Assembly: GCA_963733195.1 (NCBI GenBank) | Contig: CAVTCR010000074.1 | Span: 96,001 to 160,000, forward strand | Reading direction: 5' to 3' | Source: an uncultured delta proteobacterium | GTDB taxonomy: Bacteria > Desulfobacterota > Binatia > Bin18 | Length of the DNA: 64,000 nt | Shown: positions 1 through 64,000 of the stretch, in pieces | How the letters are laid out: every line of letters begins with the position of its first letter | Numbering within the stretch: the stretch's first letter is position 1 | The notes under the pieces: model-generated | Seen by the model: only the letters and a program-made list of their open reading frames with translations | What the model was told of the DNA's origin: nothing | Databases searched by the model: none | Program-made: the position numbers and the translations under genes

Positions 1-440
1 GCTATCACATGCTCTCTGTGCGTCGCACCCCAATACAAGCGACGACAGTCTGGGCACTGACGAAACTCTGCCTGTGTCTGCCACACGTACTCTGGCACCC
101 GATCGTGCACCTCTTCTTTTTTCACCGCTGCCAAAAGTTCATTGCACTCACCGCAACGAGTGAAGAGTTGGGCAAAAGGATCAAGGTGACATGCCGCAAT
201 AACCTGTTTGAGCTGGTCGCGAAAGAGATCATGGTGAATGAAAATGACCTGAGGAGCGTCTTTCTGTCGGACAACGCGAGTATCGCGCGTCAAGATGATG
301 CGTCCCTGTTGGCGTCCCTCGCGTATGAGCCCTTGTGGTGAGAGTTGCGGGAGGTACACTGTATCGTAACCAAGAATACGCAACCATTTGACTAAGCGGC
401 CTAACATCCGGTCGGCCAGAAAGCGTGGGATGTCAGTCAT
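1..440 (-). CDS. Mut7-C RNase (PIN-like) domain protein, 3' end beyond window edge
   Basis: Not in the ORF track. Manual minus-strand translation from ATG at 440: MTDIPRFLADRMLGRLVKWLRILGYDT...IILTRD...FTRCGECN...FRQCPDCRRLYWGATH, the typical Mut7-C motifs with a Zn-ribbon. Confidence 0.88.
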   Translation of the reverse strand, partial: MTDIPRFLADRMLGRLVKWLRILGYDTVYLPQLSPQGLIREGRQQGRIILTRDTRVVRQKDAPQVIFIHHDLFRDQLKQVIAACHLDPFAQLFTRCGECNELLAAVKKEEVHDRVPEYVWQTQAEFRQCPDCRRLYWGATHREHVI

Positions 441-548
441 TGCGGGTGCGAGCATATTCTGCGTCATCGCTTGGCCTTTAAAGAAAATCGTGTCATCGGA
501 CGATGACAGTAGAACAGGGGTCTGGAGGAAACAAGTCACAGGAATTGT

Positions 549-2039
549 ATGAAGCGCCTCCTTAGTATTGGCATTGTCCTTTTTTGGCTCGTCATGGTGG
601 GATTGCTGATCCGTCGGACCACTGTTGATCCACAATCGACAAATACGCCCTCTTCCCCCTCCACCCCCGTCCAGACTAGCGAACCACTTACTGCACACGA
701 CGGATGGATGGGGATTTATCATCAAGACAGGAAAATCGGCTATTTTCACCGCCACCTCACACCCACGCCGACCGGCTACCAATGGAAAGAACGGTCGCAA
801 ATGAAACTGCGGGTGATGAACACTGATCAAAACGTTCATACAGAAGTCCACGCCAACATTGATCAACAATATGCGTTGCGGGATTTCTCTTTTCGACTCG
901 TGAGTGCCGGAGCCGTGTTCCAGGTGGCCGGAGAAGTCCGAGAGAACGGTCCTGCCGGACGAGAGTTACACGGCCAACTCACAACTGGCGGGAATTCGTC
1001 GCCATTCTCGTTTCCGTTACAAGAACCGCTATACCTCCCTACGATCACACAGCTCACTCTACATGGCACTGTCCTACAACCTGGCGAAGAGCGCCGTTAC
1101 AGCATCTTTAACCCGCTCACAGCAAAAACAGAGATGATCCAGGTCACGGCAGTCGGGCACGAACCCCTCACCGTGAAAGGTCGTTCCATACCCACCACGA
1201 AACTCGCAGAGCGCTTCGGTGGAACGACGGTTCATGCTTGGATTGATCACGAAGGAAAGGTGGTCAAGGAAGAGGCTGCCCTTGGGTTGGTTCTGTTACG
1301 AGAGAGTCAAGCCGAGGCAATAAACGACGGGTGGTCCGACAACACCCCGCTTGATCTCGTCACCTCCGCTGCTATCGCCGTACGAAATACACTCCCGAAT
1401 CCGCGTGATGTGACACAACTCCGCTTAACGATTTCTGGTTCCGCTGATGCAGCTCTTTTCGCGTTCCCACCGCGACAACATTATCTCGATGGCACTCTAA
1501 CCGTCACCAATGAATCGATTGATACGCTTGTCTCATACAAGCTTCCAGCAAGTGATCCCACATTCGCGCCCGATCTGATCGCAACGCCATTTCTCCAGAG
1601 CGAACATCCGCGCATCAAAGAACAACTTCAACTGATTCTCAAGGGAGAACAAGATGCACAGCGGGCAGTGCGTAAACTCCTCGATTGGACCTATACCACG
1701 CTCGACAAAGAACCGACTGTTGGTATACCGACTGCACTCGAAGCCTTAAGCAGTAAAAAAGGTGATTGTAACGAACATGCAGTGTTATTCACAGCCTTGG
1801 CCCGCGCCGCCGGTATTCCTGCTCGCGTCACTGCTGGTGTCGTCTATCTCGATGGCGCATTCTACTATCACGCATGGTCCGAGGTCTGGCTCGAATACTG
1901 GGTCGCAGTAGATCCAGTATTCAATCAGTTTCCCGCAGATGCGACTCATATTAAGTTTATTCAAGGTGGACCAGAAGAGCATATGGCGTTGTTGAAAGTG
2001 ATCGGGCAAATACAATTGGAGGTCGTGGAGTATAAGTAG
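549..2039 (+). CDS. Membrane-anchored transglutaminase-like domain protein
   Basis: N-terminal TM helix; catalytic triad motifs GDCNEHA, YHAWSEV, VDP. Confidence 0.88.
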   Translation: MKRLLSIGIVLFWLVMVGLLIRRTTVDPQSTNTPSSPSTPVQTSEPLTAHDGWMGIYHQDRKIGYFHRHLTPTPTGYQWKERSQMKLRVMNTDQNVHTEVHANIDQQYALRDFSFRLVSAGAVFQVAGEVRENGPAGRELHGQLTTGGNSSPFSFPLQEPLYLPTITQLTLHGTVLQPGEERRYSIFNPLTAKTEMIQVTAVGHEPLTVKGRSIPTTKLAERFGGTTVHAWIDHEGKVVKEEAALGLVLLRESQAEAINDGWSDNTPLDLVTSAAIAVRNTLPNPRDVTQLRLTISGSADAALFAFPPRQHYLDGTLTVTNESIDTLVSYKLPASDPTFAPDLIATPFLQSEHPRIKEQLQLILKGEQDAQRAVRKLLDWTYTTLDKEPTVGIPTALEALSSKKGDCNEHAVLFTALARAAGIPARVTAGVVYLDGAFYYHAWSEVWLEYWVAVDPVFNQFPADATHIKFIQGGPEEHMALLKVIGQIQLEVVEYK

Positions 2040-2043
2040 TTAT

Positions 2044-2090
2044 CAGTTGGGAAAGTAGCCAGTAGTCAGCATTCAGTAGTCAGTAGAGAA
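2044..2090. repeat. Left arm of 47-bp inverted repeat (partner 2976-3022), heptamer-periodic
   Basis: cagttgggaaagtagccagtagtcagcattcagtagtcagtagagaa matches the reverse complement of 2976-3022 at 41/47 positions. Confidence 0.85.
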
Positions 2091-2168
2091 AGCTTCTTCT
2101 TCTCTGACAACTGATAACTGACAACCGACAACTGGCCCCTGAAAACTCATAACTTTCCCAGAGGCAAT

Positions 2169-2924
2169 ATGATCCAACTCGAACATCTCAGCAAAAAATT
2201 TGGTACCTTTACTGCCGTGAATGATCTTAATCTTAACATTGCCGAAGGCGAGATCTTTGGATTTCTTGGTCCGAACGGCGCAGGGAAAACAACCACGATT
2301 CGCATGATGATGGGGCTCCTCAAGCCTACTGCAGGACGCATTGCGCTGGGCGGTCACGACCTCGCCGTTGATCCACTAGCGGCTAAAGCCATTTCCGCTT
2401 TTGTCCCGGACCGACCGTACGTCTATGAGAAACTCACCGGACGTGAATTCCTCGAATTCGTTGGTGGTCTGTACCAAGTCCCACCTCAACTCTGCCACGA
2501 ACGGACAGAGGAATCGCTCAATTTCTTTAGCCTTGTTGATTGGGGGAACGAACTGATTGAGAGCTATTCACATGGTATGAAGCAACGACTCGTAGTGGCC
2601 TCTGCCCTTCTTCATGACCCACGGATTCTCGTTGTTGATGAACCGATGGTGGGTATGGACCCGATCGGCGCACGCTTGTTCAAATCACTGCTGCGTTCGC
2701 TCACTCTCAAAGGAAAGACGATTTTCATGTCAACCCATAGTCTGGAAGTGGCGGAGGAGCTGTGCGATCGCATCGGCATTATTCTTGGGGGAAAACTAAT
2801 TGCACTGGGCACCCTCGACGAGTTACAGCAACAAGCTGGTACCGAGAATCGTCTGGAAGACATTTTCCTCAAACTCACGGCCGCCCCAGACATGATGGAG
2901 GTGATTGAGGCGTTGCGAGCATGA
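2169..2924 (+). CDS. ABC transporter ATP-binding protein (ABC-2 type)
   Basis: Walker A GPNGAGKTT, signature YSHGMKQR, Walker B ILVVDEP, H-loop. Confidence 0.95.
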   Translation: MIQLEHLSKKFGTFTAVNDLNLNIAEGEIFGFLGPNGAGKTTTIRMMMGLLKPTAGRIALGGHDLAVDPLAAKAISAFVPDRPYVYEKLTGREFLEFVGGLYQVPPQLCHERTEESLNFFSLVDWGNELIESYSHGMKQRLVVASALLHDPRILVVDEPMVGMDPIGARLFKSLLRSLTLKGKTIFMSTHSLEVAEELCDRIGIILGGKLIALGTLDELQQQAGTENRLEDIFLKLTAAPDMMEVIEALRA

Positions 2925-2975
2925 ATCAGATATCACTTCTCCATGCTCAGTTTCCAGAGGGAAAAAATAATCCTC

Positions 2976-3022
2976 TTCTCTACTGACTATTGGATGCTGA
3001 CTCCTGACTACTTTTTCAACTG
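2976..3022. repeat. Right arm of 47-bp inverted repeat (partner 2044-2090)
   Basis: Reverse complement reads cagttgaaaaagtagtcaggagtcagcatccaatagtcagtagagaa. Confidence 0.85.
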
Positions 3023-3037
3023 TCTTCTGGTAACTGT

Positions 3038-4759
3038 ATGAATAATCAGCAATTGACAAGGAACAGTGGGTTACTCTTGTTGGTTCCTCGCTTTCTCGCC
3101 CTGCGCAATGGATTACAGCGGCAAGGGAAAGGCGGCTGGACCCGAGCTTTTATCTTACTGGTGCTCATGGCGCTTTTCTGGGGAGGGACGTTTTGGTTCT
3201 TCTCACGCGCCCTCTCCTATTTCCTCACCATTCCTGATCTTGGTCCCGTGCTCAACCAAAAACTGCTCAGCATGGTGTTTCTCACCTTCTTTGCCATTCT
3301 GCTATTCAGCAACGTTATCACTGGACTTTCAACCTTCTTTCTCTCGCGCGACCTCCTCTTGTTAGTTCCAGCCCCCGTTCCGCCTGGGCGACTGTTCGCA
3401 GCGAAGTTTGTCGAAACTCTCGTCGATTCCTCGTGGATGATTCTCTTGTTTAGTGCGCCGGCGTTTCTCGCCTATGGTGTCGTGCATGGTGGCGGCCCCA
3501 TGTATTACGTCATGACCGTGCTCACTTTGATCCCGTTTTTGATCGTTCCAGCGGCTATTGGTGTCATTGTCACCATGGTACTTGCCTACGTTCTTCCGGC
3601 GCAACGTGGCAAAGACATGCTCATCGTATTTTCTGCGTTGTTTCTTGCCCTGCTCTACATGTTCTTCCGTTTGCTGCAACCAGAGAAATTGGTCAATCCT
3701 GAGGCATTCTCTGATTTTGTAGCGTTCCTTGCAGCGATGCAAACTCCAACTTCGCCGTTCCTACCAAGTACCTGGGCGAGCGAAGCATTATTACCCTTCC
3801 TCGGGTTAAAAACCGGAGACCCGATCTTTTACTACCTGTTGTTACTCAGCACCTCACTCGTCCTCGTCGTTGTTGGGGCGTGGGCTGCAACGGCGTTATA
3901 TCCAGTCGGTTGGTCGAAAGCACAAGAAGGACGGCGACGAGGCGGACAAAGTCAGTGGGCAGATACGATCCTTCGTGGGATCGCTCGGTTGTTTCCGGCA
4001 CCATTGCGCGTCTCCGTTGTCAAAGATTTAAAAACCTTCTGTCGCGATACCGGCCAGTGGTCACAGCTCTTTCAACTCCTCGCGCTGATTGTCGTGTATG
4101 TCTATAACTTCAGCGTGCTGCCGCGTGGTACTGGTTTCGTTGGTATGCTTGATCTGCAAAACTTCGTTGCCTTTTTTAACCTGGCTCTGGCGGCGTTTGT
4201 CACTGCCGCAATTGCTATACGGTTTGTGTTTCCGGCACTGAGCCTTGAAGGGAAAACCTTCTGGGTGCTGAAAAGTGCCCCGCTGCATCTGCGCCGCTGG
4301 TGGTGGAGCAAGTTTTGGGTCGCACTCCTCCCGCTGTTGTTCTTCGGCGAGGTCCTGGCAGTTGTTACTAACTATTTCCTCGGCGTCTCGACCTTCATGA
4401 TGATTCTCGCGCCGGTCACTTTAGGTTTTCTGACTTTTGCACTTGTTGCGTTGGGTATGGCATTTGGCATTGCCTATCCTAATTTTACTGCCGAACACGT
4501 CGCCAAAATTCCCGCCAGCTTTGGTGGCGTACTCTACATGGCGTTCAGCATCGTCTTCATCGGACTTATTGTCGTCCTGGAAGCGTGGCCAGTGCATCTA
4601 TTCTTAGTGCGCAATTTCCAACGAATGCCGCTCTCAACTGGAGACTGGAACAGTATCATCCTTTCGTTTGCCACAGCATTATCACTCACGGTCATCCTCT
4701 TCTGGGGCGCCACACGCTGGAGCATCACACGGCTGGAAGAGATGGAGATTTCGCTATAA
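3038..4759 (+). CDS. Putative ABC-2 type transporter permease
   Basis: 573 aa with many TM helices; follows the ABC ATPase; motifs LSRDLLLL and SLEGKTFWVLKSAP. Confidence 0.85.
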   Translation: MNNQQLTRNSGLLLLVPRFLALRNGLQRQGKGGWTRAFILLVLMALFWGGTFWFFSRALSYFLTIPDLGPVLNQKLLSMVFLTFFAILLFSNVITGLSTFFLSRDLLLLVPAPVPPGRLFAAKFVETLVDSSWMILLFSAPAFLAYGVVHGGGPMYYVMTVLTLIPFLIVPAAIGVIVTMVLAYVLPAQRGKDMLIVFSALFLALLYMFFRLLQPEKLVNPEAFSDFVAFLAAMQTPTSPFLPSTWASEALLPFLGLKTGDPIFYYLLLLSTSLVLVVVGAWAATALYPVGWSKAQEGRRRGGQSQWADTILRGIARLFPAPLRVSVVKDLKTFCRDTGQWSQLFQLLALIVVYVYNFSVLPRGTGFVGMLDLQNFVAFFNLALAAFVTAAIAIRFVFPALSLEGKTFWVLKSAPLHLRRWWWSKFWVALLPLLFFGEVLAVVTNYFLGVSTFMMILAPVTLGFLTFALVALGMAFGIAYPNFTAEHVAKIPASFGGVLYMAFSIVFIGLIVVLEAWPVHLFLVRNFQRMPLSTGDWNSIILSFATALSLTVILFWGATRWSITRLEEMEISL

Positions 4760-4793
4760 AGGGGAAAAAGATAAAGGACAAAAGGAGGAACCT

Positions 4794-5411
4794 GTGGAAG
4801 AACACGTTACATTTCCAGTCGGAGATATTACACTTGAAGGATTGTTATCCATACCATCGCAGACACCGAAGATTGGCGCGGTTATTTGCCATCCTCACCC
4901 GTTGTACGGCGGGGAGATGCATAACAACATCGTCTCCGCACTGGTCGATGCGTTTCAGGCAGTGGGAATCGCAACGCTCCGTTTCAATTTCCGTGGAGTC
5001 GGAAACAGCGAGGGAGAGCATGATGAAGGCAATGCCGAAGTAGACGACGTAAAAGCAGCGGTCACCTATCTATTGAGCCGACAAGCAGTTCCAACCGTTG
5101 TTGTCGCCGGGTATTCGTTCGGCTCGATGGTCGGTTTACGTGCTGGAGCTGACGATCCAAGAGTTCACAAATTGATCGGTGTTGCATTACCTATTGGCAT
5201 GCGAGATGCCTCGTTTTTGCTGAACGCGAATAAACCGAAACTGCTGATCAGCGGTGATCACGATAACTATTCTCCGGTACCCGTTCTCCAAGACCTTGTC
5301 GCCAAACTTTCCGAGCCAAAGGCACTGAAGATCGTCGACGGCGCGGATCATTTTTTCTGGGGGCTAGAGAATAAGGTCGCAGAGGTGGCAGTGGGATTCT
5401 TACAACGATAA
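4794..5411 (+). CDS. Alpha/beta hydrolase
   Basis: GTG start at 4794 after AGGAGG; CHPHPLYGG, RFNFRGVG, GYSFG nucleophile, GADHFF. Confidence 0.9.
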   Translation: MEEHVTFPVGDITLEGLLSIPSQTPKIGAVICHPHPLYGGEMHNNIVSALVDAFQAVGIATLRFNFRGVGNSEGEHDEGNAEVDDVKAAVTYLLSRQAVPTVVVAGYSFGSMVGLRAGADDPRVHKLIGVALPIGMRDASFLLNANKPKLLISGDHDNYSPVPVLQDLVAKLSEPKALKIVDGADHFFWGLENKVAEVAVGFLQR

Positions 5412-5677
5412 TTAGAACGCGGAACGCTGGATGATGAACGATGAATAAAGACCACTGAATGCTCAACACAGAGTGGTGAATGGGATAATGCTCTAGTTTT
5501 CAATTCAGCATTTATAGTTTCACTTTCGGCATTGTTGAGGCGGGACGTCCTTGCTCCTGGGTATCCAATAGATCCGAGACTCTGACCTTACCTGAAAGGG
5601 CATAAATTTGCCCCAGGTCTACAAAAAGAGTAATAATTTTATATACACTGCATGATGGATGTGTAAAAGCAATTACT

Positions 5678-6502
5678 ATGCAAAAAAGTCAATACTATCG
5701 CTGGTTAACGCTTACGCTCTGTTCTGTCATTTTTTCCTGTTCAGTACAGCCTCCCCCAGTACCACAACCCGTGGTTTTCTCCCCTCCTCCACCGTCTCTT
5801 CCTGTCGGGTGGTCAGGAGAGCAGGCGCAAGTTGCCGTGGTCGAGTTCGACGATAAGACGAGTGGTCGTGCACCTCGGCGAGGAAACTTATTGGGGCGCG
5901 GGATGGAAGCTCAACTTGTGACTGCTCTACGACAGACCGGCCAATTCTCTGTGTTAGAGCCACAAGAGAAGATCGTCCGAGGAAGAAGAGGTGAGCTAAT
6001 CACCGCCCGGGTAGGGAGTCATGAAGAGCCTGAGTTTTTTGTTTCAGGCTCTGTCATTACCTACCGTTTAAGTTCAGCGAGTGTTGCGGCTGGCGTCGCG
6101 GCGGATCCGCTGCTTGGTACGGCTGAAGTAAGTCAGGGGAGAGCCCCAACGGCAGCCGCCGAGCGGACTTTTATTAATCTCTCAACGAGTGAGCACGATC
6201 AGGTCGAAATGGCATTGTATCTTTTTGATGGAAAAACTGGTTGGCTCATCAGTGAAACTCGCATTGCCGTCTCACCGCAAGATTTTTCCCCTGCCTTGGA
6301 TGGGATGTTCAGTGCCGATTTACTCCGCTCCGCTATTGCCTCAGAGCCACCGACCCAACGAGCAGTGCGGGCCGGTGTGATCAAAGCCGTCAATTGGATC
6401 GCTGATCATTGTCTCGAATATCGCCGACAGCAAGCGCGCAATCCCGATCCGGATGAACCACCGCTCCCGTTGGAAAAGAAGAATCCTCGGGATCGGGGCT
6501 AA
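5678..6502 (+). CDS. CsgG/HfaB-like lipoprotein
   Basis: Lipobox-like IFSC, Pro-rich linker, VAVVEFDDKT...LVTALRQTGQFSVLE pattern. Confidence 0.65.
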   Translation: MQKSQYYRWLTLTLCSVIFSCSVQPPPVPQPVVFSPPPPSLPVGWSGEQAQVAVVEFDDKTSGRAPRRGNLLGRGMEAQLVTALRQTGQFSVLEPQEKIVRGRRGELITARVGSHEEPEFFVSGSVITYRLSSASVAAGVAADPLLGTAEVSQGRAPTAAAERTFINLSTSEHDQVEMALYLFDGKTGWLISETRIAVSPQDFSPALDGMFSADLLRSAIASEPPTQRAVRAGVIKAVNWIADHCLEYRRQQARNPDPDEPPLPLEKKNPRDRG

Positions 6503-6530
6503 ATCAGACCATTAAAGATTAGCAGACAGG

Positions 6531-6645
6531 GTCTGCCACCCTGAGATCTTCGACAAACTCACCTGTGCCTGCGGCACTGGCGCAGGCAGGATAAATTCCA
6601 CGGAGGGTCTCTCAGAGAGATTCTTCACTCTATTCAGAAAACGAC
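6531..6645. repeat. Degenerate REP-like palindromic element between convergent genes
   Basis: Contains caccctgag...cttcgacaaactc...cctgtgcctgcggcactggcgcaggcagg...gagggtct...gagattcttc; related to the element at 16007-16102. Confidence 0.5.
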
Positions 6646-7760
6646 GGCGCCACCAACGCTCGCGTCGTAACAAAGGGATCATCGCCGTTGCGCGCTGCCT
6701 TGGTTATTTTCTCCAATGTGTTACGCAAATTCTGTCCATTCTCTTGGTAAGCACGTTCAAAGAGGGCAAGCTCTTGCAGGTAGACCAGATACTGGAGAAT
6801 CACCGCATTATTGAGCTTGATCGTGGCTAGGTCAGCACCACGTCGCACCGTAACAGGTAAGCGACGAAATTCTTCTTGTACCTCTGTGAACACCTGCTCG
6901 CGTTGCTGAAGTTTCTCTCTTTCTGATAACGATGAGTTATACAATGCCTTGAGCCGTTCAGCCGCACTGGCAAGAAAATTGGCGACCGCAAGTTCACTTT
7001 CCCACACCGTCACAGCCTGGCGCGTGACCGCGGATTCACTCCCCTGTTCCTTGGTCAGAAAGGCGATAACCCCACGATGACCGGCAAAGTTCGCTAGCGA
7101 TTCGTTAAAAGCTGACTGCCCCTTCAGATAGAAAGTGGTATGAAACAGTTCGTGAATAATAATGTTCGCGAGCGTCCCTCCATCATACTTAAGGAGATGC
7201 GGCAGCAGTGGATCGGAGAACCATCCCAACGTACTAAAAGCTAAAGCTGGCCGGATATAAGTATCGTATCCTAGCGCTTCCAGCTTCTGGGCTTCCTGCT
7301 TAGCCTCATCCTGATTAAAGTAGCCCTTGTAAGCTACACGCCCAATGATCGGAAACCACCAGGTGTAGGGTTCCAATTTGGTGTGCGGAGCGGCAGTCAC
7401 GACGTAAACGATGGGAGGCTGCGCAATCTCAGTGAGTGTCTGATAGCTGCCGCCTGTTTTGAAGTCTAGTTCTTGCTCGACAAACTGTCGCACCCGTAGG
7501 ACCATTTCAAGTTTCTCGCGTGTCGTATTATCAAGACCTGGACGTGCAAGAACCTCGACTATAGGTCGACGGTACCAGAGGATTTTGGCCTCCTCGTAAC
7601 CAGCACGCAGGACATACGTGGGGGAACAAGCTGAGAGGAAAAGGAAAAAAGTAGCCAGTAGCCAGTAGGGTGAACCGTCCAGGATCCGAAGTCCGGCGTC
7701 CGCGGTCTCAGGCCCACAGGCATTCTTGTCGGTTAATTTTTGCCGCCTTCTAATCGCCAA
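6630..7760 (-). CDS. Putative zinc aminopeptidase, probable lipoprotein; start may lie further downstream
   Basis: HELFH zinc motif, FNESLA, WWFPIIGRVAYKGYF, STLGWFSDPL; LSAC lipobox. Confidence 0.88.
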   Translation of the reverse strand: MAIRRRQKLTDKNACGPETADAGLRILDGSPYWLLATFFLFLSACSPTYVLRAGYEEAKILWYRRPIVEVLARPGLDNTTREKLEMVLRVRQFVEQELDFKTGGSYQTLTEIAQPPIVYVVTAAPHTKLEPYTWWFPIIGRVAYKGYFNQDEAKQEAQKLEALGYDTYIRPALAFSTLGWFSDPLLPHLLKYDGGTLANIIIHELFHTTFYLKGQSAFNESLANFAGHRGVIAFLTKEQGSESAVTRQAVTVWESELAVANFLASAAERLKALYNSSLSEREKLQQREQVFTEVQEEFRRLPVTVRRGADLATIKLNNAVILQYLVYLQELALFERAYQENGQNLRNTLEKITKAARNGDDPFVTTRALVAPSFSE

Positions 7761-9561
7761 CCTCCGAAGGCTGAGGGCTTACTGCCGATAGCTGCTGACC
7801 ATACTGGAGTTGATATAAGCGCCAGTAAATGCCGCGTTGGTTGATGAGTTCTTGGTGGGTACCAATTTCACGCACTTGTCCTTTGTGGAGCACGATGATG
7901 CAATCAGCATATTGAATCGTAGAAAACCGATGAGCGATCACGACCGTAGTACGACCAGCCATTAACTTGGCCATAGCATCTTGAATCAACAACTCGGTCT
8001 CTGGATCAACACTTGACGTGGCTTCGTCAAGCACAAGAATCGCTGGATTATAGGCGAGCGCCCGGGCGAACGAGAGCAACTGGCGTTGTCCACCAGAAAG
8101 GTTCGATCCACGTTCGCGTATAGGTTCTTTATACCCACGTGGAAGTTGGTCAATAAACCGGTTCGCGTTGACATAGCTCGCCGCGCGTTCCACGTCTGCT
8201 TGTGTGATACCACTCCGCCCAAGAGTAATGTTTGTTGTTACATCACCGGCAAAGAGAAAGACATCTTGTAACACGACCCCGATTTGGCGACGGAGAGTTT
8301 TCAAGTCCCAATCGCGGACATCAACCCCGTCGATCAGAATTCGCCCATGCTGTACATCGGCAAAGCGATTAAGCAACTTACTGATCGTGCTCTTCCCCGC
8401 ACCAGTCGCGCCGACCAGTGCGATCTTTTGGCCAGGTTTAAGGGAGAACGAAACGTCACGCAGTACCCAGTCGTCTCCTTTGTACGCAAACCACACGTGG
8501 TCAAACACAATGTACCCCCGTACCTGCTCTGGCTCGCGCGGTTGCGATGGAGAGGCAATCGTTACCGGGGTGTCGAGCAATTGAAACACGCGCTCGACTG
8601 CGGTCATCGCCGATTGCATGGTGGTGTACTTGGTCCCAAACTCACGAATAGGTACGAAGAATTTCTGCAGATACTCGATGAACGCGACCAACGTTCCGAG
8701 CGCGACGACTCCCATACCAATTTGTACGGCCCCATACCACAACATCAGCGCAATCGAGATCGACCCCACGGCTTCGACAAGAGAGAATAGGGTCGCCTCA
8801 TACATGTTGGAAAGATGATTCGCATCACGGAACTCACGATTCCGCTCGTCGAATTCGGCGAACAGTTTCTTCTCTTGCGCGAAGAGTTGCACGACAGCAA
8901 TTCCCGAAAGAGTTTCCTGCAAGAACGCATTGATGCGTGCCAGACGTTCACGAATGACACGATAGGTGTCTCGTGAACGCACGCGGAAAAAGTTCATCGC
9001 GATCATCAGTGGTGGCAACAATGCAAGTGTTACAAGAGTGAGCTTCACATCGATCGTTAACATAATCACGACGATGCCAATTAAGGTCAGCACATCCATG
9101 AAGATCGTGAGCGTCCCTGCGGTAAACGCTTCGTTGATGGCATCGACGTCGGTCGTTAGACGCGTCACGAGACGACCGACTGGATTACGATCGAAGAAAC
9201 TAGCGGGTAACGTCTGGAGATGCGTAAACAATTCAATCCGGAGATCCGACAAACTGCGTTGGGCAACCGTCATCGTCGCCTGGTACTGAAGATAGAAAAA
9301 CACGAACTCACCGATGAGCGCAACGACAAACCACAGGCCAGCCCTCGCCAACCCCGCAGCGTCGTTGTGAGCAATGTAGTTATCGACGGCTAGTTTCAGA
9401 ATGTAAGGCTGGGCGAGCAGAAATGCCGAAGTCAGCGGGAGGCAGATGATCGAGAGGATAAACTGCCCACGATACGGACGGACGTAACGCCACAATCGTC
9501 GCAGCAGTGCGACATCATACGTTTTCCCTAGTGCCTCCTCGCGTTGTCCGTCGTGCGTCAT
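7750..9561 (-). CDS. ABC exporter permease/ATPase (MdlB-like half of a heterodimer)
   Basis: TM domain plus GATGAGKS, LSGGQRQ, LVLDEAT. Confidence 0.93.
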   Translation of the reverse strand: MTHDGQREEALGKTYDVALLRRLWRYVRPYRGQFILSIICLPLTSAFLLAQPYILKLAVDNYIAHNDAAGLARAGLWFVVALIGEFVFFYLQYQATMTVAQRSLSDLRIELFTHLQTLPASFFDRNPVGRLVTRLTTDVDAINEAFTAGTLTIFMDVLTLIGIVVIMLTIDVKLTLVTLALLPPLMIAMNFFRVRSRDTYRVIRERLARINAFLQETLSGIAVVQLFAQEKKLFAEFDERNREFRDANHLSNMYEATLFSLVEAVGSISIALMLWYGAVQIGMGVVALGTLVAFIEYLQKFFVPIREFGTKYTTMQSAMTAVERVFQLLDTPVTIASPSQPREPEQVRGYIVFDHVWFAYKGDDWVLRDVSFSLKPGQKIALVGATGAGKSTISKLLNRFADVQHGRILIDGVDVRDWDLKTLRRQIGVVLQDVFLFAGDVTTNITLGRSGITQADVERAASYVNANRFIDQLPRGYKEPIRERGSNLSGGQRQLLSFARALAYNPAILVLDEATSSVDPETELLIQDAMAKLMAGRTTVVIAHRFSTIQYADCIIVLHKGQVREIGTHQELINQRGIYWRLYQLQYGQQLSAVSPQPSEVGD

Positions 9562-11297
9562 AGCTCAGCTAATTCTTCTTCCAATGCCTGTTGCTGAAAG
9601 ATATCTGCATAAATCCCACTGCGTTCAACGAGCTGCGTATGGGTGCCAGTTTCGACGACACGACCATCCTCAAGAACGATAATCATATCCGCATCACGGA
9701 CCGCAGATATGCGATGGGAAATCACCACCACAGTCTTATCGCGGGTCGCCGCACGCAACCCACGGAGAATTTCCCGTTCAGTCTGCACGTCAACACTCGA
9801 CAACGCATCGTCCAACACCAGAATCGGTGGATCAGCGAGCAGTGCGCGTGCCAAGGTCATCCGCTGTTTTTGTCCACCAGACAGGGTAACCCCCCGTTCG
9901 CCGACAACGGTGTCGTAACCGCGAGGAAAATCCGTAATCTCCTGGTCGAGATGGGCAACACGTGCAGCCCATCGCACCCGCTCCATATCGACTGCGGGCA
10001 AGGAGAACGCAATGTTATCTTTGATCCGGGTCGAAAACAGAAACGGGTCTTGCGGCACGAAGCCGACCCAACGCCGCAATGCCGCCAAAGAACAGGTACG
10101 AATATCTTGGCCATCAATCCTGATTGTTCCATTTTGGATATCAAACAAACGCGGGAGTAATTGCACCAAGGTACTTTTTCCTGACCCCATGCGTCCGACG
10201 ATCGCGACGGTCGCTCCGGCGGGAATCGTAAAGTTGATGTCGCGTAACACTAAGTGACCATTGAGTTGCGCACGATAGCCAAAGTCGACGTGTTGAAAGT
10301 CAATCTCTCCACGAATCTGTCGTGCCAAACCGTCCCCTTGGCCATCAACGATCTCAGGTTGCGCCTGAAAGATCGCCTCCAAGCGTTTCAACGCCGCTTG
10401 TCCACGTTGAAAGATAGAGATCAGCCAGCCCAGGGCCATGGTCGGCCAAGCTAACAGATGGAGATATCCCATGAAGGCAACAAGGTCGCCCAAACTGAGG
10501 CGACCAGCGATCACGTGCGAACCACCGTACCAGAGCACGATCAAGAGACCAAGGCCAGACACCGCTTTCATGAGCGGTGGGAACAGGCCACGCACGCGCG
10601 CGAGACTCATACTCTCTTCACGAAAAATATCGTTGAGACGCGTAAACTCTGCAGCTTGCCAGTCTTCGCGAACGTAAGCGCGTATGACGTGCATGCCACT
10701 TACAGATTCTTGCACCCGAGTCGAGAGGTTTGCCAGTCCTTCTTGGACTTTCAGCGTTTTCTCCATCATCTGCCGGCTCATGCGTTTGACGAACAACAAC
10801 ATGAATGGGTATGTCGCCAAGGCAGCCAATGTTAGCTGGGGATCCATCATCACCATCGCAGAGACCGCGTAGACGTAATACAGAGGGGTGTTTAACAGGT
10901 TGAGAATACCGAGTCCTAAGAGCAGGCGCACTGCGGTCACGTCGTTCACCAAGCGTGACATCAAATCGCCAATCGCCTGACGTTGATAATAGCCCAGCGA
11001 GAGTTTTTGCAGGTGGGCAAAGAGATCATTGCGCAATTGGTATTCGATATCGCGTCCGACGTTGAAGATCATAAAGCGTGAGATCGACCGCACAATGCCT
11101 TGGACACAAGCGATGCCAATGATTACCAGCACATAAAACAGCACGTCATGAAACGAACGGTGCTGTTGAATTGCTTCGATAGTCCACTTGAGCAACAGGG
11201 GAATCGACATCGCCAGGGTCGCGGAGGCGATCAGGCAGAGAATCCCGCGCGCATAGCGGGCACGGTAGCGGACGATGTAACCCCACAGACGGTGCAT
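9558..11297 (-). CDS. ABC exporter permease/ATPase (MdlA-like half with degenerate Walker B)
   Basis: GRMGSGKS, LSGGQKQR, LVLDDALS; 4-nt overlap with partner. Confidence 0.93.
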   Translation of the reverse strand: MHRLWGYIVRYRARYARGILCLIASATLAMSIPLLLKWTIEAIQQHRSFHDVLFYVLVIIGIACVQGIVRSISRFMIFNVGRDIEYQLRNDLFAHLQKLSLGYYQRQAIGDLMSRLVNDVTAVRLLLGLGILNLLNTPLYYVYAVSAMVMMDPQLTLAALATYPFMLLFVKRMSRQMMEKTLKVQEGLANLSTRVQESVSGMHVIRAYVREDWQAAEFTRLNDIFREESMSLARVRGLFPPLMKAVSGLGLLIVLWYGGSHVIAGRLSLGDLVAFMGYLHLLAWPTMALGWLISIFQRGQAALKRLEAIFQAQPEIVDGQGDGLARQIRGEIDFQHVDFGYRAQLNGHLVLRDINFTIPAGATVAIVGRMGSGKSTLVQLLPRLFDIQNGTIRIDGQDIRTCSLAALRRWVGFVPQDPFLFSTRIKDNIAFSLPAVDMERVRWAARVAHLDQEITDFPRGYDTVVGERGVTLSGGQKQRMTLARALLADPPILVLDDALSSVDVQTEREILRGLRAATRDKTVVVISHRISAVRDADMIIVLEDGRVVETGTHTQLVERSGIYADIFQQQALEEELAEL

Positions 11298-11349
11298 GTT
11301 GTGTAGTTTTCACCATATCGACGAGACCAAGGAGCAGCAAGGGCTTTAG

Positions 11350-11425
11350 GAAATGAAGAGTGAAGAATGACTGATTTTCTCATCTTAATTCTCAACTCTT
11401 AACTCTTCATTCTTAACTCTTCTCT
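11350..11425. repeat. Heptamer-periodic imperfect hairpin
   Basis: aaatgaagagtgaagaatga ... tcttaattctcaactcttaactcttcattcttaactctt; overlaps the end of the upstream gene. Confidence 0.6.
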
Positions 11426-12660
11426 TTCCTGTCCCATCCGCGCCATAAGCCCAGCAATAGCCCACATGACAATAACGACTTCGGCGTCGCCGAAATTGTG
11501 CTGCGTCAGACCACCAATCAGAAAGCCGATGATACTGAGAAAGGCGCCTAGAATCATGCTGCGGAACGGTTCATCCCCGGGAGGTATACATTGATAGGTT
11601 TCCCATCCCAGACGAAGCAACGACCAGAAGAAAAACAGAAAGGCTGCCAATCCAAGTAGACCGATATCGACTCCCACTTGGAGAAAAGTGTTGTGCGCAT
11701 GGCCAGTGTGATCCGCCTGCGGATGCTGTTCGTAGAAGGGATCGCGGAATTTGCGATAATTCCCATAGCCCCACCCTAGCAATGGTCGCTCCTTGATCAT
11801 CTCGATATTTGCTTGCCAGATATGACTCCGTGGGAGGTTCTGAACAAAATCGAAGGTTGACTGGAAACGCTCCTGGACGCCTGCTCCGGCAGTGATGAGA
11901 AAAAGACCAAAGACGAGCACCCCACCCGTCACCCCGGCCAACGTTTTGCCACCACGGATAACTCCGAGAAGAAACAACACGACAAGGTAGGCCAACCACA
12001 CCCCACGAGTCAGAGAAAATAACAGGGCAAACACCATCAAGCTCCATCCTACCGTAAGCAACAGTCGTTGGCGGAGTGCAAGCCCTGCACCTGACAACCA
12101 AACCGTCATAAACGTTAGAGGAAACAACAGATTGTGAGCAAAAGTAATCCCGGAAGGGTGAAAGCCTTTTGTACGCCATCCCTCGTCCTGCCCAAACCAG
12201 AAGGGGTCGAGTGAGGGCGGTTTCCCACGTAACTGTTTGTTGAGATCGATTCCCGTGTAGTGCTGTACGATGCCATACGCAGCGACCACACTTGCCACTA
12301 TCGCCAACAGCGAGATAAGGCGTTCAACGTCTTTGGGCTTCTGGATCAGTGTTGCCGTGACAAAGAATGCACCGACCAACCACAGCTTCCGATACCCAAG
12401 CAGTGAGTTTCCTACCGCAGGACAGAACACCGTCGAAAGCAGGAACGCACTAAACAGTAGAAGGAGTGGACGATCAAGCGCTGTTGTCGGCCACCGCCGT
12501 TCTCGCCAACAAAGTATCGCACTCACCACAAGCACAAAGGGCAAGTGATCCTTGCTGAAAAGCAACCGGTAACGAGAACGTAGCAAAGAACAATGACAGG
12601 AATACAAAGGGCGTCAACTTGGAACTGAGAGTTATCCCAGTAACACGCGGCACTCGTTCA
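11399..12660 (-). CDS. O-antigen ligase / oligosaccharyltransferase family membrane protein, 5' frameshift
   Basis: SLTRGVW, PLLGWGYGNY, HAHNTFLQ motifs. The N-terminal TM segment (TPFVFLSLFFATFSLPVAFQQ) is in another frame; start approximate. Confidence 0.85.
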
Positions 12661-14103
12661 CACTCCCTTGCGTGTTAACATCACCTTCACGGTTTCGGCC
12701 ATTATCCGCATGTCTAACCACAAGGAGTAATTGTAAATATACGCAAGATCATATTTGAGTTTGTATTCTGCTGTCGTGTGGTATTCACCATTCACTTGCG
12801 CGAGTCCAGTGAGTCCAGGTTTGACTTGCAAACGTTCGGCGTATCCTGGAATCGTCCGCAAGAATCCCTCGACGAATTCTGGGCGCTCGGGTCGTGGACC
12901 GACCAAACTCATTGTGCCATTCAATACGTTAAAGAGTTGTGGAAGCTCGTCAATACGCATGGCCCGCAAGAAACGACCTACAGGCGTGATTCGTTCGTCA
13001 TCCGCTCCTGCAAGTACCGGCCCAGTTGTGGCCTCTGCTCGATCGACCATCGTACGCAGCTTGTACATCACAAACTCTTTACTGTCGCGCCCAACCCGGC
13101 GTTGACGATAGAACGTCGGCCCAGCCGATGTGAGTTTGATACAACACACGGCGACACATAACACAGGCAGGCTGAGCAGCAAAAGCACCGCCGCAATCCC
13201 AACATCCACCACTTCCTTGATAAGGAACGCGAGGTCCTCCTGTGGGTCTTTCAGGACTTCCACCAACGGCACATCGTGCAACCGTAACGTTGATACGCGA
13301 CCGACTAAAATGTCATATACTGACGGTACCACTAACACCCGAGGACGGTCCTCATTCTCTCGCCATCCGCCCGAAGAGCGTACCAAACTATCGATAAACG
13401 AATCTTTCCAGGTCGGCTGTGAAAGAAGAATCACCTCCTCGATACTATGTTGACGCATGAGTTGAGGAAGATCCTCCACACTACCGAGCCATGGCACAGA
13501 TGGGTGCGCGGCGACCGGTGTCGGTCCATCAACGGTCACCAATCCGACCAGTATCAGCCCCGGCGTATGGAAAACTTCTGGGAGTCCAGCTAAGAAGGTA
13601 CGGAGTTCCTCTGTCGCACCAACCAACAGCACACGAAGTGGTCGCACGCGCGCGAGCCAACGCACTACCCATATGCGAAGGATCGTCACTCCCACGGTAT
13701 TGAGTATCCATAACAAGACAAGCACAGAGCGGGGAAAGAACAGATCGCCCCGGAAAAAATACCACGCGGATGTCGCGAGCAACTGCACGCCTAACGCTGC
13801 TGCAACATTGGTCACTAATCGTGTTCGATGCACCAAAGCGTGAAGGTCGTAAAAACCAAAAAAGTACAGCAGAATGATTTGTGACGCTGCAAGGATGAAC
13901 AACGGATGATTGACTTCGGTAAAACGAACCGATGGTAGGAGATCTGCGGTAAAAGGGAACGACACATGAATACGCAGCGCAAAAGCGAGGAGGTAGACCA
14001 AGAGGACGCAGAGAATATCTGCCAGCATCAAGACCAGCAGCGTGGTCTGGTACCGTAGTGTCGGTCGTCGTACTGTTGTCCCTGCTAGGGCAGTGTCTGC
14101 CAT
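12658..14103 (-). CDS. Initiating polyprenyl-phosphate sugar-1-phosphate transferase (WcaJ/WbaP-like)
   Basis: N-terminal TMs; YKLRTM, RIDELPQLFNVLNGTMSLVGPRPERP, KPGLTGLAQV. Confidence 0.95.
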   Translation of the reverse strand: MADTALAGTTVRRPTLRYQTTLLVLMLADILCVLLVYLLAFALRIHVSFPFTADLLPSVRFTEVNHPLFILAASQIILLYFFGFYDLHALVHRTRLVTNVAAALGVQLLATSAWYFFRGDLFFPRSVLVLLWILNTVGVTILRIWVVRWLARVRPLRVLLVGATEELRTFLAGLPEVFHTPGLILVGLVTVDGPTPVAAHPSVPWLGSVEDLPQLMRQHSIEEVILLSQPTWKDSFIDSLVRSSGGWRENEDRPRVLVVPSVYDILVGRVSTLRLHDVPLVEVLKDPQEDLAFLIKEVVDVGIAAVLLLLSLPVLCVAVCCIKLTSAGPTFYRQRRVGRDSKEFVMYKLRTMVDRAEATTGPVLAGADDERITPVGRFLRAMRIDELPQLFNVLNGTMSLVGPRPERPEFVEGFLRTIPGYAERLQVKPGLTGLAQVNGEYHTTAEYKLKYDLAYIYNYSLWLDMRIMAETVKVMLTRKGV

Positions 14104-14113
14104 ACTGTGTTGT

Positions 14114-14944
14114 TTACAAAGGGGAAGGTGTATGAAGAGGCTGAACGTCTTCTAAACGACGATAGAGCCGCTGCCGAGAAAACAGGTACCGATGTTTCCA
14201 GAAGTAGTAGCTTATTCCCCACAGATGTTTCCAACTCAGCCCGGAAAATAATGAGCGCGCCACTCGGCGCTCCTTATGAATGACCACCGCCTCCGGGTTG
14301 TAGATCACCTGCCACCCAGCTTGTCGTAGACGCAAACAGAAGTCGACATCTTCTGGTCCATAAAAAATCTTCTCATCCAGCAGCCCTACGGTCATCAGTG
14401 CTTCACGACGAATGACTTGGCACGCACCAATCACATAGTCAACTGCACGGATGGAACTATGATCCCATTCGGCCATCTCGGTCTCGCGTCGAAGTTGCTG
14501 GACCTTCGCGACTGGCATCTGTCGTGCAAGCTTATCGAGCAGTGTCGGATAAAAACGACAAGTGAGATGGAGTTGCCCTTCAAGGTCAGTAAGTTTCGGC
14601 GCACACAGCCCCACTCGGGGATGAGTATTCATATAGGCAATGAGACGATCGAACGCGCTGGGTTCCACAGCAGTGTCGTCATCAAGCAGGATAATATATT
14701 CCCCTTGTGCAACTCTGATGCCTTGATTCCGTCCGGGAGCAACGCCACGATTGTCTCTGTTCACCATGAGTTGCATCCACGGAAACTCAAAACGTAAAGA
14801 AGCAGGAGTATATCCACGCGAGCCGTTATCGACGACAAGGACTTCATACGGACAGGTAGTGATAGCCTGCGGAAGAGACAGCAAACATCCACGCAAGAGG
14901 TCCGTCGAGTTCCACGTCAGAATTACAATCGAAGCTTTGATCAC
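14114..14944 (-). CDS. Glycosyltransferase family 2 (rhamnosyltransferase-like)
   Basis: SIVILTWN, VVDNGS, LLDDD, GPEDVDFCLR; likely GTG start at 14944. Confidence 0.9.
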   Translation of the reverse strand: MIKASIVILTWNSTDLLRGCLLSLPQAITTCPYEVLVVDNGSRGYTPASLRFEFPWMQLMVNRDNRGVAPGRNQGIRVAQGEYIILLDDDTAVEPSAFDRLIAYMNTHPRVGLCAPKLTDLEGQLHLTCRFYPTLLDKLARQMPVAKVQQLRRETEMAEWDHSSIRAVDYVIGACQVIRREALMTVGLLDEKIFYGPEDVDFCLRLRQAGWQVIYNPEAVVIHKERRVARSLFSGLSWKHLWGISYYFWKHRYLFSRQRLYRRLEDVQPLHTPSPL

Positions 14945-14949
14945 TACTG

Positions 14950-15961
14950 TTACCCCCTCCACCCTTTCGTCGATGAGAACGGACGATACAAAGAGTAAAA
15001 ATCTTTGCGAGTTAACGCCAGTCGTGCCCACAGACGCGCGACACCCTTGATCCCCAAAGACAGCAGCACCAATGGATATTCACGGATAGAGAGTGCGCGC
15101 CAGAAATGCGGCCAGTGGTACTGAGCAATCGGCCCCGCAACGAGCAGCTTCCTATGCTCTCGCAGAATCTGCAGCTTCCCACCCTCTGTTCGTACTCGTT
15201 CGGCAAAATAATCGCGCCATGTCATTGGAGGTACGAAAAAAACCTGCGCATGCAGTTCTTTAGTCATATGCGACCGACCGACCGCCACTGTTAGCCATGC
15301 GTCTTCGAGCAAGAGATTGTCTGGAATTCCATTCGGAAGCACAGTTTTACGCAGCAAGAGCAGTCGTCCTCCAGCATTGCCAAAATTAAAGCGGTAGGGA
15401 ATCGCGCCCATCCGACCCCACAGGGTACCACCATCGGGCAGAAATGGGACTTCCTGTGCGGCAACCAAGTTCAGCGTAGGCTCTTGCTGCATTCGTGTAT
15501 AGAGCGCGTACACAGAGTTACGGTCAATTCGCACATCCGCATCAGAAAAAAGCACCATGGTCCCCTGTGCCCATCGCCAGAGGGTGTTCCAGGCTGGAGG
15601 TTTGCCCTTACGTTCGGTCAGTAAGATAGTGCAACGAGGAAAGGTTCTCGGTCCCCTCTCCTCTAGTGGGAAAGGGACAGGGCGAGGGGACCTATACTCG
15701 TCCCCTGCCCCTTCCTCATACTCTACCCACATTTCCTCACACTTCACCTGGTGCCGCTGACAAAACTCACGCATCGCCGTTAATGGGACGCATTCTTCTC
15801 CTAAGCGAATGCCATTGATGCAAATCAGTAGCTCAGTAATGAGCCCTGCGGGCAACCGCTGATGCAGGCATGCTTCGTGCACGCTTTCTAAGTGTTGTTC
15901 TGAGTCCAGGCTCACTCCCACGACAGGGAATAGCAATTGATAAGGAGTCTTGTATAAGCAT
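14950..15961 (-). CDS. Glycosyltransferase family 2, frameshift near 15890, with in-frame palindromic insert
   Basis: N-terminus MLIQDSLSIAIPCRG in one frame continues into the 328-aa ORF with GKPPAWN, FSDADV, LLEDAWL. Confidence 0.75.
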
Positions 15962-16006
15962 CGTCCTCAGCCGAAACCCCTGACATTGGCACACACTACA
16001 CGAATA

Positions 16007-16102
16007 CCGCTCGTGCTGAGCGTAGCCCGAAGGGCGGAGTCGAAGCATGCGTTGTTAACCAATACCTTCATCCTTCGACTTCGCTTCGCTCAGGACGAAC
16101 GG
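16007..16102. repeat. REP-like inverted-repeat element
   Basis: ccgctcgtgctgagcgtagc...gtcgaagcatg pairs with catccttcgacttcgcttcgctcaggacgaacgg. Confidence 0.8.
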
Positions 16103-16133
16103 AGCAACTATCCATCAGCGTAGTGTACGAATA

Positions 16134-17480
16134 TTATGAGATTTGATCGATAAGCTTACGATAGTATCCTTCGATTGCTTCAGCATCGGCTGCAATAGAC
16201 TGAACCGGAGGAAAGTGCTGCGATAGTTTCCCCACCAACGAGGGATCGGTGATGAACCGCTCCAAAGTCCGACGCAAATCCCCAACATCGCGCGGGCGGA
16301 AGAGCAAGCCATTCACACCATCCTGTATCCACTCCGGCATGCCACCGAAGGCAGCTGTCACAACAGGTTTTTTCGCTAGAAACGCCTCACGGATAACCAG
16401 TGGGGCGTTCTCGTACCAGATCGACGGAACTACCACGACATCGACCTCTCCGAGAATGCGCCCAACCTCATGATGCTCGTAGCGTCCCATCATACGGATG
16501 TGGGGGGAACTACGAAGCTGAGCAAGGAACTGTGCTCGGTCCGGATAAGGAGCGTAGTCAGCTTCGCCACCGTAAATACGCAGCTCTGCTCCTGTTAACG
16601 GGACAGCAGCCTCAACTAGGTGATGAACGCCTTTCACCGGGTCAACAACTCCAATATAGCCAAAGATCACAGGATCATGGGGCTGCCGTTTTCTGCCATT
16701 CTGGAGCATCATCGGTGGTAGCCCACACTCCGCAAAGAGAATCTTTTCCGATGGAATACCGAACGCCAAGAACTGTTCTCGGAGGAATTGCGACGGCGCC
16801 AGAAAGAGTGATACAGCTTTACAGATCTCACGGATATGCGCCATACGTTGAGCAATCTGCAAGCATGCCTCAGCCGAAGGTCGGCGATGAGTAACGTACT
16901 TTGCATATACCCAACGGAGCCGATCTCTCAACCAACGATGTTTTCCCGGGGCGAGCCTCAGTTTTTGATATATTGGGATCAGTTGCCTAGACAGCAGATA
17001 TCCAAAACAGCGCGCGCATCCCTCATCCGTTTGACCTGAACACACCGAAAGATCAGGCTTGAGAAATCGACCACGCTGGCAGATGAGCCAGTAATCGTGC
17101 AGGGTCATCACAACTGGGATTCTTCGTCGTGCAGTCTCCTCAACGCAAGTGGTCGAAAGATACATCAAGTGATGGAAGTGTACGACCTCTGGGGTGACAG
17201 CATCCAGGAAAGCGCTAAATTGCTCAGCAATGTCTGGATTGAGATAACTCCGGGTAAAGGTATTGAGGCGGGTGAAGGTGTTATTGACTCTCGTCACTGG
17301 CAAACCGTCGTAGCTAACCGTATCTACTGCACCCTCAGGTCGGTGGGGGTCATTCACGCGGGTGAAGACCTGGACCTCGTGCCTACGACGACGCAGTGCA
17401 GTAGCCAAGTGCGCTGCATACATCTCCGTCCCACCTAAACTTTCTGGTGGCATGCCTTGGACAACATGGAGGATCTGCAC
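16134..17480 (-). CDS. Glycosyltransferase family 4
   Basis: ILHVVQGMPP..GGTE, TLHDYW, KGVHHL, PSIWYENAPLVIREA. Confidence 0.93.
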   Translation of the reverse strand: MQILHVVQGMPPESLGGTEMYAAHLATALRRRRHEVQVFTRVNDPHRPEGAVDTVSYDGLPVTRVNNTFTRLNTFTRSYLNPDIAEQFSAFLDAVTPEVVHFHHLMYLSTTCVEETARRRIPVVMTLHDYWLICQRGRFLKPDLSVCSGQTDEGCARCFGYLLSRQLIPIYQKLRLAPGKHRWLRDRLRWVYAKYVTHRRPSAEACLQIAQRMAHIREICKAVSLFLAPSQFLREQFLAFGIPSEKILFAECGLPPMMLQNGRKRQPHDPVIFGYIGVVDPVKGVHHLVEAAVPLTGAELRIYGGEADYAPYPDRAQFLAQLRSSPHIRMMGRYEHHEVGRILGEVDVVVVPSIWYENAPLVIREAFLAKKPVVTAAFGGMPEWIQDGVNGLLFRPRDVGDLRRTLERFITDPSLVGKLSQHFPPVQSIAADAEAIEGYYRKLIDQIS

Positions 17481-17572
17481 GAGTGATATCCTTTTCCTTC
17501 TCTTCTATACCCAAACGGCACGGACAGCAGAAGAAGTGCCTTCCGGAAACATTGTTGTCCGTGGTTATCACC

Positions 17573-18481
17573 TCAGAGTGCCGTTCCCTTTGTTGGAGAA
17601 GGGTGGGTGCGAGAGGGTCCGTACAACTGTTCCCCGTCGCGGTGCCCTTTCTTATACCAGTAGATTCGGTTCAGAGCGAACAGGGGGTAACGACACAGCG
17701 CCACAAACTCGCGCTTTTGCCATAACTCACGTATGGTTTTATGGCTGCGTCCAATCATCGCGGCAAGTGAGGACTGCGATGGCGAGGATGCGGCTTGTGG
17801 ATCAGGTACCTTGTGTCGTAAGGCGAGATATTGCCCCATCAGTCCCTCCTCATACCAGCGTCTCCGCCAGTAACGAAGCAATGGCGGGTGGCTATGGAAC
17901 ACGCTCGCATCGTGGACGTACCGAATAATGTACGGTGCCGGAAGCGTATAGGCCCACAGAAAATCTTCTCCTGAAGATGTTTCTTCATCGAACGGGACAT
18001 CCTGCCACACACTTTTCCGCACCGCACTATTGGCATTGGAGAACGACGCCCGGACGGTGTTGTCAGCTTGGAGCGTATACGACTGCTCCAATTCTCGCTC
18101 TTCGAGCGGATTTACTCCTGGTATGGGCTTCTGTCGGCCATAGGTCGCCACTACCAGTGCGTTATTCGTGAATGGGGTTACCAATTCTCGCAACCAGGAA
18201 CGAGAACACGGCACACAGTGGGCCGAGAGAAACACAACATATTCACCATGAGCTAATGAGGCTCCGTGATTGAGCGCAAAACCGAATGTGAACTCGCCCG
18301 TAGGGATTTCCTCCAGTCGTACCGGAAAGCCACGCACAATCTCCACTGTCCGGTCTTTCGACCCTGAGTCTAGTACGATCACCTCATACTGTTCAGTAAA
18401 CTCCTGCTCCAAAACCCTTTGTAGCACTGAGCCGATGAAGTGCTCTTCATTTTTGCTGCGAATGACAATCGATACCCTCAT
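17573..18481 (-). CDS. Glycosyltransferase family 2
   Basis: VSIVIRSKNE, LDSGSKD, FSNANSAVR, GEDFLWA. Confidence 0.9.
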   Translation of the reverse strand: MRVSIVIRSKNEEHFIGSVLQRVLEQEFTEQYEVIVLDSGSKDRTVEIVRGFPVRLEEIPTGEFTFGFALNHGASLAHGEYVVFLSAHCVPCSRSWLRELVTPFTNNALVVATYGRQKPIPGVNPLEERELEQSYTLQADNTVRASFSNANSAVRKSVWQDVPFDEETSSGEDFLWAYTLPAPYIIRYVHDASVFHSHPPLLRYWRRRWYEEGLMGQYLALRHKVPDPQAASSPSQSSLAAMIGRSHKTIRELWQKREFVALCRYPLFALNRIYWYKKGHRDGEQLYGPSRTHPSPTKGTAL

Positions 18482-18518
18482 GGCCAACATCCGCAGAACA
18501 GGAAACATGCGACTCGCT

Positions 18519-19250
18519 TCACAGCGGTTTCTTAAACAAAGTCACGCAATCCTGATTTGGGGTATCCCAATCAATAATTTGGGATTTGACAACTTCAAGT
18601 CCTTCTTTGGCGCAGTAGTGGTGAAAAAGGTTTTGTGACATAAAGTTTCTCCACCCAGGATTGTCATGAATATTCCCTGTGGGATTCTTGTCGTAGTTCG
18701 AGTAGTGGCAAAACCCGTATCCACCAGGCTTCAGAACACGGTAGAAGTCGTGCAAATACGAACGAACAACATCACTGTCAAAATGGCCCATCGCATCGAA
18801 ACAATAGACCAGAGAGACTTCACCACTCGGAATACCGCTCAACGTAAAGCCGTCATTCTGGATGTAAGTGATTTTCTTCTCTGTGGCAAAGCGTTGCTGG
18901 CAAAAGCGAATGTTATCTGCATTGATGTCAACCAGGTAGAGTTTCTTAGCTAACTCTAAAAGCTTTCTTGTGTTGCGACCATGACCGGCCGCCAAATCAA
19001 CCACACAGGAAAAGTCACACCCCTGAATAAACGGCCAGACCGTTTGGCTCCACGCCTGCTCGATCCACTGCTCCGCAGACTCGTAATAGTCTAAAGCAAC
19101 ACGAGAGTGTCCCTTCCAGTCTTCTCCGACTTCCCCTGCCCATTTCGTCAGACGTTCTCGATCTGGAAGAAAACTCGTGAGAGAATGCTCAACAGTAGAG
19201 GTTTTGAGCTTTTGCTTGCTTCTACTCCACAAACCACGTAAACGTCTCAT
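18519..19250 (-). CDS. Class I SAM-dependent methyltransferase
   Basis: VVDLAAGHGR, VDIN, RVLKPGG. Confidence 0.9.
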   Translation of the reverse strand: MRRLRGLWSRSKQKLKTSTVEHSLTSFLPDRERLTKWAGEVGEDWKGHSRVALDYYESAEQWIEQAWSQTVWPFIQGCDFSCVVDLAAGHGRNTRKLLELAKKLYLVDINADNIRFCQQRFATEKKITYIQNDGFTLSGIPSGEVSLVYCFDAMGHFDSDVVRSYLHDFYRVLKPGGYGFCHYSNYDKNPTGNIHDNPGWRNFMSQNLFHHYCAKEGLEVVKSQIIDWDTPNQDCVTLFKKPL

Positions 19251-19966
19251 GCAGATTTTTCCCTATCCTCGATCATCCCCCGACCCTGCCAACCAGAAAG
19301 GCCATTGATGTGCTCCCTGTTTCGCACGAGCGGCGTGTCCAGTTCGGCAGGGTGAGACAAGGTATGGTGGTCTCTCTCGGTTCCGCTCTGTGACGAAGGA
19401 GCGAACCGTAAGAGCCGTAAGCCACCCCACACGACCGGCTTTCCCATGTGAATGTCCTCTGTTCTCGTCGCATCTAACGAGAGCAGGCCACAGTCTATGA
19501 ATGGGAGGTGTTTGCACGCTTCATCGATCGCCTCTTGGACTTCAAAGTAGTGGACATCATGAAAAAGCACATAACTGCCTTCATGCACGAAAGGGCTCAC
19601 CGCCTCGATATCGCGTAGCACCCCACTATAGGTGTGATCTCCGTCTACAAAGATGAAATCAAAAGGCGACCCAAGCAATTCATGAGCCTTCGTAACTGCC
19701 TCCGGAGAAGCGGCGCTGAGGAAAGAAACTCGATGTGAGAGGTGTGCGAAGTGGTCCGGGGTAACCTGCGGAGCCGGATCAACACAGACGAGTCGTCCAC
19801 TTCCCACAGCATCCATAGCCGCACAGATGATCATCGCCGCGCCTCCTTGAGCTGTACCAATTTCCAAGACGGAGGCAGGCCGCAACCCATAGATAAGGGA
19901 GTACAAGAGAAATCGCTCTGGCATCGTTAAGTGTGCAGGGGCATCATAAATGATCTGGACTGACAT
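19247..19966 (-). CDS. Class I SAM-dependent methyltransferase (Methyltransf_24-like)
   Basis: VLEIGTAQGG, FDFIFVDGDH, FHD. Confidence 0.9.
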   Translation of the reverse strand: MSVQIIYDAPAHLTMPERFLLYSLIYGLRPASVLEIGTAQGGAAMIICAAMDAVGSGRLVCVDPAPQVTPDHFAHLSHRVSFLSAASPEAVTKAHELLGSPFDFIFVDGDHTYSGVLRDIEAVSPFVHEGSYVLFHDVHYFEVQEAIDEACKHLPFIDCGLLSLDATRTEDIHMGKPVVWGGLRLLRFAPSSQSGTERDHHTLSHPAELDTPLVRNREHINGLSGWQGRGMIEDREKSA

Positions 19967-20006
19967 CTCACTTTCCTTTTGCTGGTAGGACGATTCTCCT
20001 CATGGC

Positions 20007-22475
20007 CTACGCAGTGAATCGTGCCCCGATCCGCAGAGCCTTTTTGAATGCCTGTTTAAGAACCGGAGAGCGCAAGACTTGCCGAGCAACCCAGGTGCTC
20101 CGCACCCGATTCACGAACCGCCCACCAATTTCATAGTCGCGCCAGGAGATTCCATTGCCATTCGAGAGGAAATGGGCGGCGTTCGCTTGGGATGTCACGA
20201 CCAGCTCGTTGCAGCGCCGCTCTAAGTTCTCGATATAGTCCCGTTGCGAAGTGATATAGCGATACTGATCCTCCCATGCCTCCCCTAATGTACGGATCTC
20301 TGCCTGTAATTGATCTCGATGCCGTTCCAAGGCCGCAACATATTCTTGCGACGGTTCACCCACTAGTTGTGCGGGTTGAAACCAGTTCCGCCCCGGTCCA
20401 TTAGCATTCTGGAGGTTGAAAAGTTCGACGCCCCATTCTCGGTAACGCTCCGGATGATGCTGAGTCAGCAAATCATATAGATAAAGAAATTGGTCACGAT
20501 TAGCACTGCGGAACATCGAGCCAGCGCGAATACGATACCGGACCAACGGATAGGGCAAGCTCACCGTCACGCCCCCCATGTCAAGCATCGCCAGCCAAGC
20601 TTCATAGTCCTCGAAATTGTACTCAAAGTTTGCGGCATTACGCGCCGCCCGCAAAAACGCAGTCCGCCGGACAACCGCGATAATCGCAATCATATTATGA
20701 CCAAGCTGATAGGGAAATTCCCCGTTCCACGTCGGCCACAAGTCATTTGCTTCGCCAAAGAAACGCAACCAGGAACACACGATGGAGACGTTCGCGTAGC
20801 GTTGCATGACCTCAACGGACCGCTGAAAAAAATCGGGGCCGACGATATCATCGGCATCAACGAGTGCCACGAATTCCCCACGTGCAGACTCTGCGCCAAC
20901 TTGACGGGCGGAAGCTAACCCTTGATTCTCAGTATGAATGACCCGAAGGTGTGGCAGGCGTCGACTTTCGAGTTCGTGGAGAACCGCTAGACTCTTCGGC
21001 TCTGTGCTGCCATCATCAATAATAAGAATTTCACAGGGAGTATAGGTTGATGCGAGAACGCTCTCGACCGTTTCTGGCAAGTAGTCACCGAGGTTATAAA
21101 AGGGGATGATAACGGACAGCAACCCAGCTTGCTCAGGGTCGCCCGCCGGAGCTGCCGCACTCGTAGGCTGGGCACTCGCCGAGAGTGTGTCTGGAACCAC
21201 ATTCACCGCCGGAAACATGCGCCGAGGGGCATGCTGAGCAATGACCGCCTCATAATGCCGCAGCCGCTGGGAGAGGATGACCTCAGGATCGCAGAGGGAA
21301 CGAATGCGAGCTTGGGCATTCTGCGCAATGGCGTGATGCTCTTCCTCACTCAGCGCCAGGACTCTCTTTAACTGTTGTTCGAAGTGCCCAGGCGTATCCC
21401 AGTCGAACAGAAAACCGTTTACACCATCGCGTTCGATCAGTTCGGCTTGCCCACCAAACTGCGAAGCGAGCACGACTTGGCCCATCCCCATCGCTTCCAT
21501 TGTGACATAGGAACAGCTTTCCCATAATGACGCGACCACCAGTGCCCATGACTGTTGAACCTGGTTCCACATTTCCTCGTCGCTCTCAATTTTTCCCGTA
21601 AACCGCAGACGACCGGCGTCAACCCATCGTGCATAACGCTCGCGCAAATACGCTCCAACCGTGGTTCCTTTGGGCCAAAAATCCGCATCGCTACCGATAA
21701 AGGTCAGAACAAAATCTTCTCCGGCTGCCCACAGACGGCTACACGCCTTGACCAGCGGGAGAACACCTTTGAGTACCTGTACGCGCCCGACCGCAACCAA
21801 ATGACGTGGTTGCACTTTTTGTGGAGCAACAGTCCGCCACGATAGCATTGGATGGGGCAGGATGTTCACATCAAGAGAACGACCAAGAGCGTGCTCAATT
21901 CGTTGCACGGCAAAGCGGGTCGGCGCATGCAAAGCGTCGGCAGCCGCGATGCAGAACTTTTCCATCTGCCCCTCCCAATATTCCGGGAAGCGATAGCGTG
22001 GTACTTGATTGACCCGTGACAGTTCAAACGAGGGGCTGTGGAGGTGCACAAGAATCGGAATATTTTTGAGCGGCGTATTCTCGGTCAACTTGCGCTGCAA
22101 CAGAAAATACGGAATCGCCACGTACTCTTGTGATTCAATGATATCGGGCGGTGGCAGGTGCTGCAAGAGTTTCACCACTTCCTCAGCTAATTGATAACTG
22201 AAGGCTGGCCAGTGTGCGAAGATGTTGTAGGGATACGCCGGGTGTGTATCTGGTTGCCCTCCTGGGTTCAGTTCATTCAACAGGGAGTCTCGTGGAACGA
22301 CACCAATCAATCGTACTCCGGGGGCAAGCATGGTGTCACACGGCTTCCGCATGTGAGCTAGAATCACGACTTCGTGTCCCGCAGCCCCAAGAACGCGCGC
22401 CCAGGTATCAACGTACCGTGCGATTCCCGCTGAAATTTCTTGAGGGATTTCTGAAGTCAACAACCAAATCCGCAT
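20007..22475 (-). CDS. Bifunctional GT4 + GT2 glycosyltransferase with C-terminal coiled coil
   Basis: GT4 (SLWESCSYVTMEAM), GT2 (LSVIIPFYN, IIDDGS, VDADD, FEDYE), heptad tail. Confidence 0.9.
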   Translation of the reverse strand: MRIWLLTSEIPQEISAGIARYVDTWARVLGAAGHEVVILAHMRKPCDTMLAPGVRLIGVVPRDSLLNELNPGGQPDTHPAYPYNIFAHWPAFSYQLAEEVVKLLQHLPPPDIIESQEYVAIPYFLLQRKLTENTPLKNIPILVHLHSPSFELSRVNQVPRYRFPEYWEGQMEKFCIAAADALHAPTRFAVQRIEHALGRSLDVNILPHPMLSWRTVAPQKVQPRHLVAVGRVQVLKGVLPLVKACSRLWAAGEDFVLTFIGSDADFWPKGTTVGAYLRERYARWVDAGRLRFTGKIESDEEMWNQVQQSWALVVASLWESCSYVTMEAMGMGQVVLASQFGGQAELIERDGVNGFLFDWDTPGHFEQQLKRVLALSEEEHHAIAQNAQARIRSLCDPEVILSQRLRHYEAVIAQHAPRRMFPAVNVVPDTLSASAQPTSAAAPAGDPEQAGLLSVIIPFYNLGDYLPETVESVLASTYTPCEILIIDDGSTEPKSLAVLHELESRRLPHLRVIHTENQGLASARQVGAESARGEFVALVDADDIVGPDFFQRSVEVMQRYANVSIVCSWLRFFGEANDLWPTWNGEFPYQLGHNMIAIIAVVRRTAFLRAARNAANFEYNFEDYEAWLAMLDMGGVTVSLPYPLVRYRIRAGSMFRSANRDQFLYLYDLLTQHHPERYREWGVELFNLQNANGPGRNWFQPAQLVGEPSQEYVAALERHRDQLQAEIRTLGEAWEDQYRYITSQRDYIENLERRCNELVVTSQANAAHFLSNGNGISWRDYEIGGRFVNRVRSTWVARQVLRSPVLKQAFKKALRIGARFTA

Positions 22476-22477
22476 GC

Positions 22478-25148
22478 CTATTCCTTTGCTTGATGAAGTA
22501 TGAGTCGGGATCGTATACGTAACCCGATCCGACGGGCAAGTCGCCCGAGTCGTTCTGGGAGTCGTCGCTGAAGTTCAACTCTCAACGCGTCACCCTCAGT
22601 AGCAAGCCGCTCCGTCTCTACCACGAGCCGTGCGCGTTCTTGTTCGAGATCCGTAATGTAACGTTGCTGATTCTCAATATGACGTTGCTGATTCTCAATA
22701 TGACGTTGCTGATTCTCAATGTGGGCTTTTTGCTCTTCCCACGATTTCCCTACCCGTTGTGAATCTGCCCATATTTGATCCTTCATCTGCTCCAGCTCTT
22801 GAATATACCGATATTGGTCCTCCCACGCCTTTCCCACCCGTTGCGCATCTGCCCATATTTGATCCTTCATTTGCTCTACCTCACGAATATAGGCAAGCTG
22901 GCGTTCGCTCTGCGCGTCAAGCGCAACGACACGGCGATGCCATTCAGCAAGGGCGTCAAGCGCATACTGCAGAGCTTTGGGTTCCTGTTTGCTCGCCGGT
23001 CGCTCGGCATAATGGTGGAGGGCATCCTGCCGCGCAAGCAGTGTCTCATCCACCTCGCGCTTAAATCGAAAGGCATGAGAGGCATTTTGTTGATGCCATC
23101 GATACAACAACAGCGGTTGGCTAATGAAACCAACATTTCCTTCCGCACATAGTTTCATCCACATGACATAATCACAAGCAAATCCCAACCGTTCATCAAA
23201 TTGTCCGATTTTTAACAAGTGTGCACGCCGTACCACTACCGCAGGCGCACAAATGCGATTGCGAAAGAGAAGCTGGTAAAAATAAGCCTTCCCAGCAATG
23301 ACACAATCGTCCACGGCATTGTCGATCCAGTCGATAGGTGGGTTCGGTGCCGCCGCCTCGATAAGAAACTCAACTGGAGGAGTGGACGAAAGCAATCGTT
23401 GGATCGGCGGCCAGCATCTCCACCTTTCTCGCTAGGTTTTCCGGTAACATGATATCATCCTGATGAAAGATACAAATATACTCGCCACGAGCTAAAGAGA
23501 GGCAGCGATTCCAGTTTCCAGGAATCCCGAGCTGTGTCTCGTTCTGGTAGATAGCAATACGGGGGTCGGTAAATGAACGAGCGATATCGAGCGTTGTGTC
23601 GGTCGATCCGTCATCGACAATCAATAATTCAAAATCCCTGAAGCTTTGCGAGAGAACACTCTCGATCGCCTCGGTCAAGAATGCTGCGCCGTTATAGGTA
23701 GGAATGCAGACACTCACAGAGATAGACTTCATCTCTTCGATCTGACGGCAGACAACGCTTTCTTTCCCTTCAGGAAGCGTCTGGAAAGTCTCGACACCTT
23801 GCTTACCTTCCTCTTTTGCAAAGGGGGGTTGAGAGGGGTCTTCGCATTGCGACGACAGAATCCCCTCACGCTGCGCATTTCCCTCTTTTTCCAAAGGAGG
23901 GAAATAAAGCTGCCCTTTCCGCTGTGTAATCACCTCTCCATAGATGTCCTCTATCTCGCTCGCATATTTTTCTATCGTCTTCACCGGCGGGACGGCCCTC
24001 CGTAAGCGCTCCAGGAATCCGGTATCCTTAATGCAGCGGGTGAGACAGCGTTGCAGATCTGCTGCATTCTCCGGCTCGAAGAGCAAACCATTAACACCAT
24101 CTTGGATGGCCTCAGTCAGCGCTCCCCGTCGTGCGGCAATCACCGGCATCCCAGCAAAAAAGGCTTCACGGACCAGAATTGAGAAGGTCTCCTCCCAGAT
24201 CATTGGCATGACTAAGACATCATGCCGCATCAAGATGTCACCAAGTTGGTCATGAGTATACGTTCCGCAGAATTTCACCGGGAGTTCTTTCGCGGTCTCG
24301 TGGAGTTGCGCGATGTATGTCGCCCACTGTGACCATTCGAGACCGTAGAGAGACACTTCCACAGCCTCGCTCGGCAGCCCCTTGAGTGCTTCGAGCAACA
24401 CGTGTGCACCTTTATGCGGGGCGAGGACTCCAACGTAGAGAATCCGTAATGGGGTACCAGATGGACGCGGAGAGCGTTCCTGTGTGACCCCTGGCACCGC
24501 CTTCACTCCAAGTGGGACCGCCCGCAACCGATCGGTCAAGAACGGGAAATATCCTCGCATCTTGTCAGCAAGAAAGACTGACGGCGTTATCACGACATCC
24601 GGGGCGTGCACTACCCTTTCCATGTCCGTAAACCGCTGACGGGCTTCCTCAGCCGAAGCCGACTCTTGCAGACACGCCACACACCGCTCACCCCGCTCCG
24701 GACCAGGACAAAGCCTCTGCTGCGCGTCCAGTAAATGCACGCGATGACAGGCAAAGAAAAAATCGTGCAAGCTCAGGACGGTCGGATAGCCAAGGGCTGG
24801 GGTAAGGCGGAGCAGACTTACAGAAAGATGTTGGGTGTGTTGGAAATGAACAATTTCGGGACGGACACGTTCCAACAGTTGGAGGAACGGACGATTGAGC
24901 CAAGGATTGTCATACAGCAGGCGAAACGAACCACTCCGCGTGTAGTTGTTCACTATACGGACTACTGGAAGGCCGCCAAACGTCTCGTCATGGACGGTTC
25001 CTTCCTCGGCGGTCGCGTCATACACCCGCGTTATGATACTCACCTCGTGTCCACGCTGTTGTAAAGCTTGCGACAGATGAAGCGTGACTAATTCCGTTCC
25101 CGTCCACTCATTCGGCGGGAAGCCGTGCACAACTTGTAAAATGCGCAT
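22478..25148 (-). CDS. Bifunctional GT4 + GT2 glycosyltransferase with repeat coiled-coil tail; one frameshift near 23375
   Basis: ORF 23370-25148 ends mid-GT2 (FHQDD...FVHSS). ORF 22478-23395 supplies the rest of GT2 (FDERLGFACDY) and the coiled coil. Confidence 0.85.
22661..22723. repeat. 3 x 21-bp tandem repeat encoding HIENQQR
   Basis: acgttgctgattctcaatatg twice, then acgttgctgattctcaatgtg. Confidence 0.95.
22729..22892. repeat. 2 x 84-bp tandem repeat encoding a 28-aa unit
   Basis: YIxExEQMKDQIWAD(A/S)QRVGK(A/S)WE(D/E)Q duplicated. Confidence 0.9.
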
Positions 25149-25155
25149 AGAGTGC

Positions 25156-27453
25156 TTATCTCCGTTTCACCTGCTCTTGAAAGGACAGACGCCGTACGAG
25201 CCACCGTGGCAATCGTTCGACTTGCTCACCTAACCAATAGCCTATATTTCCCGCAAGATGCCAGTTCACTGCCGGTCCCGCCCACTGCTTTAGCACCTCA
25301 GCCTTACTGTACCCCTTCTGCCGCCGCCAAAATAGCAAATCCAACTTGGCGACCCGTAACGCGCCAGTCAGACACTCTTGCAACGATCGCTGTGGAGGGT
25401 CACCAAACAATTTGTGCATCGCTACCGCGTGCTCGAAGTGACGACAGAAGTTCGTCCACGGCCCGTAGCTGTGGGAATGTATCACAATCGAATCTGCCGC
25501 ATAGGCCGTCTTGCACCCTGCTTTCAGTACTTGATCAGCCCAGGCTTGATCCTCAGCAAAGTCCACCTCAGGGAACGGAGAATGTTCCCAGAAAGAGCGA
25601 CGGAGCACCGCACTCGTATTAGCAAAGAACCGATACAGATATCGATTCCGTTCGTAATCAGGGTTATCGATCATCGCGTGTACGCGCGACTCGAGTTTGC
25701 CGTGGAACTCGTACTCAACAATCCGGTGCCATTCCATCGGATGACAATCGGGCCGTGGTATATGACGGCTGTAAACCCCAACAATACTTGGGTCGTGGCG
25801 TAACGGAGCGAGCAGATTGTGCAACCAGCGTTCATTCGCCGGAGTCGCATCTTGCGTGAGAAATACCAGCGTATCGCCGTGCGCATGTGAAGCTAACAAG
25901 TTGCGCGTTCGCCCATGTCCAAATTCCTGGGCAGGTATCTGCACAACAGTGACTCCGTATTGTTTCAAGATCTGCACCGTCTCGTCGCACGATCCAGAAT
26001 CTATGGCAATGATCTCTTGGAGTCGAAAGTCTCCTTGCTGCTTGCGAACGCCATCGAGAACTTCAGCAAGGTAACGTGCGCCATTTTTCGTGGGGATGAG
26101 GACGGATACAGCAGGCACAGCCTGCCCTACTCTGTCATTGGCCGACAGTGGCGCGATTGTGTAGGGCGGGCTATGCCCGCCAAACAGTTGCCGCGAAACC
26201 TCTGTGATGTCCCCCTGGCCCCGCTGCGAGTGAACTTCACGATAAATCTCTTCCATCTCTTCCGCATACTCATTCACCGTTTTAAACTGTGACTTGACAG
26301 AACGCAGTCTCTCGATGAGACCGGGCTCGTTTAAGAGTCGCAGTAAGCACCGTCGCAAATCCGCTACATTTTCGGGTTCGAATAACAGTCCATTCACGCC
26401 ATCTTTTATCACAGCTGGTAATGCACCACGTCGCGCAGCGATAACTGGAAGTCCGGCCGCAAGAGCCTCGCGCGCAACCAACGAGAAAGTCTCCTCGCAA
26501 ATCATAGGCATGACAAGCACATCATGAGCAGCCAGGATCTCGGCAAATTGCTCGTGCTGGTAACCCCCACAGAAGTGCACCGGAAGACCCGTGGCCTGCA
26601 TGCGCAGTTGATCAGCATATGGCTGCCAATAAGGTAAGACTGCACCATACAGGGAAGCTTCAACGGTACCAGCCGGAAGTTCTTTGAGGGCATCAACAAG
26701 AATATGTGCGCCTTTGGGAGGAAAGAGCAGTCCGCTATAGAGGAGACGCAGGGGTTTTCCCAATTGCCGTGGGCGAGGGTGAACCGAGGCGGGTTTGAGT
26801 CCCAAAGGGACAGCACGTATCTTGGGGTGCAATGCCGGGAAGTACTCAGCGATCTTCTCACTCAGAAATGTGGAAGGGGTGATGACTACCTGTGCAGCGT
26901 GCATCGACTGTTCCATTGTCGTAAAGCGATGATAGATGTCTTCTTGTGACGCAATCCCCTTGAGACAGGGAACACAGCGCTCACCACGTTCGGGTCCGGT
27001 ACACAACTTCCCTTGAGCATCAACCAGATGAATCCGCTGGCAAGGAAAAAAGAAGTCGTGCAAACTCAGGACAGTCTGATACCCCTGCGCGGCAGCAAGA
27101 GAAATGAGGCTCGCGGAAAAATGTGCAATATGCTGAAAATGAACAATATCTGGACGAACGCGCACTAAGAGCTTACGGAATAGTTCATCATAGAAAGGAT
27201 TATCGTAGAACAAACGAAAGGTTGTTGTCTGGGTATGGTTATTAACCACTCGCCACACTGCGACACCGCTATACTGCTCTTCGCGCATGGAAAATTCGTC
27301 AGCCGTCCGGTCTTCGGTGCGCGTGAGTACAGTGACATTATGTCCACGTTCCTGTAGCGCTTGAGATAGATGAAGCGTGACCAATTCGGTCCCAGCCCAG
27401 GCATCAGGAGGGAATCCGTGGACGATCTGGAGGATGCGCATTGGTTTGGTCAC
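25156..27453 (-). CDS. Bifunctional GT4 + GT2 glycosyltransferase
   Basis: GT4 paralogous to neighbours (ILQIVHGFPP, EETFSLVAREA) and GT2 (VSVLIPTKNG, IDSGS, LTQDA, AEDQAW). Confidence 0.92.
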   Translation of the reverse strand: MTKPMRILQIVHGFPPDAWAGTELVTLHLSQALQERGHNVTVLTRTEDRTADEFSMREEQYSGVAVWRVVNNHTQTTTFRLFYDNPFYDELFRKLLVRVRPDIVHFQHIAHFSASLISLAAAQGYQTVLSLHDFFFPCQRIHLVDAQGKLCTGPERGERCVPCLKGIASQEDIYHRFTTMEQSMHAAQVVITPSTFLSEKIAEYFPALHPKIRAVPLGLKPASVHPRPRQLGKPLRLLYSGLLFPPKGAHILVDALKELPAGTVEASLYGAVLPYWQPYADQLRMQATGLPVHFCGGYQHEQFAEILAAHDVLVMPMICEETFSLVAREALAAGLPVIAARRGALPAVIKDGVNGLLFEPENVADLRRCLLRLLNEPGLIERLRSVKSQFKTVNEYAEEMEEIYREVHSQRGQGDITEVSRQLFGGHSPPYTIAPLSANDRVGQAVPAVSVLIPTKNGARYLAEVLDGVRKQQGDFRLQEIIAIDSGSCDETVQILKQYGVTVVQIPAQEFGHGRTRNLLASHAHGDTLVFLTQDATPANERWLHNLLAPLRHDPSIVGVYSRHIPRPDCHPMEWHRIVEYEFHGKLESRVHAMIDNPDYERNRYLYRFFANTSAVLRRSFWEHSPFPEVDFAEDQAWADQVLKAGCKTAYAADSIVIHSHSYGPWTNFCRHFEHAVAMHKLFGDPPQRSLQECLTGALRVAKLDLLFWRRQKGYSKAEVLKQWAGPAVNWHLAGNIGYWLGEQVERLPRWLVRRLSFQEQVKRR

Positions 27454-27549
27454 GCAGTCGGCATGAACTTCTCAGCGGCAGTGTCACGTGGACGAGTATT
27501 TGACTTTGCGGTAGTGACGTGCCGAGCTATGTTTTATACGAAAGTCGCT

Positions 27550-28716
27550 ATGAGGAAAAGGTGTGCCATTCTGACCTCGTTCGATCCCTATGTTTTCAAA
27601 GGGGGAATCGAGACCTATACTCGGCAGATGCTCGACGCGCTCCGAGGTTATGGTTGCGCTGTTGATATCTATCACACGCAGTTTCTTCCTGAAGGTGCTG
27701 ACACTCACTCTTCCCCTTCCTCTTTCCACAGCCTTTTCTTAAACAACCTTTCCCAAGTCGGGAGAGCATTCTATCGCGTCGATCATTTGTACGACTTCGT
27801 GATCGCCCATGCGTTCTTCGGTTTCGCCTACTCTCCTCCACGTATCCCAGCATTCACGATTTTTCATTCGACCCATGCACAGTATGCAGAAGCAAATCGC
27901 GAACTGTTCTCAGCCGAGTGGTACTTTGAAGTCAAACACCTCTTTGGCCTCGGTGCCGAACGATTATCTACGGTTGGGAAAAAAGTGATCGCGGTAAGTG
28001 ACGCAGTTGCGCACGAGGTGACCACCCATTACGGGGCTACGGATATCACCACTGTTTTGACAGGAGTGGACCAGACGGTTTTCTTTCCGCGGCCATATAA
28101 GAAAGAGCTACGCGACCAGTTTGCTATTCCACGGGACGCGTTCGTAGGAGTGTTCCTTGCACGTTGGGGCGTCGACAAAGCCGTCGATGTTTTGCAGGAG
28201 ATCATGGAGGCAACCCCAGGCGTTTTCTGGGTACTGATCCTCGGCACTGGAGCACCGTGTCCTTTGCAAGGAAGGCCAAATACCAGGATTATTGAAAATA
28301 TCGAACGCAGTGAAGTCGCGGCGATTCTTTCGTGTGCGGATTTCCTTCTCCATCCCTCACGATACGAAGGTTTTGGCTTAGCCATTGCGGAAGCACTCGC
28401 CTGTGGCCTCCCTGTTATTGCCGCACCTGTTGGGGTTGCACAGTCGGTTCTCCAGAATCCACCGTTACAGTCGTTGTTGCTCCCTCCTTACAACGAAGGA
28501 AAACAACGCGTGATGACTACAGCAATTGAGGCGATTTCACGGTTGCGGAAAGACGCAGGCTTACATAACGCCTGTGCTGCAGCAGGCCTGGAGGTTGCGA
28601 GCCAGTCACTGACTCTGACGCAGTGGGAGCACGCGCTCCTCACTACTCTCGGCCTCACTGCAGAAAAAAGCGCTGAGGTACAACCTCCCTTGCCAAAAGA
28701 AGGATACGCATCGTGA
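27550..28716 (+). CDS. Glycosyltransferase family 4
   Basis: GGIETY and PSRYEGFGLAIAEALACGLPV. Likely start MRKR at 27550; the longer ORF overlaps the divergent gene. Confidence 0.88.
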   Translation: MRKRCAILTSFDPYVFKGGIETYTRQMLDALRGYGCAVDIYHTQFLPEGADTHSSPSSFHSLFLNNLSQVGRAFYRVDHLYDFVIAHAFFGFAYSPPRIPAFTIFHSTHAQYAEANRELFSAEWYFEVKHLFGLGAERLSTVGKKVIAVSDAVAHEVTTHYGATDITTVLTGVDQTVFFPRPYKKELRDQFAIPRDAFVGVFLARWGVDKAVDVLQEIMEATPGVFWVLILGTGAPCPLQGRPNTRIIENIERSEVAAILSCADFLLHPSRYEGFGLAIAEALACGLPVIAAPVGVAQSVLQNPPLQSLLLPPYNEGKQRVMTTAIEAISRLRKDAGLHNACAAAGLEVASQSLTLTQWEHALLTTLGLTAEKSAEVQPPLPKEGYAS

Positions 28717-29771
28717 ACACTGGGTTGCCACCGGCACAGCGGATCTTGGTTCTTGCCCCACACCCGGACGATGAAAGTCTGAGTTGCGGAGGTACGATTG
28801 TTCGCTATGTCAGGGATGGTGCAGTCGTCAGCCTCTTAGTAGTCTCGGACGGAGCAGCGATTGAAGAACCAGATGGGTACCACGAAGATGTGGTCGCTAT
28901 CCGTAGGCAAGAACTGACAGCCGCAGCAGCGATCCTCGGCATCTCACAGCTTCACGAAGTGGAACTTCCAGATGGCCAGCTCGTTCATCACCCAGGAAGA
29001 ATCCGAGAAGCTATTCACGCGCAGCTCGCCGATTTTCGGCCTGACCTTGTCCTGGCTCCGTCTCCCATCGATGGACATAGCGATCACGTTACTGTTGGTC
29101 GCATTACGCTCCAGCTTTTTCGTGAAACTCCGGGATGGACGTTGGCTTTCTATGAGGGGCTTGCCCCTCTCCGTTTCAATTGGCTGGTAGAAATTACCGA
29201 GGTCGCTCCTCTAAAAGAAAAAGCTATTCACTGCTATCAACGTAGCCTTTTCCAACAGCCAACGCTCTTCTGGGAGGCATTTCATGCACTCAATGTAGCG
29301 AAATCAGCTTTTGTCCATCGTCCTGGTCTTTTTGAAGCCCTCTGGGTGTTACATACTCCGCCCACAGATTACGAGATTATCGAGTGGGCAACCTATGGTT
29401 TTCAGCCGCACGATAACGGACAGCCTACATTACGAACAGTCCAGCAGATTGATGAACTACTGTTTGCCCTACAAGAGAAGGCAACAACCCTTGCTGATGT
29501 GCAGAAACGACACGACGCACTTCAGCGTGAGAATACTGAGCTTCAGCGTCAATTGCACGAACAAGTGGCCGTAGACACTGCCTTGCGACAAACTGTTGAA
29601 TCACGCACTCAAGGATTCCAGCAAGAGCGCAGCCAATTTTCCTTAAAGTTTCCGCCGTTCCTTCGTCACCACGTCGAGCGTGCGTTTCCTCCCGGTTCAC
29701 CCCGGCGTGCAGTGCTGGATGCTGTGAAGCGCCGTATCATTCAATACACGTCAAAATCACCAAGTGAGTAG
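28713..29771 (+). CDS. PIG-L family N-acetylsugar deacetylase with C-terminal coiled coil
   Basis: APHPDDE, RRQE, DGHSDH motifs. Confidence 0.9.
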   Translation: MNTGLPPAQRILVLAPHPDDESLSCGGTIVRYVRDGAVVSLLVVSDGAAIEEPDGYHEDVVAIRRQELTAAAAILGISQLHEVELPDGQLVHHPGRIREAIHAQLADFRPDLVLAPSPIDGHSDHVTVGRITLQLFRETPGWTLAFYEGLAPLRFNWLVEITEVAPLKEKAIHCYQRSLFQQPTLFWEAFHALNVAKSAFVHRPGLFEALWVLHTPPTDYEIIEWATYGFQPHDNGQPTLRTVQQIDELLFALQEKATTLADVQKRHDALQRENTELQRQLHEQVAVDTALRQTVESRTQGFQQERSQFSLKFPPFLRHHVERAFPPGSPRRAVLDAVKRRIIQYTSKSPSE

Positions 29772-30670
29772 TAGAAATGCTTAGCGAGCCAAGCCGCATT
29801 GAGCCGTTGGTCAAACAAGCGACATTCCAGCCAATGTTCGGTATCTTCGTCGCGGTAACATGCTGAACCGCACAGAAAGTGGCGTTCCCACGAAAACGGT
29901 GGAAACCATCCTTCTAACACCGCCGCGCCTTCGTCCTGTGCGACGTTTTCCACTCCGGCCAGTAACTGTTGCGGAAGGGTTTCGTCATCACGGGCAACTA
30001 AGAACTCCATAAGTCGCGCCGTTTCCTTCTGAACTCCAACCACAGCTAACGCCGGCGCTGCAGGAATGGTCACTAGACGATAGTGGCGGTCCGGCCGCGC
30101 AAGATATCGCCACGAGAGATATGCCTGATCACGACAGGTCCCTATACTCACATGCTGTCTCAGATGGTGCCACTGACTGTCCCAATTCAGCGGCAGTACA
30201 TCATACACCGCGTCAGCAGGGGGACTTCCAGAGGGAAGGGAAGAGAGAGCTTTGAACACTTTGTGAACACGGGTAACAGGTTCATAGCCAACGAGCAGCT
30301 CACCGAGGCGTTTATGGCGTTCGGTCGGAAAACCATAGAGAAAAAGCCCCTGCCCCTCGCACAGCTCTCGCATAAACGCGAGCACGGTCTGCCGGAACAG
30401 CCCTCGACCTTGCTTGTGTGGATGAGCCATCACATCAATCGCATCCCACGCGTAGTGCTCCACCCCGTGCCAATGGACGCGCTGGCGGATTGTGCCGTAG
30501 TGACAGACAATTTCCCCATCCTCTTCAGCCACGAACGCAGGGGGGGCATTACTATCACGGAGGTATTTCCAGCGCCACACTGCCGGTGACATTTCGCTCT
30601 GGAAGACAAGCGAGAACAGCCGTAAAATTCCGGCTTCATCTTCAGCGGTGGCGGGGCGAATAACTGCCAT
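29741..30670 (-). CDS. GNAT family N-acyltransferase
   Basis: DVMAHPHKQGRGLF acyl-CoA motif, YGFP, YLSWRY. Confidence 0.85.
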   Translation of the reverse strand: MAVIRPATAEDEAGILRLFSLVFQSEMSPAVWRWKYLRDSNAPPAFVAEEDGEIVCHYGTIRQRVHWHGVEHYAWDAIDVMAHPHKQGRGLFRQTVLAFMRELCEGQGLFLYGFPTERHKRLGELLVGYEPVTRVHKVFKALSSLPSGSPPADAVYDVLPLNWDSQWHHLRQHVSIGTCRDQAYLSWRYLARPDRHYRLVTIPAAPALAVVGVQKETARLMEFLVARDDETLPQQLLAGVENVAQDEGAAVLEGWFPPFSWERHFLCGSACYRDEDTEHWLECRLFDQRLNAAWLAKHFYYSLGDFDVY

Positions 30671-30732
30671 GAAGGCATCAGCGGCTATGGGCGACTGCTA
30701 CACGCTTCATCACCTACACTTTGCAATCTGTC

Positions 30733-31863
30733 TCATCTTTGTCGGTTATCACTGTCTTTCACCGGCTTCTGCAAGAGAAACACGTCCTGATTGGCATCTT
30801 TGGCCCCACCAGGAACAAAATCGATGACAATCAATTCTCTCGCTAACACGTCACGAACATACGCTTCTGGATGATAGGCCGTACAATGATTGCTGCCGGA
30901 GAGTTCAGGGCTATACACCACCATTTCTCCCGCCGCAAACCGTTGTTGTTGGGCAAGCGGCAACGAGGAAATATGGGTTGCGCCGTGGACAGTCAAAAAC
31001 AGAATTCCCCCAGGTTTCAATACCCGTGACAATTCGGCCATCCAGGCAAACTGCAATGACGCTTCTAGGTGCGTAAAAATGGAAATGGTATACACCAAAT
31101 CGAATTGAGCATCGGCATAGGAAAGTGGCGGCGATAATTCGTTGGTAGAAAACTGCGCAAAGGGAAACGCATTTCGACACCAGCCGATGAGATACGGATT
31201 GTAGTCGGTGCCAAAAAGCTTTGGGCCGTTAAGGGTCTGCCAGTGACGTATCACGCGCCCACAACCACAACCAAAGTCGAGAATAGTGTCGAACCGATTG
31301 ATATCGAAACCATTCTTGTTGAGCAGCCCTCTGATGCAGCGTGCACCGAGCAACCCACTCCAGTAAAATGGCTGGACCTGTGGCATTCCTGTCACCAACG
31401 CTACCAACTCAGGAGGCGGCAGGGGAAGACCGTCCGGTGCACCTTGCGCTCTCCATTCAACATCTGGTGGTTCTTGCAAAGCGAATACAACGCCGATGTT
31501 CTCCTCATGACACGTCATTCGATACTGTTGCTCAATGTACTGCTTGAATTGCACATGCAAGGCGAACCATTCCCAGGCAGACGCTGCAACTAGGAGAAAC
31601 GCGGCCCCCTTGTTACGTAACGCCTCTATCTGGGCAATTATCGTACGATCGTCGGAAGGTATAGCGCTACTGCTCGCCAACACCAACGGCCATACGGTAT
31701 GCTCTTCGCAGCGCAAGAGATTTGGAGTTTCCTGGGTAAGGAGGATGACTGTGGCATTATGAGGAAGCGAAAAGCGGAGGAGCCGTCGCAATCCTTCCCC
31801 ACGAGACAGATCCTCACCCTCTCGTGTATGGTCCGCAAGACCGGGTGCCAGCAGATCTTCCAT
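30733..31863 (-). CDS. Class I SAM-dependent methyltransferase with N-terminal extension
   Basis: ILDFGCGCGR, SIFTHL, RVLKPGG; ATG at 31863 preceded by GAAGGAG. Confidence 0.88.
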   Translation of the reverse strand: MEDLLAPGLADHTREGEDLSRGEGLRRLLRFSLPHNATVILLTQETPNLLRCEEHTVWPLVLASSSAIPSDDRTIIAQIEALRNKGAAFLLVAASAWEWFALHVQFKQYIEQQYRMTCHEENIGVVFALQEPPDVEWRAQGAPDGLPLPPPELVALVTGMPQVQPFYWSGLLGARCIRGLLNKNGFDINRFDTILDFGCGCGRVIRHWQTLNGPKLFGTDYNPYLIGWCRNAFPFAQFSTNELSPPLSYADAQFDLVYTISIFTHLEASLQFAWMAELSRVLKPGGILFLTVHGATHISSLPLAQQQRFAAGEMVVYSPELSGSNHCTAYHPEAYVRDVLARELIVIDFVPGGAKDANQDVFLLQKPVKDSDNRQR

Positions 31864-31897
31864 ATCTCCTTCCTGTGACATCAGGGTGCTCTCTCTT

Positions 31898-33040
31898 TTA
31901 CACCGGAGAGGAGGCTTTCCGCCATCGCCACTGTTGCACGAGTCGCAAGTCCGGCAACGAAAAGAGTCGAGCAAAAAATTCTCCGTCTCTGAGTTGCGCC
32001 CAGACTTGGGTCGAAAGGATAAGCTTGTCAGCCGTGGAAAGAAACCGTGCGATCGCAGGGACACACAAGGGAAGAGGGGAGAGTTGCCATAAATGCTCCC
32101 CTATCAGAGGTTTTGGTAGTGAGAAAACCGGTGGCTCAATACAGGTGCCGAGATCCACCCCATCGCCAGGTTGCCATGAGTTATCTTTCCGCACTCGCCA
32201 CTGCGTAGCCGCTCCTACTACGTTCCCTCCTAGCAGCTTGCCATAATACTTTCGGAAGTAGCGCATTTCTGACTCTTTCCCAGCTTGCTGTGCAGTCGAG
32301 ACCTCTTGTCGGGCACTCTGATTATGCAGATGGATAACGTCCGCCGTTGGCACGTAATAAAGCCCATATCCTTTCTGTCGCATCCGTCGACACCAGTCCG
32401 TATCTTCGTAATAGAGACGAAACTGTTCGTCAAATCCACCACACGCTGCCAGTATCTCTTTGTGAGTCAAAAGGCTTGCCCCTGACAGCATGGGTTGAGG
32501 GAGGGATTTCTGCGTGCGCCAATACTGCAGCGCGCGTTCACGCCAGGTATGCTCCAGCCACCGCCGCCCACGCTCCGATCGGCCCAGCATCGTTTCAAAG
32601 AAAGATCGCGTCAATGTTACTGGATCACTTGGAGGCAATAAGAATGTTTGCTCACGATCCCACCATAACCGGGGGCCTACGGCTCCACAACGCGGCAATC
32701 TACTAAACTCATCAACCAGCGTTTGCAACGCGCCGGGGACGTACCATGTGTCAGAATTGGAGAACAAGACGAAATCACTATCGGTTCTTTCTACTGCCTG
32801 ATTGAGCGCAGCACCATACCCTCGGTTTTCCTCGTTATACACAACACGCACGCCAATTCCGGATAACGCCCGCCGTTCGTCAGCACGCGAGGCATTATCG
32901 ACAACGACGACATGCGGAGACTCAACTTTACCATCCGATCGATAGAGCCTCTGCGCTTGCAGAGAAGCCACACAGCGGTGGGTGAGTTCAGTGGTGTTGT
33001 AGTTGACGATCAGAACAGAGAGCAAAGGACGGGAAGGCAT
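31898..33040 (-). CDS. Glycosyltransferase family 2
   Basis: SVLIVNYN, VVDNAS, NSD, GGFDEQFRLYYEDTD. Confidence 0.92.
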   Translation of the reverse strand: MPSRPLLSVLIVNYNTTELTHRCVASLQAQRLYRSDGKVESPHVVVVDNASRADERRALSGIGVRVVYNEENRGYGAALNQAVERTDSDFVLFSNSDTWYVPGALQTLVDEFSRLPRCGAVGPRLWWDREQTFLLPPSDPVTLTRSFFETMLGRSERGRRWLEHTWRERALQYWRTQKSLPQPMLSGASLLTHKEILAACGGFDEQFRLYYEDTDWCRRMRQKGYGLYYVPTADVIHLHNQSARQEVSTAQQAGKESEMRYFRKYYGKLLGGNVVGAATQWRVRKDNSWQPGDGVDLGTCIEPPVFSLPKPLIGEHLWQLSPLPLCVPAIARFLSTADKLILSTQVWAQLRDGEFFARLFSLPDLRLVQQWRWRKASSPV

Positions 33041-33092
33041 AGCGGTTGTTGGCCTTCATGACGGCCATACGGGGTATTCGACAAACCAATAG

Positions 33093-34100
33093 TTATGCCG
33101 AGCGAAAGACCTGCTCAATTCGTTCTGCCACACGCGCAAAAGTATACTGTCGCGCAATTTCCAGACCACGGCGACGTTGGCGTTGGCGTAATTCCTCATC
33201 TGTCAACAACTGACACAGGGCAAGACGCATGCCGTTCACATCACGTTCGGCAAAGAACAGTGCCCAGTCGTTCGTGTCGGCAAAGGCGCGAAACGTGGCG
33301 GTATCACTCACCGCTACTGGCACCCCACTAGCAAGTGCTTCTAACACCGGAAGTCCGAATCCCTCTCGTGCCAATGACGGTCCGAGCAAGACGTCACAGG
33401 AACGATACAAAGCTCCCATCTCAGTTGGATGCAATCGCACGTGATAGTCATCCCCCACACCAAAGGCGGCTTCATCTGGGGAGCATCCCAATGCAGACAC
33501 ACGTACCACATGTACGGACATTTCTCGCTTGAGCGCGCGGAGGGCAGTAAGGCCATCAGCAATGCCTTTACAATCATCTTCGTACAATCCGACGAGCAAG
33601 ACCCGGGGGATTTCGTTTTTCACCTGTTGTCGGTCAGCGAAAAACAGCGAATGATTTATTCCTTGACCAACGGTGTAGGCTTTTTTTCCGAACCGCACCT
33701 GAATCAGTTGGGTCAACGGCTCGTGTACCGTGAGGATGAGCGTAGGTAACCGATACACATCCTCGATCGTCGGACGATCGGTATCGTACGCTGGCGTATC
33801 TCCCTCGTACCCCTGGCAGAGGTGGACTGGGCGACCTTTACCAGATTGTACGGCGGCTCGCACTGTGGGCCAAAATGTCCCGATGAGAAAATCACACTCA
33901 GGAAGCGCTGACGGCAGGAATTCATTGACTTGGCGAAAGGGCACTCGCAACGGATACCAATCGGGACGTGCACCTTTAGAAATCACTTCGACATGATGCC
34001 CACGTTCTTGGAGCGCCTCGGCTTGCTCAAACGTGACTTTCACTCCACCGCACAGCGGGGTCCCCTCTGACAAGTAACAGATACGCATGCCTGTTCCCAT
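33093..34100 (-). CDS. Glycosyltransferase family 4
   Basis: GGVKV, ATFW-like GTFW, EGFGLPVLEALASG. Confidence 0.9.
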   Translation of the reverse strand: MGTGMRICYLSEGTPLCGGVKVTFEQAEALQERGHHVEVISKGARPDWYPLRVPFRQVNEFLPSALPECDFLIGTFWPTVRAAVQSGKGRPVHLCQGYEGDTPAYDTDRPTIEDVYRLPTLILTVHEPLTQLIQVRFGKKAYTVGQGINHSLFFADRQQVKNEIPRVLLVGLYEDDCKGIADGLTALRALKREMSVHVVRVSALGCSPDEAAFGVGDDYHVRLHPTEMGALYRSCDVLLGPSLAREGFGLPVLEALASGVPVAVSDTATFRAFADTNDWALFFAERDVNGMRLALCQLLTDEELRQRQRRRGLEIARQYTFARVAERIEQVFRSA

Positions 34101-34121
34101 CCTGCGGTTCTGACCTCACCC

Positions 34122-35351
34122 TCAACGAGCATCATGAGCAGCAAAGTTCGTAGTGGTCCTTGTCTCCTCTGTCCAGGTATGATCCAGGTGGAAGATGCCC
34201 CATTCTTTTTCGTCGGTCGCGATGGTGAAAGTTTGCTCAGTAACTTTCTGATAGTAGATATGTACCCCGTGTTCATCAAGTAAGAAAACAACAATTCGGA
34301 ATGATCCATTACTCAACAAAAGATTGGGAAAAGAAACAGTAACATTATAGGACAGCCGTCCAACAAATGGCCCACGTCCTTCTTTTAGGGTGGTCGTGGC
34401 AAAACAGGTCAAGTTATCGATACGGTCAATGGCAATGCCGAGATGAAATAAGCGATCCGGATGATCGCTTTTCCAGCGGACCTGCACACGCAACGACTCT
34501 CCCCGCTTCACCACCCGGACATTTTCCTGAAGAATGCCACCGTCAATGGCAACCTCTTCTATTTCACCACCGAGACGAAGGTCACGCCAGTGCTGTTCTG
34601 GTAGATGCTCTGTTTTCGCTTGCAGATAGGTTTCGTAGGCATTCACAACCTGTACAGTTGGCCCGTAGGCTTCAACCTGTCCGTTGCGCAACCATATCGC
34701 TTCCTGACAAAGCATATTGACGCTATAGAGTGAATGGGAACAGAGGAGTACACTCCCCCCCTTTGCCTGGAACGTACTGATGCGATCGATACATTTCTTC
34801 TGAAAGTAGCCGTCGCCGACCGCCAGGGCTTCGTCAACAATAAGCAGGTCCGGATCAACACTCACTGCAAGAGAAAAAGACAGTCGCATCCCCATACCAG
34901 TGGAATAGCTTCTGAGGGGACGGTGCAAAAATTTCCCCAGCTCCGAGAATTCTACAATTTCGGGCAGCTTCTCTTCCATTTGTTTGCGCGAGAAACCAAG
35001 CAGCGCTCCCCCGACGAAAAGATTTTCAAGGCCACTGAATTCAGGATGGAACCCAGTACCAAGCTCGATAATAGAAGCAACACGACCCTGAACACTGACC
35101 GTTCCGGTCGTTGGAGTGAGGACCCCCGTAATGAGTTTGAGAAGTGTCGATTTCCCAGCGCCGTTCTCTCCCAGAACCCCAAGGGATACCCCTTTTGGCA
35201 GGCTGAAACTCACGTTTTTGACAGCCCAGAAATCATCGTGATAATAGCGCCGCGAGAAAAGCTCTTTAAAGCGATCGATTGGATGCGCGTACAACCGATA
35301 ACACTTCCCCAGGTTGTTAACAGTCAACAGCGCAGAAGGCGACACGTGCAT
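34122..35351 (-). CDS. wzt: Polysaccharide ABC exporter ATPase with C-terminal Wzt-C-like domain
   Basis: GENGAGKST, YSTGMGMRL, VDEALAVGDGYFQKKC and a beta-rich C-terminal domain; likely ATG at 35351. Confidence 0.92.
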   Translation of the reverse strand: MHVSPSALLTVNNLGKCYRLYAHPIDRFKELFSRRYYHDDFWAVKNVSFSLPKGVSLGVLGENGAGKSTLLKLITGVLTPTTGTVSVQGRVASIIELGTGFHPEFSGLENLFVGGALLGFSRKQMEEKLPEIVEFSELGKFLHRPLRSYSTGMGMRLSFSLAVSVDPDLLIVDEALAVGDGYFQKKCIDRISTFQAKGGSVLLCSHSLYSVNMLCQEAIWLRNGQVEAYGPTVQVVNAYETYLQAKTEHLPEQHWRDLRLGGEIEEVAIDGGILQENVRVVKRGESLRVQVRWKSDHPDRLFHLGIAIDRIDNLTCFATTTLKEGRGPFVGRLSYNVTVSFPNLLLSNGSFRIVVFLLDEHGVHIYYQKVTEQTFTIATDEKEWGIFHLDHTWTEETRTTTNFAAHDAR

Positions 35352-35372
35352 TTCTGTAGCGACTTTGATGGC

Positions 35373-35401
35373 AAAAAAAAGGGCGGGGATGTTCCCCGCC
35401 C
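35373..35401 (-). terminator. Rho-independent terminator after the hidden secreted-protein gene
   Basis: Minus strand GGGCGGGG-AACAT-CCCCGCCC followed by T8. Confidence 0.88.
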
Positions 35402-35438
35402 ACGTGTTCACAACATAACGACCCGCAGCAATACGCAC

Positions 35439-36751
35439 TTACTCTGCGCCGGCTCCACCTTGGTAGTTCGTGTATTGCCGATGCGCTGGGAATAACGCAT
35501 CCCATCGCAAAATTCCGACCCAGGCCCAGGATACCTCACCGAAGTTGTTGGCAAACTGCAGCGAGTACGCCACCGCCTGAATCGGCGGTCGCTACCCCCC
35601 TGCTCCCCACGTCGCCCCATATACGGATCGTAGCCACAATAGCCAAACTGCCCACAGACAAACTTAATCCGGAACCACCCGCCCGGTGCTCCCGGCGTGA
35701 TGATCGCAGCCGTCGGCCGAAATTCACCTCATTCGGCAGGTTGAACGTCACCGAATGCGAATTCTCATCCTCGTCATACACCGCCAAGTTCAACGCTCGC
35801 CGCCGCCCCAGTGGTGTTGCGATCCTTCCACAACCATACCTCCGACCGCCCATTCAACTCCGTCGCACCGAAAAATACCGCACGAGCAAACTCAACGGCG
35901 AATCCGGCTCTGCCCCACCGGTTGCATCCGCATCTCCCGTCTGCGCCACGTCTCCGGCTGGCCCATCAATCCGCTCCCGGTTCAAGGTCGCCATACACAA
36001 AGCCAGCACCATTACACGACACTGGAGCTGAGGTCTGCAGGAACACAAGCTCCACCACCCTGCTCCTCAACACACCGCGTCAGATAAAACCCGTCTGAGT
36101 TCAGATAGCCGACTGGCGCCTGAACAGCCCCGTGACCAAAGCATGGACTAACTGCTTCAATGCTCACCGCATTGAACCCCGTCGCTGACCCGGCTGGCAA
36201 ATTCGACCAAGTACGAATGCCCGACTAAAATATTCCAGTCCCCGAACGGATACCCCGCTGCCCCGGAAATTAAACGTCGGCCCACTCACCACGTCCGCCG
36301 TCACATACCCTGCACAGAATGTTACACCATAGGACCGTCAACGACTCACCACACCCGTCGGTGCAGGCGCTATCACGGCGAGGTCACTCGCGACACTCCT
36401 GCCCACCAACCAGTAAGTCTAACAAACTGCACGAAAACACATCGTGCGGCGTCAAGCTGACACTAAAATCATAAATGTGCGCGAAGTCACACTCCAGATC
36501 GTGATATGCACCCATGTTGCGCCACACCACTGAAGCGCTGACGTTGTAGCACCTGCTGTGTTAGTCACCACCATCAACGTATCCTGCCACGAAAGCGGCC
36601 CCGGCGTTCGGATTAGACCTTGAAAAACGGAAATAATAATGTCGCCGCCGGTACATCATCCGGTATCCCAACCACCGCTCTCCCACGCCTACTACCCAAG
36701 AAGAATAGCCCTGCAACCAAAGTCACCACAGTCCTGCTCTCATTTTTGCAT
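35439..36751 (-). CDS. Secreted ~430-aa protein, candidate S-layer/major surface protein; heavily frameshifted as assembled
   Basis: Stitched across frames: signal-like VVTLVAGLFFLG, then VVGIPDDVPAATLLFPFFKV, QDTLMVVTNT, VHITIWSV, YDFSVSLTPHDVFSCSLLDLL, GYVTADVV, YPFGDWNILVGHSYLV, GFNAVSIEA, RERIDGP, SLLVRYF, EVWLWKDRN, AVYDEDEN, GGWFRIKF, IQAVAYSLQFAN, RWDALFPAHRQYTNYQGGAGAE*. AGGAGG RBS before ATG 36751. Function is inferred. Confidence 0.75.
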
Positions 36752-36907
36752 TACTCTGCCTCCTTCCTTCTAAAATGCCGTAAGGGAATTGCAATACCTC
36801 TTGTAACCAAATACTGCTCACACTGCGTTACTGCCCCGATCTGATAATTGAAGCTTATGCTCTCCGCTCAGCTAAGCCCACTCCGGGCCTCTCTCTCATA
36901 GCCCACA

Positions 36908-37381
36908 TCACCTCCTTTCCATGTCCGTGCCGTCACCATCACTCGGGAAGTGATGATACCACTGGCCTCTGTTCCTCACCCAACGTTCTGACATTGACGA
37001 GGACACAGCCCGAGAGAGCCCCGGCAAAAGATATTCCGCTTTCAACTCCACCTCCGCCTCATCTCCATTTTCCTTAATTGATTGAATCGTATACTTGGTG
37101 AAAACAATAGGCGCTGTGAGGATTTTCCTCAGGTAGGTTTGCTTATCAGGTACCCCTGGCGCTTCAAACTTATACGTTAATTCCGTTTTCTTTTCTATAC
37201 GTAGTTTCCAGTATTCTTTTACTCGCTCTTCTAAGCTGACCGGCTTTCCACCACACGAGGATGCTACCATGCCTAGGAGACTTAACGCAAACGCAATACG
37301 TACCGCCTTGCCGCTTTTGGATGAGCGCCCCTCTGCTTCATTATTCTGGCTGGGCATTCTTGTCAAGTGCAAACTACTCAA
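36908..37381 (-). CDS. Small hypothetical lipoprotein (NTF2-like fold possible)
   Basis: Hydrophobic stretch then ASSC lipobox; LEERVKEYW...ERWVRNRGQWYH. Confidence 0.7.
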   Translation of the reverse strand: MSSLHLTRMPSQNNEAEGRSSKSGKAVRIAFALSLLGMVASSCGGKPVSLEERVKEYWKLRIEKKTELTYKFEAPGVPDKQTYLRKILTAPIVFTKYTIQSIKENGDEAEVELKAEYLLPGLSRAVSSSMSERWVRNRGQWYHHFPSDGDGTDMERR

Positions 37382-37406
37382 CGTACGCTCACACCACCCC
37401 CAGATA

Positions 37407-38666
37407 CTACCGCCCTACCCACGCAATAATCTTTCCATCACCCTCGCCGGCATAGTTCGCCACAATCACATTCTGAGCGCTTTTCTCGCAGAGAAAAGCG
37501 CGAACTTTGTAGTTCCTTAATTTTTCCGATTCTGCAGCTGCTTGCAGCTCTTGGCGCTCAAACCAATTACCATCTGGTTGTTGGCTGTAGAGCTTCAATG
37601 TTCCGGTATACATACCAGCGGCAGCAATTTCTTTACGCCCATCTCCGTCAACGTCAGTGGCGGTTACGCCACTGACCCAAAAGACTTGCGGAAGCCCCTG
37701 CGAAAGGTTGTTCCACTGACTCCCATCCCAGCGGTACACACGCGGGCCACCATTCTGGTACATCGGCGCCCCGCCTACGCCCAACAACACTTCCGCTTTC
37801 TCATCGTTATCAAGATCAACGAGCTGGACGCTCCAGGCGATGATATGACTGGGTAACCCTTCTGCACTTACAGCATGCCATTTGCCATTGCCGTCGCTTA
37901 GCCAGAGAAACTGCGGTCGCGTATCATTGAGGCTCCCGGTAGCAATATCCGGAACGCCATCTCCATTCACTTCGCCAATTGCCACATCGTCGCCGAACAA
38001 TCCCCTAGAGCCTTCAATTCCTTCAAATCTCCATCCCGAGGCCTCATTCCAGAGAATCCCGAGACCTTGGGGTTCATCATTTGATTCTCTCCCCGGAGCT
38101 TCAGAAAGGGCCACGAGATCTACACGCCCGTCCTTGTTCATATCGGCAGTCACAATCGCCCGGGAGCGGAAGGTGCGAACGCTTTCCGGTACGTTCGACT
38201 GTTCCTCCCACGGCCCACACGGCCCTGTGCCAGTGTTACTAAAGATGCGAATGCCAGTTTCGTGCACAGCGATGGCAATCTCCATTTTCCCGTCTCCAGT
38301 AAAATCAGCGACGGTCACTCCGCCATATGCGTATTCCTGTTGAGGAAAGCCATTGTGCCCAACCCCCGTACACACCACCGGCTGCCAACGGTTTTCCCGA
38401 CGCAAAAAAATGTGCGGCCACGGTTCTTTGCTCTTGCGAGGTGGAGCAGTAATGAGGTCGAGTTCACCATCGCCATCCATATCAGCAAAAGTAAAATCCT
38501 GTCGCCACAGATCTCCGCTTGGCAGTCCATCAGCCGCAACTACCAGGCTCTTTGGCCCTCCTGGTGACGGAGCATCAGACGTACAGGCACACACGAAAAG
38601 TCCGGCGCTCATGAATACCAGCATGAGCGCAACTCCCAGTCTCCAACTCATCATCCTCCCATTCAT
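37407..38666 (-). CDS. FG-GAP/VCBS-repeat secreted protein or lipoprotein (beta-propeller)
   Basis: Repeated DxDGDGxxD Ca-binding motifs (DMDGDGELD, DFTGDGKME, DMNKDGRVD, EVNGDGVPD, DVDGDGRKE); signal peptide. Confidence 0.88.
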   Translation of the reverse strand: MNGRMMSWRLGVALMLVFMSAGLFVCACTSDAPSPGGPKSLVVAADGLPSGDLWRQDFTFADMDGDGELDLITAPPRKSKEPWPHIFLRRENRWQPVVCTGVGHNGFPQQEYAYGGVTVADFTGDGKMEIAIAVHETGIRIFSNTGTGPCGPWEEQSNVPESVRTFRSRAIVTADMNKDGRVDLVALSEAPGRESNDEPQGLGILWNEASGWRFEGIEGSRGLFGDDVAIGEVNGDGVPDIATGSLNDTRPQFLWLSDGNGKWHAVSAEGLPSHIIAWSVQLVDLDNDEKAEVLLGVGGAPMYQNGGPRVYRWDGSQWNNLSQGLPQVFWVSGVTATDVDGDGRKEIAAAGMYTGTLKLYSQQPDGNWFERQELQAAAESEKLRNYKVRAFLCEKSAQNVIVANYAGEGDGKIIAWVGR

Positions 38667-38693
38667 ATCACTTTCCGTGATTATCCATATCTC

Positions 38694-39494
38694 TTAGAGA
38701 AGATCGGCAAACTCAGGTTCCAGTCGTGAAAAGACCCAGTGCCCAGAGAGCAACACCACAGCCGTCCACACACAGGGCGTCCCCAAGTCCGCAAGAGCGG
38801 GCAGGGTCCCTTCAAGGAGAATGGCACGATAGGAAGAAACGATCGGGGTAAACGGATTCCAGTGCCACACGGTCATAAACCGGGAAGGAACATACGACAA
38901 CGGATAAATGATCGGCGTCAAGTAAAACCACACCATGAAAACCATCTGCAGGACCGGAAGCGTATCCCGCAACAGCGTCTGCACGCTCGCGGCGATCAGT
39001 CCAAACCCAAACGCGAGAGCCGTTTGTAAACATAACAATACCGGGAGGAGTGGCAGACTCACCCATGCCAGCCGTCCTGTCACTAATAGTGCGACAAGCA
39101 AGACGCTGAAACTGAGCACAGAAGCAACAAGACTTGCTAAGATACTGCTCACCACCAGCACCACGGTAGGGAAGCGCATGGCTTTGACTAAGCTCGCATT
39201 ATCGATAATCGCCGTTGCCGCCTTGGTAACGCCTTCCTGAAAACCAAGCCACGGCAGAAGGCCGGCCAAGAGGTAAAAAGCAAACACTCCATGCCCGGCT
39301 TCAGTGGTAAACTTCACTTGCAGGATTGTGGAGAAGACAAACATATAGACCAAAAACAATAAGAGTGGCTGAAGGATTGCCCATGCCAGGCCAAGAACGG
39401 ATCCAGCGTAGCGAGCTCGGAGATCGCGGCGGACGAGCCCGGCAATCATCACTCGGTGTGTCCACATCTGCGCGAACATAAACATCTTCCCCAC
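38694..39494 (-). CDS. wzm: Polysaccharide ABC exporter permease
   Basis: RDLRARYAGSVLGLAW, FYLTPIIYP, NP motif, FADLL C-terminus. Confidence 0.93.
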   Translation of the reverse strand: MGKMFMFAQMWTHRVMIAGLVRRDLRARYAGSVLGLAWAILQPLLLFLVYMFVFSTILQVKFTTEAGHGVFAFYLLAGLLPWLGFQEGVTKAATAIIDNASLVKAMRFPTVVLVVSSILASLVASVLSFSVLLVALLVTGRLAWVSLPLLPVLLCLQTALAFGFGLIAASVQTLLRDTLPVLQMVFMVWFYLTPIIYPLSYVPSRFMTVWHWNPFTPIVSSYRAILLEGTLPALADLGTPCVWTAVVLLSGHWVFSRLEPEFADLL

Positions 39495-39539
39495 AGCGAG
39501 GCCGCACTTTACCGTGCTTCGCCTATGGGGTCAACCCAT

Positions 39540-41256
39540 TTAGCCACTCTTTGCTTCGAGCATTCGCCGTTTATCTGCCCAGCGTGCTTCTGCTTCTTTG
39601 TCGCCACGCTCTTTTGCCACTGCTTCCAATCCTGCATACACTCCCGGAGAGTTTGGCATCAACGCCGCAGCCTGTTGGAAAAATTGCTCAGCAGTATCGA
39701 TATTTTTGAGCGCCAGGTTGACCCAACTGAGGAGATAGATGACACGAGGATTGCGCGGCGCAATTTGTTGCGCCTGAGACGCATAGTGAAAGGCTTGGCC
39801 GTAGTGGCCACTCTCAAAAGCGAGTTCTCCCAACCCAACAACGGCACCAGAGTGTTGAGGAGTAATGGCAAGTGTCTCCGCGAATTCGCGTGCAGCATCG
39901 GAGAATCGTTTTTGCCTTTTGTATACACCAGCGAGGTTATAGTGTCCCCGTGCGCTTTGCGGTGCGGTCCGAGTCACGACCGACCAAAAAGTTTCTTCGT
40001 TTACCCAATCACGATTGCGTACAATCGTCCTTAAGACTGCTCCTGTCAGCAGTGCCAGCACGAGTCCATACGCCGTTGCAGCTCGTATGCGTTCCCATCC
40101 TTGTCTCTTCGCTAGCCCTACACCACACAGCGCATCAAGCAGCACTCCGACGATTAAACAAAAACCAAACAACGGAACATAGAGATAATGTTCAGCAACG
40201 ATCTCTTTGATAGGAATAATATGCGAGAGCGGAAGAATGCTCACCAGCATCCACAACCCGCCATACCCACAGAGTGGAAACCTGCGCGCGAGCAGCGTCA
40301 AGCCGCCAGCAATACTCACAAGGATACCGAGAGCAAGCAACACGTCGGGTTGAGCGAATGAGGATGAGGCCGGAAAAGCATTGTACGAGTAATCGGCAAG
40401 GAGCGTACGTGGAAACACCATCAGACTCAGATCGTGGACCCAGATCCGCGCGACTGTGGCAAAATTCCCTTCGAGGCTCCCTCCGTACCACACCGAATTT
40501 CGAATGGTTGCCAAAAGGATCGCGCCGGAAAAATGCCACAACACTGCGCCCCCTAAAAGCAAGACGAAGAAATAGACTGCCCAACGCCGGCGGAGGGAGG
40601 CAACAACGCCTTCGTGCTGAACATCGTAGAGCCAGCACAGAAGGGGAAGGACGATCGCGCTTTCTTTACTAAGAATCCCGAGCCCATACGCAACACACGA
40701 CAACAACAGCCAGCCATAACGCCACCCGCTCGCACCCTCTGCGGCCCGAAAACGTAAGTAGGCCCACAGGCCGCAAAAGACACAGAGTCCGCCGAGGATA
40801 TCGCGCCGACCGGAAATGTACGTAACCGCATCGGTCAGTACAGGATGCAGCGCCCACAAGGCAGCAACAAACACGGCAGGACGCCACCGCCATTCGTTCT
40901 CAGGAATCACTGTCGTCGGCTGCGATTGCGTGCCCGATCTAGAGTTGGTTAGTCGGAGGGTAATAAAAAAGACGAAACAGGCAGAGAGCCAGTGATAGAA
41001 AAGATTGCTCAGGTGCAGCACCCACGGCTGCATCCCACCCACGCGCACATCGACGATGTAGGACAGATTACGAAACGGCCGATAGCCGAGAGATGTCGGT
41101 GACATGAGAAAGTGCGACAATGGACTGCGAACTCTGCACCACCGGATTCTCTACGACTAACATGTAGTCATCAAAAACAAACTCATTGCTCAGGGCATTG
41201 TAATAAGCAGCACCAATCGCCGCGGCAAGCACGAGACACACCAACAACTTCTTCAT
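39540..41256 (-). CDS. TMTC-like GT-C membrane protein with C-terminal TPRs; frameshift near 41120
   Basis: N-terminal FVFDD in the small upstream ORF, then YRP, ALHPVLTDAVTYISGR, SKESA, AEHYLY, RNRDW and TPR helices. Confidence 0.82.
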
Positions 41257-41287
41257 CACCTCCACCTCTCATGAATGGGCGACACGA

Positions 41288-43639
41288 CTAGCGCGCCTCT
41301 GACTTATCCGGCAGTGAAGGCTGGTTCTGGCCCCCAGGAGTCGGAATCGCCGATTCATCAACCTGCAGACGCACCTTCGGTTTCTGTATCCGACCGAGAA
41401 GCCCCTTGAGTCCCTGGATACGTTGCTCGAATTCCTCTGTGACCGATCGCGCCTCTTGGCGGTTACGAATCACATGTGGGGTAATCAGGATGATTAACTC
41501 CGTCCGATCGACCCGGTCGCTTTCCGTACGAAAGATCCGGCCAAGCACGGGTACCTCCATCAAGAATGGGACACCCCTGCGAATCCGCCGGATTTGATCG
41601 TCAATAATGCCACCAATGAGTACCGACTCTCCATTCTGCACGACTACAGTCGTCTCCGTTTCGCGCGAGGTGAAGCTCGGCGAGTTGGTATTGCCAAATA
41701 TGGCATCTCCTACCGCACTGACTTCTTGGCGAATTTCCATATTCACCAGGCCAGCCGAGTTGATCTGCGGCATAATCGTCAAAATCTTCCCGGTATCGCG
41801 ATACTGAATGCTGTTTGAGACGAATGGGTCCGACGAGTTAAGATTCGTTGACGTCGAGGTTAAGATTGGTATTTCCTCACCAATCAGAATATGGGCTTCT
41901 CGATTATCTGCTGCAATTACATGTGGCGTGGCAAGACTTCTCACGTTCGAGCGGGCCGCTAAGGCATTAATGAGTACCAAAAAAGTGTCACGGTCAGTAA
42001 TGAACGAAAACAGTCCGCCCCCGCCTATTTTCGCCGCTCGTTTTGCAGAATCGAGAAGCGCATTGTCAGAGATTAACCTCGACGTCGCCCCAGGGGTGGT
42101 GGTTGTACCATCTCCATCATCATGTCCCTGTCCCAAGGAGCTTGATCAATACCGCCGTTGGCAAGTGCCCATTCTACCCCAAACTCAAGGTTGTCTCCAA
42201 GACCTATCTCGGCAATGATCGTCTCGATCAGTACCTGTCGGGGCACGACATCAATCTGACGCAGCACTTCCTTGATCATGCTGTAGTCTCGTGCCGTCGC
42301 AAGCACAACGAGTGAGTTTGTACTCTCGTCGGCGACGATACGGACTTCTTCCTTAAAGATCGGCTTTTCGCCTTCTTTGGGTGCAATGAGAATCGTTTGG
42401 GACCCACCACCTATCGCCCCACCACCGGGACCTCCGCCACGGCTACCACTGCGGCCCCCCTGCCACCCCCTAATCCACTACTGCTTCCGCCACCTAATCC
42501 ACTACTGCTAGTCCGCCACTACTCTCCCACGGCTGCTGCGCCCGCCGAATCCCCCTGACCCTGACCGCGTGCTCCCAGTCGACCCGCTCAGCCCTGTCTC
42601 TCCCAATCCAACCACCAATACCTCCCGCTGTACCTTGCTGGGCGCCTCTCCGGCCACTACTTCCCCCACCTCCCCCTTCAGCGCCGTAGAGCTGTCCAAG
42701 TACTTCGGCCAGGTCCACCGCTTTCGTATTCTCAACCGCATACACATGCACGGTTCGCCCACCACCTTTTTCCGGCGGTACGTCAAGCACTTTGACCCAC
42801 TTCCGTACTTCTGCGAGGATCTCTTTGTTAAATGCGATAACGACTATGGAATTCAACCGGGTCATTGGAATAACAAAAACGCCGCGTTCATTCGCTGCTT
42901 TTGGTGTTACCCCATACGGTTCAAGCACGCCTTTAAGTTCGTCTCCGAGATCTTCAACATTTGCGTTCTCGATGCGAAACACCTCTGGATACAAATTACG
43001 AAACATGTCGATATCAAACATCCGCGCGAGCTCTTTGAGACGCCCCACATTTGATGCGATGTCAGAGATAATCACTAAGTTCGCCCGCGGATAGGCAATC
43101 ACATCTCCGCCTGGAGAAACAAAAGGTTGCAGGACTTTTGCCATTTCTTCAGCTGCCAAGTGATCGACTTTCATCAGCTCTATGACAAATCGGTCCTCAG
43201 CATTCGCAGCGCGTTGCTCAGTTGCCGTATCAGTCACTTCGGCTCGTGTTTTCCCCTCACCGACCGGGGCGATTTGATAGAGATTCCCCACTTTGACAGC
43301 GGCAATACCATTCGCACGTAAAATTTGATGGAAGATCGGAAAGAGATCCCGACCTGCGATACGTCCACTGGTGCGAATAGTGACTTGCCCTTGCACTCGA
43401 GGATCAATGGTGTAGCTAATCCCCAGCGCAGTGGCGAGGCTGTGGATGACCTCGCGGATATCCGCTCCTTCAAAGTTCAGCACAACCGCTTCGTCTCCAC
43501 TTGTCGCTTCACGTCCAGCCGCGGGAGGCGCTGGTGGAGGCGCTGGAGCAGCTTCCCCTTCTTGGGCCATCACTCGAGTTCCCTGTATAAGCCAAGCGAT
43601 GGCAATAGCAATCAGCGGTATCAACCTCTTACCCCTCAT
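41288..43639 (-). CDS. gspD: Type II secretion secretin, split by several frameshifts (about 42150-42620)
   Basis: N0 VLNFEGADIREVI; N-domains; Gly-rich linker; QVLIETIIAE; secretin core YRDTGKIL, GESVLIGG, RTELIILITPHVI. Confidence 0.9.
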
Positions 43640-43678
43640 GTCTCTGTTCCTTTTGTTCCTCTCTCCAGTCTCTTGGCT

Positions 43679-44497
43679 TTACTCGCCATCTTCTTCTTCT
43701 TCTTCTTCCTCATTGTCGTCGCCTTCTGGGTTGGAATTCTCTCCCTGAGCCGCTGCTTCCTCGCGTGCAGCTCTGCGACGAATCCGACGTAAGCGCTGTT
43801 GCATTCTTTGAATATTGTCGCGCAATGCTTGCGCCTCTTCCGGTGCAGCTTGGGCAACGGCGGCTTGCTGGTTTGGATCAGCATCAGGCGCCTGAAGGAC
43901 TCGCCCAGCTGGTGGCCCAGGACGGCCCACCCTTGCGTTGGGCTGCACAACATTAGGGATGAGTCTTGGGGCTTGTTGCGAGGTTGCACTATCGAGAATC
44001 CGCAGTTGAAGAGGAACCACTTCTCCTCCTGCCCCAAGTGACAACTTCACCTCAGCCGCTGTCACCTGCAAGAGTTGATATTGCCCGATCGAGTCCCCTT
44101 GTTTCACACGGATAACTTTGTTTCCTTGCGAGGTATCCGAAAGGAACGCCTCAGCGCGGGAACGGGTAAGGACGATCCCCACGAGTTTCAAGTGTGCAGG
44201 CGGATCAATTTTCTTGGGACCTTCGTCTGTTGTGACAGGGGCTGGGGTCTCCCCCCGAGCAGGGGAGAACAAGTCATTCTGCGCAATCGTCGCCACATAG
44301 GCGCTCATGGCATCAGGTGTAAGAGTTGGGAGGGGCCCTCCGGCCTCCGAGAGAGCGGGTGGAGCATTCGTCGTCTCTATCGGGGGCGTGGGTAACGAAC
44401 GCCGCCATGTGGCAACGATCTTTCCACAGAGCATGAGAATGACTACTACTAACACTACGTGCAGAAGAGTACGAATACGCATGAGAATGCCACCCAA
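43679..44497 (-). CDS. GspC/PilP-like type II secretion accessory protein
   Basis: N-terminal TM, NDLFSPAR, LKLVGIV...VKQGDSIG HR-like domain, acidic tail; lies between gspM and gspD. Confidence 0.65.
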   Translation of the reverse strand: MGGILMRIRTLLHVVLVVVILMLCGKIVATWRRSLPTPPIETTNAPPALSEAGGPLPTLTPDAMSAYVATIAQNDLFSPARGETPAPVTTDEGPKKIDPPAHLKLVGIVLTRSRAEAFLSDTSQGNKVIRVKQGDSIGQYQLLQVTAAEVKLSLGAGGEVVPLQLRILDSATSQQAPRLIPNVVQPNARVGRPGPPAGRVLQAPDADPNQQAAVAQAAPEEAQALRDNIQRMQQRLRRIRRRAAREEAAAQGENSNPEGDDNEEEEEEEDGE

Positions 44498-45116
44498 TTA
44501 CGACGGGGGCCCTCCTTGCATGATGCCACTGACCTCGAGAGTAACCGTCAACGGGTTCGGCTTCGGCGCCCCGGCTTGCTGCATTCCAGCTATACGAATG
44601 TTATACGTTCCTCGGACTTCCAATGAAGAGACCATCAGTCGCCAGTCGCCATATTCAACAGCAGACACAAAGCGCCCTAACTCTGGCAAGCCTCCACGCA
44701 GAGTCATTTGCACGGTGGTCTTACGAAATTCACCTGCCGGTTCATCACGGAGTGACACCGTTGTCAGCACGTCAAGCCCACTACTGCGGGCAAGATTTTG
44801 TAATCGGTCCTGAAGTTGCGACGCCGCTAACGCAGGGGTTCCCCCAGGAATGAGATGTTGTCGAACATCCTGCACACGTTGGCGGAGTTGCGTCACTTGT
44901 TGTTCAATCTGTGGACCGCGATCGCGCTGACGCTCCATCTTCGCAACAAAGCTTGCTTGTTGCGCGATCTCATTCTCTAATTCTTCTGTATAGGCGCGAT
45001 AGGGTTTGACAATTCCGTACACGAAAATGACCAATAGCAAGGCAGCCCCGGCAATCCCAAGCAGCAACTCGTTCCCGTGGTGCGCGCCCCTGCCACAGTT
45101 GTTTTATTCTTTGCAT
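44498..45116 (-). CDS. gspM: Type II secretion protein M; frameshift near 45070
   Basis: MQRIKQLWQGRAPRER then a TM helix, coiled coil and ferredoxin-like C-terminus. Confidence 0.75.
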
Positions 45117-46519
45117 AGTTCTGTCTTTGCCCCCAGAGTGAAGGTCTCCCCTTGTGGAGTTGTCGTGAAAGGCGCCTTTGCCGTCACGTCCCGGAAGCAG
45201 GGAGAGTTTTCGAGTTGGGCAATGAGGTCAGCGGCAGACTGTGACCCAAGCCCACTCATTTCGACATCCCCTTCTTTGTAACGAAGATGGTTCAGATAAT
45301 ATTCCTTCGGGAAAAGTTCTGAGAGGGTTTTCACCACTGGAATCACTTTTTGTCGTGCCGTTCCATCGAGCAGTTGTAGTTGTTTTTGTAACTTAGAGAT
45401 TTCTTCTTCCTGAGTTTGAACTTGCTGGACCGGAGCTTCGAGCGCGGCACGCTGACGGGCGAGGTCTCTAAGGACACGGTGTTGCTGAAAAACAGAAACC
45501 ACAGTCCATAGAATGCCGAGCATGCCGATTGTTCCCACCAACACCAGTGTCAACGGAGAGAGTCGTTTTTCCCGCCGGGCTCGCCGCTCCTCAGGGAGCA
45601 AATTAATTCCTCCATTTCCTTCACCAATCGCTTGCAACGCTGCCCCTACAGCCGGAAGTGCAGGAGGCGGAAGCACGTCACCATCGCTTAACCCGAACTG
45701 TGTCGTCGCCAGTGCTTGCAAGTCGTGGTCAACACTCACAGTGAAGGGTAAAAAAGGGGCAGCAAAACACGAGAAGAGAGGGGTCTCTGCCGGAGAAGCC
45801 CCAGGAAAACTTCTGGTGATTACTTGTGCTACCAACTCGTCAAGCTCTTCTTTGCCAATCTCTGTAGCAATCGGAATCACTTGACTGGCCAGTAATCGCT
45901 TTCCCTTGATGCTATTCATCTCCATCGAGTCTGCTTCAGGAACAAGAAGGAGACGTGGCCCCGCAGTTGGGTCTCCGCAAAACGCGAGGGTGCTCGTCAA
46001 GGCCGAACAACTGAGCGTCACCATTTGTAGGCGTAACTGCGCTTGCAGCAAAATCCCGAGATACTCTTCAACTTCTTGACGAGAAAGACCAAAGACCGTC
46101 ACTTCGATGCGCTTCTCCTCGTGGCCAACATCCGAGGTTAGATAGTCGTAATACAAATCTTCTTTTGGGAAGGGGAACAGTTGATCAACCTGATAGCCAA
46201 TGACTTCGTGGATCACATCGCGAGCACTTTCTGGAACGACGATACGACTGACATACGCCGTACGGCGCGGCAATGAGAGTACCGCTTGATCAGGAGTGGT
46301 GTCGATGTCTTGTAAAAAACCATTGAGCGCGTGATCGAACTCATCAAGTCGCTCGCGGCCCGCCTCCGGCAGCGGCACAGTACGGGCATGACGTAACGAA
46401 ACGTTCATAAATCGTTTCATCACGTGTACGAAGCTGACATTATGCGTCCCTACCGCGATACCGACCCCGTGGAGAAAGTCGGCTTTCATCAGCCGCTGGA
46501 GAGTTGTATTTAGCTCCAT
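45104..46519 (-). CDS. gspL: Type II secretion protein L-like (PilM/PilN-type architecture)
   Basis: Actin-like cytoplasmic domain (LFPFPKEDLYYDY), INLLP motif, TM helix, PilN-like periplasmic domain. Confidence 0.75.
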   Translation of the reverse strand: MELNTTLQRLMKADFLHGVGIAVGTHNVSFVHVMKRFMNVSLRHARTVPLPEAGRERLDEFDHALNGFLQDIDTTPDQAVLSLPRRTAYVSRIVVPESARDVIHEVIGYQVDQLFPFPKEDLYYDYLTSDVGHEEKRIEVTVFGLSRQEVEEYLGILLQAQLRLQMVTLSCSALTSTLAFCGDPTAGPRLLLVPEADSMEMNSIKGKRLLASQVIPIATEIGKEELDELVAQVITRSFPGASPAETPLFSCFAAPFLPFTVSVDHDLQALATTQFGLSDGDVLPPPALPAVGAALQAIGEGNGGINLLPEERRARREKRLSPLTLVLVGTIGMLGILWTVVSVFQQHRVLRDLARQRAALEAPVQQVQTQEEEISKLQKQLQLLDGTARQKVIPVVKTLSELFPKEYYLNHLRYKEGDVEMSGLGSQSAADLIAQLENSPCFRDVTAKAPFTTTPQGETFTLGAKTELCKE

Positions 46520-46555
46520 GCTACTTCCATATTGCGGTTGCGGTTTAGGTGCGCA

Positions 46556-46972
46556 TTAGAACACATCGGCATTCAGTCCATCCCCTCCCGAGACCCCATC
46601 CGCTCCATATGAAAAGAGATCGAAGACCCCTTTCTCGCCTGGGCTGCGGTATACATACGCATTTTGCCACGGATCACGCGGGACTTCTCTATCCGCTCGC
46701 AGATAGGGGCCATCCCAACGATCCAGACCCGATGGTCGCTGGAGCAACGCCTGTAGTCCTTCTTGAGAATTCGGATAGCGACCGACATCAAGACGGAAGG
46801 CATCCAGGGCGGTCCGCAGCATCTCCATTTGCGTCTTCGCGATTTTTGGGTTCTGCTTCTCTCCTACCCCCAGCAAGTTTGGTGCAACTAATGCCGCCAA
46901 CAATCCCAGGATGAATACCACCACAAGAAGCTCGACGAGTGTAAACCCGGCCTGCATCACTCCTTTGTTCAT
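46556..46972 (-). CDS. gspG: Type II secretion major pseudopilin
   Basis: GFTLVELLVV prepilin site; LDAFRLDVGRYP, WDGPYL, DPWQNAYVY, SYGADG. Confidence 0.95.
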   Translation of the reverse strand: MNKGVMQAGFTLVELLVVVFILGLLAALVAPNLLGVGEKQNPKIAKTQMEMLRTALDAFRLDVGRYPNSQEGLQALLQRPSGLDRWDGPYLRADREVPRDPWQNAYVYRSPGEKGVFDLFSYGADGVSGGDGLNADVF

Positions 46973-46997
46973 AACCTTCCTCGCAGAATAGCGATTG

Positions 46998-48236
46998 CTA
47001 GAAACCCGCTTGGTTAATACTAAAAATCCCTTGTAACAAGCCAATAACGACAAAGCCGACAACGAGTCCCATCCCAAGGATAAGTGCCGGCTCTACCAAG
47101 GACACTAACTGTTTTAGTTGCGTATTCGTCTCCTTCTCGTAATACTCCGCCGTCCGCATCAACATTTCATCAAGCCGTCCAGTTTCTTCACCGACACTCA
47201 CCATTTGTAACGCCAGTGTAGGAAACGCGCCACTGCGCCCCAATGGCCCACTAATCCCTTGCCCTTCTCGTACGCCGCTTCGCACCTCTTTCAATGCGCT
47301 GCTGATCACTTGATTACTGACGACCGCTTCGACAACCTCAAGGGCCTGGAGTAAAGGGACTCCACTCTTCAGAAGAGTGCCTAAAGTCCGCGCAAAGCGT
47401 GCGACTTCTCGCTTGCGAATTAAGTCCCCTAAAAGCAACACCCGGAGTCGCCAACGATCCCAAGCAAACCGCCCGTGCGGGGTCGCAATATACCGATGTA
47501 AGGCCCATCCTATACTGACCACAATGAGAACTAAAACCCACCAATAGGCCTGAAACCATTCGCCTAAGTTTAATAGAAAGCGCGTCAGCACTGGGAGTGC
47601 AGGCCCCATGTCTTTGAAAATTCCTGCAAACTTCGGCAGAACGTACGTAAACATAAAGAATACGGACGAGCCACCGACAAAAACCAACATTGCGGGATAC
47701 GCCAGTGCTGCTTTGATTTGCTCTTGCACCTCCTGAGAACGTTCAAGATATTCAGCAAGTCGCTGGAGCACGGTGTCCAGAAATCCGCCAATTTCTCCAG
47801 CCTTGACCATATTGACGTACAAAGGGGGAAAAATCTTCGGATATTCTGCTAACGATTCTGACAACGACTTCCCTTGCTGCACTGTGCGCAAGATTTGGGC
47901 AGTCGCTTGCTTGAGCTCTTCTTTCTCAGTGAGGCCAGTCAATACCGACAATGCGCGGTCGAGCGGTAATCCTGACGAGATGAGCGTTGCTAATTCACGA
48001 GTAAAGATTTGTAGATCCTTTTGTCGGACTCTTCCTCGCCAGGGCAATTGAGGAAGCGAGAGTTGGCGCTGACCAGTCAGGGGCTTCGGCTGTGTCTCTC
48101 CAGGGGGTCGGATACGAAGAGGAAGGTAGCCCTGATCGCGCAGGCGCATGACCACTGTCCGTTCCTCACCTGCTTCCATAACGCCCTCAATCAGTTTTCC
48201 TTGTGGAGTCGTTGCTTGGTAGTGGAATTGTGCCAT
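46998..48236 (-). CDS. gspF: Type II secretion inner membrane platform protein
   Basis: FTRELATLISSGLPL, YVNMVKAGEIGG, ALAYP, VGEETGRL, LVEP. Confidence 0.95.
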   Translation of the reverse strand: MAQFHYQATTPQGKLIEGVMEAGEERTVVMRLRDQGYLPLRIRPPGETQPKPLTGQRQLSLPQLPWRGRVRQKDLQIFTRELATLISSGLPLDRALSVLTGLTEKEELKQATAQILRTVQQGKSLSESLAEYPKIFPPLYVNMVKAGEIGGFLDTVLQRLAEYLERSQEVQEQIKAALAYPAMLVFVGGSSVFFMFTYVLPKFAGIFKDMGPALPVLTRFLLNLGEWFQAYWWVLVLIVVSIGWALHRYIATPHGRFAWDRWRLRVLLLGDLIRKREVARFARTLGTLLKSGVPLLQALEVVEAVVSNQVISSALKEVRSGVREGQGISGPLGRSGAFPTLALQMVSVGEETGRLDEMLMRTAEYYEKETNTQLKQLVSLVEPALILGMGLVVGFVVIGLLQGIFSINQAGF

Positions 48237-48374
48237 GGCTTCGTCCTCTTGACCTCTTTCAGCCGTACTCGTAGACCTCATGCTTGTCAATGCGCGATCT
48301 GCACCATCAGTGAGAAAACATTGTCGTCTGCTATGCGATCCTCCCTGTCGCTCGCTCTTCCCTTAGGCAAGCCA

Positions 48375-49637
48375 CTACTTCTGGTCGATTTTGTCTCGTC
48401 GATCTTTATACCGAGGAAGCACATGAGCACCAAATGTCTCAAGTTGTTTTTTCAACTCCGTTCGTGGAAGTAATCCTTGATCAAGCAGCCAAGCAAACCA
48501 TTCAGGATTAGCGGCTTCTACTAGTGTATCGATCCCATCGGTTACTGCATTCACAGAGCCAGCGTAGAGATACTGCGCTTGTCTCATCCGTTCTACCGTC
48601 CATTCCTGAGAGGGGAGCCGTTCGGTATTGGCAGGGTAATCAAGTTCATCTTCAGGAAAACGGAACGCCTCCCAAAAACCAAAGTGCCCCCAGAAGCGCT
48701 TGTAGCCAACACCAACTAAACCTTGTTCCGCCAACCGATCGGCGGCTCGGATGGAATCCGCAAAGTAGATCTGCCGGAGGACGCCAATACGTTCACCGAC
48801 CGCAAGCCAGCGCCCTGCTCGTCCAGCCTCTTCTGCATAAATTTGTGCGATATGACGCACCTGCTTTGGTTGCGAGAGAAGAATCATCGGAGCAATATCT
48901 TCACGGGCACACCAGCGTATAGTGGTTTCACTCGTTGAGAATGCTTGGAAAAGCGGCGGATGAGGTTTCTGATATGGTTTCGGCACTACATACAGCTCTT
49001 GCAAACGACCTTCTGCATCGACTTCTCCAGGAGCACCATACTCACGTGTCCATGGATGAGCTGGCCACGCCGTTCCAGTATTGTAGGGATATGGGTATTG
49101 ATAGAACTCGCCACGGAAGCGGAAGGGTTTGTCATCCCACGCTAACTTGAGCACTCGATAGACTTCTTCAAAAGCGCGGCGGTTGGCATCATCCAGCGTC
49201 GCTGGGTCACTCATCGTAGCAGTCAGTAACACCTTTTGCGCCATTTGATCGAGCCAGCGCGACTGATACCCACGAGCTAAGCCGATAAAGGAGCGGCCTT
49301 TCGTCAGTTGGTCGAGCCAAGCCGTAGTAATCGCCAGGCGTAGGGGATCCCACCCTGGAAGCACATAGCCAATCGGTCCTATCTGTATCCGTTTGGTATG
49401 CAAGGCAACATAGAGAAGAAATTCTGGCGGACCACCAACCTCGAGCCCTTCGGTATGCAGATGATGCTCAGGAAAGGCGATAGCATCAAAGCCAACCTCT
49501 TCCGCAAGTTGTGCAAGTTCGACGACCTCGTCAAACATCGCTTGCCAGCGGTCAGTTCTACTAGCAAGTGGACGGAGGCGTTTCCTCTCCGCTAAAGAGC
49601 CGGACAAGGTTGGCAGCAAAAAAAGAATGAATTTCAT
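48375..49637 (-). CDS. Luciferase-like (LLM class) flavin-dependent oxidoreductase
   Basis: AEEVGFDAIAFPEHH, LDQLTKGR, PKPYQKPHPP. Confidence 0.9.
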   Translation of the reverse strand: MKFILFLLPTLSGSLAERKRLRPLASRTDRWQAMFDEVVELAQLAEEVGFDAIAFPEHHLHTEGLEVGGPPEFLLYVALHTKRIQIGPIGYVLPGWDPLRLAITTAWLDQLTKGRSFIGLARGYQSRWLDQMAQKVLLTATMSDPATLDDANRRAFEEVYRVLKLAWDDKPFRFRGEFYQYPYPYNTGTAWPAHPWTREYGAPGEVDAEGRLQELYVVPKPYQKPHPPLFQAFSTSETTIRWCAREDIAPMILLSQPKQVRHIAQIYAEEAGRAGRWLAVGERIGVLRQIYFADSIRAADRLAEQGLVGVGYKRFWGHFGFWEAFRFPEDELDYPANTERLPSQEWTVERMRQAQYLYAGSVNAVTDGIDTLVEAANPEWFAWLLDQGLLPRTELKKQLETFGAHVLPRYKDRRDKIDQK

Positions 49638-49691
49638 GTCTCAACAGCGCGGACCTGAGATAGTATGATTGTACATGATTCTGCGGTCGCG

Positions 49692-50646
49692 TTACACCTG
49701 GACAGCTAATGCTTCAAGCACCGCTGCACATAAGAGAGGAAAGAGAATTTCATGATGGCCGGTCAAATGAAATCCACGGCCACCGTTCTGGGTCGGACGG
49801 GTAACGATGTTCGTTGCGGGTCGATAGTGCCGAATGAAGTCGAGATCGACCGTCGTAAAGGCATTCACCACATGTCCGAGATTACGCGCTAAAGATAATG
49901 CTTTCAGAAACACTTCAGGAATAATGACGGCAGACCCAAGATTAATGAAGACTCCTCCTTCAAGCCGCGCGATAACTGACGTCAGCAAGTGAAAGTCGCG
50001 TAAACTCCCCTCGCCAAGTGCCGCGCCGTCGACCTGGGGATGCATATGAATGATGTCGGTCCCTACTGCGACATGCACACACGCTGGAATGTCGAGCCAC
50101 GCACTCGCCGCAAGAATACTCAGATGTTCATAGGGCAGCTTTGCTACGCGAATCTGTTCGCCTACCGCGCGCCCAATCCCAAACCCATCACGAGTAACTC
50201 GAAGGCGAATCGCCTCATTGAGAAACTCTCCTGTTTCACGTGCCATGCCAAAACTGCCATCTACGAGTGCAGTCCCCACATCCTCAGAGGTTGCCCCTTG
50301 ATAAGCCAACTCAAAGTCATGGATGATCCCAGCGCCGTTCATAGCAACCGCAGAGACGATACCGCGCTCAAGAAGGTCAATGATAAGGGGAGAAAGCCCA
50401 ACTTTCAGTGCGTGTGCGCCCATTCCCAGCACGACTGGTCGGCCGGCACGGACCGCTGACACGATCCGCGTAACGATCTCGTGGAAATCTCCCGCAGCAA
50501 GCGCCTGCGGCAAGCTACCGCAGAAACTCCTGTAATGTTCCTCCAGGCCGCCACGGTCGTCCAAGGAGCGCGCTGGCAACCTTACTGCTGCGCTGGGCCA
50601 GTGGATAGGTTCTGACCTGTGAGAAATCGAGCGGTGGAAATTTCAC
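49692..50646 (-). CDS. Conserved protein with deoxyhypusine-synthase-like fold; frameshift near 50525
   Basis: GTG overlapping the gmhA stop gives MKFPPLDFSQVRTYPLAQRSSKV, continuing into GMGAHALKVG, NGAGIIHDFE, GTDIIHMH, GSAVIIPEVFLK, GHHE. Confidence 0.7.
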
Positions 50647-51233
50647 CGAAGATTCCTCGTCGGCTCGAAGAGCAGTTGATCCACGAGTTCACAGATAGTA
50701 TGCCCAATGAGAATATGTACTTCTTGAATGCGTGGGGTGATAGGTGTCGCTGAGACACAGAGCAAGTGATCGACCTTCCCAACCATCTCTCCCCCATTGC
50801 CACCGGTCAAGCCAATAGTGCGAATACGTAGCTCCCGACACACGTCGAGGGCTCGGAGTACATTCGCAGAATTTCCACTAGTCGATAACGCAATGGCAAT
50901 ATCTCCAGGCCTTCCAAGCGCACGAATCTGCTTGGCAAAAAGGTCGGCTACCCCGTAGTCATTCACAATAGAGGTCAACGCAGATGTATCAGTAGTTAAG
51001 GCAATGGCAGGAAGTGGTGGTCGTTCGATCAGATACCGATTGACGAATTCCGCTGCGATATGTTGAGCATCTGCGGCACTTCCACCATTACCAAACAGAA
51101 GAATTTTCCCGCCAGATTGGAGGACTTGCACGACTTCTTCAGTCGCACGGACGAGTGCATCAGCACAGTCGTGAAGGAATTGCTGCTTAGCGGCAATACT
51201 GTCAGCAAAAATTGCAGCAATCGTTTGTTTCAT
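50643..51233 (-). CDS. gmhA: D-sedoheptulose-7-phosphate isomerase
   Basis: GNGGSAADAQHIAAEF, NDYG, STSGNSAN, RIQEVH. Confidence 0.95.
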   Translation of the reverse strand: MKQTIAAIFADSIAAKQQFLHDCADALVRATEEVVQVLQSGGKILLFGNGGSAADAQHIAAEFVNRYLIERPPLPAIALTTDTSALTSIVNDYGVADLFAKQIRALGRPGDIAIALSTSGNSANVLRALDVCRELRIRTIGLTGGNGGEMVGKVDHLLCVSATPITPRIQEVHILIGHTICELVDQLLFEPTRNLR

Positions 51234-51247
51234 CGTTGATAAATTTG

Positions 51248-51276
51248 ATCTTAGGGAGCCGCGGAAACACCGTCAA
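51248..51276 (-). promoter_or_regulatory. Sigma70-type promoter for gmhA operon
   Basis: Minus strand TTGACG-17 nt-TAAGAT. Confidence 0.65.
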
Positions 51277-51288
51277 GGCAAGAGTCTC

Positions 51289-51317
51289 TTGACAACTTTA
51301 CACGTGCTCATTACAGT
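51289..51317 (+). promoter_or_regulatory. Sigma70-type promoter for 5S rRNA/tRNA-Gly
   Basis: TTGACA-17 nt-TACAGT, followed by a GC-rich discriminator. Confidence 0.75.
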
Positions 51318-51335
51318 ACGCCGCACTGAGAATGT

Positions 51336-51453
51336 ACCCCGGTCTCAATGGCGGAGGGGCCACACCCGTTCCCATCCCGAACACGGCCGTTAAGCCCTCC
51401 AGCGCCGATGGTACTACGGTGTATGCCGTGGGAGAGTAGGACGAGGCCGGGGT
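51336..51453 (+). rRNA. rrf: 5S ribosomal RNA (orphan)
   Basis: Terminal helix ACCCCGGTCTC/GAGGCCGGGGT; conserved CACCCGTTCCCATCCCGAACACGG, GCCGATGGTAC, GGGAGAGTAGG. Confidence 0.95.
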
Positions 51454-51468
51454 TTCTCTTTTTGGTAA

Positions 51469-51540
<72 letters not shown>

Positions 51541-51564
51541 TCTGTAATACCGCCTCGGCGTCTT

Positions 51565-51768
51565 ATGCGTACCACAGTTAAATGTCCTATCTGTCGACAA
51601 GAAACCTCGTGGCAAGGGAATCCCTACCGTCCCTTTTGTTCAGCCCGCTGTCGAACTACTGACCTCGGAGCGTGGGCCATGGATTCTTATCGTATTCCTG
51701 GGGAACAACCAATGGAAAACGACGAGAAAGAGACAGAACAACCCAAGACAGAACCTCGCAAAACGTAA
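51565..51768 (+). CDS. yacG: DNA gyrase inhibitor YacG
   Basis: CPIC...RPFCSARC...DLGAW...YRIP. Confidence 0.9.
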
Positions 51769-51817
51769 CCAGTCCCCTCCCCCTTACGTTTTCTGTAATA
51801 CGTTTTATGTTTTCCCC

Positions 51818-52621
51818 ATGCCCATTCATCCCACCGCGATTATTGATCCCCGTGCAGAGCTTCATGCGGAAGCTGACATTGGTCCATACGTAGTAATCGA
51901 CGGCACTGTACAGGTTGGCCGCGGCACACGGGTGCTCGCTCACGCCGTGCTCACAGGGTGGACCGAGATTGGTGAAGATAATGTTATTCATATGGGGGCT
52001 GTCATTGGTCATGAACCACAGGACCTAGCATACAAAGGTGCGCAGACCTTTCTGAAAATCGGCCATCGCAACACGTTTCGTGAGCACAGCCAGATCCATC
52101 GCGGCACGGTTGAAGGCAGCGCAACCGTCATTGGCAACGACAACTATTTCATGCACCACTCTCACGCAGCTCATAATTGTCTCATCGGCAACAACACAAT
52201 CATCGCCGGTGGGGCTTTACTTGCTGGGTATGTACAGGTTGAAGATCGAGCCTTTGTTTCCGGGAACTGCGTGGTTCATCAATTTGTCCGGATTGGTACC
52301 CTCGCTATTCTAAGAGGATTGTCACGTACCAGTCGTGACGTTCCGCCGTTCTGCATCATGGATGGCACCCATACAGTCCGAGGTATTAACCTCGTCGGAT
52401 TACGCCGCAGTGGATTCAGTCGCGAGCGCGTCCATGCCCTACGCAATGCATTTGCCAGACTCTTTCGTAAACGCGTGAATCTGAAGCAAGCAGTTGCTGA
52501 ACTCCGAACCGAAACCGATTCAGCGGATGTGTTGTATCTGCTCGACTTCATCGAGCAATCGAAGCGCGGTGTGTGTTTTGGTCCGAAGAATAATCAGCCA
52601 GAAGAGTCGAGTGAGGATTAG
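51818..52621 (+). CDS. lpxA: Acyl-ACP:UDP-GlcNAc O-acyltransferase (stand-alone LpxA homolog)
   Basis: Hexapeptide repeats, IHPTAII, PQDL, IHRGT, HAAHNC, VHQF, DVPPF, NLVGLRR. Confidence 0.88.
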   Translation: MPIHPTAIIDPRAELHAEADIGPYVVIDGTVQVGRGTRVLAHAVLTGWTEIGEDNVIHMGAVIGHEPQDLAYKGAQTFLKIGHRNTFREHSQIHRGTVEGSATVIGNDNYFMHHSHAAHNCLIGNNTIIAGGALLAGYVQVEDRAFVSGNCVVHQFVRIGTLAILRGLSRTSRDVPPFCIMDGTHTVRGINLVGLRRSGFSRERVHALRNAFARLFRKRVNLKQAVAELRTETDSADVLYLLDFIEQSKRGVCFGPKNNQPEESSED

Positions 52622-52622
52622 A

Positions 52623-52660
52623 AGGCGGCGATCGGATTCGAACCGGTAAATGGAGGTTTT
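52623..52660 (-). repeat. tRNA-Cys 3'-end fragment, att-like site 1
   Basis: aggcggcgatcggattcgaaccggtaaatggaggtttt; 36/38 identical to the copy at 55578. Confidence 0.85.
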
Positions 52661-52754
52661 TGGGTTGTGCGTTCGTTTAACCCTACACCGCTCTTCTCTG
52701 TGTGAGGGGAGCGGACTCAGGAAAGGAGGCTATGCTGTACCCTCATGGAGCGGG

Positions 52755-53919
52755 TCAAAACGTCACTCCCATCTCCAGCTTAAACCCGCGTTCTGTTTGC
52801 TGGTTCGGCGCACGTTTGCTTTGCGTGAACGATCCGCCAAGGGAGACTTGGGAATTCAGCTGATAATTCCAAGAGAATGTCGCCTGCTCCCACTTCATCT
52901 GGGTGCCCGTCAATCGTTGCCCATATTGGTAATTCCCACTAGCAGCGAGCTGGGGACTGAGAAAGTCTAACCGCAGGTCCCCGCCGAGACTCCCTGTGAG
53001 CGTAGTCAGAAGAAACCGATTCGCTTCCGCCTTGTTCGTCTCCTCACCTATGATGCTTCGTCCTTCACAGCTCACTGTGGGATGCCAGCGAAAGGCAACG
53101 ACTTGCCACGGGTCATGGGTAAAGCGGTCGCTCGGGGGTGTCATCCAACTCAGCGTTCCGACGACTTCTCCTTTGGGTCTGATGTCTCGGGTGCTGGGGT
53201 TGATGGCATACTCGCCGTTCGTCGCCAGTACCATGCGCAGCTGCCCTTTGCTGGCGTTTCCTCTCTCCTCGTCTGTTCCCAGCATGCCGAGATACCGTCC
53301 GAACCGCGGCTGAAGAACGCTTGCGGGCAGCAGGGTCACGTGCGTACGCGTGGTTCCCTTGATCGCGTTGGTGGCCTGGTCTTTCTTCGTACTCCCGGCA
53401 TGCACTTCCAGGCCGAGATCAAAGCCGCCGTCGATCGTCACCCCGTCATACGTCTGTGCCAGCGCTCCTGCGGGTGCGACTCGCCAGACCTGATCCACCC
53501 GCGGGGGAGGGACTTTCTTCGCCGCTTGCCCAAGGGATCGCTTGGGGTATCCGGGTGCCTTGACGGCGGAAACGACCGAGGAGTCACGACGTGTAAGTCT
53601 CTGGAACCAAGGGCCAACGAGATCTTGTACAGGCGCCGGTAACGCACGCAAAGGTGGACCTGAGGGGTAGGCTCGTTCGTTCGTGATCAACGTGGCAAGT
53701 GGCTCTTTGCGATCGTCTCCTTCGCTTCCGGGACAACGGGCGCACATGCTCAGCCACCCCTAAGAGGTCGTGCGCAGGCAAACGCAGCCCAGTGCTAGCT
53801 GCCTCCGTCCCGATTCGCGCGTTGGGCACCAGAGGACTGGGGACAAGCGCATCAGCCAGGACATGGTGATGAGAAAGCAGAACAATGAAGCCAACGAGAC
53901 CATAGACACGCCAGTGCAT
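52755..53919 (-). CDS. Hypothetical exported protein, possible outer-membrane beta-barrel; 5' part frameshifted
   Basis: 330-aa ORF ending in amphipathic strands and terminal Phe (GFKLEMGVTF); signal-like MHWRVYGLVGFIVLLS upstream in another frame. Confidence 0.5.
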
Positions 53920-54248
53920 GGGTTCCTCTCCAGCTTTGGCACCGCTTTAGTGGGGAGTGGGTCCTCTATTCACCCTAGCTGACACGAAGGGAGCGGAGCA
54001 AGTTTTCGTCCGCAGACTGTTGAGTGGGTCTCGCCCGACTCGCCGGGCAGGCAAACGGGAAGATTGCTCGCACGTATGAGAGCGCAGAATATGAAGGCCC
54101 TCACGGGCTAATCGGGATAGAAGAGGGAAACCCTGCTTCCACAGTCCCAAGGACTTGCACGATAACGCGGGCATGGCCCCAGACCTGCCTGCCCCTTCTT
54201 CCTTACACAATGCTTTGGACTAGGATGGAAACAAGGGGGGAAGCAGGT

Positions 54249-54665
54249 ATGACAGCAAAAGCCATTCTCTTGGTCGAGGACAGTGCTGCAGATGTCTATC
54301 TCATTCAGCGGGCAGTGAAAGACTGTGGCCAGGATATCCAGCTCTGGAGCATGGCCGACGGGGCCGAAGCCCTTCAGTTTCTGCGCAAAGCCCACCCTGT
54401 AGCACACGTACCGACCCCTGCCCTCATTATCATAGACCTTCTTTTACCCAAGATGAGCGGTGCCCAGCTTCTTACGGAAATCCGTCAGCTGCCGGCCTAT
54501 CAGGCGACCCCGATTATCATCCTCAGTAGGATGGATAAAGAGAGAGAAGAAGCGTTCTGTCTTCAACTGGGGGCCACCGCGTATGTGCAGAAATCATCGA
54601 ACTTTTACGGCTTCTTTAACTCCATCAAGGCTCTCGTTGGAGCGCTGGGTCAGGTCAGAACGTGA
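54249..54665 (+). CDS. Single-domain response regulator receiver
   Basis: ILLVEDSAAD, IIIDLLLPKMSG, YVQK. Confidence 0.88.
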   Translation: MTAKAILLVEDSAADVYLIQRAVKDCGQDIQLWSMADGAEALQFLRKAHPVAHVPTPALIIIDLLLPKMSGAQLLTEIRQLPAYQATPIIILSRMDKEREEAFCLQLGATAYVQKSSNFYGFFNSIKALVGALGQVRT

Positions 54666-54888
54666 GAGGGATGAAGAGCAGTCTAACGGTAAAGGATGAC
54701 CAGGGTCAGACGTTTCTGGAGCACACCAAGGTGGAAACCACGCCGGCTCTGTCGCACCCTTTCAACACCCTACGTTATGTGGGAAGAGAGAAGAGACAAA
54801 CTCACCACATCTTGGAAGTAACCAATTGGTACTATCACCTGTGCGATAGAACCACAGATCCTCAGAGAGAACAGAGAGGAGTGCGCGT

Positions 54889-55233
54889 ATGTTGATCTTG
54901 CTCATCCACTGGTTGTTGAGCGCCCTCAGTCTGATGATGGTCGCCGCTTTGATTCCCGGGTTTCAGGTGCAGAACTTCATGGCCGCGCTCCTCGCTGTTG
55001 TCGTCATCGGTTTGATCAATGCGACGTTGGGACTGCTCCTCAAAGTCCTGACCTTCCCCCTGACGATTGTCACTTTTGGCTTGTTTCTGTTGGTCATCAA
55101 TGCCCTCATGTTACGCTTCGCCGCCGCGTTTGTGCCTGGCTTTACGGTGAACGGATTCCTGCCAGCTTTTTGGGGCGCGCTCGTCCTCGCGCTTGTCAGC
55201 ATGGTCCTGCGTGCGGTCGTCTTGCAGAAATGA
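54889..55233 (+). CDS. YvlD-like 4-TM membrane protein (phage holin superfamily IV)
   Basis: LTFPLTIVTFGLFLLVINALML...VPGFTVNGF motif; GAGGAG RBS. Confidence 0.88.
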   Translation: MLILLIHWLLSALSLMMVAALIPGFQVQNFMAALLAVVVIGLINATLGLLLKVLTFPLTIVTFGLFLLVINALMLRFAAAFVPGFTVNGFLPAFWGALVLALVSMVLRAVVLQK

Positions 55234-55577
55234 AAGGGGTGATAAGCTCCACAACCCATCCGCCACCGGAGCTGGTGTCAGAGCAGAGAGAGTCTGCTAA
55301 ACGAGCATTACGAACTGTTCCGACAACGATCTGACTGACGGCATTGTCAACTTGTTAATGCGATTCCCGGCAAAGGTTGAGGAGCATCGAGCCGAGAGGA
55401 TATAGGCAGTCGTGCGAGAACGACTCACGCCCTGGAGGTCTCGATGCCCTATCCAAGAGCAGAGAAGCGGGTCAGATACTTTACTCAAGCCGTAGGTGGC
55501 CATTGATGAGGCGCTCAAAGTCCTGCATTCTCTACCCTACCCGATGCTCTTTCCGCTAACCCGTTGACACTTAAATA

Positions 55578-55621
55578 AGGCGGCGACCGGATTCGAACCG
55601 GTGAATGGAGGTTTTGCAGAC
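55578..55621 (-). repeat. tRNA-Cys(GCA) 3'-half fragment, att-like site 2
   Basis: Reverse complement gtctgcaaaacctccattcaccggttcgaatccggtcgccgcct gives anticodon loop to acceptor end; 5' half absent. Confidence 0.88.
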
Positions 55622-55667
55622 AAAAAACAGACTGTGATATAGAGGTAAACAGAGAGTGATAGAAGAC

Positions 55668-55696
55668 GAAAAGGCCCGGAGTATCCGGGCTTTTTC
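55668..55696. terminator. Bidirectional terminator-like hairpin next to att site
   Basis: gaaaaggcccgga-gta-tccgggctttttc. Confidence 0.6.
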
Positions 55697-55748
55697 ACGC
55701 CTACTGTCTTCACTGTATTTCCCGTATTCGTTAGTCTCACACGTGAAC

Positions 55749-55768
55749 AACTACCCAAATAACTACCC
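55749..55768. repeat. Direct repeat AACTACCC x2, possible integrase arm-type sites
   Basis: aactaccc-aaat-aactaccc, about 130 bp inside the att site. Confidence 0.45.
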
Positions 55769-55797
55769 TTGTGACTAACTGAGCGGTGGGGTTACGC

Positions 55798-56050
55798 TTA
55801 CGATAGACTTCACGGCGATGGCCGATTTTGATCACCAGGACAAGCAGACTTGTCGTGGATCTCGTAAAGTACCCGATAGTCTCCCACCCGAAGACGGTGC
55901 ACGTTCCCATCTCCCTTCAGCTTCTTAATACCTGAGGGCCGTGGGTTCACTTCCAGCTGCGTAGGGCTTGACGATGCGTGTTTGGATGTAGGGGGAAAGA
56001 GCAGCGAGGTCACGCTTCGCCCGGTTTGACAGTTAGACCGTGTAGGCCAC
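55798..56050 (-). pseudogene. RelE/ParE-family toxin, disrupted
   Basis: VAYTV*LSNRAKRDL...NPRPSGIKKLKG...RLRVGDYRVLYEI...VIKIGHRREVYR with an in-frame TAA and frameshifts. Confidence 0.8.
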
Positions 56051-56052
56051 TG

Positions 56053-56316
56053 TTACGCTCTGATTCCCAACTCTTTCACATGTTCGTCAAGGGCGTGGTC
56101 TTGTCGCCTTCGGCTCGCATTCCTCTTTGGCGCACGAAAATCTTCTACGTCTAGCCGATCGTCCAATTCTTCCAAGCGGGCAAGGTCTTCTAGGGGGACC
56201 AGGGCAGCGACAGCCTTCCCACGGCGATGCACAACAACTCGTTCCCGCTTGGTCACTACGCGAGACAGGGAATGGGAGAAAGTTTCTTGGCGTTTTTGGG
56301 TAGTGGGACGGGGCAT
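56053..56316 (-). CDS. Phd/YefM-family antitoxin, possibly frameshifted
   Basis: FSHSLSRV...ERVVVHRRGKAVAALVPLEDL; directly upstream of the toxin. Confidence 0.78.
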   Translation of the reverse strand: MPRPTTQKRQETFSHSLSRVVTKRERVVVHRRGKAVAALVPLEDLARLEELDDRLDVEDFRAPKRNASRRRQDHALDEHVKELGIRA

Positions 56317-56490
56317 AGGCTTTATCTCCTTGCAGCTTTGTGCCTTATACCACAGAGAATACAAAGAGGAGAACAGTTCATTGGCCTATCGTTAGTTCCG
56401 CTTCCAGTGGATGCTCCTTACGAAAACGGCTCACACCACGAATGGTAAACCCCAATACATTTCCTTGCTCATTCACGCGCTCCATCATAG

Positions 56491-57445
56491 GGTTGTGTCA
56501 ACTTTCAGGCCAAGGACGCTGTACAAGAATATAACCCTCTTAGGGATCGACTTCTTAGGCAACCGCCAATGTTGTCAAGATAATCCGCATCCGGCCCAAA
56601 GGAAGTGCCCGTTGCCACGCTAACGACATCGATTCATTCCGCTGTGACCGTACGCGGAAGACATGGCGCATCTCGTCGTAGACCCGACAAAACCGCGCTG
56701 CCGACACGACACTCTTGAAGCCCCCCATCGACCGCGTCCGCTGTTTGATTCCTCGATGGTCCTGCTCCAGATGATTATTCAAATAGCGGTTCGTGCGATG
56801 GGTCACGGCTTCCCCCAATTCCGCTTTGAAGGCGCCGGGGTATGAGCCATGGCCAGCAGTCGTAACCCGGTCGGGACGACCTCGGTGACAGTTCGGGCAG
56901 AATGGAAGAATGCCTCGGCGGCTACCTGATCTTGTCGCTCGCTCAGCAACACATCGACCAGGTTATCGTCTCGATCAATAGCCCGATAGAGGTAGGCCCC
57001 GGGGCCCTTCACTTTGAGATAGGTCTCGCCACAATACCAGCTCCGTCCCCCCTGCCGTGCCGATGCTTGCGGAGGATCTCACTCAGCACGGGTGCCAGCT
57101 TGGCTTCCCACTCCCGCACCGCTTCGTGGGTGAAGATGAGGCCTCGCTCAAGGAACATCTCGGCCAAGTCGCGTAAGCTCAGTTTGTACCGGATACGCCA
57201 CAGGATCACTAAACAGATGACATCCGTGGGGTACTGCAGGCGATTAAACAGCGTGCCCGTCCGTTCATTAAATCCCCCCTCGCAGGTCCGACAGCGAAAG
57301 CGTTGGTAGCCCAGCTCTGTACGTTCTGGGCGCTCGGTGATTGCGGACGACTGGCAGTGAGGGCAGTCCATCCCACCTCCTCTCCGAAACCGAATCCTAT
57401 CTCCTCCCACCAACTTCGCCAATTGGCACGCAACCTGACAGAACC
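56491..57445 (-). mobile_element. IS6-family insertion sequence with frameshifted transposase (56555-57371)
   Basis: Terminal IRs ggttgtgtcaactt / aacctgacagaacc; MDCPHC zinc finger, LSLRDLAEMF, YLYRAIDRD, YLNNHLEQDHRGIK. Confidence 0.9.
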
Positions 57446-57516
57446 CAGAACAGAGGGCACCGTTGCCGATGCCCCCGTAAGACAACCCTGGGTGGTAATG
57501 GACGTGGTGTGAGCGG

Positions 57517-58908
57517 CTACGGTACTCTGTTCATTTCCACAAACCGCAAGGCTCGATCCAAGACGTCCGTCTGTACGTTAAAGATCCCTCCTCCAGTGTT
57601 TCCGACTGTACAAACACCCTCGGAGAGGCCGTTGACGCCATTAATAGTACACTGGCCGCAGATGGCATGAGGGATATTCATCCACGAGTTGGCCAGTTCG
57701 CCAGAAAGAACGAATGAACTGCGGGGCCCGCTTGTGGCTCTCCCCCAACGGTATTCTGGATACACACCTTCTGGTTATTGGCCGTACTAAAGGTGCTGTT
57801 CCAGGCATGCCAATCCCCTGGAACGTTAGGGAGCGGGTTATCGATGTCATTGAACCATGCCAAGGTCCCATTTTCTCCATCTTGGCACGTCCCGTCGATG
57901 GGCGCCCCCAAGATTTTCACCGCGTTGAAGGCCGGGGCGTGCTCTAAACTCCTTGATCAAGCCCAGGGCCAGACAGCCGCCACGACTATGACCGGCAATA
58001 ATAATTTGTTTCAGGTCCGCGGGGGTAACCTTGGTCTTCAGCCAATCGAATAAGCCCTGGCGAATTTGGGCTCTATAGGGAGAACCCCAATCATACTGGT
58101 GATCAGGAAAAGCCACGGCAAAGGTGTTATTTGGATTGATATTCATACCCGGTGGTGCACCGAGTAATCGCCCGACAAACGACGCGGCGCTAAAGGCTTG
58201 CGTTCCACAATTCTAATCATTGCACGCATCTTGCCAGTGATTCGGCTGCCCCGTGATATTGCCGGGACCGCCCCCGACGACGCCGCCACTGCTCACTCCA
58301 TTCTGCCCCGCCAGCGCAATCAGTAAGGTTCGGGTATTGGCCGCCGGAGGTTCCGCCCAGATGGCGTAGCGCGTGCGGTGGATCTCCCAATTCCCGACGC
58401 CGGCCGCGCGCAATTGCGGAATCGTGTCATGGTAACAATCGCAATACCCAATGGCCCTGCCACTTATACGAGGCATTCGGGCAGACATTCGAACAGAAAC
58501 CGGCATACGTGGTTTTCTCTGTCGCCCTCTGGATCAGGAGCGAAGGTCCCCAGCCAGAGGGCACTGGTCCCGTCTGGCGATCATAATCATATTGTCAGAT
58601 CATACGATGTCAGTGATCCTAGTACGAAGGCTCGCCTCGGTACGCATCGGCTGGCTCATGATGGTTACAGGGGCTGGGCGGGAGTCTCGGCAAAAACGGG
58701 ACACATGACGCAAGAAAAACCGCGCCAATACCCTAATTTTCATCGCCCAGGTGTCTGCTTATCATATCGACAAGCCGGGCGTAGGGGGCGAGGATTGCTC
58801 ATGGCTACGCCTGGGGGAACCGCGAGCCGCAAAGCTCAGCAGCATCAGGGCGAACGTAGCGCGACGGCCCAGGAGCCCTTGTCCTGAGTGGTAATGCTGC
58901 GTTTTCAT
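57517..58908 (-). pseudogene. Secreted Cys-containing alpha/beta hydrolase, multiply frameshifted
   Basis: AAGGAG + MKTQH...signal-like stretch; fragments LLIALAGQ, IIIAGHSRGG (nucleophile elbow), APIDG, IPHAIC. Joining of the 5' part is uncertain. Confidence 0.6.
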
Positions 58909-59006
58909 TGAAGTCTCTCCTTTTAACCGAGCAGGGGCTAGAGTTGTAGGTGAAAGTCCTCGATAGTGCAAAAGCGGAAACTGACACTGGAAACGGCGAT
59001 GGGCCG

Positions 59007-59296
59007 TTAGGCCTGCGGCGGTCTCTCTAGGTCCCGCGTGGTGACGACTCCTACGGTGGCTTCGCGCGGACGATGGTGAGTCACCTGCGTGCAAGAATGC
59101 CAGCGTTCCTCGGGCGAGTGAAAAGCGCGGAGCGCGGCCCGAGACCATATGCTCGACCCGGCCGTTGACGCGCAGTGGCCGTGGCGGCCGTCGCCATCCG
59201 GAACTGCACGACAAAGGCCCGACGGGGCGACAGGAGCGACTCCTCGGCGGATCCCAGGCGTGCTCGCCGTGCGAGGTACAAGCGTGATTCACTCAC
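59007..59296 (-). CDS. Small conserved hypothetical protein, frameshifted
   Basis: Stitched LSPRRAFVVQFR...GRVEHMVSGRA.RF...LAFL; divergent from the STAND regulator; ends approximate. Confidence 0.5.
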
Positions 59297-59443
59297 TGAT
59301 TGACATTTCTTTTCGTCATGTCGTCAGCCTACGCATCGCCGCCGTTGAATGCGAGATGCACATGCGTTGAGTTTGCGTGGAGTTTGCGTTGATTTTCCGT
59401 TGAGTTTTCGCTACAAGAGCGGAGTCGAGCGGAAGGAGGCCAC

Positions 59444-62400
59444 GTGCCGTCGGAAACTCTCATTCTCTTTCCCCCGTTCCGTCTGGATGTGCTCAACGAG
59501 CAACTGTGGCGGGACAACGAATTGGTGCCTGTCCGGCCCAAACCCTTTGCGGTGTCTGGCCTACTTGGCGACGCATCCAGGCCGTTTGGTCACCGCGGCG
59601 GAACTGCGCAAAGCCGTGTGGCCGGACACCTATGTGGGCGAGGGCTTGTTGCGGGGCTACATTCGTGAGGTGCGGATCGTGTTGGGGGATGATCCCGAAG
59701 TGCCGCGGTTTATTGAGACGGTGCCCCGGCGCGGCTATCGGTTCCTCGCGGTAAGTAGCCAGTAGTCAGTAGTCAGGAGTTAGTAGTCAGAGAGTGCAGA
59801 GACTCGAGGCTAGAGACTGGCCTCTCCTCCTAGCCCCCAGCCTCCAGCCTCCGCCCTCAAATCTCGTGGGCCGCGACACTGAACTCCACAACTCCACAGG
59901 TGGTTAGAAAAAGCCTTGAGCGGGAGCGGCAGGTGGTGTTCGTGACGGGGAGCCAGGGATTGGCAAGACCACGCTGGTCGATGCCTTTCTTGCAGGCATT
60001 GGGCAACTGGGAGTTAGGCATCTGGAGAGCAAGATCATCACAGCTCAAAGCCAATCTCCAATCGCACTGAAGCCACTCCCTGATGCCCAAAGCCCAATCC
60101 CGTCCCAGTCCTTGGATTGCGCGCGGGCAATGCATCGAGCACTACGGCGCGGGCGAGGCGTATCTGCCCGTGTTGGAAGCGTTGGGGCAGCTCTGTCGGC
60201 AGCCGGGAGGAGAGCAGGTGATTGCGCTGCTCAGTCGCTATGCGCCGACGTGGCTGGTGCAGATGCCTGCGCTGATGAGTGATGCAGAGCTAGAGGCGCT
60301 ACAACGCAAGGTGCAGGGAGCGACGCGGGAGCGGATGCTGCGGGAGATGGCGGAAGCGGTCGAGGCCCTGACGGCAGAGCACCCGCTGGTGTTGGTGCTG
60401 GAAGACTTGCACTGGAGCGATTATTCCACGCTGGACCTGCTCTCGTTGCTGGCCCAGCGCCGCGGGCCGGCGCGCTTGTTGCTGCTCGCGACGTATCGGC
60501 CCGCAGATGTCATCGTGAGTGGGCATCCGCTGAAAGCGATGAAGCAGGAACTGCAGGTGCATGGGCAGTGTGAGGAGTTGCCGCTAGGGTTTTTGACTGC
60601 CGCAGAAGTCAGCCAGTATCTGGCCGCTCGGTTTCCCCAGCAGCAGTTCCCCGTCAGAGCTTGGGCCGGATCATTCACCGGAGTACCGAGGGGAACCCGT
60701 TGTTCATGGTCAATGTGGTGGACGATTGGGTGCGCCAGGAGTGCTGGTTGAAACTGACGGGCAGTGGCAGCTAGCGGCCAGGTCGAAGACCTGGCGGCGG
60801 GCGTGCCGGAGAGCCTGCGGCAGATGATCGAGAAGCAACTGGAGCGGCTGACGCCGGAGGAGCAGCGTATGGTGGAAACGGCGAGTGTGGTGGGGGGCGA
60901 GTTTTCGACGGCCGCAGTGGCGGCAGGACTAGAGGAGAAGGGGGAGCGTGTCGAGGAGTGGTGTGAGGGATTAGCCAAGCGGGAACAATTCGTACGGGCG
61001 CGGGGAACGGAGACGTTAGCGGAGGGGACGGTGACAGGGCGCTACGGGTTTGTCCACGCGCTGTATCAGCAGGTGCTGTATGAGCGGCTGGCGGCGGTGC
61101 GGCGCATCCGTCTGCATCGGCGCATTGGCGAGTGGGAAGAGGGAGCGTATGGCGCGCGGGTCAGCGAGGTGGCGGCAGAACTGGCGATGCACTTTGAGCG
61201 CGGGCAGGACTACGAGCGGGCGGTACAGTATTTGACCGCAAGCAGGGCAAAATGCCCTGCGGCGCTCCGCGCCCTCAGGAGGCGATTGACCTGCTCACCA
61301 AGGGATTGGAACTGCTGCAAGACGCTCCCGGACACCCCGAACGCCTCCAGCAAGAACTCGCCCTGCAAATCACGTTAGGCGTGCCGCTGTTGATGACCAA
61401 AGGTATGCGGCTCCGGAGGTGGAACACGCCTACGCCCGGGCGCGCGAGTTCTGCCAGCAGATGGGAGAAATCCTCAACTCTTCCCGGTGCTGTGCGGGAC
61501 TGTGGGGTTTTCATCTCGTCCGGGCGGAGTCTACAGACGGCGCGGGAGCTGGGGGAGCAACTCTTCCGCTCGCGCAGACCATACGCAGACCCTGACTCTC
61601 TCGTGTGGGCCCACAGCATGCTAGGGTTACCTCTGTTCTGGCTCGGAGAGTTTGCCGGCTGCCCGCAAGCACTTGGAACGGGGGATCATCTATACGACTC
61701 CGCAGCTTCACCGGCTACCGCACTCTTGTGGCGCGCAAGACCCGAGATGATTGTCTCTCGTATGCGCTGCAACGCTGTGGCGCTTGGGGTATCCGGATCA
61801 GGCTCGGAAGGAGATGCCACGAGGCGATCGCTTGGCCCAGGAATTCTCTCATCCCTTTTACTTGGCGTTCGCTCTGACTTTGCCGCCTGGCTCTCATCAT
61901 GTTCCTCCGCGAAGTGGCGAGTGGTCCAGGAGCACGCAGAAGAAGCTCATGCAGCTCAGCAGAACAAGGCTTTCCGTACTGGTTGGCTGGGGAACTGTCC
62001 TGCAGAGGTTGGGACTGGTACAGCAGGACAGGAAGAGGCAGGGATAGCAAGATGCGTCAGGGGATGGACGCCGAGCACGGGAGCAGAGCTTGAGCAGGTC
62101 GTAATTCTTGCCCAACTGGCCGAGGCGTATGGAAAGATGGGACAGGAAGAGGAGGGCTTTCTTTGCTGGCTGAAGCGTAGCAGCGGGTGAACAAGACCGG
62201 AGAACGTTGGTATGAGGCGGAGCTGTATCGGCTCAAGGGGGAGCTGACGCTGCAGCAGTCAGGCAATCGAACAAGTCAAAGGACAAAAGTCAAGACAAGA
62301 CAAAAGAACTTGTCAGTCCTGGGTTCCCAAATCCTGGCCCGAGCCTCCAAGCCGAAGCCGAGGCGTGTATTTCTCAAAGCCATCGACATTGCCCGCCAAC

Positions 62401-62621
62401 AACAGGCAAAATCGCTTGAGCTACGTGCGACGATGAGCCTGGTGCGGCTGCGGCAACACTAGGCTACGCCGCAGGGATCCCGCAGCACGCAACATGTTTC
62501 TCGCACGGCGCTTGCCGAAGCATATACCATGTTATCGGAGGTCTACCATTGGTTCACCGAAGGGTTTGCCATGAAAGATCTGCAGGAGGCAAAAGCGTTG
62601 CTCGAAGAATTGAGTCATTGA
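59444..62621 (+). pseudogene. wHTH (OmpR/CadC-type)-AAA ATPase (STAND)-TPR regulator, many frameshifts
   Basis: FPPFRLD...AVWPDTYV...FIETVPRRGYRF; Walker A GEPGIGKT (broken); Walker B LVLEDLHWSD; GNPLF; FVHALY; WYEAELYRLKGEL; WFTEGF...LQEAKALL. Could be intact with assembly errors. Confidence 0.85.
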
Positions 62622-62932
62622 CGGATTGGGCCATTTAAACATTGAATCAATGATAGCTACTCCCCCTGTCTCGTTCAGGGAGACGGTTGATGGGAGGCCG
62701 AGTAGTCTACGGCCTGCCTCCCTGCCACTATAACAAGCGTTACAGTATGGTGATTGCGGTAGTCATAGCGGTTTGGATCTCACTCGCTGTTAATACCCGA
62801 TCATAGATCGCAAGTCATCCAGCTGCCCCTGCCACCTTCGGTCGCCTGCGCCACTGTTGGTTGAGTCCGGTGCTTCAGGCATAGGTTTCTACACCACTGT
62901 GAACCGGTAGAATGGGAAGTATGTCACAACAC

Positions 62933-63236
62933 GGTTGTGTCGCAATTCTTGATGATAAATGAAGTAAGACATCACCATTAGTTTGTTATGCCTTATGCAG
63001 CTAGGGAACAGAATTGTTCCGCCGGAGTTTGGCGGTCGTTCCTCGTAGTCACTAGTTGTCCCTTGCGGATCGCGTGCATGACCTCGATCCCGGTGAGGGT
63101 GCAACGTGCACTCCAGAATGACTGAAAGCCGAGCCTCGGTTTCACTACGCGCTTTACGGCTCTATGATCTTGCTCTACGAGATTATTAAGATACTTCGAT
63201 TGTCGAATGACAATGGTCGTCTTGTGGGTGCGGTTG
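62933..63236 (-). mobile_element. 3' remnant of a second IS6-family transposase with terminal IR
   Basis: IRQSKYLNNLVEQDHRAVKR...GIEVMHAIRKGQ; IR ggttgtgtcgcaat at 62933. Confidence 0.8.
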
Positions 63237-64000
63237 GATTCTGTCAGGTTTCGCGCCAGTTGGCGATGGCGGTGGTGGAGAGGAGACTTCGGCCTTGGGA
63301 TGGTGGTGGAAGATGAACTGCCCGTACTGCCAGTCGACCACAACTACCGAGCGACCAGAACGCACCAGTGGGCTACCAACGATTTCGCTGTCGTACGTGC
63401 CAGCAAGGTTTTAATGAGTGGACAGGCACCCGGTGCAGCCGCTTGCAATACCCCACAGATGATGTGGTCTGTTTGGTCGTGCTCTGGCGGGTGCGGTACA
63501 CATTAAGCTTACGAGATCTTGCCGAAATGTTTCTGGACCGCGGCGTCGTTTTTACCCAGGAAGCGGTACGAGAATGGGAAGCCAAACTCGCGCCCGTACT
63601 GAGTGAAATCCTTCGGAAGCAGCGGCGGGGTCGGGTGGGGCGGAGTTGGTATTGCGACGAAACCTATCTCAAAGTGAAACGCGGGAGCCGTGCGGCGGCC
63701 AGAGGCATTCTTCCGATCTGCTCGCACTGTTACTGAGGGTCGTGCCGGACCGGGTTACGACGGATGGCCATGGCTCATACCCCGGAGCCATCACAGCGGA
63801 ATTGGGGAAGCCGTGACCCATCGCACGAACCGCTATTTAAATAATCACTTGGAACAAGATCATCGAGGGATTAAGCAACGGACTCACTCGATGTGTGGAT
63901 TCAAGAGTTTCGTGTCGGCTGAGCGGTTCTGTCGGGTCTACGATGAGGTGCGCGCTTTTTTTCGCGCACGATCCCAACGGAATGAATCGGTGTCGTTGGG
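63237..64000 (+). mobile_element. IS6-family element (relative of 56491-57445), defective, runs off window
   Basis: IR gattctgtcaggtt; CPYC zinc finger, LSLRDLAEMF, WYCDETYLKV, YLNNHLEQDHRGIK; lacks the YLYRAID segment. Confidence 0.85.

Follow-up and report, generated by a model that had tools for sequence, protein, structure and literature searches.

A stretch of 64,000 nucleotides (the window) from a soil bacterium of Binatia, a little-known group, contains a conserved envelope locus of about 45 kb, in which genes of a type II secretion system (T2SS) adjoin a block of glycan genes. The public label of its relatives is Candidatus Binatia. Our preferred reading, held tentatively, is that the locus joins an LPS-type O-polysaccharide pathway to a dedicated T2SS with its surface cargo, and that it is most like the A-layer locus of Aeromonas.

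Gene content of the locus

Pfam and NCBIfam searches gave the gene order gspF-G-L-M-C-D, GT-C/TPR, wzm, FG-GAP, lipoprotein, wzt and then the glycan genes, all on the minus strand unless marked. The gene list of the preliminary description agrees with these calls, which include ten glycosyltransferase (GT) genes, three methyltransferases, a PHPT initiator and a Wzy_C ligase-like gene. The features are as follows.

48375..52621, conserved upstream flank: LLM oxidoreductase, GSU2086-family protein (frame change near 50440-50530), gmhA, 5S rRNA, tRNA-Gly(CCC), lpxA (plus)
46998..48290, minus, gspF, T2SS inner-membrane platform (Pfam T2SSF 219 bits; TIGR02120 428.4 bits, cut-off 424)
46556..47077, minus, gspG, major pseudopilin (T2SSG 123 bits and N_methyl; TIGR01710 152 bits, cut-off 88.85)
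45104..46519, minus, gspL-like gene of the fused PilM/PilN type (PilN 36.4 bits; PilM_2 22.2 bits, under its cut-off)
44498..45067, minus, gspM (T2SSM_b 60.3 bits; NF040576 86.8 bits, cut-off 60)
43679..44497, minus, GspC-position protein with one N-terminal membrane helix, named from position only
41288..43639, minus, gspD secretin (N0 and Secretin_N on one piece, Secretin on another; TIGR02517 203 and 195 bits for two halves)
39540..41265, minus, GT-C-type membrane glycosyltransferase with C-terminal TPR repeats (TPR families; weak PMT_2 match, 24.2 bits, cut-off 26.1)
38694..39494, minus, wzm, ABC-2 permease (ABC2_membrane 58.5 bits; weak KpsM and Wzm matches under their cut-offs)
37407..38666, minus, FG-GAP beta-propeller protein with signal peptide (FG-GAP_3 107.6 bits)
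36908..37381, minus, small lipoprotein with NTF2-like fold (AF2 model, pLDDT 76.9)
35439..36751, minus, broken copy of a gene for a secreted two-beta-sandwich protein (frameshift-aware alignment to relatives)
35381..35401, minus, intrinsic terminator directly 3' of the broken gene (9-pair stem with 8 G-C pairs, then 8 T)
34122..35438, minus, wzt, ABC ATPase with C-terminal extension (ABC_tran 76 bits; Wzt_C 23.8 bits, cut-off 30.4)
14114..34100, minus unless marked, glycan assembly block (Pfam)
GT genes in the block: 33093-34100, 31898-33040, 27370-28716 (plus), 25156-27453, 22478-25148, 20007-22475, 17573-18508, 16134-17480, 14950-15936, 14114-15031
Methyltransferase genes in the block, minus: 30733-32064, 19247-19966, 18519-19250 (Pfam)
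29741-30670, minus, GNAT (Pfam)
28713-29771, plus, PIG-L (Pfam)
12658..14103, minus, PHPT (polyprenyl-phosphate hexose-1-phosphate transferase) initiator (Bac_transf 217 bits; TIGR03025 394 bits, cut-off 295.55)
11399..12607, minus, Wzy_C family ligase-like membrane protein (Wzy_C 81.5 bits)
7750..11297, minus, conserved flank with two MsbA-like ABC exporters (TIGR02203 449.7 and 405.4 bits, cut-off 602)

Three of the GT genes are GT4+GT2 fusions by Pfam. The real start of gspG probably lies inside the listed ORF, because its N-methylation motif occupies residues 42-64; wzt probably starts near 35340, and the Wzt of the relative G002 aligns from 35339. The GspC-position protein matches no family in Pfam or NCBIfam. 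The run contains neither gspE nor minor pseudopilin genes. Contig C81 carries a full T2SS (E, F, G, J, K, L and M, plus a secretin some 20 kb further along), and hence the gsp set of the window (F, G, L, M, C and D) is a second, reduced system.

Between the two halves of the locus, the FG-GAP protein has a probable lipobox, read by eye, and the small lipoprotein matches no Pfam or NCBIfam family. The best VIA match of the lipoprotein model has a Z of 13.1 (rmsd 2.7, 102 residues aligned), and 98 chains reach Z of at least 8, mostly NTF2-like among the matches listed.

Linkage in relatives

We compared the locus with mapped regions of seven relatives (G002, G004, G006, G011, G015, G025 and G031) from three families (f1, f2 and f8). 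In all seven, wzt, wzm or both come no more than a few kb after gspD, and the GspC-position protein keeps its place. The physical link between T2SS and glycan genes that had been described from this genome is kept far beyond it. G002 and G006 have the complete order gspD, GT-C, wzm, FG-GAP, lipoprotein, beta-sandwich protein and wzt. Among 18 loci picked up with the family of the beta-sandwich protein, 7 show it too, either whole or cut by a contig end; L074, L079 and L081 are repeats of contigs from G006, G001 and G010. The gspL-like protein is 78% identical to its G002 counterpart. Homologs of the small lipoprotein from all three families align; the copy in the window is 54% identical to that of G002. 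MsbA-like exporters adjoin the ligase gene in G004, G006 and G015 as well, and the upstream flank has an identical order in G002, G011, G015 and G025.

The content between gspD and the transporter genes is less constant. GT-C with TPR directly follows gspD in G002, G006, G010 and G031; in G004, G011 and G015 the mapped region shows none, although the T2SS-wzm/wzt linkage persists there. G011 has wzt immediately after gspD and no gene for the beta-sandwich protein. G015 has at that place a 560-aa secreted protein with no detectable kinship to the family, along with coiled-coil proteins and, between wzt and wzm, a carbamoyltransferase (Pfam) to which an N-terminus in G011 is near-identical by eye. 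G031, of family f8, has gspD, GT-C/TPR, wzm and wzt, then the small lipoprotein, a protein of 343 aa and a BNR-propeller lipoprotein. Compared with the profile of the beta-sandwich family, the 343-aa protein gives a match at its N-terminus (hhalign probability 83%, E 8.5e-6, 93 columns). The pairing of small lipoprotein and beta-sandwich protein recurs in two families.

The genes might share no task, an O-antigen cluster and a T2SS being adjacent by descent and the FG-GAP, lipoprotein and beta-sandwich proteins being unrelated envelope proteins or glycan-processing accessories. Across f1 the entire neighbourhood is syntenic, including an aminopeptidase, the LLM oxidoreductase and the GSU2086-family gene, which have no evident link to the locus, so that the conserved linkage may partly reflect plain descent. 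This explanation would also account for the variation by genus seen in G015 and G011 and for the scattered paralogs of the beta-sandwich protein. However, the adjacency persists in f2 and f8 at 30-50% protein identity, and in f8 the lipoprotein and a family-related secreted protein adjoin wzt in a different order, a regrouping which argues for selection on the grouping. In Aeromonas, moreover, this kind of grouping, with a T2SS, a surface protein and wzm/wzt, is functional. We consider the absence of a shared task rather unlikely.

The Aeromonas A-layer locus, from a fish pathogen, is the closest precedent. According to passages in two reports, wzm and wzt of A. salmonicida and A. hydrophila enclose vapA and the genes of a dedicated T2SS; O-antigen is lost in a wzt mutant and retained in a vapA mutant, and LPS is described as the tether of the A-layer (PMC4483657, PMC4413209).

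The broken cargo gene and the state of the assembly

The preliminary description listed three exported-protein genes between wzm and wzt. The FG-GAP and small lipoprotein genes are intact; the third, at 35439-36751, which we call the cargo gene, had been described as a secreted orphan and proved to be neither readable nor an orphan. It holds no ORF above 105 aa on the minus strand and has stops of all three kinds; to follow three intact relatives, a frameshift-aware alignment has to change frame 14-15 times and read through 1-2 stops. With the frames followed, 263 of 420 aligned codons (63%) are identical to the G002 ortholog. An intact ortholog occupies this position in G002 (433 aa), L068, L069, L072, L074 and L075, the proteins of the relatives bear a signal peptide, and the strong terminator after the gene is present in G002 too.

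The gene belongs to a multi-copy family of secreted proteins with conserved cysteines, with paralogs in its own genome and homologs elsewhere. Most copies are unlinked to glycan or T2SS genes (L070, L073, L076, C71 of the same assembly and C212 of G002). The AF2 model (pTM 0.82) has two beta-sandwich domains, the N-terminal one resembling TM1070 (Z 9.4, rmsd 2.9, 112 residues aligned) and, at Z 4-5, galectin/CBM-type sandwiches. Comparison with known S-layer proteins gave no match (Foldseek TM-scores of 0.21 or less).

Frame breaks are widespread in this assembly. Among 152 likely orthologues of G002 proteins, 23 are split across frames; over 204.8 kb this amounts to 27 frame changes, or about 1 per 7.6 kb. 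The G002 queries of six split genes are, by Pfam, rpoB, rpoC, EF-Tu, Hsp70, UvrD and PurH. Within the cluster, gspD consists of three frame pieces (43639-42602, 42399-42142 and 42109-41291; frames -1/-2/-1) where G002 and G010 have intact proteins of 801 and 777 aa. The GT-C/TPR gene is in two pieces, with one frame change near 41124 and one extra base compared with G002 and G010, and the GT4+GT2 gene at 22478-25148 is in two pieces, with a frame change near 23375 relative to a G002 protein of at least 826 aa. The FG-GAP gene has 0 frame changes against G002 (64% identity).

The locus could instead be decaying, in which case its four frame-broken genes (cargo, gspD, GT-C and one GT) would be true pseudogenes of a system no longer used. 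The cargo gene, with its 14-15 changes in 1.3 kb against 0.17 expected (about 80 times the background density), would fit such decay. Yet without it the count in the cluster matches the background (4 seen, 4.7 expected), and rpoB, rpoC, tuf and dnaK, which cannot be pseudogenes, are broken likewise, which speaks against decay. The identity of the cargo gene to its G002 ortholog is in the range of its intact neighbours, and the family copies on C25 and C37 of the same assembly are also frame-broken, while two of three are whole in G002. Short-read contigs break within the cargo gene, indicating that it is hard to assemble; adding the differences of a strain about 96% identical (run X1) opened one frame over its last 84 codons. 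We regard decay as very improbable. Assembly faults most probably account for the broken cargo gene as well as for the single frameshifts in gspD, GT-C and one GT gene; for the cargo gene taken alone, a true pseudogene in this strain is a less probable reading.

Destination of the glycan and the secreted protein

The preliminary description proposed a single pathway that glycosylates and secretes a surface protein, rather than ordinary LPS O-antigen. Its secretion half is consistent with the conserved linkage, the second T2SS, the signal peptide of the cargo in relatives and the Aeromonas analogue; for glycosylation of the cargo we found no support, and the exclusion of LPS O-antigen runs against the genomic context. 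A single WaaL candidate was found in the genome, namely the Wzy_C protein of the window; two further Wzy_C matches lie in a Wza/Wzc-type EPS locus on C73. lpxA (316 bits, cut-off 226), gmhA and the two MsbA-like exporters flank the block, and the Aeromonas glycan, in the passages cited, is a true LPS O-antigen.

Under a protein-glycosylation scheme, a glycan made on a lipid carrier and exported by Wzm/Wzt would be put on the beta-sandwich protein by Wzy_C as an O-oligosaccharyltransferase, or single sugars would be added by the TMTC-like GT-C/TPR protein, or both, and the glycoprotein would leave by the T2SS. The place of GT-C/TPR directly after gspD in four relatives fits this scheme, as do its homologues (33-45% identity), which carry PF08409 (DUF1736) and/or PF13231 (PMT_2) and several of which are named 'protein O-mannosyl-transferase' by some sources, JGI among them. 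PHPT, Wzm/Wzt and methyltransferases together also make up the S-layer glycan clusters of Geobacillus. The Wzy_C protein weakly matches putative or known O-linking enzymes (PEP_O_lig_1 40.7 and TfpM 23.1 bits) as well as RfaL (37.8 bits), all three far under the NCBIfam cut-offs, and IctB (73 bits) is likewise under its cut-off; neither these matches nor any other tested feature separates WaaL from an O-oligosaccharyltransferase. Against the scheme, a Wzy_C serving proteins only would leave the LPS without a ligase, with lpxA and gmhA next door, and GT-C is missing from the mapped G004, G011 and G015 regions despite their T2SS-wzm/wzt linkage. We think protein glycosylation improbable.

Several observations weigh against our preferred reading of an O-polysaccharide pathway with a dedicated T2SS: the T2SS has neither an ATPase nor minor pseudopilins of its own, the cargo paralogs are scattered, G011 and G015 have no cargo of this family, and the cargo matches no known S-layer protein. 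Predicted binding between the NTF2-like lipoprotein and the cargo lends slight support to their pairing, with a score of 0.59 against 0.00 for the best of three controls. Of 157 solved complexes, 116 pass the mark for this score, as do 2 of 215 mismatched pairs, and from the mark up to 0.60 lie just 18 of the 157 complexes together with both passing mismatches. The binding runs had at least 63% of contacts in common, with partner pLDDT of at least 79.

In the preferred reading, the glycan half would be an ABC-transporter-dependent O-polysaccharide pathway. PHPT would begin the chain on polyprenyl phosphate, the ten GTs, fusions included, would extend it, and methyltransferases, a deacetylase and an acetyltransferase would modify it before export by Wzm/Wzt and joining to lipid A-core by the sole WaaL-type candidate. 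For an ATPase and minor pseudopilins, the reduced T2SS would depend on genes in other parts of the genome. The module between the halves would comprise GT-C/TPR, a beta-propeller lipoprotein, the NTF2-like lipoprotein and a gene with its own terminator that encodes a secreted two-beta-sandwich protein of about 45 kDa. This cargo would cross the inner membrane by Sec, fold in the periplasm, as its conserved cysteines suggest, leave through the adjacent T2SS and be held at the cell surface by the O-polysaccharide.

Gene content of the cluster and its flanks

Open reading frame (ORF) listing and family scans of the window matched the gene list of the preliminary description nearly item by item. 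Across most of the run the genes are separated by 21-45 nt or overlap.

Genes of the cluster in the window (coordinates, strand, product)
46998-48290, minus, gspF
46556-47077, minus, gspG
45104-46519, minus, gspL-like, PilM/PilN type
44498-45067, minus, gspM
43679-44497, minus, gene in the GspC position, without family match
41288-43639, minus, gspD, frame-split
39540-41265, minus, multi-pass GT-C protein with C-terminal TPR repeats, sub-threshold PMT_2 match
38694-39494, minus, wzm
37407-38666, minus, FG-GAP propeller protein
36908-37381, minus, small lipoprotein, 157 aa
35439-36751, minus, cargo gene
34122-35438, minus, wzt
Ten glycosyltransferase genes, nine minus and one plus; three encode GT4+GT2 fusions
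Three methyltransferases and a GNAT protein, minus; a PIG-L deacetylase, plus
12658-14103, minus, PHPT initiator
11399-12607, minus, Wzy_C protein

The window GspD has N0, Secretin_N and Secretin domains, with TIGR02517 matching its two halves at 203 and 195 bits, and GspF, GspG and GspM exceed the NCBIfam equivalog cut-offs (428, 152 and 86.8 bits against 424, 88.85 and 60). The protein in the GspL position has a PilN match and only a weak PilM_2 match, and the one in the GspC position matches no family. Neither a GspE ATPase nor the minor pseudopilins GspH-K are encoded within the window. Four secretin genes were counted in the whole genome, along with six strong ATPase genes of GspE/PilB type and some weaker matches, none of which is near the window. 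Two of the ATPases, one on contig C81 and one on contig C19, exceed the GspE equivalog cut-off. The C19 gene is solitary, beside lepB and lepA, and the C81 gene heads a complete gspE-F-G-J-K-L-M operon, in which J and K match T2SSJ and T2SSK, with a secretin gene some 20 kb beyond it. Because C81 encodes a complete type II secretion system (T2SS), we regard the gsp set of the window as a second, reduced T2SS, for which GspE from C81 or C19 and the minor pseudopilins from C81 could act in trans. The C81 genes lie at C81:159493-169100 (gspE-F-G, pseudopilins, J, K, L and M) and at about 182500-184900 (secretin; loci L066 and L067); the gspL and secretin genes there are each frame-split too.

The glycan genes include Wzm (ABC2_membrane, 58.5 bits) and Wzt (ABC_tran, 76 bits). 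The best NCBIfam matches of the Wzt ATPase, the TagH and galactan-Wzt models, are below their cut-offs, and its C-terminal domain matches Wzt_C at 23.8 bits (E 4.7e-5) against a cut-off of 30.4. The PHPT protein exceeds the TIGR03025 cut-off and, with the ten glycosyltransferase genes including the three fusions, makes up a lipid-carrier initiator with polymerising glycosyltransferases. The ligase-like protein matches Wzy_C at 81.5 bits and the RfaL model at 37.8 bits (cut-off 277); its other NCBIfam matches, to IctB, the putative O-glycosylation ligase PEP_O_lig_1 (40.7 against 188.1 bits) and TfpM (23.1 against 600 bits), also lie far under the thresholds, and a PDB sequence search returned no match at E<=1. 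The genome has three Wzy_C matches, this one and two in a Wza/Wzc-type exopolysaccharide (EPS) locus on contig C73. It is the only WaaL candidate outside the EPS locus, a putative ligase that may be either a WaaL or an O-oligosaccharyltransferase. The EPS locus itself (C73:165000-172000, L059) encodes an SLBB protein, a Wzz-GNVR-kinase and a TPR protein, contains a frame-split Wzy_C polymerase-like gene and adjoins a sigma-54 activator.

The GT-C/TPR protein has TPR repeats and a PMT_2 match of 24.2 bits against a cut-off of 26.1. PF08409 was not among the matches at E<=0.001 for the protein of the window or of a genome of the same genus (G002), and is found in precomputed annotations of homologues of 33-45% identity. 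A PDB sequence search with the GT-C protein gave TPR proteins only.

The cluster is flanked on one side by two MsbA-like ABC exporters and an aminopeptidase, and on the other by an LLM oxidoreductase, a GSU2086-family gene, gmhA, a 5S rRNA, tRNA-Gly(CCC) and lpxA. The 5S rRNA and the tRNA (window 51338-51542) are solitary between gmhA and lpxA, away from any 16S or 23S gene, and this 5S is the sole 5S match in the 87-contig assembly. Upstream of the aminopeptidase (window 549-6502) are genes for a transglutaminase-like protein, an ABC ATPase, a hydrolase, a CsgG-like lipoprotein and a PF16949 'putative ATP-binding cassette' membrane protein. A 114-aa protein at 54889-55233 matches Phage_holin_4_2 (106.6 bits), and no further phage gene was noticed close by. 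The region 58000-62200 has a G+C content of 0.59-0.63 against about 0.52-0.55 elsewhere and may be acquired DNA; its ORFs encode an AAA_16 ATPase and several proteins without family match, and a weak IS66-transposase match lies at 63368-63736.

Reading frames of the cargo gene and its neighbours

The preliminary description had listed a secreted orphan at 35439-36751. The ORFs of this stretch reach 105 aa at most on the strand concerned, all three kinds of stop occurring in every frame, and it is no orphan, since its relatives include an intact 439-aa paralog on contig C71 and a 416-aa homologue in G002. An intact 433-aa ortholog occupies exactly the same position in G002. In frameshift-aware alignments with three intact relatives the cargo gene showed 14-15 frame changes and 1-2 stops, and the same procedure found 0 frame changes in the FG-GAP neighbour. 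Also frame-split are gspD (three pieces), the GT-C gene (two) and the GT4+GT2 gene at 22478-25148 (two), whose counterparts are whole in G002 and in two further relatives, G010 and G006. A different genetic code was rejected for 35439-36751, as TGA, TAG and TAA stops are found alike in each frame and the neighbours all read under table 11. A non-coding RNA was rejected as well, the gathering-level Rfam matches in the whole window being the 5S rRNA and the tRNA only.

To see these breaks against the genome, 400 kb of G002 sequence supplied 200 ORFs of 250 aa or longer, and these were compared with the whole genome of the window (G000). Matches were found for 185, and for 152 the best match had at least 55% identity; 116 of the 152 kept to a single frame for 90% or more of their length, 23 ran across two or three frames and the remaining 13 were incomplete on other grounds. 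Among the 23 split genes are rpoB, with two changes, rpoC and the genes for EF-Tu, Hsp70, UvrD and PurH, at 86-98% identity. As such genes cannot be pseudogenes, the assembly must be laden with errors, with 27 frame changes counted over 204.8 kb, about one for every 7.6 kb of coding sequence. Examples are found at C71:133065-141280, C71:144509-145697 and C19:4455-6375. Homopolymers were discarded as the cause of the genome-wide changes: none of 21 junction windows contained a run of at least 5, compared with 7% of random windows. For the cluster minus the cargo gene, 4.7 frame changes would be expected and 4 were seen, and the breaks in gspD, the GT-C gene and the GT4+GT2 gene are therefore most likely ordinary assembly faults. 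That the whole locus is decaying in this organism, as its several broken genes might suggest, is accordingly very unlikely.

The cargo gene itself, with 0.17 frame changes expected and 14-15 observed, may be a genuine pseudogene in this strain. We rather favour a local consensus fault over a repeated gene, on four grounds. When the frames are followed, 263 of 420 codons (63%) are identical to the G002 ortholog, a range similar to that of the intact FG-GAP (64%) and lipoprotein (54%) neighbours. The copies on contigs C25 and C37 are also frame-broken in this assembly, while two of the three copies in G002 are whole. Three other assemblies have contigs that stop within the cargo gene. Contigs from X1, a read run with related strains, break in it as well, at a depth of 49.6 against 13.8 on the upstream flank. 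Moreover, the five indels and nine substitutions of an X1 strain about 96% alike (35439-35690) give an open frame, which ends in the conserved C-terminus of the cargo family. Read mapping used four runs with related strains mostly 90-99% alike, not the source sample; the indels considered are the best-supported ones, and uncovered parts are uninformative. Broken genes in the G000 assembly should not be called pseudogenes without reads.

Conservation of the cluster and the cargo family

A 14.2-kb part of the window used as a DNA query had matches in 21 of 26 genomes. The order from gspF to wzt is collinear in G002 and G006, and in G010 as far as the cargo gene, in which its contig ends. Protein mapping covered seven relatives' regions from families f1, f2 and f8, and in each of them wzt and/or wzm come only a few kb after gspF-G-L-M-C-D; the lpxA/gmhA-GSU2086 flank lies upstream in four of these seven, and three relatives (G004, G006 and G015) keep the distal genes, namely the GT2s, PHPT, Wzy_C, two ABC exporters and aminopeptidase. 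The content between gspD and wzt varies: G002 and G006 have the GT-C, wzm, FG-GAP, lipoprotein and cargo genes, gspD is directly followed by wzt in G011, and G015 has coiled-coil proteins, a 560-aa secreted protein and a lipoprotein belonging to the same small family between gspD and wzm/wzt. In G031, of family f8, gspD is followed by a GT-C/TPR protein, wzm, wzt, the small lipoprotein and a 343-aa protein, the N-terminus of which matches the cargo profile (probability 83%, E 8.5e-6), and then by a BNR-propeller lipoprotein and another large membrane protein. Homology of the cargo family to the 560-aa protein at the same place in G015 was rejected, the hhalign alignment covering the signal peptide only (probability 0.9%). 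The coiled-coil proteins of G015 (genus g8; L042:14991-15821 and L042:18656-19510) are two membrane-anchored, highly regular repeat proteins in the gspD-wzt interval.

The cargo profile retrieved 18 loci from GTDB genomes. Seven have the cluster context, three of which repeat G001, G006 and G010; the other 11 are scattered paralogs or distant relatives of the N-terminal domain. That the parts of the cluster are mere neighbours, as these scattered copies and the variable interval might suggest, is a possible if less likely reading beside the linkage kept in all seven mapped regions.

A protein search with the cargo found 143 relatives without a Pfam domain; the few named ones are 'hypothetical protein' entries from MAGs labelled Candidatus Binatia or Deltaproteobacteria. 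The Pfam/NCBIfam search of the cargo gave no family match either, and an ESM Atlas search returned unnamed 'hypothetical protein' clusters only. A 40-member profile searched against 1.84 billion representatives matched 1238 clusters at 50% identity with E<=0.001 (555 at E<=1e-10 and 23 at E<=1e-30), and many of the matches are long proteins in which the N-terminal module is repeated 3-7 times. Among 29 scanned members of this superfamily, 25 lacked a Pfam domain and the others had PKD, Calx-beta or P-domain modules. Class-wide, the profile matched at E<=1e-5 in 14 of 151 genomes; full-length members were found only in the family of the window, and relatives of the N-terminal domain, often in tandem, occur in four other families. 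Tandem arrays of 2-4 genes for proteins of 430-570 aa with only the N-terminal domain in common are found at G135:C2:117527-121987, G125:C1, G061:C15 and G085:C538. In a tree of 12 family members and one distant row, from which partial copies and the broken copy of the window were left out, the backbone had no resolution and the cluster-linked copies, which may or may not have a single origin, took two changes (one in 22% of bootstrap trees); the C71 copy, a G002 copy on contig C212 and L070 form a lineage of their own (86/90 support). A strong intrinsic terminator lies 3' of the cargo gene (window 35401-35381) and is also present in G002, and the C71 paralog has a long hairpin as well.

The AF2 model of the cargo (pLDDT 78.4, pTM 0.82) has a signal peptide and two beta-sandwich domains. 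The N-terminal domain resembles TM1070 (PDB 1nc7; Z 9.4, rmsd 2.9 over 112 residues) and, less closely, the Anabaena sensory rhodopsin transducer (PDB 2ii7; Z 5.6, rmsd 3.0 over 95 residues), with galectin/CBM-type sandwiches at Z 4-5. Sequence identity is 12%, and TM1070 and the transducer are small cytoplasmic proteins, unlike the cargo, which has no Pfam match, and the common fold says nothing on function. A Foldseek search against the PDB gave 34 matches at E<=0.001, with TM-scores of at most 0.21 save for the small 1nc7 domain, and no whole-protein match.

Relatives of the small lipoprotein can be aligned across f1, f2 and f8, and its model is NTF2-like (best Z 13.1, rmsd 2.7 over 102 residues; 98 chains at Z>=8). 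Predicted binding between lipoprotein and cargo scored 0.59, against 0.00 for the best of three controls, with at least 63% of contacts agreeing between runs and a partner pLDDT of at least 79. Among solved complexes, 116 of 157 reached the binding mark, compared with 2 of 215 mismatched pairs; only 18 of the 157 complexes, but both of these mismatches, reached it with scores of 0.60 or under. Hence, the models hint weakly that the NTF2-like lipoprotein may bind the cargo.

Comparison with known surface-layer and O-antigen loci

Of four papers found to unite wzm, wzt, S-layer and 'type II secretion', only two are primary reports (PMC4483657, PMC4413209). According to the available text of these reports, Aeromonas salmonicida A450 and A. 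hydrophila AH-1 have an ABC-2-type O-antigen cluster in which the sps T2SS genes and the S-layer gene vapA separate wzm from wzt, with vapA directly upstream of wzt; wzt mutants lose O-antigen, vapA mutants keep it, and the A-layer is described as LPS-tethered to the cell (PMC4483657, PMC4413209). Both loci combine a T2SS and a gene for a 45-50 kDa secreted protein within or against an ABC-transporter O-antigen cluster, and in both wzm and wzt are set apart by intervening genes and the surface-protein gene is immediately upstream of wzt. The cargo gene takes this vapA-like place, with no open frame in the window itself. A further T2SS is encoded elsewhere in either genome, here on C81. Unlike in Aeromonas, which belongs to another phylum, the Binatia T2SS lies outside the wzm-wzt interval, upstream of wzm, and in the window lacks E, H, I, J and K, and the cargo is multi-copy, with no relation to known S-layer proteins detected. 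The Binatia locus adds the GT-C/TPR protein, the beta-propeller lipoprotein, the NTF2-like lipoprotein and the PHPT initiator, and it is known from genes alone, whereas a tethered coat is described for Aeromonas. By analogy, the Binatia locus appears to be a variant of the Aeromonas design with another cargo family.

The glycan genes also resemble ABC-transporter-dependent O-polysaccharide pathways with a capped chain end, of the Escherichia coli O8/O9a type, in Wzm, a Wzt with a C-terminal extension, multi-domain polymerising glycosyltransferases, methyltransferases and a Wzy_C-family ligase candidate. They differ in having a PHPT rather than a WecA-type initiator, in a Wzt_C match below the Pfam cut-off (23.8 against 30.4 bits) and in that no kinase/methyltransferase terminator is identifiable as such in the window. 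On balance, we tentatively read the cluster as an LPS-type O-polysaccharide pathway with a dedicated T2SS and its surface cargo, which we consider quite possible and the likeliest of the readings weighed.

The slg clusters of Geobacillus and Paenibacillus make S-layer glycans with the O-oligosaccharyltransferase WsaB, in Gram-positive cells without an outer membrane or T2SS. A PHPT, Wzm/Wzt, a methyltransferase and a Wzy_C-family transferase near a surface-protein gene are common to these clusters and the Binatia locus; in the latter, however, LPS genes flank the cluster and the Wzy_C protein is the only WaaL candidate. It is thus unlikely, if conceivable from the shared genes, that the cluster is a protein glycosylation pathway. 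The preliminary description had proposed a functional unit that glycosylates and secretes one surface protein rather than making LPS O-antigen: conserved linkage and the published analogue favour the unit, but neither supports protein glycosylation or the exclusion of LPS O-antigen, and LPS genes flank the cluster.

TMTC/DUF1736 GT-C proteins are O-mannosyltransferases with TPR domains, and TMTCs act on the beta-sandwich domains of animal cadherins. The window protein shares with them a multi-pass N-terminal part and C-terminal TPR repeats, and its homologues carry PF08409 and PF13231, although it is itself below the Pfam thresholds for PMT_2 and DUF1736. Among the matches listed in literature searches, no paper linked Binatia with a T2SS or an S-layer and none joined DUF1736 with T2SS or O-antigen; the Binatia papers among them, judged by title and abstract, are MAG or ecology surveys, with nothing on the cell surface. 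A more elaborate and improbable scheme is that Binatia have a dedicated reduced T2SS whose cargo, from the large unnamed superfamily above, would be O-glycosylated in the periplasm by the neighbouring TMTC-like GT-C/TPR protein, as animal TMTCs do with cadherins. The NTF2-like lipoprotein would hand it over and, once secreted, it would be shown on an O-polysaccharide with methyl caps. Such a pathway, if real, would unite protein O-glycosylation, T2SS export and LPS anchoring at a single locus to build a bacterial surface coat.

Binatia are a widespread, uncultured group. Should the Aeromonas-like reading be right, a dedicated T2SS and surface protein paired with an ABC-type O-antigen would be no Aeromonas oddity but a recurring design, arisen in a distant phylum with another cargo. 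It would also offer a first way into the function of the dark superfamily of secreted beta-sandwich proteins (1238 clusters).

What the first reader, a model, noticed from the sequence alone, without database searches (positions are those of the whole stretch)
35439..36751. Hidden ~430-aa secreted protein missed by the ORF track, with hallmarks of a highly expressed S-layer-like gene
Seen: the apparent 1.4-kb gap is one minus-strand gene when stitched across frames (signal peptide, IPDDVPAATLLFPFFKV, GYVTAD, DWNILVG, AVSIEA, VYDEDE, GGWF, paired cysteines). It has an AGGAGG RBS, a 156-bp upstream spacer, a perfect terminator right after the stop, and a visibly G/T-rich coding strand unlike its neighbours. 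From memory, the DxVPAATLLxPxFxV N-terminus recurs in uncharacterised secreted proteins of other environmental bacteria. Inference: an internal terminator in mid-cluster lets this gene be expressed far above wzt and the GT genes, as expected for the structural cargo.
Basis: partly seen in the sequence, partly recalled or inferred. Interest (0 to 1): 0.8.

Follow-up and report, generated by a model that had tools for sequence, protein, structure and literature searches.

The report
Real gene scrambled by assembly errors
The gap holds a genuine gene for a secreted protein of unknown function, probably a dimer, in a sugar-export and secretion cluster of soil bacteria; it most likely looks broken only because this genome assembly carries many small insertion and deletion errors.

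Summary
Window 35439-36751 (minus strand) is a full-length copy of a ~420-440-aa signal-peptide protein family found in Candidatus Binatia MAGs. The family has no Pfam, NCBIfam or PDB sequence match. The copy can only be read by switching frame at least 13 times and passing 3 stops.

The breaks are most likely consensus errors of this assembly, not decay.
- The stitched reading keeps 135 of 139 conserved family residues. Simulated decay with substitutions loses many more.
- All 12 copies in 7 related genomes have no frameshift, including 5 syntenic ones.
- 6 informative public contigs from three other studies differ from the window by the length that restores the frame.
- The same assembly also breaks both EF-Tu genes, rpoB, rpoC and rpsG. 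EF-Tu is intact in two relatives.

So is the G-rich coding strand.

The protein models as two beta-sandwiches, the first like TM1070/ASRT (Z 9.4). A predicted homodimer buries the conserved motifs. 'S-layer-like, highly expressed' remains unproven.

The parts
35439..36751 (-). Gene X: syntenic copy of an uncharacterised Binatia secreted-protein family (~435 codons). As assembled it is readable only with at least 13 frame changes and 3 stops.
   Evidence: frameshift-aware alignment; 54 of 55 invariant and 81 of 84 near-invariant residues kept; intact orthologs
36759..36764 (-). AGGAGG ribosome-binding site, 7 nt upstream of ATG 36751-36749
   Evidence: The same arrangement (AAGGAGG, 7 nt, ATG) is seen in the G002 ortholog in the alignment.
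36752..36907 (-). 156-nt spacer between the upstream lipoprotein-like gene and gene X. It holds several indel differences against public contigs.
   Evidence: indels at 36755-36803 against X1 and X4
35373..35401 (-). Intrinsic terminator (9-bp stem, 8 G-C pairs, loop of 3, T8), 37 nt after the stop and 21 nt before the likely wzt start at 35351
   Evidence: An equivalent hairpin (11-bp stem plus T-run) follows the ortholog in G002.
34122..35351 (-). wzt (ABC_tran plus a weak Wzt_C match). The listed ORF start at 35438 over-extends across the terminator; homology to G002 begins near 35339.
36908..37381 (-). Small protein with no family match; lipoprotein-like by my reading of its N-terminus, not tested. 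It is conserved directly upstream of gene X.
37407..38666 (-). FG-GAP repeat protein, conserved in the cluster
38694..39494 (-). wzm (ABC-2 type transporter permease)
39540..41268 (-). TPR plus PMT_2-like (GT-C type) membrane protein. Its N-terminus is in another frame near 41130 in this assembly.
41288..43639 (-). GspD-type secretin, a single 801-aa frame in G002. Here it is split into three pieces in two frames across a Gly/Ser-rich repeat (about 42110-42600).

Best explanation
Window 35439-36751 (minus strand) is a genuine, probably intact-in-vivo gene. It is the syntenic copy of an uncharacterised Binatia family of ~420-440-aa signal-peptide proteins. The family gene sits between a lipoprotein-like gene and wzt, inside a conserved cluster: secretin, TPR/GT-C protein, wzm, FG-GAP protein, lipoprotein-like gene, gene X, wzt, then glycosyltransferases. 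Type II secretion genes lie upstream.

The 13 or more frame changes and 3 stops are most likely small insertion/deletion errors in the consensus of this metagenome assembly, locally very dense, and not evolutionary decay.

Shown: the gene, its signals, its intact relatives, indel-dominated damage, and broken essential genes in the same assembly.

Inferred function (about 35-40%): after Sec export the protein forms a symmetric homodimer through its conserved motifs (IPDDVP, NILxGHxYLVNLPAGS, VYDEDE, GGWF, RWDAxFPAHRQYT). It is a non-enzymatic, glycan-associated extracellular or periplasmic structural protein. Either it is cargo of the adjacent type II secretion genes that becomes decorated with the Wzm/Wzt-exported glycan, or it is a lectin-like binder of that glycan through its TM1070/ASRT-like first domain. 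Its own RBS and terminator allow expression independent of wzt.
For: Gene and family.
- One intact paralog in the same genome: C71:28746-30065, 439 aa.
- 142 homologs at E<=0.001, named only 'hypothetical protein'.
- The intact syntenic ortholog in sister genome G002 lies between the same neighbours.
- The order lipoprotein-like gene, X, wzt was found in 9 of the 20 loci compared, representing about 5 genomes because 4 pairs of those loci look like the same contig. G002 shows the same order.

Artefact.
1. The stitched reading keeps 54 of 55 invariant and 81 of 84 near-invariant residues. Intact copies mostly keep 127-139 of 139; two divergent syntenic copies (G020, G006) keep 112 and 114.
2. 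Simulation: 14 random indels on the intact ortholog (baseline 133) leave 129-131 conserved residues. Adding 14, 42 or 130 substitutions leaves 123-129, 121-125 or 101-110 (6 replicates each). The damage here is therefore indel-dominated, unlike neutral decay.
3. Of 16 family copies examined, the 12 in 7 other genomes have 0 frameshifts (one has a single stop). The 4 copies in this assembly have 13, 7, 1 and 0.
4. All 7 public contigs laid over the gene, from 3 runs of 3 studies, differ from the window in net length by exactly the predicted frame correction, modulo 3. Six of them cover 7 of the 13 sites. Applying the differences listed for X1 gives a single 84-codon frame that matches the family consensus.
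5. The same assembly breaks essential genes:
   - both tuf copies, with 1 and 2 shifts;
   - rpoB, in 3 frames;
   - rpoC, in at least 2 frames;
   - rpsG, in 2 frames.
   tuf is intact in G002 and G010.
6. Four other genes of the syntenic 30 kb are split here and none is split in G002. Three ABC_tran domains are split here against none in G002.

Function.
- AF2 model: pLDDT 84.8, pTM 0.86, two beta-sandwich domains.
- The N-terminal domain matches TM1070 (1nc7, Z 9.4, rmsd 2.8, 112 of 116 residues aligned) and ASRT (2ii7, Z 6.2).
- Homodimer prediction: score 0.76 against a best control of 0.00. This mark was reached by 20 of 30 solved homodimers and 1 of 23 single chains. The three runs agree in at least 78% of contacts, and partner pLDDT is at least 78.
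- The predicted interface holds 24 of 50 invariant residues, against 9.8 expected.
- Context: type II secretion genes F, G, L/M-like and D, plus wzm/wzt and many glycosyltransferases.
Against: - The reads from which this assembly was made were not available, so the consensus errors are inferred, not seen.
- The break density here (about 10 per kb) is 10-50 times that of the rest of the window (about 1 per 5 kb). That excess is unexplained.
- Only 5 of 13 sites lie near a homopolymer of 4 or more bases, against a 21% background.
- One paralog (C71) is intact in the same assembly.
- For the RNA run X4, the table lists no indel at 35586, 35591 or 35623. Some window states may therefore be shared by a natural population, although the net length of that contig fits a restored frame.
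- The alignment procedure chooses frames that favour conserved residues, which inflates the retention count somewhat. The simulation controls for this.
- The functional reading rests on context, a predicted fold and a predicted dimer only. The dimer alignment was my own, so the calibration holds only roughly.
Confidence: 0.8

Rival explanations
1. A true, strain-specific pseudogene. This lineage has inactivated the syntenic copy, along with two other paralogs, and the frameshifts and stops are real mutations.
For: Three of the four copies in this genome are broken. Closely related public contigs carry in-frame versions, so the window's state is private to it. The break density is far above the assembly's background. 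The sites are not clearly homopolymer-linked.
Against: The damage is indel-dominated, with 135 of 139 conserved residues kept. Simulations with even one substitution per indel tend to lose more. Essential genes (tuf x2, rpoB, rpoC, rpsG) are broken in the same assembly, so broken frames here cannot be taken at face value. The RBS, the terminator and strong third-position codon bias are all preserved.
Confidence: 0.12
2. A functional gene decoded by programmed frameshifting, or a phase-variable contingency gene switched by slippage.
For: Many frame changes sit in an otherwise well-conserved coding sequence. The locus encodes a surface-related protein.
Against: Thirteen shifts of mixed sign and size, with no shared slippery motif or simple repeat at the sites. 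All 12 relatives are single-frame. DNA contigs of other populations, not only RNA, carry the in-frame versions.
Confidence: 0.02
3. Not a protein gene at all: a structured non-coding RNA or an accidental G-rich spacer.
For: There is no long ORF and the composition is unusual.
Against: There is no Rfam match: only one hit at E=1 in the region, and only 5S rRNA and a tRNA elsewhere in the window. The full-length collinear match to a protein family scores 959, against 1172-1292 for intact close copies.
Confidence: 0.01

Closest known systems
Interrupted ORFs from indel errors in long-read metagenome assemblies
   Same: Genes with well-conserved residues are fragmented by 1-2-nt indels, essential genes are also hit, and relatives are intact. 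PMC9426551 (passages read) says fragmented ORFs from uncorrected indel errors are common in MAGs with low short-read coverage, and uses interrupted ORFs as the indicator. The proovframe preprint (10.1101/2021.08.23.457338, abstract in the listing only) describes the same problem.
   Different: The sequencing technology of this assembly is not known to me. The error density in this one gene is 10-50 times the local background, and the sites are not clearly homopolymer-linked.
TM1070 / Anabaena sensory rhodopsin transducer (ASRT) beta-sandwich superfamily
   Same: The first domain of the model (residues 33-199) superposes on 1nc7 with Z 9.4, rmsd 2.8 and 112 of 116 residues aligned, and on 2ii7 with Z 6.2. 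De Souza et al. 2009 (PMC2739507, abstract read) argue that this superfamily binds small molecules, most probably sugars, and includes extracellular lipoprotein versions.
   Different: There is no sequence-level membership: no Pfam family among the 87 family members at E<=1 apart from scattered chance hits, and no PDB sequence hit. Identity to 1nc7 is 14%. Here the domain is fused to a second beta-sandwich, carries a signal peptide and is predicted to dimerise.
S-layer glycoprotein loci with ABC-transporter-dependent glycan synthesis (recalled from the Paenibacillus/Geobacillus literature; no call)
   Same: A secreted structural-type protein gene sits beside wzm/wzt, many glycosyltransferases and methyltransferases, and a GT-C-like membrane protein. 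It has its own terminator.
   Different: No S-layer, SLH or other anchoring domain was detected. No evidence of lattice formation or glycosylation. The cluster also carries type II secretion genes, which those loci lack as far as I recall.

Membership tests
Assembly artefact (indel-interrupted ORF) | The frame is restored by 1-2-nt changes without loss of conserved residues | tested here: met
   13 shifts; 135 of 139 conserved residues kept. The simulation shows this fits indel-only damage.
Assembly artefact (indel-interrupted ORF) | Essential single-frame genes of the same assembly are broken in the same way | tested here: met
   tuf x2, rpoB, rpoC and rpsG are split. tuf is intact in G002 and G010.
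Assembly artefact (indel-interrupted ORF) | Independent sequence of the same or close populations is in frame | tested here: met
   All 7 laid contigs fit the predicted correction modulo 3; 6 of them cover shift sites. The X1 version translates as one frame.
Assembly artefact (indel-interrupted ORF) | The source reads disagree with the consensus at the indel sites | not testable with these tools
   The assembly's own reads were not identified or laid. The runs laid were other populations.
True pseudogene | Relaxed constraint: substitutions accumulate along with indels, including at conserved residues | tested here: not met
   54 of 55 invariant and 81 of 84 near-invariant residues are kept. 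Simulated decay with 42 or more substitutions keeps at most 125 of 139.
S-layer protein | A recognisable S-layer or cell-wall anchoring domain | tested here: not met
   No Pfam or NCBIfam family in P0001 or in the 87 members.
S-layer protein | Very high expression and abundance | tested here: inconclusive
   The third-position G/T bias leans toward tuf, but GroEL, the ribosomal-protein genes and the G002 ortholog lack it. Contigs cannot rank expression.
S-layer protein | Self-assembly into a two-dimensional lattice | not testable with these tools
   Only a homodimer was modelled: 0.76 against a best control of 0.00.
ASRT/TM1070 superfamily | Shared beta-sandwich fold | tested here: met
   1nc7: Z 9.4, rmsd 2.8, 112 of 116 aligned. 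2ii7: Z 6.2. Foldseek's top hit is 1nc7_D, E 7.9e-5, TMt 0.68.
ASRT/TM1070 superfamily | Sequence-profile membership | tested here: not met
   No ASRT family hit in any of the 87 members at E<=1. The profile gave no PDB sequence hit at E<=1.
Type II secretion substrate | Sec signal peptide and genetic linkage to T2SS genes | tested here: inconclusive
   An N-terminal hydrophobic helix followed by AQA is seen by inspection and in the model; no signal-peptide predictor was available. The T2SS F, G, L/M-like and D genes lie 5-12 kb upstream. No secretion assay is possible.

The most novel reading that the evidence does not exclude
Gene X encodes the major secreted surface protein of these Binatia. 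It would be a self-associating two-beta-sandwich protein that is exported by the adjacent type II secretion genes. It would also be decorated with, or bound to, the glycan delivered by the neighbouring Wzm/Wzt transporter and GT-C/TPR protein. On this reading its tuf-like codon bias reflects very high expression, and its tendency to break or scramble assemblies in several MAGs reflects strain-level hypervariability under phage or predator pressure. That would make it a previously undescribed S-layer-like glycoprotein system in an uncultured phylum.
Probability: 0.15. Interest if true: 0.6.

Novelty: new member of a known kind. Interest (0 to 1): 0.33.

Why it matters
The practical lesson concerns this genome: a broken reading frame here is not evidence of decay. 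Essential genes are scrambled in the same way, so any 'pseudogene', 'hidden gene' or 'recoding' reading from this assembly needs an outside control.

Biologically, the gene belongs to an undescribed but conserved secreted-protein family.
- The core family has 23 representative clusters at E<=1e-30. Its N-terminal domain occurs in about 1200 clusters, often repeated in large extracellular proteins.
- One subfamily is a fixed component of a type II secretion plus Wzm/Wzt glycan cluster in Binatia.
- A predicted conserved dimer interface and an ASRT-like fold give concrete, testable hypotheses for a phylum with no cultured members.

Tried and rejected
- **Rfam.** Nothing relevant in the region or the window.
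- **Genome-wide ORF-free gaps as an error measure.** Not discriminating, because spurious ORFs of 90 aa or more abound at this GC content.
- **Homopolymer link.** 5 of 13 sites lie within 6 nt of a run of 4 or more bases, against 21% of gene positions. Not significant.
- **Strong GC skew predicting ORF fragmentation.** 6 of 29 top-skew windows have less than 450 of 900 nt in one frame, against 19% of 300 random windows. No link.
- **G3 bias as a general expression marker.**
  - The other ORFs with extreme GC3 skew look like mobile-element genes. This is my reading.
  - One separate high-skew window was tested and is a DDE_3 transposase.
  - Most other high-skew windows have no family hit.
  - So the skew is not a clean expression marker.
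- **RNA coverage.** Contigs of the single RNA run laid (X4) cover pieces of gene X and the upstream genes but none of wzt (34900-35385). With contigs of one run this cannot be used as evidence of a drop at the terminator.
- **Many runs holding 9-29% of the words.** 20 rows, 15 studies, 7 of them RNA. Small shares say nothing firm about habitat or expression.
- **Foldseek bicupin, vicilin and lectin hits.** These have TM-scores of 0.09-0.22 over the whole model and were not taken as relatives.
- A mistaken query (60 nt of a locus instead of the intended family). It is irrelevant.
- **Family rows left out of the frameshift count.** Short fragments at contig ends (G001:C655, C762, C1182; G010:C46, C92, C165, C182) and weak hits (G014, G020:C116, G021, G038).

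Full report
**Observation.** Between wzt and a small upstream gene, window 35439-36907 has no ORF above 110 aa on either strand. On the minus strand the three frames each carry pieces of one protein.

- AGGAGG at 36764-36759, 7 nt before ATG 36751;
- a 156-nt spacer to the upstream stop;
- TAA at 35441-35439;
- a 9-bp, 8-G-C hairpin with a T8 tail at 35401-35373.

Rfam finds nothing here.

**It is a real gene family.** The same genome holds three further copies. One of them, C71:28746-30065, is a clean 439-codon frame.
- That protein has 142 homologs at E<=0.001. The best are about 410-450 aa, from Candidatus Binatia or 'Deltaproteobacteria bacterium' MAGs, and all are called hypothetical.
- It has no Pfam, NCBIfam or PDB sequence match.
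- A profile search of 1.84 billion representatives gives 23 clusters at E<=1e-30 and 1211 at E<=0.001. Most of the distant ones match only the N-terminal domain, often up to four times in proteins of 700-1900 aa.
- Of 16 such distant proteins scanned, 3 carry PKD, BACON or P-domain modules and 13 carry nothing known.

**How broken is the window copy?** I aligned the DNA to a profile of 80 full-length members while allowing frame changes. The whole profile (424 columns) is matched from 36752 to 35442, with 13 frame changes (+1, +2 or -1 nt) and 3 in-frame stops. Further small indels exist. Against the sister genome's ortholog, one base is missing between the RBS-proximal ATG and the next ATG. 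There is also a compensated pair at 35508/35532.

**Relatives.** The frameshift-aware alignment was run on 16 copies.
- The 12 copies from 7 other genomes have no frameshift; one, G002:C9, has a single stop.
- The 4 copies of this assembly have 13, 7, 1 and 0.
- The syntenic ortholog in sister genome G002 is an intact frame between the same neighbours.
- The order lipoprotein-like gene, X, wzt recurs in 9 of the 20 loci compared, which represent about 5 genomes. Four of those syntenic copies were in the set and are intact, as is G002's; L039 was not tested.
- In two short-read-like MAGs (G001, G010) the contigs simply end inside this gene.

**Independent reads.** No public run holds more than 29% of the sampled words of this stretch. 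I laid Logan contigs of three DNA runs and one RNA run.
- In X1 the flanks are close: 7 differences in 588 nt of wzt. But the contigs break inside the gene.
- Seven contigs were laid over the gene. Six of them overlap a predicted shift site and together cover 7 of the 13 sites.
- All seven differ from the window in net length by exactly the correction the alignment predicts, modulo 3.
- Applying the differences listed for X1 to 35439-35690 turns three frames and a stop into one 84-codon frame that matches the family consensus.
- Other populations therefore carry in-frame genes, and the window's state is private to it.

**Pseudogene or artefact?** Two lines favour artefact.

First, the damage is indel-dominated.
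- The stitched reading keeps 54 of 55 invariant and 81 of 84 near-invariant residues.
- That equals or exceeds intact copies: the intact paralog and the syntenic ortholog each keep 133 of 139.
- Putting 14 random indels into the intact ortholog leaves 129-131 conserved residues.
- Adding 14, 42 or 130 substitutions leaves 123-129, 121-125 or 101-110.
- Neutral decay, in which substitutions normally outnumber indels, does not fit.

Second, this assembly breaks genes that cannot be broken.
- Both EF-Tu genes have 1 and 2 shifts.
- rpoB is in three frames, rpoC in at least two, and rpsG in two.
- EF-Tu is intact in G002 and in both copies of G010.
- In the 30 kb syntenic with G002:C36, four other genes are split here: a two-domain (GT4 + GT2) glycosyltransferase (826 aa in G002), the TPR/GT-C protein, the secretin, and a GSU2086-family protein. 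None is split in G002.
- Three ABC_tran domains are split here against none in G002.
- Two earlier follow-ups on other pieces of this genome reached the same view. I tested it independently here.

What remains unexplained is the local density, about 10 breaks per kb against about 0.2 per kb nearby. It is not clearly homopolymer-linked. Cross-mapping between paralogs during polishing, or strain heterogeneity in this gene, are plausible causes but were not tested.

**Composition.** The coding strand has G 0.44 and C 0.17 at third positions.
- This skew of +0.44 is matched by none of 1975 long open frames.
- The 900-nt window over the 5' part of the gene ranks about 13th of 68,721 for GC skew.
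- The only stronger coding case found is EF-Tu: G3 0.68-0.70 here and 0.61-0.62 in G002 and G010.
- GroEL, the rpo genes and the ribosomal-protein genes are unbiased. The syntenic G002 ortholog has G3 0.21.
- The bias is real and resembles tuf, but it is not established as a marker of expression.

**Protein.** An AlphaFold2 model of the intact paralog, built with 87 sequences, has pLDDT 84.8 and pTM 0.86. It shows an N-terminal helix followed by two beta-sandwich domains.
- Residues 33-199 match TM1070 (1nc7, Z 9.4, rmsd 2.8, 112 of 116 aligned) and ASRT (2ii7, Z 6.2). All other matches are at Z 5.1 or below and are generic sandwiches, lectins and carbohydrate-binding modules. Foldseek agrees on 1nc7; its bicupin hits have very low TM-scores.
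- The ASRT superfamily has been argued to bind sugars (PMC2739507, abstract).
- A two-copy prediction scored 0.76 against a best control of 0.00. This mark was reached by 20 of 30 solved homodimers and 1 of 23 single chains. The three runs agree in at least 78% of contacts, and partner pLDDT is at least 78.
- The predicted interface (81 of 413 residues) holds 24 of 50 invariant residues against 9.8 expected, p about 1e-6. It includes the IPDDVP, GGWF, VYDEDE and RWDA...FPAHRQYT motifs.
- The conserved motifs are therefore better explained by self-association than by catalysis. This is a model, not a measurement.

**Context and mechanism.** These genes lie upstream of gene X on the same strand:
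- type II secretion genes F and G;
- a PilM/PilN-like fusion;
- type II secretion gene M;
- a GspD-type secretin;
- a TPR plus PMT_2-like membrane protein;
- wzm;
- an FG-GAP protein;
- a lipoprotein-like protein.

Downstream lie wzt, with a weak Wzt_C match, and a long run of glycosyltransferases and methyltransferases. The terminator between X and wzt is conserved in G002.

My best reading, at about 35-40%, is a Sec-exported, dimeric, non-enzymatic protein that works with the exported glycan. It would be either secreted cargo that becomes glycosylated or a lectin-like binder of the glycan. S-layer status is not shown: there is no anchoring domain, no lattice test and no expression measurement.

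**Verdict.** The gene is real and belongs to an undescribed family. Its scrambled state is most likely (about 0.8) an assembly artefact. The expression and S-layer reading remains a hypothesis with modest indirect support.

Noticed in passing
window 41288-43639 (-): The GspD-type secretin is one 801-aa frame in G002. Here it is split into three pieces in two frames across a Gly/Ser-rich repetitive stretch (about 42110-42600). This is probably the same kind of assembly error.
   Followed up: partly
window 22478-25148 (-), about 41130, about 50500: Three more genes are single frames in G002 but split here: a two-domain (GT4 + GT2) glycosyltransferase (826 aa in G002; break near 23375), the N-terminus of the TPR/PMT_2 protein, and the N-terminus of a GSU2086-family protein.
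   Followed up: partly
G000:C71:130700-146000: Both EF-Tu genes, rpoB, rpoC and rpsG are frameshifted in this assembly. The two tuf copies share one break at the same codon position. tuf has an extreme third-position composition (G 0.68-0.70, A 0.02-0.05) that the adjacent ribosomal-protein and rpo genes lack; it is conserved in G002 and G010 (G3 0.61-0.62).
   Followed up: partly
window 55000-62200: A region of gene remnants. It holds an IS6/IS240-type transposase in two frames (56555-56818 and 57009-57485), a Phd/YefM antitoxin (56053-56364) and an esterase-like gene in three fragments (57517-58146). A large Trans_reg_C plus AAA_16 regulator is split over at least four ORFs (59349-62190). 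Whether these are real decay or assembly errors was not tested.
   Followed up: partly
window 36628-36678 joined to 35439-35487 (run X1, record 2): A 268-nt public contig joins the 5' end and the 3' end of the gene, with 171 other letters between them in place of about 1190 nt. It could be a short allele, another paralog or an assembly-graph chimera. Two X2 contigs also replace 35984-36048 by 33 other letters, which suggests a variable loop.
   Followed up: no
window 36429-36475 and G000:C71 paralog: A stretch of about 47 nt (encoding LTPHDVFSCSLLDLLV) is identical between the window copy and the C71 paralog, although the genes are otherwise about 70% identical. This may reflect gene conversion or strong constraint.
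   Followed up: no
window 51338-51540 (+): A 5S rRNA and a tRNA stand alone here, without adjacent 16S or 23S genes in the window.
   Followed up: no
L041 / G020:C139: A record titled Candidatus Methylomirabilota carries the same cluster, and the genome tool places it in the same family as this genome. The title and the placement disagree.
   Followed up: no
G000:C7:78401-79300: The strongest GC-skew window of the genome is a long Glu-Arg (ERERER...) low-complexity open frame.
   Followed up: no
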